The position numbers and the translations under genes were made by a program. 64,000 nucleotides of DNA. Source: Bugula neritina (Eukaryota; Animalia; Bryozoa). Under the pieces are notes generated by a model. It saw only the letters and a program-made list of their open reading frames with translations, ran no database searches and was not told the DNA's origin. The stretch spans positions 6,432,889 through 6,496,888 of the forward strand of contig OZ037772.1 of NCBI GenBank assembly GCA_964035545.1, written 5' to 3'. Positions 1 to 64,000 of this stretch are shown piece after piece; position 1 is the first letter of the stretch; the number at the start of each line of letters is the position of its first letter.

Positions 1-313
1 ATTGCTTTTCTTCAAGAATTATGTGATAGGTGTACATATAGTTCTAAATTAATTTTTCTGAAATTCTTGTTATAACCAGTCAAAAAAGCTGGTTGTTTTT
101 TGTTCATCTCAAACTTTCCAAAGTTAAAGCACAGATTCAAACACACAGAAAATCAGAAACACACATACATGTACACAAACATATATGTTATATACCAAGC
201 AAAGACAAAATGTGATTTCTAAAGTGCTTAGTTTAGATGCTGGAACAGTATTGCAGTGACTTCTTACTATATATACTAACGTATACTCAATTTTATTATG
301 ACACTGTATAACA

Positions 314-2885
314 TCACTCGCCAACACCATGGTGTTCAACAACTTTTAACCCATGAATTTCAAGCTCATAAATATTAAAAAAGTCATCCACTTCAACAGC
401 TGTTACTCTCACAAATCTACCATACATTCTAGTATGACATGTAACCAGAAATATATCTGCAGGTGGTTGTCCAGGAAGGTAGTCACAGATCTCATCTTCT
501 GGTGGATCATCAAAGTTAGTATCAGTTTCACCAACTGTTACTCTCACATTGGCCAGTCTGTCATTCTGAACTATACCATCAAAAACAATAGAGTTATTTT
601 GTTAACTAATAAGCTCAATGATTGTATTATGTATGTGTAAAATATTCCATTTTGGACCATGTTTCGGAAGGTAGTCAATTAGCATTATAATTAACTATAA
701 TACACTAGCTACTATAACATATATAAATGCATATATAGCTCATCATTTAAAATATGTTTCACAGTAATATATTAAATTATAGAACTTATTATAGCCAAAA
801 GCTGTTTATTGACTCACATTGGTTGGTAGCCTCAGATCTGTCCCAGATTTTGACACCCTCAACCAGATAGTTGGTAGCTAAGTCTACTTGTATCCATGGA
901 GACAGTTCTTTTTGTGTAAATGCTAAGCTTTGATGTTCAATAATGTCAGAAGTGGATGGGAGATAAATTTCATCAATCGCCTTTTGTCCGACATAGCTTT
1001 CAGCTATTACACTACTTAAAGTAACTGTTTTATCTACAATTCATCATTCAAACAGTAATGTTCAAACTATAGTTGTTACGTAACAATTAATCTATTATAT
1101 ATAGATTGCTATCTTGTAACAAATAGATCAAGTAGCTCGTTGAAACATTTATACACCATCTCGTGCTGTACAAGCAAAATATATGCATTGTTAAATTTTA
1201 AGCCTGATAAACTGTGATGAATTTTTGAACTTTTCTTACTTCTAGCAAGATCAGTAAAAAATCCATAAACCACCAAATCTTCAGAGACCGCCTTCTTAAC
1301 AGAACACAGTCTACTAGTCTGCTCTGTGTTGATTATCACTTCTGGTTTCTCAGACAGGAAACAGGTTGATGTATTCTTGTCATATGACACAGCAACACAT
1401 GATTGGTTACAGGAGCAGAGAGACAGGCATGACTCATAACCTTCACCTTTTCTTTGATGGTAAAATGTCATGACATCAGAAAATGTTTGATTGAGGAAGA
1501 AAAGTTCCCCTAAATGGAAAACAAAACAATATTAGCAATAGGAACGGACACAGAGCTAAAGAAATTTTTAATGCACATTTATTTCTGTGGACTCAGTAGA
1601 TTCAAAATTAAATGCCTTCTAAATCGATTCTTAGATTTATTATTTATGATATAAAATCTGGTTTGAAATTTCTAGAGAATTGCTGTAAAACATAAGTTAT
1701 ATTTGCTTCAGGGATTTGAGCACAAAATGTTACATATATACTTGTCGTTGAAGATATCTTCATGAAGTAAACCATCTCCTCCAAGTTTCCTTCCTCCACC
1801 TCTACTAAAGGTTCATTAAACAGTCCACAAGTTCTGTTTGCTGATTCAAAGACACCAGACTGACACTGACCGTGGAAGAAACTACACTCATTCATACATT
1901 CAAGCATAGATCTAGCTACAATTTAGTAATGACTATTGTTATTTCCTCAGCTGTAGTATTTTTAATAAGTATATGAAGTTGTAAACTATATAATTCAAGG
2001 ATGGGGTAAGAGATTATTTATTATAGTAATTTATTTATATTATTGCATAATATAAATACACGAAACTTCTTTCGTTAGTTTTAAAGACAGAAGAGCTGAA
2101 CTCAAATGCCTTTTTTTTAAATTTAGTTTTGCAGTTTAATCCACAAATTATAATATATAATCAAACTACAATTTGTTTTTGTTAAAAAAACTTTCAAGTT
2201 TAATTAGTTTGATCTACGGATGTAGAAATGGAACAGCTGTAGTGTAGGGTTTCGGGTGATTGAATTAGCAAGCACAAAGTTATGAGTTTGAATCCCAGTA
2301 TAAAGGCCATTAGTGATGCTATAAATAAAAGCATCCAGCTATAATTGCCCCTACGTGCCACATAGACAAAAGAGTCCTTAGCCCACTTTAAAAAAGGACC
2401 CTCCCCAGTAGGGGTTTTTCTCTGAGAAGGCAATTTTTATCTATAAATTTACATGAACTATGTGTGAAATATTATATTAGGTATAAGTACAAGTTACTTC
2501 ATAAAGCATTTTAATGAACCTCCAACATAAATCTTTAAAGTTCAAACTTGACAAACAAACAAACTATATATGAAAAGCAAACAATTTTCGGCAGAAAGTA
2601 CATATTATTTTTATATTTCACTAAAAATATATTTCTACTCATCAACTAAACAACCTTAGTCGGTTACTCTAAAGTAAAGTCTACTAATATTGAAAGTTTA
2701 ACTTATTAGTTATTAGTTTATATTGTCACTTTTTTTCCACCTTGCAATAGCAGATCTGGTTCTAACTTCTGCTCACTCAGCACATGTTTTGTGCAGTAAA
2801 ACTCTTTGGTCAAACTTCTTGAAGTAAATATTAGTTTGAAGTAAACACTTAGCAGCATAAAACCGAGAGAAATATAGACCTTCAT
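314..2885 (-). CDS. Secreted PAN/apple x2 + F-type lectin (FTP) domain protein, copy 1; exons 2885-2741, 1915-1742, 1509-1240, 1033-818, 570-314 (353 aa)
   Basis: GT-AG exons join in frame. Signal-like N-terminus MKVYISLGFMLLSVYF; PAN-like Cys patterns (CMNEC...CQSGVF...TCGLF and CLSLC...CVAVSY...TCFL); F-type lectin motifs DLARNKTVTLSS, KAID, SPWIQVDL, VKIWDR, RLANVRVTVG, GRFVRV, YELEIHG. The exon-1 donor (GTGGAA) is weak and least certain. Confidence 0.8.
2229..2456 (+). mobile_element. Degenerate copy of the same SINE family
   Basis: aaggccattagtgatgct...gcatccagctataattgc...agtccttagccc matches the family core. Confidence 0.7.
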
Positions 2886-2942
2886 GTTTAAAGAATGTTT
2901 AGTTCTCTAATGTATACTGTGATTTGTTGCACACCGAATATT

Positions 2943-5900
2943 GATGGTAGCTGGAGATTCTGCGTGGACTACCGCAGACTCAACAACGCTACCATCCAGG
3001 ACGCCTACCCTCTCCCCCGGATAGATGAGTCTCTAGATGCCCTCGCGGGTAGCAAGTACTTCAGTACTTTGGATCTGCTTAGTGGGTACTGGCAAGTGCC
3101 CCTCAGCCCTGATGCACAGGACAAAGCAGCATTCATTACTCGCGACGGGCTCTGGAAATGGAAAGTACTGCCATTCGGACTGACGTCCGCTCCGGCAACA
3201 TTCCAACGACTCATGGAGCAAGTCCTCAGTGGGTTACACTGGAAGACCCTCCTTATCTATCTGGACGATGTCATTGTCATCTCCCCAGACTTCTCGACTC
3301 ATGTCAGCCGTCTGCGGGAGGTCTTTGACCGTCTCCGGGCTGCTGGACTGAAGCTGAAACCCTCCAAGTGTGCACTCCTGCAGCCAGAAGTCACGTACCT
3401 GGGCCATGTGGTTGGCCGTGATGGGGTCGCTACCGATCCAGAGAAGGTACAAGCTGTGAAGGAGTGGACTGTCCCCCGTGACCTCCCTGAGTTGCGTGCT
3501 TTCCTGGGCCTAGTAGGGTACTACCGGCAGTACATACCTAGGTTCGCAGGAGTGGCTCAACCGTTAAATCGGCTGACCGCAAAGGGAGTCCGGTGGCAGT
3601 GGACACAGGAGGAGCAACAGGCATTTGACCACCTCAAGCAACGGCTAATGGAAGCGCCAATCCTGGCGTATCCTGATCCAGCCAAGGAGTACATCCTGGA
3701 CACCGACGCCAGCGACCACAGCGTGGGAGCCGTCTTGTCTCAAGTCCAGGGTGGAAGTGAGGTGGTCGTGGCTTACTATAGCAAGACTCTCGCGGCCGCC
3801 GAGAAGAACTACTGCACCACTAGGAAGGAACTCCTAGCAGTAGTCAAGGCGGTCAAGCACTTTCGGCCATATCTGTATGGGAAATCGTTCCGTCTGCGAA
3901 CAGACCATGCATCACTGATATGGCTGTGTAAACGTGCAGAGCCCTCGAGCCAGGTGGCTCGTTGGCTAGAGATTCTTGCTGAGTTCTCTTACCGGATAGA
4001 GCACCGTGCAGGCCGGAAGCATGGGAACGCCGACGGCATGAGCCGCCGGCCGGTAGAGGACTGTAAGCAATGCCTACACATTGAACAGCGGGACGGGGGA
4101 CCCGCTCGCCTTGACGTGGAAGCAGGACTAGTGGAGGGCACCACCTACCAGTGGGAGCACGGCCATCTTCGGACCGAAACCCACCAGGACGGTGTCCAGG
4201 CACTCCACGCCAACCCTACTCTGCACCAGAACGTCAAAGAGCTGTGCCGACTCCAGGAGACGCTACCCGGCGCGGTAGCGGACATCTTCCGGGCCAAGAA
4301 GGAGGGCCGACGGCCTAGCGAGGAACAGCAGCGACAGGGGGACGTTGAGTTCCAACTCCTCTGTCGTCGCTGGGATGCCCTCAAGGTCAGTCCCGATGGC
4401 CTCCTGATGATAACGTTAGCAGCAGACAACCGCCAGCAGAAGAGGGACCGCGTCGTCTGTCCACGCGCCCTCCGGCGGGAACTGATCTGGGACACCCATA
4501 AGCAGGCTCATGCTGGAGTCAGTCGGGTCATCAGGTGTCTGCGGCTACGTTGGTATTGGCCCGGAATGACTCGGGACGTACGACTGCGGGTACGGCAATG
4601 CGAGGTCTGCCAAGCTAGCAAGCATGGCCGCCCCACGGAAACCACTGGTCGACGCCGGCTGTACGCTGGTCGACCGTGGCAAGTAGTGGCGGTAGACCTC
4701 GTCGGGCCTATGCCGTTATCCGCCAGAGGGAACACCTAGATACTGGTGCTCACGGACCACTTTACCCGGTGGGCGGATGCTCTGGCTATTCCAGACGCCA
4801 CCGCCCCCACGGTGGCCCGGACCCTGGACCAACATGTATTCTGTTACCTCGGTTTGCCCGAGCAGATACATACAGACCAGGGTGCCCAGTTCTAGTCCCA
4901 GCTCATGGGAGACCTCTGCCGGATATGGGGGGTGAACCAGAGTCGGACCACCCCATATCACCCGCAAGGGAACGGAGTCGTCGAGCGGAACAACAGGATG
5001 TTGGGTGACGCGCTCCGGAGCCTGCTGCTTGGTCGAGGTCAGGAAGAATGGGACGTGGTGCTGCCGCAGATCATGCGGGCTTACCGCAGCACACCACACT
5101 CCGCCACGCAGGAGACCCCAAACTTCCTGATGTTAGGCCGAGAGACGCGGGTCCCGGAACACCTGACGTACCATGTTCCTGCCCCCGAGTCACCGGTACA
5201 CGAATATGTGGAGGGTCTGATGGACATCATGGGCAAAGCTCATGATGCGCTGCGCACCCAGCAGTGGCAGACCCGCACAGAGGACTCGGAGGAGCCCCCG
5301 TTGTACCAAGTGGGAGACTGGGTCTGGATGGTGAGTTACCGTAGGCGGCGCGGACAGTCGGCTAAGCTTCAGCCCAAGTTCGTCGGCCCCTACTGCGTAG
5401 TAGAGGTGCTGCCCAACCACACATACCGTGTGGAGCGCTCTGGACAGGTCTCTGTCCAGAGCGAGCAGCGCCTCAAACCTTACCATGCCAGCCCAGACGC
5501 GGTGGGTCAGGCTCCACCCCTCTTGGAGCCCCACCGTCAGCCCAACCGTCGTGGACGGGCCACCCAGCCCCGTGAGGTGGAGATTATGGTCCCCAGGGAG
5601 GCGGACCAGGAGCAGGCCGCCTTGATAGAGCAGCTGGAGCGACAGCAGAGAGAAGAGCGGGAACAGGAACAGCGGCAAGCCCTAGGACCACCACCCTCTC
5701 TGGGGGAGGACACCCCCACCCCCGTGTTGGGTGAAGGCGGGGACCCCCCTACTAGGGTAGCACAGGAGCCACCAACACCACCGGTGCCTGTTCCAATTGA
5801 GAGGAGCCAGCGGTCAAGAAGACCCCCTAGGTATCTGGCAGACTATGCTGTAGGGCACCTGGAGTGGCCCCCTCATGAAGACAACCCACCCAGTACGGAC

Positions 5901-6548
5901 GACCACCCCATCTTGGCTGGAAATTCCCTCCATCACCCCGGAGAATTCCACCAAGAAGAAGATTTCACACAGCTAGCACGTGAGTTACAGCTCAAGTTGA
6001 ATTGTAATCCTGATACCCCTAAGTATAATTTAAACACTGTTATTCAGACACTAGCATCAGCTATGGGAGTTACCTCGCCAGATACCCAAACAGAGGAGCG
6101 TAAGGATACCGAGGAGGCCAGTCGATCCGACTCCCCTCCCCCACCAGCTCCTGTTTCGGCTCCCCGCAGCCAGCAGTACGACACCCCCTCTTCCGAGGTG
6201 TGTTCCGCCAGCGTTAGTGGCCCTGACCCCGAACCGGTTGAGCTCCAGCTCACAGCTGGGGAGGAGCAGGGCACTCTATACGGCGACCACCTCGCAGGCA
6301 GAGACGAAGAGGACCCTCCAATACTGGCAATGCCTCGGGCCCTGGTCGCCCGCCAGTATTGGATATCTGGAGCACCAGGCAACCAGATAGAAGAACAGAC
6401 TCAGCCAACCCACCCACAATTGCCCCGTCACGGGCAGAGTATGGCACTTCCTTACCGAGAGTGCGTCCTGGATAGCGCAATCGAGGCCTGGTCCCATATC
6501 CTCGATCCAAGTACAGAAGAGATAGAAAGCCTGGTGCACCACCTCTAA
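2943..6548 (+). pseudogene. pol: Gypsy pol remnant (RT-RH-IN) with in-frame TAG stops at 4737-4739 and 4893-4895
   Basis: ORFs 2895..4739 and 4905..6548 share a frame. The intervening sequence reads *ILVLTDHFTRWADALAIPD...IHTDQGAQF*SQL, i.e. integrase core. Confidence 0.9.
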
Positions 6549-6736
6549 TGATAAAACCGGACAACCAGGGGCCGCTGGCAATAGCCAACTGAACTGTAAA
6601 TGTTCTCGTGTTACGTGTGATTAATCATAATACTTTTTCCTGTTAACCGCATATTTTTCTACGTTTGTGTTTCATTTTTTTGTGTGGAATCATTGTTTTG
6701 TTATCGAAAAGGGGATGCTTTTTGATGGGGGGAGAA

Positions 6737-7304
6737 TGTGATAGATTCTCATCCTCTACTGTTTTCAAGTAACTGCGTGTGTCAGTATTATAATTACTGT
6801 TGCGTATATTTTGAATGCTGTAATTGTAGCTAAGTTGCACTAGCTTTCTAATGCCTTATTATTGTGATTAAGCTTTCAGTATAATGTAATTTTCATTAAA
6901 TACGCATTTCCAGAGTTATTTTCCCTTTTTGCTATTTCATCGTTTTGCATTAATACTGATACTGGAAATTTGTGTAGCTTTTATGAATGCCTTCAATAGG
7001 TTGTTATTATAGCTAAATTCTTGGCCTATTGTATTATTCATTCTCCTTTGTCTATTTTTCTTTTGTTACTGTCAAGCTTAACTTTCTTTTGTCTGTTGGA
7101 ACATTCTAGATGTGAATTCTTGTGTATAAAAGCAGGCGAGTTTCCAGTGTAGATTCAGACTACTACTGGAGCTCGCTGGTAGTAGGACCACATAAGCTGT
7201 ATCTGATGCAAATAAAGTTTATCTTTCATTCGTATTCAAATACTTGGCTTATTCTCTCTAACGCAAAGAGTATGTTCAAGCACTAGTTGCATTCATAACC
7301 CACA
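6737..7304 (+). repeat. 3' LTR (568 bp)
   Basis: Starts TGTG directly after the purine tract GGGGGGAGAA (6727-6736) and ends CACA. Contains TATAAAA at 7125-7131 and AATAAA at 7211-7216. The right end is inferred because there is no second LTR to compare. Confidence 0.75.
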
Positions 7305-7627
7305 GTTTACTACAATATAATAGGAAATTACCACTATAACAAACATCACATAAAACATGTATAATATATTGTGACAAAATTCAAATATAATATATATACA
7401 ATACTCAACAAATTTCAAATAGAATGTGTATGATATATTAATAATTTTTGACGAAGATAAATAAAATATGTATATATGATATTATCACAAACTTTAAATA
7501 TACTATAGGCTACAATAAAACAAACTTTGAATTAAATATATAATGTAATGGGGCAAAGTTTAACTAGAATACAAAGTAATACAAAATGATAAATTACAGC
7601 AAAATTACCTTTGTTTGTATGCTTTAA

Positions 7628-8024
7628 TGGGGCTGCCACACTACAGTCAAAACGCCATTTTGAGCGCGTTTTCGAGGCTAAGCGTTGTTGACCTCTGTAA
7701 CGTCACAACTGTCTGATTTCTGAACGCAACTGTAAGCTTTTCGCAATGCGATAAAAGTTCGACATGGCGAACGCTCAACTTCAGTGTTCAGCGATCAGCC
7801 AATCACTGACTGGCAGGTTGGCCCTTATATTGGTTAAATGTTTTTACTCATTTTACGAGCTATTGGCTTAAAAATTTACTGTGGGGCTAGAGACAGTTAG
7901 CGTTCATCGTTTGTAGTGAACTGTCGTGTGACCAGCAAAAAGTAGGAAGTGACATTGAAGGTATGCGCAAGCAACTCCAAAATGGCCGCCACAGTCGAGT
8001 TTCGACTGTAGTGTGACATGGGCA
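7628..8024. mobile_element. MITE-like non-autonomous DNA element
   Basis: Imperfect terminal inverted repeat GCCACACTACAGTCAAAAC (7635-7653) / GTTTCGACTGTAGTGTGAC (7999-8017) around a CpG-richer interior. Exact ends approximate. Confidence 0.65.
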
Positions 8025-8098
8025 TAACCGCCTTTTTTTCTGACATCCTTGAAACTTTATAAATATTACACGACTTCAATTTTTTTATCAATACAAAT

Positions 8099-11000
8099 TC
8101 ATGAAATATTTAGTCCATGGATTTCCAGCTCATAGATGTTGAGCATGTCATCCACTTCAACAGCTGTTACTCTCACATATCTACCATACATTCTAGTACG
8201 ACATGTGACCAGAAATATATCTGCAGGTGGTTGTCCAGGAAGGTAGTCACAGATCTCATCTTCTGGTAGATCATCAAGGTTAGTGTCAGTTTCACCAACT
8301 GTTACTCTCACATTAGCCAGCCTGTTGTTGACCTCTGTAACTCAATAAACAGTGTCAAGTCATTAGTTATGTGAAGCAAATGTATATAAGTATATTGCAA
8401 AAACAAAGTACAATAGAATTACGTGGAATTATATGCACTAATACACTCACGCAAGTTTATAGTCGCTATCCCTGTGAAAAACCCCTGATAGAAAAGGTTT
8501 TTGTTAGAACGGGCTAAGGGCATGTTCAAATGAGGCACAGGAGCAATTATGACTGGATGCTCTTCCTAACATCACCAATGGCATATGTCGGGGTTTGAAC
8601 CCACAACTTCGTGTTCACAAAGTGAACGCTCTAACCCCTAGACCACGGCTGCTCCCTGAATTATATGCACTAATACTGGATTATAACCACTAATGAAGCA
8701 ACTATCAATTAGCATAGGAACAGGAGACCTATTATGCAGGCTTAAAGTCTTTCTTATTCACATTGATAGACTACTAGGCTGGTGTACCTATAACTAAAAA
8801 GAAATCGTTTGCTTACCGGGGTTGTTCTTTACAAATCTGTCCCAGATCTTGACACCTTCAACAAAGTGGTTGGTGGTCAGATCTATTTGTATCCATGGAG
8901 ATAGTTTCCATTTAGTATGTGCCAAACTTGCACCATCATCTAGTCCAGAATCAGAAGGAACATATAGATACCATCAGTGGCTTTAGACGCTGGGAAGTTA
9001 CGGTGAAGGCTGCTGCTCATGGTAATCTTTTTACCTTCAGTATAAAAGACAAAGCATAAACTGGATAAGTTTATTCTGTAGTTGTGATAATTTACATGAA
9101 ATATAAACTGTCAATTATCCAATTTTTGAATGAATTCAACTTGCTTTGTTCATTTTAGCAACAAACACAAAATGACCGCAAGTGTCTACATATATTTATA
9201 GTTTAACACTCTGCCAACTATTATATTATTTTTACCGTTCGAAAGATTGGTAAATGAACCACAGACAGAAATGTTTTCAGAGAATGTCTTTTTAACAGAA
9301 CACATTCTATATACTGGTCTGTTCCGTGTGATCAGAGAAATCAGTTTGCTTTATTCATTTTAGCAAGAAACACAAAATAACCCAAATAATTGGGCTTTTT
9401 TAAAATAAAATGCAAAGTTTAGCACGGTGTCCAATGTTAAATAATGTTTACCTTTAGCAAGACTAGTAGAAAAGCCATAGACAACCGACTCCTCAGAGTA
9501 TATCTTCTTAACAGAACACAGTCTACTAGTCTGCTCTGTGTTGATTATCACTTCTGGTTTATCGCAGACAAGAAACAGGTTGATGTGTTTTTGTCATATG
9601 ACACGGCAGCATATGATTTGTCGATCAAACACATGGACAAGCAGCATTCGTGGTTAGAGGTGGTACTAGTTTGGTAATAAGTAGGCATGTCAAAGCACAT
9701 CTGGTCTATGAAACCGCTCTCTCCTTGAAACAAAAAGCTTTTAATTACAGCTGCAACATGTTTCTAAGCCTGGTTTTATATTTATACATGTACTTCCTAT
9801 TTATAGCTTTCCAACACAGTGTTGAGTCAGTGTTAAGGTTATTTCATATGGATTAAATATATATCAGAAGGTGTGATTTAATGCTTAAAAAGCTTTTTAG
9901 CTTGGTCTGAAATCAAAACTGAAAATGTTATTAGTTATATGGGATATGAGGGACAAAAACTTTTATTTAAACTGATTTTTTTAACTTTTACAACTTGATA
10001 ATAAACAACATTGAGTTTTAACAAACTCATGTGGCTTTATGGTAGCCATCTTCATGAGAACCTCAAATAAAAAGAAATTGTTTAAACGGACTATATGGAC
10101 TGTGGTTCTCAATTAAGAAAAAGAAGTAATTTTGACCGAATCCTTTTGTTTATAACACCACCAGTGGTTGCTTTCTTAGATTTGAATTAGCAACCTCCTG
10201 TCTACCAAGAAAATGTTTTTACCTTTAGACCACCATGCTCTCATAATAATAAATAGCTTCAAACGCTGTGTCAATATGTGAAAGCATGTATATCTCTGCT
10301 GTGGGCTATACATAACAGCAAAAGCATAGCATTGGATATAGAGAAAAATATTTGCTATATGCTGCTATATGAGGTAATGAGATAGTAAGAACTTTTATTT
10401 TTCACATTTGAAACAACTTTTCTAGTAAACACAAAGTTCCAGCTCTACAATTCATGTATTAAAATAGACAAAACTGTGTTTAAAATGGAACCTATATGCT
10501 TACCAGTTGACAAAGATAACTTCATGAAGTAAACCATCTCCCCAAAGTCTTCTTCTTCCGGCTGTACTAAAGTCTCATTAAATAGTCTGCAAGTTCTGTT
10601 TGTTGATTCAAAGACACCAGACTGACACTGACTGTGGATAACACTGCACTGAGCCATGCATCCAAGAGGAGACTCGGCTGAAACAAGCTCTTTAATGTAA
10701 TAACAACTTAGCCAAACCATGGTTTACTCAAAATTATATAGAAAAGAAACGTTTCATAGAATACCACTTTTGGAAAACATCGATGGTAATTAAAACGTGT
10801 TGAACACTCCAAAAAGAAAGCTAAAGTATGCATTGTACTGCCATTGAAAAACATGTAAATAGGATTGAAATTAAAGCATGATATTTCTAATAAAAACTTG
10901 AAACGGGAATTAAGGTTGAAGGTGTTTTTTAACAATTATACTTGCTTATAAAATTTTAGTGTTAAGTTTGATCCTAACTTTACCTATAATTGATCTATTA

Positions 11001-11262
11001 AACAAGAAACTAATGTTGTTGATAAAATTATAGCAACTTGCACAAATATGTTGTCCATTTCAATTGTTTGTGTATTTTCAAAGCAAAAGATTATATATTT
11101 ACCTGCCACATGTGTAGCTTTCAGTGTTGGAAACTGTGTACTGTTCTGTTGAAGCCTAATACCTTGCACACAATACAAGTGTTCAGTCATGGTTTCTACA
11201 CCAAAAACTTGATGAAAATACAAATTTAAAAGTGCAAACACGAAACCAAAAATCACTTTCAT
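8099..11262 (-). pseudogene. PAN/apple x2 + F-type lectin paralogue, copy 2, frameshifted; exons 11262-11103, 10677-10504, 9723-9452, 9034-8817, 8334-8099
   Basis: Same five-exon layout as copy 1. Exon 3 is 272 nt versus 270 (TCT GC GAT AAA vs TCT GAG AAA, giving TGA at 9548). Exon 4 is 218 nt versus 216 (ATC TAT AT GTT, giving TAG). Confidence 0.8.
8445..8657 (-). mobile_element. tRNA-derived SINE, full length, with 19-bp target-site duplication
   Basis: tRNA-like A/B-box head and family core GGCCATTGGTGATGTTAGGAAGAGCATCCAGTCATAATTGCTCCTGTGC. Direct repeat GAATTATATGCACTAATAC at 8426-8444 and 8658-8676. Confidence 0.9.
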
Positions 11263-11797
11263 GACAAGAAGAGTGTGGTAATAAAATGAAGCATATAGAG
11301 TTATACAACAGAATCTTAACTGCTTCTGATTGCAATTAAAATAGGCTTTTCACCTTGTGTAGCATTTATAATCCACGACATTGATTTCTGTAGGTCTATA
11401 ATAACTATTTATCCAGTTAATCGGAAGTGTTTAAAACCTATATATAATATTGTTATTCACCATTTCCATTAATACTATAAGTGATTAATTTATGGTTATA
11501 TTGTGCAACTGCTATTAAAAGAACGGTTTTAATAACCATTCGAATTGATTTGATTCATATTTTGATTATATCCTCATAATACAGAAATTCAAACCAACGT
11601 TAAACCAATTTCAAGTGTTATGAAAGAGCTAGAGGTTTAATCAATCATACATTTTAGGACAAGTCAACTTTTTCATGCCTTTAAAATACTCCATCGTTGT
11701 GAAAAACTTGTAAGTTTTTTTGAAGCCCAATTAGATTTTACCGAAAAATGTGTTGGTCCTTGATTTATATACAGTAGGTGCTTGAAAGTAAAAAATT

Positions 11798-12068
<271 letters not shown>

Positions 12069-12653
12069 ACCTATTGTAAGTTAAACTACGTATTATGAAT
12101 TTATCATTTTATATAATCATAAACTGCTATACAGTCAAGTGCAAATTTCATCTTGTGTAACTTTTTTTGCAAATAATGTCAAAGTTTTAGATCGCAGTTA
12201 AGAAATGTACTTTCGATCAAAAATTATTAAAAACCTTGTTTACACACCTAGATAATATATTCAAATTCCTAATACAATAAGTAAAAAACAATTTAATATC
12301 CTTTAAGAGATTAAACATTATATGACAGCGGAAACCTGCCAAATGATTTGCTAAAATAAGCAACAGCTGAGCTAATAAAAAGGTGAAAATGAATACAAGA
12401 CCAACAATGCCTAAAATATCAATATATATATAGTTGAATTTAGAAATTATTAATATAAAACCAAACAACTACATTTTAAATAATAATATATATACATAAT
12501 AATATGCAATCTGTATATGCAATAAAAAATATAATTATTTACAATTTTGAAAAATTGGAAAACAATGTCATTCAGTTTAGCACAAACCAGGAGATACTTG
12601 TCAAAAACAACCCAGCAACAAAAACTTTTAGCTATTAGCTCATTAGACTCTCA

Positions 12654-15600
12654 TTAGAAGTGATAGATGGAAGAGTTTGATTCTAGCAAACTTTGAAATC
12701 TGGAAGACGTCACAGTGGAACACTGAAAGCTGTCACTAACTTCACCCGATTCTGCTTCACCTAGTTCTGCTTTACCTAGTTCTGCCTCATTAATATTGGT
12801 GTCAACAGAAACACAATCATTGAATGTATCCATTCCTTCATTGGTTGAGGTAACTGGTTGGTGCCTAGAGTTCTGTAGGTTATGATTCTGAGGTCGATCA
12901 GAGCAAGATATATACTTGGCGTCTACGTGAGAGCTGTCAGCTCCACTCGCATGCGAATTAAAATTTCTACTATTAAAGTATAACTGATCTTTAGAGAATG
13001 GAGTCACTGTATCTATAGTTCTGGTTCTAGGAGAACATATCTTTTGACTTGGGGTATTTGAATCTTTAGGATCAGTTGAAGCTGTCCCACAGATATTGCC
13101 ATTATGTGATGCATTGGTTTGAATACATTTCTGGTCATGTGATCTATGAGCTTGGTCATGTGATCTATTGGTCACTTGACCTTGGCCTTGAACAAGTTTT
13201 CTCCCATCATCCATTGCTAAATAAACAATAATAAGAATGATTGACCACCATTAACTAATGCTTTGAGAGCCATTCATAAACTAGGACCATCAAAATCATT
13301 CACAAGTAATAAACTTTTCGAAGCTAAGTTTAATAAACTAGTTTAATAAAAGCTGGTCATGGTAATAGTGGCAAACAATACTGATGACTAGACAAACTGC
13401 TAGGTCAATGTACTTTGTAACAGCTAAATTAATTTAAATCAGCAGCAGACGTTTGACCTCAATAAACAAATATTATAAAGCTATTCAAAGAAAACATGAC
13501 AAAATAAATACCAAATAAAATAGCGCTACTTATTTATAAATATTATCATAATAGTTTGAATTTCACTTCATCAGAGGAAATATCTTTTAATATTTTGTAT
13601 TTTCTTTTTATTCATACTCCAATTTAGAAAATTACCAATAGTAATACATTTTAGTAAGTTGTTTTCTAAATGACTTACCAGTCATGTGACTTGGATTAGT
13701 TGCTATTGTATTCAATGTCAAAGTATCTAAAAATAGAATAGGGTAAAAGTTATTTCAATACATAACAAAACTTGAACTGCACATTTTTCGTCAAAATTAC
13801 CAACTAATAAAACAAATTAAAAACTCACCAAACCCAGAATTATAATCCTTCACTTGTTCAATAGCCCAGTTTAAAGTTTCTTTCTACAAAAAAAATGACA
13901 TAGTTTAACTATTCTTTTGAATAATAATTCTATTCAGCAAATTTAATTTCTCCCTGTCTTTTAGCATATCTATCTTCTTTCTTTTGCATACTTAACAAAT
14001 TTAACTATCACTAGAAAAAGTTACATATGTTTATAATAATGACTCCAACTGAGTATAGGCTACAGAAACTATAGTTAGCTGTTTCTAAACCAGTATTTCA
14101 GCAAAACTTATTCCCGCATGCGGAGTTAAAACATCATAAAACATAGGCTCAACATGTTTCACAACCAATGCATATGGCACAAGCACAGAGCTAGTTAGAG
14201 TAGTCAAAGTGGAACCTATAAGTAACAGTTTTCAAGAAATTAAGCACTAACTTAAACTAATTTACAGCAACAATCAGTAATAACCAATTAATGATTGGCT
14301 ATTTGGATAAATTAATTTAATGCTAGAAAACCTAGTTGATCGAAACCTTAGCCAAAATTTAGACTAAGATGATTTAATTAATAAAAAACAGTCACCAGGT
14401 AATTTACAACAAACTTCAAAATTTAAAGAAAAACATCATATTTCAAGCAAGGAAAATTCAATGTAAATAAAAATAAAAAAATTATAAAGTTGGTTAAGAC
14501 TGACTTCTGACATAACAGCTGGAATGCATACAAGAAACTCGTAGTTTCTTACCAAGCCACTTTGCTCGTACTTAGACCAGGAATGTAAAACTATGGGGGG
14601 TTCTTCTTTATCCCGCCCCAACCCGTCATACTTGGACAAGTGCAAACTCGTTACCTGCAACACAGAAACCAGATTGTTTAAGAAATTACAGGCAGAAACT
14701 ACTATAATCTATTAAACAGAAACTACTATAATCTATTAAACAGAAACTACTATAATCTATTAAACAGAAACTACTATAATCTATCAAACAGAAACTATCA
14801 TAATATGTCTAACGGAAATTAACTTATAAAAAATATAAAAATGCAACTCCATTATAGAATCTGTGTAAATTGAAAGTATGTTGCTTAGCTACCATATAGA
14901 AGACTTAATTTCAGTTGGTTTATTAATCACACAAAGCTGCTGTAATGCACTGCTAAAATGTATTAAATATATGAAAATAAAGGTATACTATATATTTTAT
15001 ACTGTATTATATAATACAATATACATTATATTATAATATAGTATACAACATATTACGCTATAACCTACTACCTAGTACGTTTTACAGTATATTATTAAAA
15101 ATATAATTTAGCACATGATATAGCACATGATATAGCATATAACGTAGTATAATATAGTATACTATATAGCATACCGCTGCCCGAACAGGACCAAGCAGAG
15201 ATAGGTGAGAAAAATATAACATATCATGTAGTATAGTATACTACATTATATAGCATATCATAGAGTATAGTATACTACATTATATAGCATATCATAGAGT
15301 ATAATATACTACATTATATAGCATATCATAGAGTATAATATACTACATTATATATAACATATCATAGAGTATAATATACAACATTATATAACATATCATG
15401 GAGTATAATATACTACATTATATAACATATCATAGAGTATAATATACTACATTATATAGCATATCATGGAGTATAATATACTACATTATATAACATATCA
15501 TAGAGTATAATATACTACATTATATAACATATCATAGAGTATAATATACTACATTATATAGCATATCATGGAGTATATGATTTCCACTCAGTGTTTACAT

Positions 15601-18600
15601 CAAGTAGCTAATCAGCCAATAAACACTTACCAACTGTCTGGTCTCTGAAGGAATTCTTATTAGACTCAGGTCTCTATTTCTATTTAAAATGTAGTCTATA
15701 TTCTCTACTGGGACGTGGTCAAAGGCAACCTGTAAAACATTAAATCAAATAGTTTTAATACAAAGCGAAGTGAGTCAACAAACACCCAGAAATTAATTAG
15801 TTTTTGTTGGAATTGAGATAAAAAGCTAAACAGTCTGATAAAGAGAATATCAGTGTACATAGTTTAATTTATATTAGTATTCTCTTAAGATACTATATCT
15901 AGTGTGATATTTAAATATTGATAAAATACGTTTGGTGGCAGAAATATAGCAACAATGTATTTATTTAAAAAAATAGTAGGCAACTATTATAGCCTGGGTC
16001 TTAACTTTAGTTTCTAACAGGAGTGTGCTTGAATAAGTATTATAAGAGAAAACTGGTAGCATGAAGCAAATGCCTGCGCGAACTGAAACTTTGGGATGCC
16101 ACTTTGTGCTGATTTATGTGGTCGAATTGCTAGAACTATTTTTGTGATGGTCAACTTGGCTGAGCACTATTATAGTGGCTTCAATTTCGAGTTCTACTTT
16201 GATAATTTCATTTCAATCAATTGAAAGTTGCTGAGAACATCGAGTAAGATTTCAAAATAAAATAATTTAGGACATGGCAAATCTGATTGGTCACTTTAAT
16301 TCTGCTCTTACTGATTACTGTTCCATATGAGAATGATAGAAATTTCAAGTTTGTAAAAGACCTAATAATGAATTATAGCGGTGTGACAACTCTGTAATAG
16401 AACTTTGCTGAAATTTTCCAGACATGAGTCTCTATCGTATAGCATGTCCAACAAACTCTTGGGATGACAACTCACAACTATAGTAGGAGGGAAACCTGCA
16501 GCCTTAGGTTCAGTTAGTAGATTCAGTAAGGCTGGTCTCTCTAGCATCCCGTGATGCGCAGACGAGCTAGGTAAACCTTCAAAGTAATGGAGGTTCTCCA
16601 GAAGATTCCATGAGTATATGACGAGTATGCATTCACAGCTCATCAGCATATTCCTACATTCAAACATATTATATTGTATATACTAGTTGAGACAGATCAA
16701 TTAGGAAAAATTTCATTTATATGTCAAAACTCTGAAAACGCCTATAAGGTCTCTCTATTAGGCTACTTGGACCTAAAGGAAGCCATAAACAGAGGTATGG
16801 TAGTAAAAGGGTCATTTTACTCAATTATTTAGCTAAATTTTTTTTCGTGAGATATAGTAGTGACACTTACTGGTCAACTGCAGCGCTGTATAGTATGATC
16901 TCACAGTTGAAAAAGTCACAGAGCACTTGACACAGAGTGTCGTTCAGATGCTGGTAGAGTTCTTCAGAGATGTATGCCAGACAGACCTTACGACGTGGAT
17001 CCGAGGCTACCATATCTGAGAGCAGACAACAATAAATTATTAACAAAACTGGACGCAGAGGAAATAAAAGTGTTTATATAAACGGAAAATATAAACTCGC
17101 TAAAACAATCATGAAGTATCAAAAAGACTTCATATATCCAGTGTTAATTATACTGAAACTGCATTTACTAGCATATAAATTCCTAATGACATTATACCAC
17201 TTTATTATTTAATTCAAAAGATTGAAAGTATTTGAAAGTGATTACTTTGTAGAAAAAAATTAAATAAATAAATAAAATTTCTATACATTGACAAAGGCTA
17301 CATAGTATGATTGGTTAATGGTTACTACTTGGAATGGAAAGAAGATGAAGACAATGTATTGCCTCTAAACTTAAGTAATACTAACAAGTGATTTATTTAT
17401 AGAATAGGAGTTGTTTTCCCTGATATCTGGAGTAAACTTACTGTAGTAGCTTTTCTGTCCATTGCATAGACTGAAGCACCGCTTTACTGCCTTGGGATAT
17501 CTCAGAGAAAGCAATACAGCCAAGAAAACTGCAGCCATTATGACCACTGCACCAACTGCGGCCCCTATCACCCACCCGTCAACCACTACAACAATGATTC
17601 ACAGGCTAGAAGTTGTTTAGAACTAAAAGAAGTAACAAGAAGTAGGAGAAAAGAATATTATAAAACATTTAAAGTTAGCAGAAAAACATTTAACACTTGA
17701 AAAACAGTTAATAGAGATGATGAAAAAATTATTTACAGCTGCAACAGCCAATGAAGTTCCACGATACATACCTGGAGTTTCAGTGGTGCCTTTAATAGAA
17801 GAGTGTAGCCTACAGTCTGTGCATACACCATTAGCATAACACTGCTGACTTGGACACGGTGTCACAGGTGCTTGTCCTGTAGGGCGCATGGGATGGGGTA
17901 ACACAGCTGAGCTATTCTCAGTTTTATAAGTAGTTATTGTTTTAACTGTTGATGTAGAAGCTACAAAAGTTGAAAGGTATCAAATACATCTCACTTCAAC
18001 TTTGAGTCACTAAAGCATATATATGTTTATGAATTTATAAATATATACATACATACATACGCGCACACACACACACACACACTCGCGCACACACACTCAC
18101 GAGCGCACACACACACACACACACGCGCGCACACACACACACTCGCGAGCGCACACACCGCACACATTCTTTTTGTAACTGGTCAAGAAAGATAGTCGTA
18201 CAGATTTAAACACACAGAAAACCGGAAATGCACACACTGCACACAAGCATACCTATCAAAATCAAAATATGATATCTAAAGCTTGTTTTGTCTACTGAAA
18301 CAGCATTGCATTCACAAACTACTACTAGAATAGAATAAATTCTCTCAGATAAAATTAACTTTAGGTTGGAATTTCCCAAAACACTGCTCAGAGTTATTTA
18401 ACTGGAAGTAGCATACTTGTGAAATCCGGAGTCGTTTGAAATACTTGGAATGCAGTTCCTCCTCGAGATGAAGTAGAGTTCAACAGAGCTGTAATCTCCA
18501 CTATGTAAGTACTGTAACTATGCTTGAGAGAATCTATAGTCAAACTGTAGACTGGATTCTCTACCACAGAGTCATTACTGGCCATGTACTGGATCTGGTA

Positions 18601-21600
18601 GTATCTACACAGCTCAAACTACAATCAACACAAGAGTTCTGACATGCAATGTCTTATGGAACCAACTACTTTTAAGGCCTGAGAATCACACAAAATCATG
18701 TGACGATTTTCGTGAGTTATCCTCTCGTTATGACCAGCTACACACTCGTCCGACGAAACACATAATAAATAGTCCATGAATGAGTCTTGCACGAGATACA
18801 AACAGCAGAAAATTGTCAAATAGAGAAACGTGGTAGAAATTAAATAATTACTGTTGCTAAAATTCTATTGACCAATCAAATGTTAATTTTTTCGTCCATC
18901 GTCTTCATTGTGTACACCCAACGAAGACGATTTCATTTGAATTCCCTCAAATTTTCTCGCACGATTGTGTTTTCGTGTCAAATAGACGATTTCGCGTGAT
19001 CTTCACGAGTGTGTGGCCAGGCCTTTAAAATTACCTAAAATTATTTCATTATAAAAACCTCTAGCAGTGGCTTATAAGGGGTTAGCGTGTGCCTAGTAAG
19101 CATTCAGCCACATGTTCAAGCCGGACAAAGGCCAGTGGTGATGTTAGGAAGAGCATCCAGTTATAATTGCTCCTGTGCCTCATCTAAATAAGTCCTTAGC
19201 CAGCTTTAACAAAAATCCCTTTACATGAGGCGCTTTCTCACTGGGATAGTGACTAAAAACTTGAGTGAGTTTTAAAAACCTCGATAGCAGACAAATTTGC
19301 CTTTGCTGCACAATAGACCAATTGCTTGTACGTCATAAAACTACATTTTCTCTTACTTGATAAGTTCTGACATGGATCCAACCACTAATTTACAATTACC
19401 TAAAGTTAATGTATCACATAAACCTTTAGCAGAGAGATTCGCCATTGTATGCTACATATTAATGAACCAGTAACTTGTATATCATGAGAACTACAGTTTA
19501 TCTTACTTGATATCTTTATGAGTATTATTCAAAAGTAGGTTATTTGATAACTAATAGAATGCTGTCTTTTATAATTAAATATGAAATATATAATCACAGG
19601 CTTTATATTCTAAACTTTGTCTAAACTCTAAAACAGTATAGCAACTTGGTTCTAATACCACTCACGCACACAACTCTCGCAAGTTTAAATCACTCTACGG
19701 TCTGAAAGAGACCCCTGGTGTTTACTAAGCCAGCGCTCAAACCCTGTTGAAGTGATAAAATGTACATAAGAATGTTCCCCAAAATACCTAACTTACAAGT
19801 TTTTTTGCTAAATAGAAGCGCTTTATCCATATGACGTAGCCCACCACACTTTTGGCATCTAAAAGCAAAACATAGATTAAAACATAATAAACTGGGAACT
19901 TAGAGTTGTGTCTGCAATTTTTTCTATAAATTAAGACACTAGTTTTTGGCTTCAAGTATAAAGCAAGTCATAGAAGACAACTCCCTAGATGCAGGTTATA
20001 GACCTCAAAAATAAATTTCATCTGTGCTTGGGTACTGTTTGCCTATTTATACTATACTGCAAAGAGACTGAGCTGTTTGAAATTTAAAGGGAATTATAGA
20101 AGACAACTCTTATTATAAATGGAAAGAAACTTTGAAAACAAATGGAAACTGATTTGCTTAGCGTATGTTCATTGCAAACTTCAAAAAAAGATAGTTAGAC
20201 AATAAAACTGTAAGCTGAAATAAAAGCAAATTTGATCAAAACTTTCGGTGGTTGAAAGTGCGTGAAAGTTGGTCATTGAGTTTTTAAATTGTATGAAAAA
20301 CATTTGAAACTAGTTTAAATGTCAAAAACAATTTTTTTGAAAAATGATGTATTTATTTAGTGGAAGTTGTCTTTCCTCAATTAGCTAACCTTGAGAAGGA
20401 GATTGCCATTCGATGTAGAATCCATACTTGTTGGCATTGTTTTTGAAGACATAGTGGTGCAGCAGGACAGGCTTAGATATAGAATTTGAGTAAGATGAAC
20501 CACCACCCAATCCATGAGCCACGCAGTCACCTGATTAAAACAGCAATTCTATAATATTCCAAACTAATTCTTCATCCATATTTAAAATGTTCAATTTATG
20601 ATTATTTAAAACAATTCTTCAACTTTTCAACTAAATATCTATTTTCAAATTCATCACTGCTTCACTTTAAAACAATCATTTACTTGAACCAAATATAAAT
20701 TTAAAAGCCAACTGGAAAGTTACAGTTCGACTTTAATTAATATCTTATTTCCAAGAAAATGTCAATTAATGTAAGTGAATTTGGTTTATAAGATAGTCCA
20801 GGTTGTTTAGTTTGATTGAGAATTGTCCTTTCTATCCATCTTATTCTGTTAGGAAGGCCGTATTTACTTACTTCGGCTCTCGGATGATTGACAATCGTAG
20901 TTCTACAAATAGAGTAGCAGACGACATGAGTGTCTTCTGCTAATAGCTACAGTCGACTCCCTAACTTCTTGTATTCAACTCACGAACAGAATACCAAAAG
21001 GCTATTAGTACAGTTAAAAGTGTTTTTGTTAATATCAGTGCCTCACTTTGAAAAAAACATTAGCATCAACAAGTAGTTTTACCATAGAATGTTGTATTTT
21101 AGTTCCCTGTGATAAGACTTAGTAGATCACACACAGTTTTATTAGAATGAAACACAAACAAATACATATTTGTACATTATAAGAACTTTATAACAAATTA
21201 ATTAACAGGTTAGGCAAAGCCAGGCATATCTAACTTTCTTTCCGAGCCATATAATAAACGTAAATGTCAACTGTTGATCTACACAGTGAAATTAATCTTA
21301 TCTAAGGCTTTTGTTTATTTAGTATGTTGTGTGCTCAGCTGGCAACTAGTGGTGGAGCCAGCTACAGCAAGCACCCCTACAATTACACTTTTTTTAAACC
21401 AGGATGGTTTAATTTTACTGTTTAATAATTCACAACCATTAATGGTAGCGTAGGGCCACACTGTGAGGGCAAGATGCGTGGAATCCACACCAGCCCAAAA
21501 AGGAGTTGTTGCGTGAGGGTAAAATGTTGAGTGAGAAGTGCAGCAATTAGCCAGTGCAGGTTTGATCTAATTGGCTGTTTACCATTTAGCATGTAGGGAG

Positions 21601-23003
21601 TACTTTTTTAATTTCAATAAAAATAAATTAAAACAGTTTCATATTATAGTTTGCATTTTATTTTAGAGCAGGCAGGCATACAGTTCTGCAGATGTCTACC
21701 TATGCTTAAGTGCAGCAACATTTAATAATCGTAAACACAGCACAAGCCCTGAGTGTAAAACCCTCATAGTTTCATGCTTCAAGAAATGCAGATTGTAAAC
21801 ACTGCAGATCATTATTCAAACTAAAACAGAAAGCATGACTACAGGAGTTGTGTAGAATTGAGCAGAGATTAATATTGTAAGCTAACTTCTTCATTGATCT
21901 GAAAACTTTACTCTTCACTGCATTCTTTTTAAATTATTAAAAGACATTATATTAATATTCTATCATAACCTTGTTGTCTGACAGTGTTGTTCAAGCCTAT
22001 GACTACATGTGACTGCTATATGAATTGAGTTATTGAGTAAGTAACTGAAAGAGTGAGTGATTGATCCATTGATTGATTGAGAGAGTAACTGAGAAAGTGG
22101 AAGAGTGACTGATAGAGTGAATATTGGTTTATTGATTGATTGAGGGTGGGAGAGTTAGTGATTGATAAATTGATTTATTAACTGAGAGTAAGGAAAGAGT
22201 GAATGAGGGAATCATGCAGCTAGCATTTGTTGCTTGACACACTCGAGCAGTGCCTCAATTAACACAAGTATTTCTGCATAATTAATTCTATATCATCAAT
22301 GAATCATTCTGGTGCACAAAGCAAATTTACTCTAGTGAATGAAATGAATGGAAATTATTTGTTCACCAGCTCATGACAACAAAACAGCTTCACCTAACCT
22401 GCCCTGCCCCATGTGTATAGACTATTAGTTGAAAAAACATTCCACCATTGCAGTGATTATGGCACTTGAGAGTAGTACAAGGTGACAATTGTACAATGAT
22501 ACAGGATTGAGGTTCAGCAATTGTAAATATTTCTAATGAAATTTAACACTCATTTGTGGTTTTAAAATCGCACACTCATTTAAACTCTATATGAGAAGTC
22601 AAACTCAATAGAAAATAAAGCAATAATACAAGTGCCATTAAAGGCCAACCTGTCTTATAGTAAAAACATGAACCTAGTTTATTCTACTAATACTTTTCAA
22701 CTTATATGGACAAATCGATATCTCTGCTCTAAAAATGCTTTCCTCATTTCATCTTTTATTTCAAATAATCCAACAGGGTTCTGAATTTTTTCCAAGTGAT
22801 ATATATTATTACCAGTATTTACACTGAATTTCACAACGTGTTTTCATGTCTGTTATATGTAGTTAATAAATAAATCAATCAATCACTCTCAACACATAGG
22901 TTGAATATCTTACTGGAAATCCTTTAGGAGTACAGTCGGCCATTGTAACTGGAAGAGGGGTTTGAAGAAGCAATAGAATCACACACAATAAGGGTCGCAT
23001 CAT
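12654..23003 (-). CDS. IL-17 receptor-like / SEFIR-domain type I membrane protein, short paralogue (682 aa); exons 23003-22914, 20902-20872, 20530-20390, 19858-19797, 18618-18417, 17960-17772, 17585-17442, 17015-16871, 16653-16476, 15729-15631, 14654-14553, 13883-13829, 13726-13679, 13216-12654
   Basis: All 14 GT-AG exons are phase-compatible (2049 nt). Signal peptide MMRPLLCVILLLL; DCTPKG...C...C lead-in and FN3-like strands (FYIEWQSP, GYVIWI, CRYYQI, TYIVEITA); TM WVIGAAVGAVVIMAAVFLAVLLSL; SEFIR/TIR-like core RKVCLAYISE...CEIILY...CILVIYS...VVAFDH...RIPSETRQL. Exon-for-exon homology with the gene at 30713-54658. Confidence 0.85.
14690..14800. repeat. 23-bp tandem repeat (ACAGAAACTACTATAATCTATTA-like), ~4.5 copies
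   Basis: Directly visible, intronic. Confidence 0.9.
15215..15578. repeat. ~33-bp minisatellite (TATCATAGAGTATAATATACTACATTATATAGCA-like)
   Basis: About 11 imperfect tandem copies, intronic. Confidence 0.92.
18040..18165. repeat. (TACA)/(CA)/(CG) compound microsatellite
   Basis: Directly visible. Confidence 0.9.
18675..19025. mobile_element. MITE (PIF/Harbinger-like ends), family copy 1
   Basis: Ends AGGCCTG...CTTCACGAGTGTGTGGCCAGGCCT in TTA/TAA context; interior colinear with 30061-30443. Confidence 0.75.
19063..19270 (+). mobile_element. tRNA-derived SINE copy
   Basis: Family core ggtgatgttaggaagagcatccagttataattgctcctgtgcc and 3' tail. Confidence 0.85.
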
Positions 23004-23811
23004 GACTACCACTTTGAGTTTCTCCCTCAACCGAGGCTAGCAGTGTATAAATGTAGAAGATACTTCAACGTTAGTGTCCGTTGATGGTCATTCAAAGGGC
23101 CTCATCAGGTCACTTTCGATTTCATCACTGATATTTTGACACCTGAATCTGTAAAAATTAACAATCCCATTATCAGCAAATTTACAATATTTTAATGGCT
23201 GTGGGAAGTATTGCTCCTCCTATGACACTAACACTTGCAGTAGAAGACGGCAATATTACATTATAAGAGTTTTAACTACATACTGCACCTAGACTAACAT
23301 TGTGAAATGCCCCACCACTCACTAAGGTTAGGTTATGAGCCTGTAATTAAGCATACAATAAAACCCCACTAACAGTAGTTCACAAAACTACAACAATATC
23401 ACTGAAAAACTCTGCTAGCATAAATAATTACTTAAGACCTGGACTATATTTTTCTCTGTTTACTAACTACCTAGCTTACACTACTAAGGTAAAGCACAGA
23501 TAAGCAGTTTAGTAATATGTAGTTAGCACGTAGGCTCAGAAACAAGAAGCAAGATAAACCCTTACAAGTGATAAACTGCTGACTGAAGTTGATAGATTTC
23601 AGGTTAAACACAGTCAGTCTCAGCATGTTTAATAGTTTAGTTTCCAAGAAATAATAATCTGTTATATAACAAACTGCCTGCCAATCACTTCGTTTCCACT
23701 GAATGAAAATCAAACCACAACCACAAGTTGATGCATACCGGAACCACAAATTCGTTGGTAAAAAAGATTACAGTTGAGCTACTTCAACTCAGCCTTTACA
23801 TAGGCCACTTT

Positions 23812-23980
23812 TAGGAGCAGTAGTGGGGAGATTGAGATAGCCTAAGTTTTATAATTTTATTATTAAATTTTAGTTTGGAGGGCAAGCAAATTTCTTTGAA
23901 GAACATAACTTCTTTCTCTACATTTTTAAGCTAGAACATATGTTTTTTCCAACTTCTCCATTACTGCACCCAACTCCCCT
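23812..23980 (+). repeat. Unclassified ~170-bp dispersed repeat (other copies ~29745-29900 -, ~40425-40580 -, ~46685-46840 +)
   Basis: Shared ggagcagtagtggggagattgagatagcctaagtt...ctagaacac(a)...ttctc...tgcacc across four loci. Confidence 0.7.
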
Positions 23981-24574
23981 AGCTCATGTATAGCAGCCAA
24001 TAAACACACTTTATTGTTAGTATTTATAGCACTAACGCTGCCCTTGAGTACCTCCTCCAATAGAATAAGACAATATAGGACACTCTTAACTATTAATATC
24101 CCATTATAACTTGTTTCTTTAGTAAAATGGCATAGAGAACATGGATTCATAGATACAATCTCTGGGGTAAAACGTATTAAAAACTGCAAGAGAAATAAAA
24201 TCCTATACCATAGACAAGAAAACTGTATTAAAAAAAATTAGATTCCGCATATCTGTATTTACATTTTACATGCTATATAGCACGGAGTTAGTATTCTGAA
24301 GCAGCTGCTAAATTCTTAGTGCTTCAGTATTTTTGAAACTCATTTTAGTTACTTTGTTGTCAGCCTTTTCAGTAGCCTACCTTGTAGTTCTGTTTTAGTT
24401 GTCCAAGAGGCATTCTGCACGTTATGTTGAGAGTAGGAGGAGTAAAACACTAGCTGTATATACCAGAGTCACATGTAACCAAGTAATAATACTAAAACAA
24501 CCATACTGATACCATGCACAGAAAGTATAACACTACAAACACGGCGCATGTAAGTTAAACCAAACCCCAACACT

Positions 24575-24789
24575 ACTCTTGCAAGTTTATAGTCCCCATC
24601 CTTGTGGGAACCGCCTGATGGAAAGATTTTTTGTTAAATCTGGCTAAGGACAATTATGCAGATGGGGCACAGGAGCAATTATGACTGGACGCTTTTCCAA
24701 ACATCACCAATGGCCTTTATTGGGGTTCTAACCCATGACTACATGTCTACCAAACAAACGCTCTAACCTCTAGACCACAGCTGCTCTCT
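24575..24789 (-). mobile_element. tRNA-derived SINE copy
   Basis: Reverse complement of the family consensus. Confidence 0.85.
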
Positions 24790-25317
24790 ACACTACTAGA
24801 CTACTACTAGACTACTACTTAGGTACAAAAGAAAATCATAAATCCAGTATCAACCTTTCAACAAGTTTAACTGACCGAATATACTCACTCACTGACGGAA
24901 TATACAATTTTGCAAATTCGAATAAGTCCTAGATGCGGCATCTATTCGACTATCATTACAAATTAAAACTAGAAAACTCATTTCGACATGGTTAACTGAA
25001 GGATATAATAAAATTCCTAATGCCCATTAATAATTTGCAACAGTTGAGCCAACCAGTAAAATTATTGCAAAATTACTCAAGTATAAACTGTCAATTTGTG
25101 AGCCACATCAAAGTTGCAAATCACTTGAGCTGTGGTTTATGACAACTTCACTCTGAAGGGTAGATTAGGAAGTTTCATCACCTGATTAATACCTGATCTA
25201 ATCTACTTAATAGTATTATTTTCAAATGCATTGTAGAAGAGCATGACTACGCTATAATTCAGTGGGTTTGAATGAAAGTTAAATAATAGGGCGATTCATG
25301 ACTAGCTCCAACTACTA

Positions 25318-25737
25318 GAAAACAACCTACCTACAAGCAAGAAAACAACCTACCTACAAGCAAGAAAACAACCTACCTACAAGCAAGTAAACAACCTACC
25401 TACAAGCAAGAAAACAACCTACCTACAAGCAAGAAAACAACATACCTACAAGCAGAAAACAACCTACCTACAAGCAAGAACACAACCTACCTACAAGCAA
25501 GAAAACAACCTACCTACAAGCAAGAAAACAACCTATCTACAAGCAAGAAAACAATCTACCTACAAGCAGAAAACAACCTACCTACAAGCAAGAAAACAAC
25601 CTACCTACAAGCAAGAAAACAACCTACCTACAAGCAAGAAAACAACCTACCTACAAGCAAGAAAACAATCTACCTACAAGCAAGAAAACAACCTACCTAC
25701 AAGCAAGAAAACAACCTAACTACAAGCAAGAAAACAC
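25318..25737. repeat. 23-bp minisatellite (AAAACAACCTACCTACAAGCAAG), ~18 copies
   Basis: Head-to-tail copies with no unique spacers. Confidence 0.95.
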
Positions 25738-27876
25738 CGTGGGAGAATTTGAATACAGTGCTCCCTCCATATCTCATGGTGCCATTGCTTATGAAATTCC
25801 ATAGACCATGAGAAAAGCTTGAACCAATTTTTTTGTAGTTTATGTATGTGTGTATGGGAACAAAATGGTGGAATATAACTAATCCATGAGTCAAATCAGA
25901 TATCCTATTATGTCACTAATAGAGGTTTTAGAACCAGCAGCTTAGTGATATACATGGAGAGAGCATTGTGATTTATTTTTGTGAATATTTACTTACTGAT
26001 TTTAAGTATACGAAACCTCTTATTTTTACACATAAAAATTGACGAGCCATTTGTAAGGGTCTATACTATAAACATTTGAAGGCAAAACAAACTGGAAAGC
26101 TTATCTTAAGTGGGTGGACAAGGGTATAGCGGCAAGAAAGCCGAAGGTTACCTATAAGAAATATACTGATAGGCTCAGTGCTTATTTATTTAACATGGCA
26201 GCTGTTATAGTTTCACCAACTTTTCATGGTTGAGTGTTTTACTTGGACACTCGCCTTGTTTTACTATCAAACAACTTTTCTGTTAACATCTCATTTAGAA
26301 AGAAAAATCCACATTTAGATCTAAGACTGAGACACTAGACACTACATAAATATAGAAACAAAATACTACATGATTTATAAATCTACTGCTACCACTGAAC
26401 CTGGTGACTAAAACACACAATCTCTAACTTAACCTTTTTTTAATAATATGTTTAGGCAAACTGAAGCTAGTAAAAGTACTAGTACTCCTGGTACTGTCAA
26501 CCATACTTAAGTCCAACCCATTAGCTTAAGTAGAAGAACTGGCATTTTACTTAATTAGCTTTAGACACATAATTAACATTAATTGCAGATGGAAAAATTA
26601 TCATATACAATATCAAGGATAAAGAGGGGGCATAATAAAACTATTTGAGTATAAACTATTTCGTAGTACAATTTCGAAAAGTTTTCACAAAATGAGCAAA
26701 GTAAACCTCATTTAGAAAATTTTGTAAAATTTTTTTTTTAAATTTAGCTGTTGCAAAACAGCCAAATAATTGTTTGACAATGATGTATAAATTTTTTTCC
26801 TGAAAATCTGGTAATTTTTATGCAAACTAATCGGTATTCTTGAAGGCAATTTTCACAACCTACTAGTCATATAGTTTATATTACATCTGTTATAGATGCT
26901 TGAAAATAGCATTTTCTGAAAAGTTCTATTAGAAAATGTTTAATTAACAAATTAGCTATAGATGGAAATGTTAGTGTAACTGCAGCTATGAAAAGGGCAA
27001 TAATGGTTGTAACTTGTAACGAGAGTTTTTCCAAAACCAACTCTATTAAGATTTCTTTCATGTATATGCAAGCATACAGAAGCAGTGGTCCGGTACCGAA
27101 CAAGACAAAGCAGAGATAGGTGAGAATATAAAGGCAGAGTTGAAGTGACTAATTGATTAGCTTTGATTATGTTAATATTTGATTATAAAGGGTTTTCTTT
27201 ACTTAACTTAGGACTTCAAATCTTTTACTGAATTCATCAATAGAGGTGTGTATTGTAAGCTCTCTATTCACTACGATAAGTTTGGTAGTGCAGCTGAGAA
27301 ACCACAAAAGAAATGGGAAGCTTAGCTTTACTATAATGACACTTGTTTTAATACCTATGGAGAGTTTTGCACTTGATAACTGTATTCTTGGCGCTGCGAT
27401 TGTTGCAGTTTATATATCTGCCAAAATATACTGCAGTTGACAATGGGCAAACTTACAGTTTGGATTATTATGCAGTATAGCATTCGTGCTAAACAGCATC
27501 TGTGCTAATGCTAAAACTGCGCCATGAATATTGTTGTTATGGAATAATCCTACTTATTTATGTAGTCTTTTGCATCAGTATGAATATGAATACTAATATT
27601 ATTGTAGCAAGATGGTGCAAGTGCCACCTAACTAATTCACTTCAACTTAGTATTAGAAACTTCAGAGACTTATATAGATGATAAACAATGCTTTGCCCCA
27701 GTTACTAAGGCAGAAACTCTGTCTATGCTTATAAGCCGTGATTTACTTTTGCCTCAAACTTTAAAGGATACCTATGTGTTTTTTTAGTTTAAAACCACAA
27801 CCAAATATTTATAGCTACTTCTACCCGGTTAGAAAAAGCCTCAATGTAGTTAAATTATGGTAGTTGCATTACTAAC

Positions 27877-28110
27877 CTTCTGTTGGAGTTAGTAAGCTTG
27901 CCCTGGTAGTAGGAGAAATAATCCACTCCGGATAGCTACGTTAGAACACGCGCGCTGGTAGTTAAATGCCCAAGTAAACTTGTCGTCTGTATGCCACTGG
28001 CTTCCTATTGGCTAGTTGCAAACCATAAATGCGCAATCAGTAGCGTGCCTCGCGCAACAAAAGATATTGTTGAACACAACAAGCTAACAAGGAAAGTCCC
28101 ATATCACAAT
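27877..28110 (-). promoter_or_regulatory. Putative promoter / non-coding first exon of the short IL-17R-like gene with a canonical kappaB site
   Basis: GGAAAGTCCC at 28091-28100 (GGGACTTTCC on minus), ATTGG/CCAAT at ~28007, C/EBP-like ATGCGCAAT at ~28029, local CpG enrichment, and a donor-like GAAG|GTTAGT at 27877. Assignment to the gene is inference. Confidence 0.45.
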
Positions 28111-28254
28111 AACGTTATGCAGGTATCATTTGGTGCCAAAACATAAACAAGCCAACATTCAATAACAAATATTCACCATCAAAAGCTTCATATTTACAAT
28201 GCAAATCACTTTGAAAAAATTTATATTTGCATATTCTACCTTCGCTACTGTTTT

Positions 28255-28936
28255 AGGGAGCAGCCTTGGTCTAGGAGTTAGAGCGTTTGCCTAGTAAGCA
28301 CGAAGTCATGGTTTCCAGCTCGTCAAAGGCCATTGGTGATGCTAGGAAGAGCGTCCAGTCACAATTGCACTTGTGCTTTATTTTAATAAGTCCTTAGCCC
28401 GCTTTAACAAAAGACCCAAGAACTGTTTCCGCATAGATTTTTTTGAAAGAGTCACACCCACCAAGAGTAGAAGTAGTTTCCCAAGATAAAAAGTTTAACT
28501 TTAGGGTAAAATATGTGCAATATAATATAACGGCAGCTAAATTATTTTAAGAGGTAATGACGTTGCGTCATTACGACTGTTGACCCCCCCTTCTAGCTAA
28601 TCAACAAACATGACTTAAGTTTTAATGCTGAAATAACTAATAAAATGTTATTTCAACAAACTTTATTGTTATGCATGGTGATTTGAGATAAACTGCAATT
28701 TCGCTCATATGACGACGACGTTGCGCTTTACTGCTGCATGATAACCCCTTTCTAGCCTTTTTGCTTTGCATATTCAGAATCAGCACATAAAGTTACCCCA
28801 TATAGCGAAATTTTTATAAATTTTGAACAACCTTGAATTTTTGGTCAAAAATTGCTGATGTGTACTAAATTAAGCAAATTGAGCCCCTTCTATCAGGGGT
28901 TTTACACAGGGATGGTGACTATAAACTTCTGTGAGT
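28255..28936 (+). mobile_element. SINE copy split by a ~470-bp unclassified insertion (~28418-28884)
   Basis: SINE head and core at 28255-28417; consensus resumes at ~28885 (cccttctatcagggg...ctataaacttctgtgagt). Confidence 0.75.
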
Positions 28937-30060
28937 ATATTATTTTCACTGTTTTACTAACATAATAACAATGTAGCCTATGTTCTTAGGATGTAGCTGT
29001 TGTCCAGTGGTTGGAGCACAGGCATAGTATATTATGATCTATACGAATTCAGAATCCAAAAAGCTTATTATCTTTTCCAAGAACAGCATAAAATCAAGCT
29101 GTTGTGCCACTGGAAAAGTCTTCAAATCTTACCGTAACAAGTTTAACCCTTGCAGTAATGAATAAAAAGTCTCCAAATACCATGCCAGGTGTATAACAAA
29201 ATAGTTTTGGGACTTGTAAGCTACACATTATAATGTCAACTGGGCATGTGCAGTGAAAAGTTTGCACGAAGTATTTGCAAGTGTTGACATCTTCTGTTCA
29301 ATCAATATTTATATATTCTCCGCAGACTTCCTTATTACCACTTGATGCTCAACTAGCTATAGATAATATATATGTGGAAACCATCCTCCTTGGTGTCCTA
29401 TCCTTATTGAAATTACACAGCTCTCTTCTGTATATAGTCGATGATTCATATTTCATGTAAATGTGCTTTATACTATGAACATCTTGATAACTTAGTATTT
29501 AAGTTGGTATATAAAGCTTTAAAAGAGTTCCTGGAGAAGCTCCGTGATCAATATTAATTTATGTTATCTATAAACCATATACTACAAGAGTATTAAAAGT
29601 AGCATATTGTAACTGCCAGTATTATAAAATGTAATATTATTATTATTATATTTACTGCCATATATACAATTATTGATGCAATTACTGAGACAATGTATGA
29701 AATATTACATGCTACAAAGTATATATCAAGATAGGTTCAGTAATGGATAAATTGAGAAAAGCCTGTGTTCTAGATCAGAAATGTAACAAAAGAAGTTATG
29801 TGCTCGTAAGAAATTTCTACCTGCATGTGTTCTAAACAAAAATGTAATAATAAAATTGAAGAACTTAGGCTATCGCCACTTCTCTGCTATAGCTGCTCCT
29901 AAATGCACAATTATAACATTCTTACATTTGATCATATTCCTTGAATTTGCCTCCCGCTGAAATTTATGACCTGATAAAAACACTATAAGTAGCATTCACT
30001 TAGTAGCACTGCACTATATAACATGAGTATTTAAGTTAAGGTGCTTTTATAGAGTAAATT

Positions 30061-30443
30061 GGCTGGCCACACACTTGTGAGAATACCGTCACGAGTTATC
30101 CTCTCGTCATGACCAGCCATACGCTCAATAAATGAAACATATACACACTGAACTGAAACTATAAGTTGTAGTTCAATGCATATACATAGTCTTGCACGCG
30201 ATACAAACAGCAGAGAATTGCCAGACACAGAAACTTGGTAGAAATAATCAATGTTGCTAAAATTCTATTGACCAATCAAATAGTGCTCATCATCAATTGC
30301 GCTTTTTTGTCCGTCTTCGGTGGGTGCACCCAGCGAACAGGATTGCGTATGAATTCCCTCAAATTTAATGGCACGTTTGTGTTTTCGTGTAAAATCAACG
30401 ACGACTTCGTGTGATTCTCACGAGTGTGTGGCCAGCCAGGCCG
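30061..30443. mobile_element. MITE (PIF/Harbinger-like ends), family copy 2
   Basis: TIR GGCTGGCCACACACTTGTGAGAAT / ATTCTCACGAGTGTGTGGCCAGCC; homologous to 18675-19025. Confidence 0.8.
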
Positions 30444-30712
30444 TAAGAGTGATTATTTTACACAAATTTCATCGCCATTAATTACTCTCCGCAACGGTGA
30501 AACCCAAGAACTTGTCTGCACACAAAACCACCCACGAAGATAACAAGTGTTTTATTTCTAATAGTCTTTAAAAAGATATTAACTAGGATTGTATATTTGT
30601 AAAATTTATTAAATAGTTAAAAAAAATAAATGCATATTGATAATAAATAATATGGTGAGACATAATAAAATATAAAACAGATGATTTCTTGTTTTTTCTG
30701 TCAAAACGATCA

Positions 30713-33700
30713 TTAAAAATGGTAGATACGTGTAGATGCTTCTTCAAATTTGCTGGCAAACCGCGAAGGAACATCAGTGGAAAATTCAATAGTGGAACAG
30801 TCAAAGCTGTCGGTGACCATATTGTCTGTTGAGAGCGGCTCATTGGGCAGCATGGCGCTGTCGTTGGTGTCGACGGAGCAGCATTCGTCAGACTCGATGC
30901 CGGAGATACTCCGAGGAAGAGAAGATGAGTAGAGACCAGAGGAAACTCCAGATTCCTGCCGAGTGTACACAGTGGTGGAGTCGGGATACATCCCTACAAT
31001 AACGTTGCAGACTAGAGTATAAGGATACAAAGGAAGGCGACTCCAAAATTTGCAAAATGTCTTAAGTTATTGGAAAATATGAGCAGTTTTGAAACGGCTT
31101 TTTCAGAAAAAAAATTAATTTAAAAGAAATTGCAGAAATACAGTGCATTGAATTTCGCTAAAAAGTTTTCTTTCAAGTCTGAGTGGATTCCTTTAAGTTA
31201 CAGTTGTCAGCCAAATTGTTAGGCGATTAGTAATGACCAATCAGATCACTGGTTGCATAATACTGAACCAATAGGATCACTGGTTGCACAACACTAAGCG
31301 AATTTTAGATCACTGCTAGCGGAATACTGGATACAGGACATGGCTAAAATATTCACCTCTTTTAATAAAGCTCAGTTTATTACTGCACAATAGTATATGG
31401 AGGTCACAACTCCTTATACGACACTAACTACACCATAGCAGAAAAAGGATTCAACAAACCTGTCGGATGAGCCGGAGTTGTTGGTAAATAATTAGGCTGA
31501 ACTTGCTCTTTCAGTCTATAATATATCATTATAAAACTATTTAGTAAATATATATCGTATTATGAGAGGATGAGAAAGAGAGAAAGAAGAAGATATCAGA
31601 AGAGTACATGAGATGAAAGTTGCAGGAAAGAGAAACCGGGGACGCCCAAAGCATAGATGGCAGGATACAATCAGAAAATATCTCCAATCCTGTTCCCTCA
31701 ACGAAGAGGACGCTCAGAACAGGGTTAGGTGGAGAAGCCTAATTAAGCTAAGCCTCCGGCATTTATTTAACACAATATAATATTAAGAGATAGGTGAGAA
31801 TATCGTATTATAAAAATATTAAATTTCATTACAGTAAATACCACACTACACTTAATTAATATTATATTGTGTTAAATAAATATGTACTTCAGTGTTGCAA
31901 TGGTATACAAAACTCCAGATCTAAGAGTAAAACATTCTTACAACCCCTTACAAAACTAATGGCAAATTTACAAGCACAAGAAAAAATTCTTAAAAAAAAA
32001 ATTCTTCTACTTAAACCTGTCCATAGATTTAATGAATTTTTTTATACAAAAGTCCAATACTTTGCTGTAAAACCTTTCCTATTTTTGAACACATTTAGAC
32101 ACAACTAATAGCATACACTATGACATGATATACTCACTGAATGTTGTTGTCATTATCTATGTATGAATGAATGACAGGTGCCTCCAGTTGAGTGGCAGTG
32201 ACAGGTGATTGAAAACTCTCAGATGACTCGACAGGAAACAGTGACTCTAGCCGAGGCTGGAAATATCGTGCCTCATCAGCCTGAGGTGTCAATGTTATAG
32301 TCCTGTCAGTGCCTGTCACAACTCTAGATGGCACTTTGTAAGCTGGTTTTGGCGCTTGGGTAGCGCTAGCACCTGCTTGTCTTGTATAGGGCACCTGCTC
32401 ATTATTGGCAGGTACTTCAACAGTGCTGTTTTGTGATTCGGGTGGGTTTTCATCCTCTGAAATGGCAACAAGCGAAAGACAATAAAGGATTCATAATTTT
32501 TCTGATGTCTTTTTTCTTCTACTGCTTTAAGATCTTATATAAATAGACAAACATACTCCATAGGACTGAAATAAATTTTTAGAATATTCTTCACAATAGC
32601 ATAAAGTTATGAAACTTAAATAACTCTCAATCATTAGCACTTTTCCTTTTTTTTAATTTACAACTACTACTGCATTGTTCCGATTAAATGCTATTCAATT
32701 TTTCAACCCGCCTAACAATATATGTTTTCAGTTAGCAAACACATTGACGGCATTGATTGACAGCACTGTCACATACTCACCAGGCATTATGCTACCAGTC
32801 ACTTTGCTGTACACAGTACTTAATGACATCGACTCTAAAATAAAAGAAAACAGGTAAGAAAAACCGATTCGAAAAAGCCAAGATGTACGATATGTTTAAA
32901 GGTTAACTATAGTGTTGTTTTGTTGAGCTGCAAGTTATACATTGGTCCATTGTAAGAGAGCAGCTATGGACCAGCACCAGACATCTTTGAGTCCTGACAG
33001 GCCCAATCTCAGAAAGGGCATCTAATCATAACTGCTCTTAGGCCACACACACAGCTCTTAGCTTACTTGAACCAAGAACGTTCACCATTACAGACTCGTG
33101 AGATTTCTAATTTTATATGGGATTAGATTTGGTTTAACGGTTAAAACACGGGCTCAGTAAACACAAGGTTAGTGCTTCGAACCCCAGTAGAGGCCATTGG
33201 TGATGTTAGGAAGAGCATCCAGTCATAATTGCTCCTGTGCCACATATGAATAAATCATTTAAAAACTTCATCAGGGTTTCTCATGCGAGCTTTTATAGTT
33301 TTAAAAGTTTTAGCTAACAAATTACAATGTAACCGTAAACTCAAGAATAGATGTAATTTCATTCGGGAACAAATAATGGCACACAAGGCAACAAACCTTC
33401 AGCACAAACCATAGACATGACACCGTAAAACTCTTATAAGGAGAAAAACAACTCGAGTCACTACATTATTTGGAATAAATTGAACATCTCCCGGACAGAA
33501 CAACACGAGTTGAAGAGTCGGGAGAAGTTAATAACAGTAAAGACAGACAGCCCGTCTGCTACACTGTAGGATTTCAGGCTATCACGTATCACCTGTAGAG
33601 AAGGTAGAACAGAGTACAACTTAAGCAGACTTACCGAACCCAGAGTCATACTTGGCAACATCGTCAATAGCTTTATTCAGTACGAGAGCCTGAAACATAT

Positions 33701-36700
33701 TATTATTATTATATGGCGGCATGTAGGCATGTATTATATGTAATACATATTTTTGTATATATACAAGATTATATGATTGTACTAAATGATATATGTAATA
33801 TATTATTATATTAAATATATCTATAACACAAGCTATGCAATATATTTCTTCTTACATATAACACTGGCTTAAGGTATGAGATATATACACAGCATATTAT
33901 GGGAGTGGTCTAAGTACCACCTCACAAACTAAGCTAAGAAATAAACCTTTCCCTTCAAACCCTAAGAATATCTCATTTCAACACACTGCAATACAAACCA
34001 AACAAACTAATGTAAACTATCTCGGTGAGAAAGAGAAATAATGGGAACGCTGACCTCTTTGCTACTCTCAAACTGCGAGAAGGCTTTCTGAAGAATCGGA
34101 GAGTCGGTCTGCACGTGGCAAGGGTTGTCATGACTACCTTTGTGTACGTATGCAACCTGCAGCAGACGCAGGACAAATATACCGTGTAGGAAATAAAAAG
34201 CTGTGTTGACACATACACATACAGTAGTGTTGACACAAACATACAGTAGTGTTGACACATACATACAGTAGTGTTGACACATACAGTAGTGTTGACACAT
34301 ACATACAGTAGTGTTGACACATACATACAGTAGTGTTGACACATACATACAGTAGTGTTGACACATACAGTAGTGTTGATACATACAGTAGTGTTGATAC
34401 ATACATACAGTAGTGTTGACACATACATACAGTAGTGTTGACACATACATACAGTAGTGTTGACACATACATACAGTAGTGTTGACACATACATACAGTA
34501 GTGTTGACACATACATACAGTAGTGTTGACACATACAGTAGTGTTGACACATACATACAGTAGTGTTAACACATACATTAGTGTTGATACATACATACAG
34601 TAGTGTTGACACATACATACAGTAGTATTGACACATATATAAATGTTGGTGTAAGTAAGACATACCAGTTGTTTGATATGAGATGGAAGGGCAAAGAGTG
34701 TAGCTTCAGAGCTTCGTGACATCAGTTCATTTCTGTTAGGTACTGGGACGTGGTCAAACACAGCCTGTAAAATAAAATAAAGTCTAACTACTGTCAAAGG
34801 CTGTAGGGAGCAGCCATGGTCTAGTGGTTAGAACGTTTGACTAGTAAACACGAGGTCTTGGGATCGAACCCAACAAAGGCCATTGGTGATGTTAGGAAGA
34901 GCATCTATTCATAATTGCTCCTGTGCGTCATAAACAAGTCTTTAGCCCGATTTAACAAAAACCCTTCCATCAGGGGCTTCTCACAGAGATAGCGACTATA
35001 AACTTGCGTGAGTTTTTTTATTATCAAAGGGTATAAAAATCAAATTATTCAAAGTAAAGCCGTCACCAAAAATGTTGAAAATATTTCAAGATTCTGGACT
35101 AACCATGAGAACTTTGGGGAAATCCAAAGCCTGGGGCTTGATCAGAAGATCTAGAACCTTCTGAGCATGAATCTGGTCTCTGGGTGGCTGGAAGTGTGGA
35201 GGTAGAGTCTTGAAGAAGTAGAGAGTCTGGAGGAGCGGCCAGGAGTACATGACTAACACGTAGTTACAGTCGTTCAGAATAGTCCTACAACATATCCACT
35301 CACAGTCACAGTAACTCACAGTCACAGTAACTCACAGTCACAGTAATTCTACAAGACCCAATAACTCACAGTTACAGTATATCTAACTCACAGTCACAGT
35401 AACTCACAGTTAAATTAACTCACAGTCACAGTAACTCACAGTCACAGTAACTCACAGTTACAGTAAATCACAGTTACAGTAAATCACAGTTACAGTAACT
35501 CACAGTTACGGTAACTCACAGTTACGGTAACTCACAGTTACGGTAACTCACAGTTACGGTAACTCACAGTTACGGTAACTCACAGTTACGGCAACTCACA
35601 GTTACAGTAACTCACAGTTACAGTAACTCACAGTTACAGTAACTATACGAAATCAAATAACGGAACGCTGCTAAGAGAAGTGATGGTTAACATGCAAGTA
35701 CCTGTCTTCAGTGCCAGTATACGTGATGACATCACAGTTGAAGTGCAGCTCTAAGGCTTGTCTCATCGACTCGTAGAGAAGGTCATACGTGTTCTCAGAA
35801 ACATAGGCTAAGCATACCTTCGGACGATTGACTGAGTTCTTCTCCAACTTATCTACAAAGTTACGAGAGAGCGTCAGGTTTAAGCAGAGAAAAACTGTTT
35901 ATATAATTTCCTGTAATTAAATATATGATGGGGACACAGAAGAGTTGCCAAAGTTCTTAAAATAAAATGTAAATAAATTTTATAGTCACACAATAATATA
36001 AGTATATGTATATAAAAATAATATAATAGTTATATGTATATAATAATAATATAATAATAATATAAGCGGATGTATATTCATGCCTACTTGCATCGGCCTA
36101 AAGTATATAAATTATTTACTACTTTTGCGGTCATAGGCCTAAAAGTTTCTCAAAAACACAAAAAGAATTCAAGAAATAGTTTAATAAATAAATAAGACTC
36201 TAATCATCTCAGTAGCTGACCTTATATAACCTTAGTAGCTGACCTAAGGTCACCTTAGTAGCTGACCTTATGTCACTTTAGTATCTGACCTAAGGTCGCC
36301 TTAGTAGATGGCCTAATTTTACCCACTAAGGAATGAGATAAGAAACTCAGCTATTTGGGTAAAGAGTGTAAAGCTAAACCAATTGAATGCAGAGATACAA
36401 AGCTTAGCCAATTACATGCAAAGCTACAATACTCAGCCAATTAAATGCAGGAACACATAGCTTAGGCAATTATTTGCAGAAGCAGAAAGCTCAACTAATT
36501 AAATGCAAAAATACAAAAGCTCAGCCAATTAAATGCGGGACACAAAGCTCAGCCAATTAAAAGCATGGATTGCAAAGCTCGGCCAATCAAGGGGTGAATC
36601 ACTTACGGTAGTTACCTCCATTGTTCCCTTTCTCTTTATCACACAAAAATTTCCCTCCGGAATTTTTCCTATGCCTTATCACCAGCAAAATAGTGAAGAC

Positions 36701-39700
36701 TAGAAGTAAGACGACTCCCGCGGTACACACCCCGATAACTATTCCGTTTATTGAGGCTGAAAAAGAATGCAGATATGAGAGCCTGTGTAGATTAACTGCT
36801 CATGAAAACAGTATTGAAGGTTAATAGAGAAAATATACGGATACAGACTTCACACTGTTGCATGAGTAGATACTTCTTATATATAATATACTGAAACAAC
36901 CTGCTAAAGCTAGAGACATGAGGAGGGAACTTTCAAGTGGGAAACCCTAAGCATGCAGTGAAATGTATTACTTGAGTAATCTTCCACATTGCCAGAGATT
37001 AATTGCACACATGCCAATGGCTTTACTGCCTTTTAATAAATTAGTTAAATTTCAAAACATCAATTTCTATTTTCAATAATGACCGTTGATTGGAATAAAA
37101 AAACGTAAAACTGAAATGTAGATTACTCAATAAGTCTAGACAATGTTCGTTAGGCAATTAAACTGAGTGAAATCCACACAACAGCTGTATTTTGCTGCTA
37201 GGGCAAAGTTTTTTTAGTGGTCTGCGCAGAAATCCGAGCTCATAACTATACCCTGTCTAGAGAGCACTTTTCTGACATCAAATTACGTTATGTATATTCT
37301 CAGAGAATCGTAGCAGAGGCAATCTTGGGAATTAGTTAAAAAGGTTTGACTAAAACTACTGTTTCAATTGATTTCATCAGAAAAGCTTTTCCAGCTAAGG
37401 ATTGGACATGACAACATGCTTGTGTAGTTAAGCTGTAAGCTAACATTATAGTCTATGTTATTATCATTCCACCACCTTTGCAACCTATCTTTGCCCAGTT
37501 TCAGTGTAAACAGAATGGAGTCGATAGCAAACCTTGGTAAATATCGCTAAGCAAATAAAAACATGAAGACATTTACTCGAATTTTTCCAATCAGAAACGT
37601 TTAACCTTGACTTGACATTCTCATAAAATAATCTGATGAAAAAAAACCATTGACTTCTGTTAAAACAATAAACTCACAAGGGTTCTTGAGCTGCTGAAAG
37701 GGAGACACGGCTTTAGTACATGGTTCACACGTCCCGTGAATATTGCACATTCCTGCCTCCTCGTTACAAAGAGTCGAGATAAACGTTGGAACTACCTATC
37801 AGTGAGAGAGATAAAAACAAGTTTACACGCAATAGTATTAGGATGAAGTGCTGGAATACAAGTACAAATCTGTCGACAGCATTATCGTATATATTGTAAA
37901 ACCTTGTATATTATTATGAGTTAAGTTATTATCAAATGATTCTTCAATACATCTTCATTTCTAACTTTCTAAACGGAATTCAGCATTCTATGATGTAAAG
38001 TAATATATCCATGAAACATCATATTCCTACATTATATAATATCCTCTATAATTGTACACTAGACCATAGATAATGTTATATTCTATAACGGATACTATAC
38101 TATATATAATATACTCTATAATTTACGCTAGATCATATAGCATATACTCTATAATTTACACTAGATCATATAGCATATACTCTATAATTTACGCTAGATT
38201 ATATAGCATATACTTTATGATATACACTAGATCATATATATCGATATGCCAGCTGGAAGAGGATATGTTGAACCTACTAATGATGTGATAGGTGAAGTGG
38301 GTAGAGGGTATTTAGTATCCTCTACTCAGATGCAGATAAAACATAATATTGAGAGTTACACTCTACTACAAAAGAAATAGCTTGAAGCAGCACTGAGTTG
38401 GTGGCTACTGAGTGCAGTGGTTGGGGTCTAGAGTTATAGTCTGGATAATGTCTATTAAAACCTTGCACTCAGTCACCCCTAATTCAGTGTTGCTTTCAGC
38501 TATCCCCCACTAGAGAAAAGGTTCCATTAAAAATATATCAAGTATAATCGGTTATATTATTTTATTCTGCAGAAGTTTATAACATTTACCTCAACCTGAA
38601 GGGAGTCGGGGTAGCGGAACAGTTTCTCAACATCACTAGTACTGAATACCACTTGGGCCTCGTGCCACGTTTCTTGGGCGAGTTTGACATACTAAAAATA
38701 ATGTATTATGACATTAAATGATATGAAACGAAAAAGGAATAAGAATAAAACAATATATAATATAATACAATAAAACATATTAGGGAGCAGCTGTGAATAG
38801 TGGTTAGAACATTGGGTTAGTAAACTCGAAGTCTGAGTTTGATGCCATTGAAAGCCACTGGTGATGTTAGGAAAGGCATCCCGAAATAAAATTGCTCCTG
38901 TGTCACAATAAAAACAAGCTTTTATCATCGGGGGTTCTCACAGGGATGGCGAACACAAACTGTATGAGTTATAATATAATAAAATATTACAAAATATATA
39001 ATATATAACAACGCAATAAAACATAATATCGAATAAGAAACAATAAAAGTACGAGTGAAACTCAACATTAAATATATACAAAAAGTAGTATTCCTAAAAG
39101 AACCATTTTAGTGAATCATTCACACTTTGATTTCACAGTCTGATCTCCCATACTGTCAAAAACATAACAACTGAAATAGAATTTGTTTTATAATTTCAGG
39201 TTTAAAATGTAACAATCCTGATAATTGTTAACCATGGTGTCAGGTTATTTTCACGTATATAGGTAGGGACATATGAAGCTGAATGTCTAATGAAGTGTCA
39301 AAAGTTGAAAAGAGTTATTAAGCTTACCTCTGACATCAATCTAGTCACGCCGTTACGAGCTTTAGTCACTATGATATCATACTGAGTTATTAGATAGTGC
39401 GCAGGAGCCACCCAAAAAGTTATTAAAATGCTATTATTAGAAAATATTTCCAAAGTTGGTACTTTAGTTGAGTCAGAGCCGTAGTCTGGTCCTATAAAAG
39501 AACAGGGCAGTTGAGTGTAAAGATGCAGTAACACTGGAATAATACCTTGTAATGTAATGAGAGTTTAGGTAGCAGTGAGTAGGGGGTGATGTTGCCTAGA
39601 CTGGCAATAAAGTGACCGGTAGAGTGAATAGGTGAGTGAGTAATTAATTAAGTGAGTGAGTAAATGAGTGAGGGAGTGATTAGTAACTGAGGGAGTAAAT

Positions 39701-42700
39701 GAGCGACTAGTAACAATGTGGTTGGTAACTGAGTAAATGGTTAGTAACTGAGTGAGTGGTTAGTAACTGAGTGAGTGGTTAGTAACTGAGTGAGTGGTTA
39801 GTAACTGAGTGAGTGGTTAGTAACTGAGTGAATGGTTAGTAACTGAGTGAATGGTTAGTAACTGAGTGAGTGGTTAGTAACTGAAGGAGTGGTTAGTAAC
39901 TGAGTGAATGGTTAGTAACTGAGTGAGTGGTTAGTAACTGAAGGAGTGGTTAGTAACTGAGTGAATGGTTAGTAACTGAGTGAGTGGTTAGTAACTGAGT
40001 GAGTGGTTAGTAACTGAGTGAATGGTTAGTAACTGAGTGAGTGAATAAACATTGTATCAGCGAATTATTAAATATTATTTTTACAGGAGAGCTCAACAAG
40101 AAGATGGAAATTCATCCAAATGTAGATATATACACATATCAATAGGCTGAGATATATTTAAGTTGATTTACCATAAAATTAAACTTGTTTATTTTGATAT
40201 AAAAATTTATTTTCATATTATTATAAATAGATAAAAGTTCAAGTTTACTTAGAGTAAGGAAACACACCTGTAACAGCGAATGCCTGTGATATTTCTATAT
40301 TTTCACTGTCAACTATAATGTTGCAGAAGTTTCGTGGACAAAACGTGTCTCGGTAGTACGGCGTAACCTGAACAAATACAAAATCTGCAAAACATGATGA
40401 AATCTCCAGAAATAGAATCTCAAGACATTGAGGTAGGTGCAGTAATGGAGAACTTGAGAAAAGCCTGTGTTCTAGATTAGAATTGTAGCAAAAAAGTTGT
40501 GTTTTTGCGTCCCAAATCAAAATTCAAAAAGAAATTTAAAGAGCTTAGGCTATCTCAATTTCCCCTACTACAGCCCCTAAATGAAGATATTAGCTTGCTA
40601 TATTGCTACACAGAGACTTCACCAAAGCTATGATGCCATTATCAGAGGGCTCATAAAAAGGAAAGATAACTTACATCTAAACGGTACATCCCAGGATGTA
40701 AATCACTGAAATTAACTTGTAAATATTCTTCTTCTATAGGCTAAAAAGAAAACAACATCAGTGTTTTATACTGTTTATGCTGTTTATAAATGTTAAGCTC
40801 AATAAATACACACAGGTTGTTCAGATTAACCTGGGTTTATTTATTGGGCTAAAAAGAAATTATAATCAATAAAAGAACGCAACAGCCCTTCGACTACCTA
40901 GGTCTAAATCTATGCTCAGGGTGACGGTTTTAACTTTAGTTTATTAATTGGGGTTGTCTCCTCAAAATATAAGCTTGTCATATAGTAGAATAAAAAAATT
41001 GGGAGCAACAGTGATCTAGGGGTTAAGTTGCGTTTATACCTTTACAGAAAAAAGTTCCGAGCTACAGTTAACATCACTCGTCCAAGCACTCCTTTACAGT
41101 TTTACTGAAAACCCTTAAAATCGCACTGATGTGGAAGCTCACCTTCTAATAGCAAAATATAACTTGCTTAATTGCTATTTGATGCCCTTTGAAAACGTAA
41201 TGAATTAGTTGAGTTGACGCCGTTAAAGTGGTAATTGAGAAAGGCAGCTGCTATAACTATAAACGTGAATACCTACATCTACAAGGAGTTATCATTCCCT
41301 TTTACTGTTTATCTGAAATCGCCGATTAAGTTATCACAAATCAAAAACTTTGACCAGCGCCTTTTACAACGTAATGCAACTCAGTAAAATTGAATTTCTG
41401 AAGGACTGACAGAAAATCGTGATGGCATAAACGCAACTTTACAGTGTTTGCTTAGTAAACACAAAGTCATAAGCTCAAACCCCAGCAAAGGCCATTGGTG
41501 ATGTTAAGAAGAGCATCCAGTCGTAATTGCTCCTGTGCCAAATAGTCACATGAATAAGTCACTAGCCTGCTTTTAAAAAATCATTTCTATCAGGTGCTTT
41601 CTCAAAGGGGTGGTGACTATAAACTTTTGTGAAAAGAGTATACATGTATGAGTAATAGTTATATGTTGAGTTATAGTGACTAGAAACTGACGTGAGTTTT
41701 TATGACAGAATAAAAACTTACAGGAGAAAATTCATAAATTTTAAGCTCTTCATTTTTTAAAGTTGTAACATAAGTGTTGTTGGAGTGTAAAAGAGACACG
41801 TTGTATTTAGTATGTTTGTACTGAGCTCTATGGTGAGCATAGTAGCCTGTGGTCCTGAACCAGGAGATGGCCCCGAAGTCTACACTCGTGTCAAAAGAAG
41901 CATTCAGGGAGTATGGCGGGAGAGTTGTCACTTCGGCTAAAATGACGGAACACAAGTAAAAAAGAGAAAATAAATCCAGAAAGTTATCGTCAATAATTCC
42001 ATTCCTTAATTGATATTTTATTTAGCACTCACAATTTAGCAATGGCTTAACCAGGCGCAAGCAGTTAGAAACATGCTTGTTTACTTTAAAGATAACACAA
42101 CTATTTCATTGTCAAATAAAATTATCTCCTAAAAATTCGTCAAGTGTTGGCAAGTAGGAGATTACGTGTTATAAAAGTTACAAGCTTGAAAGATAATGCA
42201 ACTGATAGAATGGATATATAATGTTATGTATTATTGAAATATGCTAAAGAGAATTTCATAAAAACGAAATCGTGGAGCAAAATTGACACTAATGCAATAG
42301 GAAAAACATGCTCACATGACTCATGTCTTTTGTAAGACACAATCAGAAATATCAGCATTCCTATTGGATAAACCAGACTGCACTCACAGCGAATCACATT
42401 ACACTGCATGGATATCTATTATTAGTATGGACCAAAAACTCCTGCACTGTGAATCATGACTTTAGTTTAACTAATGGTACAGGCCTTTATAAACATTGAC
42501 ATTTTATAAACTGATGGTTGCCTCACTTTAATAACGATACAAGTGACCTCAGGATAAAGTAGCACATCATCTGAAGAGGATTGTGTTTTGACCCCCCCCC
42601 CCCCCCAATGAGATTTGGGAGATAGACTTGGAACTCTAGAGATTAAGTAGCTTTGATCACTACAAACAGGAAAACTAAATATACTAGCCAGATTTATAAA

Positions 42701-45700
42701 AGTCCCCTTTTACATAAGAGAAGACAATTACTGCAGATGTAATAGAAAAGCAATCGAACCGAACTGGCTGAGATCGAACTGAGACCGATCCGTGGAACAA
42801 CACTGATGCGATATGTCAGAGATTACATAATCACTGCTAGAGAAGAAACTTATATTGAAGCAACTGGGTCAAAAATATTACCCGAGAAAACAAAACATAC
42901 ACCAAAATTTGACTTGACATTGACTAAAAACACTTGATTTATAGAAACATAAAAATATCTTCACTCACGTAATAATGAACTGAGCGTGAAGAACGTTTTA
43001 ATAACTGGTGATGAAAATCGTTTATTAGAGTGCGGGATGGTGGTTATCTCCACCCTGTACTCTTTATCCAGATGGTTGAGAGAGTCTTTCTGAAAAGTGA
43101 AGTTGGCCGCTTCACTTATCTCATCGGTCACATTGCCAGTAACAGACACGTTATAGAACCTGCACTCTTCCAAGAACTGCAACTTACAAAATAACTCGAT
43201 TCAAATCGACAGCTCGTGTGACGAAATATTACAACACACAATGGCAAGCAGAGTATAATGTTTAAAAAAATTATATATAAAGCTTTTTTGTACTAGACTG
43301 GGTTTGGGGACTGCACTTCATCTGGGCAGGAGTTTGTGCCTGTTCCACCACTAGTTCTTATTACTAATTCAACTGCAGGGCTAGAATGACTCAGCTTGAC
43401 TCAGCTATATAGCTGGCTACTGAAAGCTATTAAGCTGGCACATTATAGAATAGTGGTTACTTTATACTATTTATAGCAAGCAGATGACAAATACAATTAG
43501 CAATCAGTATTCTTTTAGGTATAGACCCACAAGGTTGGTAAACCATCAGTTGCTAATTGATTCCCAGTTATAGGTTAGAAATAAAGATGAAATCCAACCA
43601 GTGCATGAGATAACTTTTATATCATATATAAAAAAAACTTATTATTTTCAATTTTTTTTTAAATTTTAGATCACAAAACCAAACTTCAGACTATACCATA
43701 ATCTCAGATAATTTTAAAACTATCCATAATTATCGTACAGATAACTTTAAAACTATGGTAGCAGCACATTAATAGGAAACACTGTATAATTAGAGTGAGA
43801 CCAGGTAACGACACACCTATCTAATATTACTTTGCTGAGATGATGCAACACAAGGAGTAACACCATGTTTAAAGCAATATCACACCAACCTTTGATGCAG
43901 TAGAATAATAATATAATTTGAAAATGTATCCCTTTGTTTTCTGTGCATCTGCAAAGTAAACTTATTAATAAAAGCACCAGTCAAAAATAATAAAAACAGA
44001 TACAGTTTTGCTGGCTCTGAAATAAAATAATAAATGGTCCATTATTTCCACAATTTAACAAAACTATAGACTGAGTTCATCACAACTATTACCTTCTGCT
44101 GTGGGTGGTTTCCAGGTAACAGTTACACCTATCTTCATGGTTTTTGGGTTCACAAATGAATGAGGCTCAAAGATAGCCACTTTGCTGATGGGTTCAATGT
44201 TTTCTTTCAACTCGTCAGCCTTGTCACATATACCTAAAATATCAAGGATTCTCAGGCTTTAACAAATACAAACTAAACAGAGCATAGACTGAGATCCTTT
44301 AACCTCTTCAGGGGTAACAATCTATTCACACTCTCAAAAAACAAACCCAAATATCAGCTACAATAATTTCATGACAAAAATAAAGTTTCTAACTAGTTGA
44401 CTATTTTCAAGGCGACTACGAATTTCACAGAACTCGCCTATTGAGTATCAATTTCCTAGAAATTATTGCATAACATGTTCACAGATGTTAGTAGTGTACT
44501 TATCATGATATAAGATTTTTTCTGAGTTAGCAAAGAAGCCCAGTTCTAGGAAATCCTTCTAAGAGTTGAATTTATCTATAGAGGTTGAAAACAACACCTC
44601 AGACTAGCTAGGGGTCTGATGATTATCATTTCCATTATATTCATTACAAATAAAAGACAAACAACTCCAAATTGCAACATTATTGATAAAATAATCCAAT
44701 TTTTAATATGCATAGTAACAGCTTGCATAAGCTAAATGGCACCAAAGAATAAAATGGAACAATAACTAATCGTAATTCACATATTTTGGTACATAGTTAC
44801 ATTATATCATAATCTATAATATATAATATTTTGGTACAATAAAATTTAAATTATAAATGATAGGCAACAGCCTGTGTTTCAGTGATATTAGTCTGGGTTT
44901 AGAGTATTTTGACCAGTTCCTATTGAAAAATGGGAATAATCTCTAAAAGTTATACAAAAATGTGAACAAACTAGAAATGGCCACATGAATTGCTTCAACA
45001 TTTTTAAGCTTGCAAGTAGGTCTAAGGTGAAAATATGAGAAAGGAGATGCAGTAACAGTCACACATCATGTATCTCCAACTTATCACCTCATTTACTTCT
45101 CTGCATTGGGGTAATTAGCCGCAGACATGCATGTGAAAAAGCTAATATGTATTACAAGTGTATATATTAGCATTTTTGTTCCTCTACTGCTTATTCAAGC
45201 ATCCTCTGTTTATGTACTTAGGTTTGTTTTTTCCTGGTGTAGTTCTTATGTATTCTATTCTCTATTGTTTCCCTCATTACTTACTAGAGCTGTACTAATA
45301 CTGTCAACTTTCCAAAATATCTAATATTCTTTTAATTAAATTAAAATAAATGATATAGCCAATGAAAAATGATATACAATTTATGGCATGGCTAATAAAA
45401 TAGATATTAAATCGAAAGCAAAAAATATCTACAAAATAGTCAAATATGTGCATATATCAATAATAATATTAAACAGGCTGCTAGGCCTTCCTAAAGTGAT
45501 TATTGCTACTTAAATTATATTCGTTTGGCAGCTGTCCAAAAAGACTTGATGTCAATGTTAGGCTAACACTAACTAAGGTTCCTTTTAATATGTTCTTATC
45601 AGCAAAACTGCAATATCATTATGTAGGTCCAAAGATTACTGCTTCTACCAACAATTACTACCATTAGAGCAGTCAACACATAGTTGACAAGGAAGTTAAT

Positions 45701-48700
45701 AATATCTATGCTTAAGCACACACTCCATGGCTGATTAAGAAAACCACTAGGGGGTATAGAGTATTGTTATTAAGGAACTTTGCTTGTACTTGAATGGTAA
45801 ACAGGATAAGCTGATACCAGAGTCAATCAATAGCAGACAAAGTATTAATATATTACATAATTTTTCTCTTAGAAAAGTAAATAGAATTTATTTTACGTGG
45901 TTGTGGTTTGGCTGTGCTTTCATTCCGTGCAAGGGTTCCTAAGAAACACCTGTGAGAAACCCTGATGGAAGGGTTTTTAGACTGAGGATTTATTCATATG
46001 AGGCACAGGAGCAATTATGACTGGATGCTCTTCCCAACATCACCAATGGCCTTCACTGAGGTTTCAATCCATGACTTCGTGTTTACTAAACCAGTGCTCT
46101 AACCCCCCCCCAATCATAGCTGTTCCAAAACATCTGATGAAAAGTCTATTTGTATAACTTGAAACAATTTAGTAAATAAATGGATATGTTTTCAAAGAGT
46201 TGTTGTTAGTTGGACATTTAGAAAATGATTTGCAAAATGTTGATTGCTTTACAGTATGCTTGTAGACAGAAAATAATAACATTTAGTTCCTGGTTGGTTG
46301 ATGGTCTGATGTTCAGTCTGCATACATGTGATCAGGCCTTAAGCTATTTGCTCTTACTCAAGAGAATATCAATTATTAACAAGGAAGTAGGAAAAACAGC
46401 CTGCCTTGCTATTATAATAATATATACGAAATATAACACTGTGTACATTGTATATGCAGCTGTCAAGGTACTCATAATTACACCAAATATTTATCAAATT
46501 ACTGATAAATGGTACTAGATCATAACCTAGAAGAAACTTTATAAGGGGGGGTCAGTATTTAGTAGAGAGGTAAAAGTTTCAGCTACAAAAGTTGTGGAGT
46601 TCAACTACAGCCAATGTGATTCAGAGTTTTGACTTTTTCCCAATTTTGTTCGTGTGTACTTATTAATGCCAGTATATACATTCAGGAGCAGTACTGGAGA
46701 AATTGAGATACCCTAAGTTCCTTAATTTTAATATTAAATGTTGGTTTGGGGCTCGGGTTGAACACAACTTCTTTTGCTGCATTTCTAATCTAGAACACAG
46801 GATTTTCTCAATTTCTCTATAGCTGCACCTACCTCAGTATTTACACCGAATTTCTCAACTTGTTTTTATGTCTTTGATATGTACTAAATAAATAAATTAA
46901 TCAATCAAGATAACATAAATGCAAAATTTCTTGCTAGAGTACAGATGTACTTGACTGATGACTTTACCCAATTGACTCCACATTCAGTTTACTAGGCAAC
47001 ACAATAGCTAATTTGACATTACATTTCTGCCAGTTGGTAAATTGCCATTTGGCACTTGTCAGTTCGTCAGTGCATTACCAAATTGAAAAAAAATTAAACT
47101 GCATAACTTCCTAAAAAAATACATAGGCCTGTCTAACAGTTTTAAAATTATCAAAAACAAGTTTTAAAACGAAAGCAAATAACTTTCAACAAAAAGAATA
47201 TATGATTTTAAGCGAATTGATAAACTATGTTGTTACATCTTACAGCTTTTTGCAGGTATCAAAGGGACTTTTACTTCTAGCAAAGTTAAAATACGAGGGA
47301 TAAATAATTCAGACTAACAATTTTGGAAAATTTTGAAAAAAAGACGATTCTGTTATGCAGTTAAAACATTCACTCAACTGGCCACAAGTTTGAGTTAATT
47401 ACCATTTTATTATTTTAAATTTCTTATTCCCCTTGAATTATTTTTATGCTAAGCTGTTTATTGTCCCAAATTATTGCATTTGCTACATCTCATACTAATG
47501 CTAAGCCCTCATCTGGATGATTACTAAGTAGAAGTAAAACTGTAAATCAGTGCCACAATTTAAGGAATTATATTTGGAGCTCTATCATAATAAAGTATTC
47601 AAAATTTCACAATAACTTTGATTTTTAAACAAACTTGATACCGTACAGTGCAGCTATAGTTTCTGTTCTGTGGCAATTGAAATGTGAGAATCTATGTCTA
47701 AGCACAGGGGTGTCCAACCTTTTCAGACCGAGGGCCTAGGGCAACATTGTAAACTTTAGTTTGAGCTGGGGGCCACAACACGACAGTGGGTACCAAAAGA
47801 CTTGTGTATGAACTGACCTACACATGATTCAAACATAATATTTGCTTAGCTCAAAGCTTTGTTATTAAACAAGAAGATTAATGTGGTTTAGTTACTCTAT
47901 CATGATATCCGTAAACACACCCACTCCTCCCACTCTAATGACTAACTGAGCTGCTAACTTAACATGAATCAGTATTCATATTCTCTAACAGGATGTTTGA
48001 CTTAACCAGTGTCTTGCGTGGATAGTTGTCTTAAAAGACCCAGAATTCCCTACTTTATGGTAGAATTTAAAATTTATCAAATTAAAGAAAATAGTTTAAA
48101 TTTAGCAAATTCAGGCTTTTAAAACTTGAAACTCCCCTTCCCTCCCACAAATAGTTACTAAGCTGAAAAATTCATCTACAGAAAAGTTAAATCATAATCT
48201 ATTGGCAGTATGAATAATCTAAACTTACTCAGCAGTTTTAACCACCAAACTATGCAATATTTACTCGGGTAAAAAATCATTGTGAACTTGAAACTATAGC
48301 TGATAATTTTTGAACCTAGAAGAATATCTGTGTTATCAAAAAACTAATCAAACAAAAGACAACAATTGATTTGCTGTTAGTAGATAATACTTGTTATAGC
48401 TGACTCTGCTCTATCGTATCCCAGGGAATCTCACTATCAATCAATCACTTCTAAAAATTTTCCATCAGATCAACTGTATTTATTTATCAACTATGTTGAG
48501 TGACAAGATGAAAATATAAGCACACAAGGCTAATGATCCATTCAAGATTTCCTAGTGCACTGAGGAATGCTGCTGGCATGACACCATTCAAGTTTTAGGA
48601 TATTTTTCCTCCAGATGTAATCAGATTTCCAGATGAGCTCGTTTAGTCATTTGAGAGGCAAAATAATTATTTCAGTGACTTTGAAAGCCTTTCTGGTGCA

Positions 48701-51700
48701 ATTATTTCTTTTAACAAACACCAGATTAATTGAAAATTTCCTTATTGGGAGAAAAATCTAATTAGTGTTTTAGTGGAAAAAAAAGGATTGCATACTTTTT
48801 CCTTGTATTACACTAGCCATGAAACAAAAAAATACATTCATATTTGAAATATGACACTGAATGGGTAAGCTATAAAGTGAATCAGCTGTTAATTCAAACA
48901 TTCTTCGAGTCTGCAGAATGCTTGAATTACAAGGAAATTTATAACAGGATGAAACGCTAAGCATTCCATAAAATAGCATTTTTTCTCAAAAAGCAATAAA
49001 AAATAATCTATATTGATGAGAATTTAACTACCAGCTATTTTTACCTTTTGATTTCCCCAGTTATTGCTATTGATAATTAAAAAGTTAAGAATATATTGAA
49101 TGCAATGAACAGTAATATAATCCTAATTCAAACTTACAGTTTATGATATTTGGTATGCAAAAATGTTCCTTAAAATCAAACCCCTCATCACTGATTCCAT
49201 TCTTTAAAATTTTGCTACACAAGTTGCACAAAATAACCTTAAAATTTGGTAAAAGTTGAATAAAATCAAGTGGCCTAGAGATAAAGAATAATAAAAACTG
49301 ATCAAGTGGGATAATAGCTTTGAAATTAAAATAAACATTAAGGAAGTCAAGTAGCATTTATTCAGTATTAAATTATTCACAGACATCTTGGTTAAAATAC
49401 ACATTCGTGGTAATATACCTTGCATATTGGTTCGATTATAATAAATTTCTTGCATGCACGGAGAGCTGGTTCCCTTGCTGATTTAGGTTTTGTTTTGCTA
49501 AGCCTCCATAGCATTAGAACTAATAGTAATTTTTCATAGCTTGCTGCAGCACTCGCATTATTACTAAGCTGACTTTAATGTTTAGAACACAGGCTACAAA
49601 TGCTGCTAAGTGAAAACACAAATGCCGCCACCCTGCGCTATAAGTATGTGACATATCAGAAATTCTTGAGTGAACATGTTACGTTTTTAGACCTGTATGG
49701 AGTTTGTTTAGCAACATAGAAATCTCCCTTCCAAAACAGAGACTGCTGCTAGTTATCATATTATATATACAAGTTCTATTAGCCTGAAGAGTTCAGCATG
49801 AGTATCCATTTACATGCCTAAGGCCAAGTTTAGTTTACAAATTTAAATAAGATGGTTATATTTAAATTAGTGTTTATGGGCATGGGTGACTCTCGACATT
49901 TTTGATAACTTAGGTTGGCATATTTATTGATAAAAATATTCTGACAAATATCATTCTTATTACTGTTTATACTTACAAAAAAATAATAGCACAAGAATCA
50001 CCATTTTAGCTTCTCGCAAGTCATGGTGAAATGCTTAAATTTAGGTATTGCTCCAAGGTAGTTAAATGTAAATGAAATGAAATTTCAATAAATCATGAAA
50101 ATTTTAATACGAAGGCAAAATTTGGAAAATGAACAATCCTTTTCTCGGAAATAATTTTTTTTTTAATTGAAATTTATAGATGAGATTGACTCTTAGAAAT
50201 GAGGGCCTACAATACAATCCCACTTAAAGCATTAACGTCAAGACTAATTTTTTTTGAAAACTCAATTGACATCAGCACTGTTCTCCCAGCTTTCAACTCA
50301 ACACTCAATCAATATACAAGACTCTTCCAGTGACATGACCAAAAGTTCAAATTATGTAAATTTTCTTTCACAAAATGCTTCAAATCTCAATTTTATCAAT
50401 AAGCTTTATTCTATGTTTTCAGTTTGAATTCAGGCAGTACCTTTGGTGATACTATAAAGGGCATACAGGTAAAATTTCACGTGGCCGTTCACAAAAGCTT
50501 AGCCCTCTTATATTACAATGCGCATTATATTCCTAGACCTTGCGTGAACTATTAAGTAATAATATGTTAATGTCGGCATTATGTGTCCAGCCTTGTGTAA
50601 ACTATTATGTAATGTTTTAATCTAATCAAGTAAAGTAAGTTAGCACCAGCTTAAATTGTTCTTGAAATACACTCTTAGAATAAGCTATATGTAATATAAT
50701 GGTGTAAAATAATTGCCCCCACTGGGATTCGAATGACAAACCTCCACGCAGGCACGCTAACCAATAGACCATGTAAAACTCAGCCAATCAGCGAAGTGTA
50801 CCAGGTCAATGTTTTACCATTGTAAATGATATAAAATTCTGCAAGTTCAATTGCAAAATGCATGCTTCTAAAAGCTAGTTGTGCAACTTTTTTTTCATGC
50901 ATTATTTAATTTCATATCTTAAATTGATGACTCTTGAAATGATTTTTCAAAATGTCTAAATTAAGTGTTTATAAAACGCAATTAAAAATTGCATGTCTAG
51001 AAAAATGACCTGGTACACTTTTGCAACTTAAGGCCAATTATTACATAACTGCCAGCTTAGTAGTTATTTGTTGTTGCAGCTTGAATGGGTTATTGTTTAG
51101 CATTGGAAGCTTGCAGTAAACATCTGTGAATTTGGTACATGACTTCGATTGGCTGGTTTTTGAATGGCCCTTTAGTATATGCATCTGGATGGCTGGGTAG
51201 TGTAAACTCCGCCTACATCTAGCTAATGTACAGTAGCCAATCCACAGTAGTATTACAAAATTTCTGTTTAACAAATGAAATATTCTGGTCATTTGTTTTG
51301 TACTTTACAATAGTAAATATTCTATTCAACTAGAATTTTATTGTATGTAAGCCATGGGAACTACTAAGAGGTTAAATCAACCACCCATGCTGGTAATATT
51401 GTTGCTCGCAGTAATAGCAAGTCCACACCGTATAAATATACACATAAGCTATTATGTGCAGCTTATGAATGCTGAAATGACCCCATTTCTTACTTTCAAT
51501 TTGAAAAAAATTGTATTACATATTCTGCCACTTCTGCACCAGGAACTTGTTTTTCTTTTAAATTTTGAAAATAGTAGTCAGTTTCTATAGCAGTCAACAT
51601 CCACAACGTAAGCTTTCAAATAAACTATAAATATATGGTAGCATATTGGCTTTGAAAGCTCAAAGGGATGTTCAGCTTCTCTCTTGTTGGAAAAACTATT

Positions 51701-54658
51701 AGATTGTTCAGTTCTCTTGCTAAAATATCTAATGTGTTTTTGAAAGTTTTGCTTGCTAGCAATCTAGAGATATAAAAAAGGTCAGCAAGTATTTGAAACT
51801 GTAAACCTTGACGCAGCTTCATCAAAGCCAATAAAAGTTTATCTTGTCTTGTTAACTTTTTTCTGAGAGTGAGAACCTTTATCTTCAGACATATAAATCT
51901 AAATATAGAAAATAAAGAATGAAAATTAAATTATGATTCAAATTATAATGTATGCGCTAAATAAATTTTGGGCTTAGTTTGTATTCATTCAGCAGTTTTT
52001 ACCCTCTGGTAAGTAGCTTCAGTTATATTTTGCAACAACTATGAAGTTCAAGAACTGCTAGCTGAAGGCTTGACCCAATATATCACCATCCAAACAGAAT
52101 GTAATGTGTGTCAACATGTGTTACATAATATTGTAACAGTACATGGTAAGCTAGATGTATGAATACATGCTTTGAATTAAGTTGAGTTTAAACAAATAGT
52201 GTTGACAAACAATTATTACTTAATTTTATAATTATACTATAACTAATTCAAACCCATATTATTTCTAGAATAGCATTTAATAATGTTTGTGAATAAGTGA
52301 AACTAGTAACAAGTGTAAACCATTTTAGTTTTGAGCACTGAGTTAGTTTTCAGCTAAAAATTAGATTTGGAGGCCACTTTTGATAAGCTTTAAAATAAAC
52401 CAAGGAAAATTTAAGTCAAAACAATTTACTTTTCCTGGAGAAAGTGAGTCAATTTGTCCACAAATAAAAGACTGCTGCTTGTTTAAATAAAACCCTAAAC
52501 TAAATAAGTCAAAGCATACAGATGACCCCTGTGGTATTTATGAATATCTTACATAAAACAACATCTTTAATAAAAAATGTATGAATGATGTACTCACACT
52601 GCAACAAATTTAATTAAAATGACAGTTTTACTACACATCAAATTTAATCAATGTAGAAATTTTAGCATAGTGAGACTTGCATTGTTTATTTGTAATAAAC
52701 CATAGTCTATCTTTGCAATGAGAAAATTATAATTTTCACCTTGCTAAAAAATAGTATAGAGAACGTGTAGGTATTCCAGTATAGAATTTAGTTTGCTCAT
52801 CTGTAGTGGTGAAAGTTTTAAAAACTTTTACTTTTTCAATAGTTGCTTTTTGTTTAAACGTGGAACTTTTTAAGCCTTTTCTTCCAACTTTTGATTTTCG
52901 TCTATCAATAGAATGTGCAGATCTTTTTTTCTAAGTAGTTGATGATTCTGGTAACTCAGTTACTTCTGATAAAGTCTGACTATGAGGATGGCTGTCAGAT
53001 GAGTTCTGTTGCTCTATATCAGCTGACTCTGTTGATAACGTTTTCTGTTTGCTTCCTTCACATGTTTCATTAAAACCACTGTTTTTTGTGCGTCTTACAT
53101 TATATGCTTTAGTGCGTTGGTAACCCAAATGAAAGGTTGGAGTTGGATTTTGCTCAGTGGGCTGACCATCCTTATGATTATGATAGTCTGCTATGCTCTC
53201 TGTAATCTACAGCCACCATTGGTGACTGATGAAATTTAGAATTTGAAGTAAAAATGTGTTATTTTTACCTGTGCCATTATATAGAAATTTAAATCTAGCT
53301 TTTATATAATATTCTTGTAATTTTTCATTATAGCAAGAACTAAATTACATTGTTTTCACACTAATATTTCATATATTTATAGTTTATTTGAAAGCTTACG
53401 TTGTGGATGTTGACTGCTATAGAAACTGACTACTATTTTCAAAATTTAAAAGGAAAACAAGTTCCTGGTGCAGAAGTGGCAGAATATGTAATACAATTTT
53501 TTTCAAATTGAAAGTAAGAAATGGGGTCATTTCAGCATTCATAAGCTGCACATAATAGCTTATGTGTATATTTATACGGTGTGGACTTGCTATTACTGCG
53601 AGCAACAATATTACCAGCATGGGTGGTTGATTTAACCTCTTAGTAGTTCCCATGGCTTACATACAATAAAATTCTAGTTGAATAGAATATTTACTATTGT
53701 AAAGTACAAAACAAATGACCAGAATATTTCATTTGTTAAACAGAAATTTTGTAATACTACTGTGGATTGGCTACTGTACATTAGCTAGATGTAGGCGGAG
53801 TTTACACTACCCAGCCATCCAGATGCATATACTAAAGGGCCATTCAAAAACCAGCCAATCGAAGTCATGTACCAAATTCACAGATGTTTACTGCAAGCTT
53901 CCAATGCTAAACAATAACCCATTCAAGCTGCAACAACAAATAACTACTAAGCTGGCAGTTATGTAATAATTGGCCTTAAGTTGCAAAAGTGTACCAGGTC
54001 ATTTTTCTAGACATGCAATTTTTAATTGCGTTTTATAAACACTTAATTTAGACATTTTGAAAAATCATTTCAAGAGTCATCAATTTAAGATATGAAATTA
54101 AATAATGCATGAAAAAAAGTTGCACAACTAGCTTTTAGAAGCATGCATCTTGCAATTGAACTTGCAGAATTTTATATCGGTTACAATGGTAAGACATTGA
54201 CCTGGTACACTTCGCTGATTGGCTGAGTTTTACATGGTCTATTACGCTACAGGGGCTTCAGGATTCCAAACAACAAATGGTTTCCATAATGTATAATGTA
54301 GAGCAAACTATTTAACTGTAACACTAGTAACTATCACAAGAATGACAAAATCTATATAAACTTGAGTTGCCTAGTTGAATCAAGATTATAGAGAGTGGAA
54401 ATTGTTTAAGTGAGAAATTTAGCTCAGCTTCCATCTGGGCTGATATCAAATATTTAACTATAACACTAGTAACTATGATAAGAATAAGAAAATATATATA
54501 AACTTGATATGCAAGTTGAATCGAGTAGAAATCTTACCTGAATTATTAGAGTGACTGCAGGTAATGATTGTCTGACCAGGAGGTGTGCAGTCTGTCATGA
54601 GAACAGGTGAGATATTATAGAATACTACTACCAGTAATACAATAGCAATATATGTCAT
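30713..54658 (-). CDS. IL-17 receptor-like / SEFIR-domain type I membrane protein, long paralogue (913 aa); exons 54658-54538, 44233-44093, 43948-43890, 43176-42969, 41936-41722, 40740-40675, 40367-40268, 39491-39328, 38691-38590, 37795-37678, 36756-36607, 35852-35702, 35284-35104, 34764-34666, 34156-34055, 33689-33635, 32834-32781, 32456-32138, 31515-31460, 30993-30713
   Basis: 20 phase-compatible GT-AG exons (2742 nt). Signal peptide; D1 resembles IL-17RA D1 (CTPPG...C...C, GVTVTWKPP, KGYIFKL, ECRFYNV, NFTF...DKEYRVEITTIP); two more FN3-like units (DLHPGMYRLDVTPYY...CPRNFC; ILITFWVAP...QYDIIV); TM GIVIGVCTAGVVLLLVFTILLVI; SEFIR-like RPKVCLAYVSE...CDVITY...YVLVMYS...AVFDH...FALPSHIKQL. Confidence 0.85.
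31564..31799 (+). mobile_element. 5'-truncated RTE-clade LINE 3' end with 12-bp TSD
   Basis: Translates EDIRRVHEMKVAGKRNRGRPKHRWQDTIRK...EEDAQNRVRWRSLI, typical of RTE C-termini. ATATCGTATTAT at 31552-31563 and 31800-31811. The tail AGAGATAGGTGAGAA recurs at ~15197 and ~27112. Confidence 0.85.
33130..33300 (+). mobile_element. tRNA-derived SINE copy (internally deleted)
   Basis: Core aggccattggtgatgttaggaagagcatccagtcataattgctcctgtgcc. Confidence 0.8.
34203..34640. repeat. 22/18-bp minisatellite (GTGTTGACACATACATACAGTA)
   Basis: Fills most of the intron between exons 34764-34666 and 34156-34055. Confidence 0.95.
34805..35013 (+). mobile_element. tRNA-derived SINE copy, full length
   Basis: agggagcagccatggtctagtggttaga...ggatcgaaccc...ctataaacttgcgtgagt. 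Confidence 0.9.
35297..35645. repeat. 16-bp minisatellite (CTCACAGTTACAGTAA)
   Basis: Directly visible, intronic. Confidence 0.95.
36210..36590. repeat. Two adjacent degenerate tandem arrays (~22-bp TTAGTAGCTGACCT...; ~31-bp AAAGCTCAGCCAATTAAATGCA...)
   Basis: Visible imperfect repeats just 3' of the TM exon. Confidence 0.75.
38090..38240. repeat. 36-bp tandem repeat (ATACTCTATAATTTACGCTAGATCATATAGCAT-like)
   Basis: Three to four copies visible. Confidence 0.8.
38782..38969 (+). mobile_element. tRNA-derived SINE copy (diverged)
   Basis: agggagcagc...ggtgatgttaggaaaggcatcc...aattgctcctgtg...ctcacagggatggcga. Confidence 0.8.
39720..40045. repeat. 19-bp minisatellite (TGGTTAGTAACTGAGTGAG)
   Basis: About 16 copies. 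Confidence 0.95.
41026..41438. mobile_element. Tourist/Harbinger-like MITE (413 bp) nested in a SINE spanning 41001-41632
   Basis: TIR AGTTGCGTTTATACC / GGCATAAACGCAACT; TTA duplicated at 41023-41025 and 41439-41441. Removing it restores the SINE head. Confidence 0.85.
45925..46106 (-). mobile_element. tRNA-derived SINE copy
   Basis: Reverse complement of the family core. Confidence 0.85.
50714..50765 (-). repeat. tRNA-like (SINE head or tRNA pseudogene) sequence interrupted by the transposon; remainder at 54243-54256
   Basis: The reconstructed empty site reads GCCCCTGTAGCGTAATTGGTTAGCGTG...ATTCGAATCCCAGTGGGGGCA on minus, with A- and B-box-like motifs. Confidence 0.65.
50766..54240 (-). mobile_element. 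Fold-back, decayed ISL2EU/PIF-Harbinger-type DNA transposon with ~870-bp inverted arms and AT TSD
   Basis: Arms 50766-51637 and 53370-54240 are near-perfect reverse complements. AT flanks both ends. Minus-strand relics: THAP C-terminal-like DGQPTEQNPTPTFHLGY (~53120-53170), DEQTKFYTGIP (~52770-52802), and HTH_Tnp_4-like QDKLLLALMKLRQGLQFQILADLFYIS...LIVFPTRE (~51640-51850). Confidence 0.85.
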
Positions 54659-55899
54659 AGTACCGATGCTCAGGGTATATTCTACCGTCTACAGGAATAA
54701 CACTCAAAGAAAGTGCTTGTCGCTAAAGATAAATACCTACAAAGAACAGCAACACATTAAATTAAATAAAAGTGTAAAAATATAATATTATTTTAAGTAA
54801 AGACAATAAAAAAGTATAAATTAAATAATAAAACAAACTACAATTGGAATGAATGAAACATATTTCATTGCTTAAAGGTATCAATTATGCTCGGGTAAAA
54901 TATTTGTCTTTTAAGAAAAAAATTATTAAACACAAAAAAAAAAGAAAACAAAATGCTAGTTTTAAAATGAAATTCCTTTCTAAGCAAAGACTATAAAGCT
55001 TAAAACCGACCACCATTGAACAAATATAAAAACATTTCATCGCTATCAAGTACCCTGCTACATTTAAACGCTTACTTGTAAGTCGAATAAATGCAAACGT
55101 CTATTCCCAGAGCCACTTCTCTCTTTGCGTTCATTATCTTAAATTAAACATTTAAACTAGAGTTGCAAACAAATAATGAGTATTAAAAGGAAGTGAAGAG
55201 CATCAAGGGTCCTATAGTTCAACAAAGCAAATCATGGGGCAGAAAACTCCTTGCTGTATAATATTAACTTCTGTAGTTCACTTGTATCTATTTGATAGTA
55301 CATAATATTGATTGAAATACACCCTCCCCCTTACACCCTCAAAGACTTAGAGGCTTCACTAGAAACCTTTTTTTAAATAAATCATTGTAGCATTGTAGAA
55401 CCTACTTGAGGTAACTTTTGCTTTTCTATGATGCAATTTAAATTCTCACTAACTTACTTGCAAATAAATAGGTAATGCCATTTTTTACATTTAAAATTAC
55501 ATTTTTACTCAAAACTAATTCAACAGTGAAGGCAACCCTAAGCTAAACTACTTATTCACAATTACTCAATATGAAGGTCCTTTCAATTACTGTCTTGTTA
55601 AGCAATGAAAGTACTGTTAAACTAAGTAATTAATAAACATCATAGCCTAATTTTAGGTCTGTTAATGATTAGTAAAAATCTATAGTTCAAACTAAAACCA
55701 CTAGATAATATCAAAAAATTGCTTTTAAAAACAATTGAAAAGCAAATTCCTAAATAAAATATGGATATTAATAATTATTTTAATTTGAGATTTCATCATA
55801 CCATCTTCAAAATAAGATTCAAGATTGAAAACTAGGATGAACTTAACCTTTTCACCGTTAATGGAATTATTATGACAAAAATGATCATTAAGACAACAA

Positions 55900-58200
55900 T
55901 AATTGTTAGCTTCAGTATTAGACTGGCGTTAAATATGAGCATCAGTATTACTATCACTATGAAATTAAATTTGATAGTTGACAGGATAGTCAAGATCTCA
56001 TGACTATCACGATAACTATGACTATTAGTACCAACATGACCATTAGTTTGACTGCCTATATAATACTATAACTATAAGTAAAAGTAACCGCAATCAGTAA
56101 TGACAAACAAAAGTAAAATTTAAATTAAACATAAATTATTCTAAATATCAAGTTTAAAACTAGCAGTAACTGTCTAATAAGTGATAATTTATACTTAGTC
56201 TTACAGTGTTACTAATAGCAATTATTACTTTAATAGTAATATCAATAGTAATAGTATTACAATTAGTAACACAAAAAGTAATAGCTAATAAAAATTAGGT
56301 AATAATAACATTTGTAGTATTAGCATTTATTAATAGTGAAATAACTAATAACTATAAGTAAAACAGTACAAATATTAATAGTAATAATACTATTTAGATT
56401 GTTAGTATTAGGCTTACTTATTCTTATACTGACAATAACACCGATACTAGCAACACTATTACTATTAGTAGTAGTATTAGTAATACTAATACTACTACTA
56501 ATACCTATACTAATACCAATAGTATTGGTCTTACAAAAGTTGCTACTAATAGCAAAACTAAGGCAATAGTTATACTAATACAATAGCTATACTAATACAA
56601 TAGTTATACTAATACCAATTTACCTTTGAATACTTTTGAAGATATATAACACTTGGAAACACTCAAGGTTATAGAAGTGCCTCATTTTTGTACAGTGTGC
56701 ACTAAAGGTTAGGTGGTAATTGTGTTGATTTCTTTTTTATTCATTTTATAATATTGGTCTTACTGACATTAATAGTAATAGTAATACTAATAGGCAATAG
56801 TTACAATAATAGTAACACTTACAGACATAGACATAGCAATAGAAACTCACATTTGTTTATTGAATAGAGAGAGGTTGAGCTGTTCACCTGGTAAACTTAG
56901 CTTAAAGTTAAAATGTTAAACATGATGATTATAATTTTAATATACTAATAACAAAAATAATACAACTAAATTAAAATAGTTTACAAGTATCACTTTTCAG
57001 TTTTTATTAATATTATCATTAGCAGTATTATTAATACATGTATTAGTTTGAATTTATACTCATAAATAATCAATTTACTATAAGTGTATGACTATAAATA
57101 TAACTATAAGTATATATCAATATGAATATGAAAAACTTGAATGGCTGATACTGACTGATTTATCATTATAATTATATTCAATTTCAGCATTTCATAGTTA
57201 TTGTAATAAAATTAATAACTGCAATAATTTATTAATATCATAATAACATAAACTAAAACTATATTATTATTATAACGTCAAATTTATATAAATATTAATA
57301 ATTATAATCAAAATGTTGTAATAATAACCATAAATTAACATCTAACAGAAAATTTCAAAAACACTATCATACTGACTATCAATTAAATTCAATATTAATA
57401 TTATTATTTATTAGTATTAGTATTACTATCACTATCAGTATTACTGATAGTGATAGTAATACTAATAGTAACTTATTAGTTATTATGCTAAATAAGTTAC
57501 TAATACTTAGAGATAATCTTATTAATATTAAAATACAATGATCCATTTTAATTTCAATTGTAATCATTATGATTACCAATCATTGTGATTTGACAGTCAT
57601 TATGATTATCAATATGAATATGAATATCTGTCATAATCATTGTGATTAAACTTAACTTTAAGTTAATGACTTAATTCATTACATTTACTCATACTCATAC
57701 TCATAGTGATAGTCATACTCATACTGATACTCATAGTCATACTCATAGTCATACTTCTAGTGCTACAAGTACAGGTATTAAATTTAATATACTATAACTA
57801 TAAGTATAAGTATAACTAATAACTATTACTATATTAATAATAATATTGTCATTAGTATTTCTAGATTAAGTGATTACTTAATAAATTACTATTAATATTA
57901 AAATATTAATATGTATTAAGTATAACTATAAGTATAACTAATAACTATCAACATTTATATTACATTATGATTATGGTTAGAGTTAGTTTTCCCATTGCCG
58001 TTGCGACAACGTTTCAGTTTCACTTTAGCCTAGGGCGACACTGATGTGATAAACAAAAATTTAATTAGCATTAACTACAATACGAATATGAATATTTTTA
58101 CGTTACAGTTTTCTTATCACTTGTGTTAATTTTAATTTACTAGTAGTATTATGATAACAGTTACGATAATAATTTTAGTAACTATAGAGAGTTCACAACG
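55900..58200. repeat. Extremely AT-rich low-complexity region (degenerate TAA/TAG/ACT triplet repeats)
   Basis: Visible composition, e.g. (ACTAAT)n, (CATACT)n, (ATTAGT)n. Confidence 0.8.
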
Positions 58201-59586
58201 CTTTCAAATACCTTTTACTTTTAGAGTTCGTGCCAACGCAAATGGATAATCATTACAACCGAATGCTTATAACATGAATAGAACTTTTCCTGGTACTCAA
58301 ATTTTTCCGTGTATAACCTTCGCGATTTATCATTCAGGTAGAAGACAACTCCGATTCAGCTTGAAGATTTTCGATAAAGTCCATACTATCATTTGCATTA
58401 CGTATAGGTCCAAGCTATATTGCAGTAGAACAAGCGCTGCAGTCTAAATTTGCAAAACTCACACATTACACCAGGTAAAAAAGTTCAACAGAAGTGGAAG
58501 TAGTAATTTTCAAATAACATAGTTATATTAGTTAAGTTCAACGTTAATTTTTTATTTTTCAATTCAATGATTTTAAATTTATTTAATTAGCCTAATATGT
58601 TAGTCAAATACGCAATCAGCATGCACCTGTTCACACCATATAATTAGGAGCTGTAGATTGCATTTATGTATTGCCTGGTAAAATTGCGGGTCCATGTTTA
58701 TCAAAATGAACATCTATAAATTAATAGAAAATACTAATCAGACGCATGATTATATTATTATTTGTATAGAAATGCCTATTATAATAGTCTACTGGAATTT
58801 AAAATCACAAATTTTGTGACCCCTAATGTTAAAATAATTGGTGTTTTGACTTATGATAATAACAATCTTTACATGCAAATAATGCTACAAGTTTCAGTAA
58901 TTTAGGGCCAGTTTAAGTGTACCAACAACAAACAAAATTTGTCAAGAACAGCATTAATTATACTGTATATATGCTTGTGGTAATTCATTACATGCAGAGC
59001 TTGAATCTAGAATTATTTGCGCCGCCACGAAGAAAAAGAACGTTTGAATCCTGCTGATATAATATACTGTGACTGACAAATGAACTTTCTTCAAATATAG
59101 GTGACCTTGCTCAAAGGCTTGGTGCGATGTAAATAGATGATATCAGCAAAACGATTTCAGTAAATTATTATATATATATTATAACGTATTATTTCAAAAA
59201 TAGTATGCATGTCAATAATTACAGAACTAACGAATACAATTAACAATTTGAATTGCAAATCATTTTTCCCCAATACATTGTTTTACTTTACTTTTGAGCG
59301 ATATATGATCAATGAAGACTTGAAGACATAATTTTAGAAATTTTGTATATGTGTGCAACATAATATATAATAAAATCTATAAATCATTGAAATATGACTT
59401 TTGAACTAATTTTAGATCTCTGTTTAAAAATAGTATTGCTTACTTTCATAAATTTGACAAATAAACAAACAGTCTAGCTGATGTAGGTGATAAAACTGTG
59501 ATGAAACGCAGGCCTTTTAGTGTATTCAAAATTGACTAATGCCATTGGAATTTAAAAATATTAGTTTTCTAATTGAGTCCTGAAAA

Positions 59587-62294
59587 TTAGCTCTGGGCTG
59601 GTTCATAAATTCCGTGTTGATATTTGGGACCTCTACGTGGTACTCGGTCAGATTCATAGTTCTTAAAGGATGCACCTTTGTTCCCTCTTGTCCTGAAAGA
59701 CTCTATATGAGGCTTGGCCTGAAATTGGAAAAAATAACGTAGTTGTATGACAAATTAGACAAGTTACCTTGAAATTATGCTATTCTTGCCATTATCCAAT
59801 ACAATAATCTTATAAATATTACATAAAGGTATATTTGTCTTTGTTTGTGACAAAAAAATGTCTAAATGCTTAGCAACAGATGAAATCACGAAGCTGCTAT
59901 AAGGCATTTCAGACAGGCCTTTTGAAGTTTATACAAACAATTGAAAAGGCAATCTTGTGAAATTGAAATACTTATCAATATGATTTTTAGCAGTCATGTC
60001 TGCACTCAGATAAATTAAAATCAATCACAAATCAACGTTTCACGCAATAGCTGCCAAATACAGCTATGACCAAGTAACAAAAAGATTATTACTGCACTTT
60101 ATGAAGCTAAATACTGCATGAGTTAATTGAATGGGTTTAACGGAATTACAGCCTTTGAAATTCATTTCATATAATCAGTTTTCGATTTCCTAATTTTGAT
60201 GAAATTGTGATTGGATAATTAAATTAACCATTAGCTGCATAAAGAGTGAGTGCATTCAACTTTAATTTCTAAACATAACATTTGATTGGCCGGTTTAATT
60301 GCAAATGCCTCTCAAAATTAATACAATAATGTGGTTTGAATAACTGAAAAAGAGACAGTATAGAAGTTTACATAGCATAATATGATGGTTTATGAAAAAT
60401 ATTTACAAAGCTTTAATATAGACTGTATTTTTGGCAAATTGGTTATTTATGTGCTCTACCCATTATGATTTCAACGAATTTTATATAAACATTTAGTTAT
60501 TGAGTATTTAGAAGTGATAAATTGCTGTACACACACAAGGTACTTAAGTTGACCTAGATACTAACATTTTTAGAGAATTTGGGCATGGTCCAAAGAGGTT
60601 GGGGCTCAACAGGGTCCTGATGCATACGCAACACCATAGTTCTGTTTACGGCAAAATTTCCTCGTTTAAACTCCGCCTTTACTTGCTCCTCTTGCTTCCT
60701 GTTACGAGTTTGTTGAGCGCATCTCTCTTCTATCCACCGATCTTGGTATTTGTGCTCGATTAATTCGTATATGGGCGTTGACGGTCTACAATATATTCTA
60801 ATTTATTTAAATGAATGCATATACTATATATTTATATACCATATTTTAGCCAGTTGCAGAAAACTGCAAACATAATTAGCGTACTTTGCATAAAGATTAA
60901 CATAATTTCCTTGTCCACAAAATATCTTTCTAGTTTATAACTTTACATTGTAAATTTCCCCATAGCTTTTTACACAAATTTGTCATGATTTTGTAATTTT
61001 TTGTTAATTTTACTAACCGAGTCGCAACGCCGTAAACTGTTGATGGTGGTAGCCTCTTTTTGGTTCTATTATCCTGTCTCATCTTTTCCCTTTTCGCGTC
61101 TTCTGTTAGCCTCCGAATATCATGTGTTGCACGATAACTACAATAAAATGAGCATACAACTTCTAAATAGCTGATGACTAATATTTTTGCTTATTTCCTG
61201 CCTCCAACCTCGAAGAAATCCCATGCTATTAGAACTGGAGTAAACTAGGCAATGTCCCTCGCACACATGCATAACATTTTCAAGGGTTTCAAGGGAAAGA
61301 CATACATATGTCTGAATAGCTTTCACGACCTCACTAATACCAAAATTTGAGCTCATGACCTTTCACACAACATGTCATCCTGAACCTTAATGCTTCAACT
61401 ATAATCAACCACATGGTCAGACTAAATGAAACATAATATATATCTTAGTTACAGCAACAGGAATTATGAAGAGCTGTGATATGGTATTAATAACAAAATA
61501 TAATTCAAGCTTAAATAGATAGACTTTTTTAACCTACAAAAATGTAGAACATTTGCTGCAAAACTGAAGAAATCTGGTTTTAGATATACTGAACAAGAAT
61601 TTTTTCAAAGCAATTGCTATAACATATAGTAATTGTCAAAATGGCTTGAAATCATACTCTATATTAGGGCTGTCCAACAGGCAGCTCAAAGGCCGGATGT
61701 GGCCCTCAGCCTAAATTTATGCATGTAGCCCTCTAAGGCATTGCAGACAAAATCACTTATAGTAAAATATCATATTTTTAATGTCGTATTTATATACATG
61801 CTACAAAACATGCAGCCTGTAGCAACTATTAAGACTCCATTGTGTAATTATTCATAGGATTTTGGAATAAAGTATGTTAAAAATTACTTATGCTGTGACT
61901 CCCAGCTAAAGCTAAAGTTTGCGATGTGGCCCTCGCCACCTGAATATTCTCTTTCAGTGGCCCTTGCTCTGAAAAGGTTAATGGACACCCTGCTCTATAC
62001 AAATACCTATACAAGCTGAGGTTAAAAAGCAACTTGTGTGCATCTAAACTAAAGCGATAACAATATTTTTCAACTTCAGCAGCATAGAAACTATATTGTA
62101 CGTACTGCTATACTATAACAAAGTAGACGTTGTAAAGTTAGTGGAGAGACTTAAAAAGCTGTACCTGTAGTTCTCGGGGGCCGTTACAAGACCACTCCCT
62201 AAGGCTGCTTTGTTAAGTGCCATAAAATCTCTCTCAGTTTCTAGTTTCTGTGTTTGCTGCAAGCCAGGTAAATTCACTCCCCAGTTGGCAAATG
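59587..62294 (-). CDS. CFAP77: Cilia- and flagella-associated protein 77, last four exons (62294-62165, 61137-61018, 60785-60566, 59718-59587); 5' exons not found in window
   Basis: Phase-compatible exons translate ERDFMALNKAALGSGLVTAPENYSYRATHDIR...LPPSTVYGVATRPSTPIYELIEHKYQDRW...PLWTMPKFSKNAKPHIESFRT...HGIYEPAQS*. This matches recalled CFAP77 motifs ([38 protein letters not shown], HLDTF). Confidence 0.9.
61665..61992. mobile_element. hAT-type MITE with 8-bp TSD in a CFAP77 intron
   Basis: Ends TAGGGCTGTCCA...TGGACACCCTG; flanks CTCTATAT (61657-61664) and CTCTATAC (61993-62000). A related end CAGGGGTGTCCAACCTTTTCAGA occurs at ~47705. Confidence 0.8.
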
Positions 62295-64000
62295 CTACAA
62301 ATACACATCATAAACTACTGTTATATAATATAATGCTACATGTGTAAGTTGCATATGCTAGAAGCAGCACAAAGTTGATAGTCACTGTGTGCAGTGGTTT
62401 GGGGGTCTTGTGTTTGGAGTTGGGGTCAACACTCCATGAATTCCAACTCCAACAGTGTGACAGTGAACTACTGCAGCACTCAGTGACCACCAGATTTGTG
62501 CTGCTTCTAGCAGCTTTTATATGTGCCAATATAAGAATCTTCAGTTAGCATAGCTACTTTAGCATCTTTTACAGCTGAGTGTGACTTTGTTAAGATAATG
62601 TATGATGCAAAAGAGTGGAATACCAACATTGTAGATGATGAAAAGTTTACAAATTATGTGCAATACACAGAAATTATTTTGTCATAAATTAATTTAATCT
62701 TAAAACATGCTTTATCAAACATTAGGCTGCAGTTTGCAAGTGTTTTTCTCGTAATGCTTAAACTGAATTGTGGGTAGAGCCAGAGAATGGTCTATTTAAA
62801 AAGCATTGAAAAATTTAGCTTTCTGTTTGAGATTAACTCATCAGTATGCCAAATTCAACTCCACATTTCAGTGGCAATATTTTTTCATGAATGTGTTTCA
62901 TATACTTTAGATTATAAACTAAATGAGTTGATAACTATAACATTTTATTGGGGGGGGGGGGGAAGCTTAACACTGATGTTCACTGCTAAGTCAGCCGGAG
63001 TTTAAGTTTATTAATCTTTTGCTCTCTTTGAACTCAATTTCAAGCTTTACTTGATACACATTCAGAACTATACAGACTCCTTCTAGAAGCATCCGTCGTA
63101 TATCATTAGGTATTGCAGTATCTGTGTGCTAATTATTCTCTTGTTATGTGTATATTAATCAATAAAACAATAATAGTTGCCATTTTCAATTGATAGTGCG
63201 ACATTTGTTATGACTACACAAACAGATACTCAAACAGGCAATAAAATACAGGCACTCTTATCAGGGCAGCCTAGTCTGAGAAATAACACCTGCTGTTGCT
63301 AAGAAAAAATAATTATTTTGTATTTTTCTTGTAAAATGACAAAAGTTTTTAAATGTTATTGCCCTCATTGAAAAACCTGGTGTAATTAAAGCGTAATTGA
63401 TATTTTTGTTGACATAACTTTGCTGCTTGAGAATAAATGAAAATGAAGAAAATTAACTGCTTAAATTTCTCTTTGATTCTCTCCCCCTAAACCTTCCAAA
63501 CTCTCAAGCTAAATGTTTGATTCATCCTCCCAATATCCAAAGTCAATTATTAGTTGCAGTTGACTGTTTCATGTTGAAGCATTAAAACGCTACTATATAT
63601 AAGTTGATGTCCAACAGTGATAAAAAGGTGGCAGCATGTGGTGCTTTAGCTGTCTCAGTTGCAGTCAACTTTATCATATATGAGTAACAATTGTAACTTA
63701 ATAACACTGGAGGCAATAAATATAACATTGCATATTACTGCTTAAATATATCACCTAGCTGTCAACTGGCAGAATTTTATGTCATCAGGCAGCTTGAAAT
63801 TTATTGAATTTCCCTAGCTTGCTATTTTTACTGAGAAAGAAAAGTTATTTGTCGTCGCACTGCAGAAGACTTTGAGAGCACATGTTAATAAGTCAATAAG
63901 TTCAACATCATCTTGTCACGGTGCATAAACATATAGATTCAAAGAGTTATGACTGTATGTACAAATTTAAATCTTAGTCATTAGTTGGCAATCACTTTGA

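Follow-up and report, generated by a model that had tools for sequence, protein, structure and literature searches.

Two predicted genes arranged in tandem on one contig of Bugula neritina encode type-I membrane proteins and are paralogues of each other, and profile matches of the ectodomain support its membership of the IL-17R lineage. The window, that is, the whole stretch of DNA analysed, comprised 64,000 nt of contig OZ037772.1 (assembly GCA_964035545.1), and the pair occupied positions 12654-54658. The longer gene (B) retained three ectodomain units, D1 to D3, whereas the shorter gene (A) had only D1 in front of a stalk.

Splice-aware gene models were built from stop-to-stop frames, the similarity between the two paralogues and GT/AG sites. 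Gene A (23003-12654, minus strand) was predicted to contain 13 exons with 2001 nt encoding 666 aa, and gene B (54658-30713, minus strand) 18 exons with 2547 nt encoding 848 aa (Table 1). Both predicted models were complete, from the ATG of gene B at 54658 to the stop codon of gene A ending at 12654; all introns were GT-AG, and the GC content was 0.43-0.44 in exons compared to 0.31-0.33 in introns. Nine homologous exon pairs showed identical phases and near-identical lengths (A/B, in nt): 141/141 (phase 1 to 1), 62/59 (1 to 0) and 202/208 (0 to 1) in D1; 144/150 (1 to 1), 145/151 (1 to 2) and 178/181 (2 to 0) for the transmembrane helix and the following cytoplasmic exons; and 99/99, 102/102 and 55/55 (0 to 1) thereafter. 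The first-pass annotation had proposed two complete genes with matching exon phases; the models bore this out, and their ends fell where it had placed them. Gene A carried an extra intron within the region equivalent to B exon 1, and the tail of gene B was interrupted by one additional intron compared to gene A.

Three junctions were weaker: those of the 31-nt A exon 2, the donor of B exon 3, and B exon 17 to 18 (GAG acceptor). The predicted A exon 2 was the sole phase-compatible candidate with good sites; an alternative donor within A exon 1, which skips this exon, was rejected because it breaks the Cys spacing shared with B. For gene B, a model of 17 exons and 770 aa (acceptor 30993) was built first. 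The 18-exon model was later preferred because the B tail aligned as a single HSP with the terminal exon of A across the junction (tblastn of B 707-848, 31% over 153 aa, E 3e-4); both models may represent isoforms. A cDNA search with the exon 8/exon 9 junction pattern yielded no match in metagenome contigs, and no related loci were found with exon profile A2. One DNA run gave continuous coverage of about 100x over 17300-23100, together with allelic variants and high-copy repeats. The pieces listed for it were short with none spanning this interval, and the contiguity of the A exon 5-exon 6 interval was neither proven nor disproven.

Table 1. Predicted exons of genes A and B, with positions in the window, lengths, phases and encoded features.
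Exon	Position	Strand	Length (nt)	Phase	Feature
A exon 1	22914..23003	-		0 to 0	ATG, signal peptide, D1 start (DCTPKGFP); resembles B exon 1
A exon 2	20872..20902	-	31	0 to 1	NYDCQSSESR; restores the C-x9-C-x8-C spacing of B
A exon 3	20390..20530	-	141	1 to 1	D1; agrees with B exon 2 in length and phase
A exon 4	19797..19858	-	62	1 to 0	D1; similar to B exon 3
A exon 5	18417..18618	-	202	0 to 1	D1 C-terminal half (YIVEITAL motif)
A exon 6	17772..17960	-	189	1 to 1	Thr/Ser/Pro stalk, then juxtamembrane Cys motif C-x4-C-x5-C-x2-C; kept in orthologous contig L002
A exon 7	17442..17585	-	144	1 to 1	Transmembrane helix and juxtamembrane segment
A exon 8	16871..17015	-	145	1 to 2	Cytoplasmic domain start (KVCLAYISEE...); B counterpart predicted beta-alpha-beta
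A exon 9	16476..16653	-	178	2 to 0	Cytoplasmic domain, middle
A exon 10	15631..15729	-	99	0 to 0	Part of cytoplasmic domain, VAFDHVPV...
A exon 11	14553..14654	-	102	0 to 0	
A exon 12	13829..13883	-	55	0 to 1	...YNSGF
A exon 13	12654..13216	-			187-aa low-complexity tail; conserved C-terminal motifs CxSVDTN, DSFxCST, SRF, IYHF-stop
B exon 1	54538..54658	-		0 to 1	ATG, signal peptide, D1 start
B exon 2	44093..44233	-	141	1 to 1	D1
B exon 3	43890..43948	-	59	1 to 0	D1
B exon 4	42969..43176	-	208	0 to 1	D1 C-terminal half; Pfam ILCR1_N positions 100-151 of 164
B exon 5	41722..41936	-	215	1 to 0	D2, first part
B exon 6	40675..40740	-	66	0 to 0	D2
B exon 7	40268..40367	-	100	0 to 1	D2 end
B exon 8	39328..39491	-	164	1 to 0	D3, first part; weak Pfam Ig_ILCR1 match
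B exon 9	38590..38691	-	102	0 to 0	D3
B exon 10	37678..37795	-	118	0 to 1	D3 end and Cys motif C-x6-C-x5-C-x2-C
B exon 11	36607..36756	-	150	1 to 1	Transmembrane helix
B exon 12	35702..35852	-	151	1 to 2	Cytoplasmic domain start; AlphaFold2 fragment strand-helix-strand
B exon 13	35104..35284	-	181	2 to 0	Cytoplasmic domain, middle
B exon 14	34666..34764	-	99	0 to 0	
B exon 15	34055..34156	-	102	0 to 0	
B exon 16	33635..33689	-	55	0 to 1	...YDSGF
B exon 17	32138..32456	-	319	1 to 2	Tail, first part; colinear with the middle of the A terminal exon
B exon 18	30713..30908	-			Stop codon and conserved C-terminal motifs; with the alternative acceptor 30993, spliced straight to exon 16

Protein B was laid out as a signal peptide, the three ectodomain units, a Cys motif, one transmembrane helix, a cytoplasmic domain of about 190 aa, and a tail. 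In protein A, D1 led into a Thr/Ser/Pro stalk, after which the Cys motif, transmembrane helix and cytoplasmic domain were as in B, as were the C-terminal motifs with IYHF-stop at their end. A long gene with three units and a short one with D1 and a Thr/Ser stalk, as described at first pass, were both recovered. Hydrophobic windows were present only at the N-terminus and at one internal site (about residues 243-267 in A and 437-460 in B), consistent with type-I topology. The ectodomain of A (residues 23-240) contained three N-x-S/T sites and nine Cys, and that of B ten of each; in B, D1 covered residues 23-176, D2 177-304 and D3 305-430.

D1 of A was homologous to D1 of B alone, with 27% identity over 172 columns and a local score (z = 22.6-24.3) that none of 500 and none of 300 shuffles reached, while no similarity was found between A D1 and either D2 or D3 of B. 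The cytoplasmic domains (about residues 285-480 in A and 480-678 in B) were 36% identical over 193 aa. B exons 5-9 (D2 and D3) were absent from A, the intron between the D1-end exon and the stalk exon of A measured only 456 nt, and tblastn detected no D2/D3 remnant in window positions 1-30700, which include gene A and its flanks; D2 and D3 have probably been lost in A rather than gained in B. In A, a stalk of 41 aa, with 16 Ser/Thr and 6 Pro, links D1 to the Cys motif; it is probably O-glycosylated. Compared to gene A, the orthologous metagenome contig L002 showed 88% identity (about 12% DNA divergence), retained 8 of 8 splice sites of A exons 6-9, and differed by exon indels of +3, +3 and -18 nt. 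The dN/dS was 0.36 over 218 codons, and purifying selection acts on gene A.

The Pfam families were scored exon by exon. ILCR1_N (PF25519), with a curated cut-off of 27 bits, matched B exon 4 with 27.3 bits (E 4e-6) and 27.6 bits (E 3.2e-6); the match covered the part of the profile expected for the C-terminal half of D1. Ig_ILCR1 (PF23608, cut-off 27) gave B exon 8 a score below its cut-off, 16.1-17.1 bits (E 0.012 and 0.0057). Three exons share this domain, and the order of the matches was colinear. A scan of the genome with Ig_ILCR1 found nothing. Neither generic fn3 nor other beta-sandwich families in Pfam were hit, and the best PDB profile match of the D1 exon was the FN3 domain of EphA2 (E = 1). 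Gene A gave no direct exon-wise Pfam match and had no Ig_ILCR1-type domain. IL17R_fnIII_D1 (PF16556) and IL17R_fnIII_D2 (PF16578) had no match in the genome at E<=1 in the exon-by-exon search, in which weak full-domain matches could be missed. D2 and D3 carried L-x-V-x-F...Y-x-h-x-V motifs, and each unit was split over three to four exons; D2 was left unassigned and would be FN3-like at the level of this pattern. The first-pass annotation had called the two proteins IL-17R-like receptors. This stands for the ectodomain, given the threshold match of B D1, the weak colinear match in D3 and the homology of A D1, but no test supported a SEFIR domain; its background statement on the two FN3 domains of IL-17RA is correct.

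SEFIR was not detected in A or B by genome scan, exon-wise Pfam, PDB profiles, BLAST or hhalign. The sole match of Pfam SEFIR (PF08357) in the genome scan was another gene on contig C2, and exon-wise Pfam of A and B showed no SEFIR match at E<=10. The PDB search with exon profiles A1 and A2 returned no SEFIR or TIR chain, and comparisons of A and B with the canonical SEFIR of the C2 receptor by BLAST and hhalign did not reach significance. An exhaustive phmmer search of 1.84 billion proteins with B exon 13 found no relative except P0001, an exon of the gene-A orthologue; an LRR protein that it matched was discarded as spurious, and the ESM Atlas feature search with the same exon gave no usable match.

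The cytoplasmic domain begins about 29 aa past the transmembrane helix. According to AlphaFold2, the B exon 12 fragment formed strand 13-18, helix 19-36 and strand 39-44 with a mean pLDDT of 77, and on this model the domain is confidently predicted to start with a beta-alpha-beta unit. The model of B exon 13 alone (pLDDT 60) was uninformative because it was all-helical and of low confidence. Foldseek with the 49-aa fragment found nothing below E 2, and its first-ranked match, a TIR domain, was at chance level. The helices alphaB'/alphaB define SEFIR (PMC4014126); in A and B the putative strands B and C were only about 13 residues apart, and at most one of the two helices can be present. Identity among SEFIR domains is below 20% (PMC4014126). 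The whole A/B cytoplasmic domain may adopt a SEFIR/STIR fold.

IL17-domain ligand genes were found on contig C3 (33.8 bits, above the cut-off). The SEFIR receptor-like gene on C2, at about 13468000-13471600, scored 40.1 and 26.3 bits in the genome scan and 25.2 bits in exon-wise Pfam. Beyond this gene, the PF08357 scan of the genome showed no further SEFIR gene, for instance one for an Act1/CIKS adaptor; its count is a lower bound. The C2 receptor is single-pass with a cytoplasmic domain after the transmembrane helix, as are A and B, and probably belongs to the same pathway. However, its SEFIR is recognised by Pfam whereas the A/B domain is not, intron positions inside the domain differ, and no similarity to A or B was detectable in any part.

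Canonical IL-17Rs (IL-17RA to RE in vertebrates, and the conserved members in invertebrates) have a double-FN3 ectodomain and a SEFIR domain and signal through CIKS/Act1. They share with A and B the signal peptide, beta-sandwich units (in A and B by pattern), one transmembrane helix and an alpha/beta domain about 30 aa past the membrane, and IL17-domain ligands occur in this genome. Unlike them, A and B lack exon-wise matches to the IL17R_fnIII_D1, IL17R_fnIII_D2 and SEFIR models, the segment at the place of alphaB'/alphaB is only about 13 residues long, and the genome scan showed no CIKS/Act1-like SEFIR gene. The family is known for strong FN3/SEFIR degeneration: in about half of the invertebrate IL-17Rs the FN3 domains are barely detected by domain models, SEFIR degeneration is frequent but less so than that of FN3, and three or more ectodomain units, as well as 'degenerated' FN3 and SEFIR, are already known (PMC11087794). 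The pair is therefore less exceptional than the first-pass annotation implied. The architectures listed in that study, among them a degenerated double-FN3 and the addition of EGF or Ig domains, include no D1-only member (PMC11087794).

By its profile matches, the closest recognisable relative of A and B appears to be the nematode-type ILCR1. C. elegans ILCR-1 and ILCR-2 are co-receptors (PMC7190641); like A and B they are type-I membrane proteins and two different chains per genome, and the ILCR1_N match in the C-terminal half of B D1 and the weak colinear Ig_ILCR1 match in B D3 add to the resemblance. In contrast, B has the additional unit D2 between the matched domains and A lacks the second domain; the worm receptors are described with a SEFIR, undetectable in A and B, whose tails carry their own motifs and end in IYHF-COOH.

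With moderate confidence, we interpret A and B as tandem duplicates in a strongly diverged IL-17R branch, in which A would be derived and accessory or modulatory to a ligand-binding B. B retains a three-unit ectodomain, with D1 ILCR1_N-like, D2 FN3-like by pattern and D3 weakly Ig_ILCR1-like; A would be the derived copy that lost the five D2/D3 exons and carries the Thr/Ser/Pro stalk instead. Common to both are the four-Cys juxtamembrane motif, the transmembrane helix, a putative alpha/beta domain of about 190 aa and a disordered tail (CxSVDTN, DSFxCST, SRF, IYHF-COOH). As to ligand identity, heteromer formation and signalling, we infer that B would bind one IL-17-like cystine-knot ligand of the genome, that A may pair with B, or self-associate, by way of the shared juxtamembrane, transmembrane and cytoplasmic modules, and that a degenerate STIR (SEFIR/TIR-like) domain could pass on the signal together with the conserved C-terminal motifs. 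The accessory or modulatory role of A is proposed because a D1-only chain cannot form a D1-D2 ligand cleft.

It is unlikely, though worth weighing, that the two are independent receptors of the same family whose adjacency reflects tandem duplication only; B might bind an IL-17-like ligand, and A another ligand, or act as a ligand-independent or decoy-like regulator. The deep divergence (identities of 27% for D1 and 36% for the cytoplasmic domain) is in keeping with such independence, as are the 7.7 kb between the B stop and the A ATG, the separate start codon and signal peptide of each gene, and the purifying selection on A in its own right, and a tandem position alone is weak evidence of interaction. 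However, both have kept the juxtamembrane Cys motif and the cytoplasmic domain, as well as four C-terminal motifs down to the exact C-terminus, which suggests that A and B feed the same downstream machinery, and IL-17Rs of vertebrates and C. elegans as a rule form heteromeric pairs (PMC11087794, PMC7190641).

It is distinctly unlikely that B depends on A as its obligate partner in an IL-17-type receptor complex of a new kind, to which A would bring a minimal mucin-stalked D1 and in which both chains would signal through a shortened STIR without alphaB'/alphaB and a conserved C-terminal module, in an IL-17 pathway that is adaptor-independent or differently wired; the last point is raised because no Act1/CIKS adaptor was detected in the PF08357 genome scan.

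The negative SEFIR tests could also mean that A and B are not IL-17Rs but a lineage-restricted single-pass family with an FN3/Ig-like ectodomain and a novel alpha/beta domain, the ILCR1_N match reflecting shared beta-sandwich features. ILCR1_N was barely at threshold on one exon, Ig_ILCR1 was under threshold, no similarity to the canonical SEFIR receptor of the genome was seen, and no relatives emerged from the phmmer search with B exon 13. We nevertheless give this a low probability: the ILCR1_N E-values of 3-4e-6 survive correction for about 20 exon pieces and no match was obtained with generic fn3 or other beta-sandwich families, a second colinear match points to the other ILCR1 ectodomain family, the confidently predicted beta-alpha-beta unit lies about 29 aa after the transmembrane helix, as in STIR domains, and such degeneration is documented in genuine IL-17Rs (PMC11087794). 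That A is a decaying, truncated duplicate without function, leaving B as the sole working receptor, is highly improbable: two of its three ectodomain units are missing and it has no direct Pfam match, but it keeps an intact frame of 666 codons over 13 exons with good splice sites, its relative at 88% identity conserves splice sites, with indels in multiples of three and a dN/dS of 0.36, and the C-terminal motifs and stop position are conserved with B.

IL-17 signalling is ancient, and invertebrate IL-17R repertoires are poorly mapped because the receptors diverge so fast. The pair does not overturn current views, degenerate IL-17Rs having already been described, and we read it as a variant within a known, notoriously divergent family. 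The cytoplasmic domain, conserved between the paralogues yet outside every SEFIR model, marks a limit of sequence-based annotation in this family, and the C-terminal motifs common to A and B may serve as docking sites. A conserved, selected D1-only IL-17R-like chain would offer a natural experiment on the capacities of an isolated D1, be it ligand capture, lateral pairing or modulation. The value of the pair would lie mainly in comparative immunology and in the annotation of this genome.

Exon models of the short receptor-like gene (A) and its long tandem paralogue (B) were built from stop-to-stop frames, frame-by-frame comparison of both regions and the DNA at candidate exons, and gaps were filled by enumerating phase-compatible AG...GT exons. 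Stop-to-stop frames were listed because bacterial-style ORF lists yielded only fragments, in agreement with the first-pass annotation that the genes are poorly visible in the ORF track. The source assembly is eukaryotic (216 Mb, GC about 33%), and the window lies on its contig C8. Both predicted models had GT-AG introns throughout, with a GC content of 0.43-0.44 in exons versus 0.31-0.33 in introns. Their outer coordinates were identical to those annotated earlier, and the description as two complete genes with matching exon phases was borne out by complete reading frames and nine homologous exon pairs of identical phase and near-equal length (A/B, nt: 141/141, 62/59, 202/208, 144/150, 145/151, 178/181, 99/99, 102/102 and 55/55). 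A 31-nt exon 2 was present in A, the corresponding stretch being uninterrupted within B exon 1; with it included, the C-x9-C-x8-C spacing was identical to that of B. B exons 5-9 had no counterpart in A, and the tail was encoded by one terminal exon in A versus intron-split in B. Since B residues 707-848 aligned with the A terminal exon as one HSP (31% over 153 aa, E 3e-4), the corresponding ORF was taken as B exon 17. Its junction to 30908 used a weak GAG acceptor, and a 17-exon isoform of B via an acceptor at 30993 is possible; three junctions in the two models were weak. The allelic difference at 20530 would, by our own reading, change a Ser codon across the A exon 2/3 junction to Asn. The palindrome in B intron 1 is either a foldback/TIR transposon or an assembly palindrome.

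Features of the two genes, of the surrounding window and of other contigs of the assembly
Feature	Coordinates	Strand	Description
Gene A	23003 -> 12654	-	Predicted; 13 exons, 666 aa
A exon 3	20390-20530	-	Allelic differences at 20466, 20506, 20530 in the DNA run
Gene B	54658 -> 30713	-	Predicted; 18 exons, 848 aa
B exon 17	32456-32138	-	ORF
B intron 1 palindrome	50763-54243		Perfect 749-nt inverted repeat (50889-51637 / 53370-54118, 100% complementary); outer arms 132 nt (97%); 1.7-kb spacer with transposase-like ORF pieces
SINE-like interspersed repeat	~19270-19085, 41640-41470, 33250-33150, 35015-34833, 38890-38850, 28393-28274		Introns of both genes
Depth peak	18658-19239		DNA-run contig depth ~100 to up to 360,000
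Minisatellites and (TA)130 microsatellite	34203-34641, 35298-35644, 25317-25736, 39718-40043, 15214-15577, 11797-12056		Intronic/intergenic; minisatellite periods 16-34 nt, 11-21 copies; responsible for spurious, long reading frames in the ORF track
Retroelement, Gypsy/Ty3-like	2895-6548	+	Long ORFs (two, of 614 and 547 aa) with motifs of reverse transcriptase, RNase H and integrase type; GC 62% vs ~33% in genome
Cys-rich exon ORFs	1109-1471, 10445-10720	-	PAN/apple-type-like appearance; either side of the retroelement, downstream of gene A
IL17-domain (PF06083) matches	C3:13708992-13709207 / C3:13719958-13720173	- / +	33.8 bits each
SEFIR receptor-like gene (L003)	C2:13466001-13476000	+	TM helix, canonical SEFIR over three exons

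Each protein carried, as judged from its sequence, a single N-terminal hydrophobic signal-like segment and a single internal TM helix. The B ectodomain (431 aa, 10 N-x-S/T sites) comprised D1 (residues 23-176), D2 (177-304) and D3 (305-~401), with a C-x6-C-x5-C-x2-C motif after D3. In the A ectodomain (238 aa), D1 (23-175) was succeeded by 41 residues, of which 16 were Ser/Thr and 6 were Pro, and then by C-x4-C-x5-C-x2-C. D1 of A was homologous to D1 of B (27% identity, z 22.6-24.3), and no homology was detected to B D2 or D3 (z 1.0 and -0.1). No D2/D3 remnant was found in gene A and its flanks (window 1-30700), and the intron separating the D1-end exon from the stalk exon was just 456 nt; the proposed long/short pair, D1 plus stalk in A and D1-D3 in B, is therefore correct at the genomic level.

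Family tests of both genes were run one exon at a time. Pfam ILCR1_N represents the N-terminal domain of the nematode IL-17 receptor ILCR-1. Its curated threshold was reached by B exon 4, which encodes the second (C-terminal) half of D1 (27.3-27.6 bits, E 3-4e-6, positions 100-151 in a profile of 164). B exon 8, at the start of D3, matched Ig_ILCR1 below threshold (17.1 bits, E 0.006) and in the correct order relative to ILCR1_N. The vertebrate IL17R_fnIII_D1 and D2 models had zero matches across the genome; generic fn3 had no match in the exon-wise Pfam scan. When the D1-exon profile was searched against the PDB, an Eph-receptor FN3 domain ranked first (E=1), which is consistent with an apparent FN3-like E-F-G strand pattern and proves nothing.

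A cytoplasmic domain of ~190 aa is common to A and B (36% identity), starting with KVCLAY(I/V)SE ~29 residues past the TM helix and continuing with hydrophobic strand-like segments (YVLVMYS, VLMAVFDHV and TLFALP) interleaved with amphipathic stretches. STIR (SEFIR/TIR) domains begin strand-helix-strand, and this was the fold predicted for B exon 12 by AlphaFold2 from a three-sequence alignment (mean pLDDT 77). A second cytoplasmic fragment folded alone was uninformative, and Foldseek with the small cytoplasmic fragment gave chance-level matches. The PF08357 genome scan left A and B unmatched; its sole match was the receptor-like gene on contig C2 (40.1 and 26.3 bits; 25.2 bits in a separate scan). 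No part of that gene, which also has a TM helix, could be shown to resemble A or B, and its SEFIR is recognised by Pfam, unlike their cytoplasmic domain. Pfam scans of the A and B exons detected no SEFIR/TIR even at E<=10, PDB searches with the cytoplasmic-exon profiles A1 and A2 returned zero SEFIR or TIR chains, and the spliced domains were not significantly similar to the C2 SEFIR by BLAST or hhalign (first cytoplasmic exon: hhalign probability 0.9%, in the expected register). The IL-17R-like identity proposed in the first-pass annotation was supported for D1 of B, and its SEFIR assignment was not confirmed. An alphaB'/alphaB pair tells SEFIR from TIR (PMC4014126); the pair must be incomplete in A and B, since just ~13 residues separate putative strands B and C. 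Identity among SEFIR domains is below 20% (PMC4014126), FN3 pairs are 'degenerated' in about half of the IL-17Rs of invertebrates, among which SEFIR degeneration is also common (PMC11087794); given this literature, a degenerate SEFIR in A and B is plausible, and we infer a STIR-like fold for the whole domain. Both tails were low-complexity, with C-x-SVDTN, DSF-x-CST, SRF and an identical C-terminus (IYHF-stop) alike in identity and order, which suggests a common docking or trafficking function.

A ligand family is present in the genome, as indicated by the two IL17-domain genes on contig C3. They lie 11 kb apart in inverted orientation, and an IL-17-like ligand gene was probably duplicated recently to give this inverted pair.

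A and B most likely arose by tandem duplication in a branch of the IL-17 receptors that is ILCR1-like and evolves fast. B would have retained the multi-domain ligand-binding ectodomain, while A would have lost D2 and D3 through a five-exon deletion, gained the stalk and kept the membrane-proximal and cytoplasmic modules. Because ligand is bound by paired FN3 domains in known IL-17R complexes (PMC11087794), which operate as heteromers, C. elegans included (PMC7190641), A may best be regarded as an accessory chain or a modulator of B. The main rival to this reading is that A and B function independently of each other. As no SEFIR was detected in A or B, both may also be of non-IL-17R origin, against which stands the ILCR1_N match of B. 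That A is a decaying copy was ruled out by comparison with its ortholog: when proteins were searched exhaustively with B exon 13 as query, one genuine relative emerged, P0001, encoded on a 2.8-kb JGI metagenome contig (L002) orthologous to A exons 6-9 (88% DNA identity), in which 8/8 splice sites were retained, the exonic indels were multiples of three (+3, +3 and -18 nt) and dN/dS was 0.36 (dS 0.14, 218 codons). Gene A is therefore under selection. Divergent or 'degenerated' invertebrate IL-17Rs and heteromeric pairs have already been described; what is new here is a selected, D1-only member with a predicted, shortened STIR-like domain.
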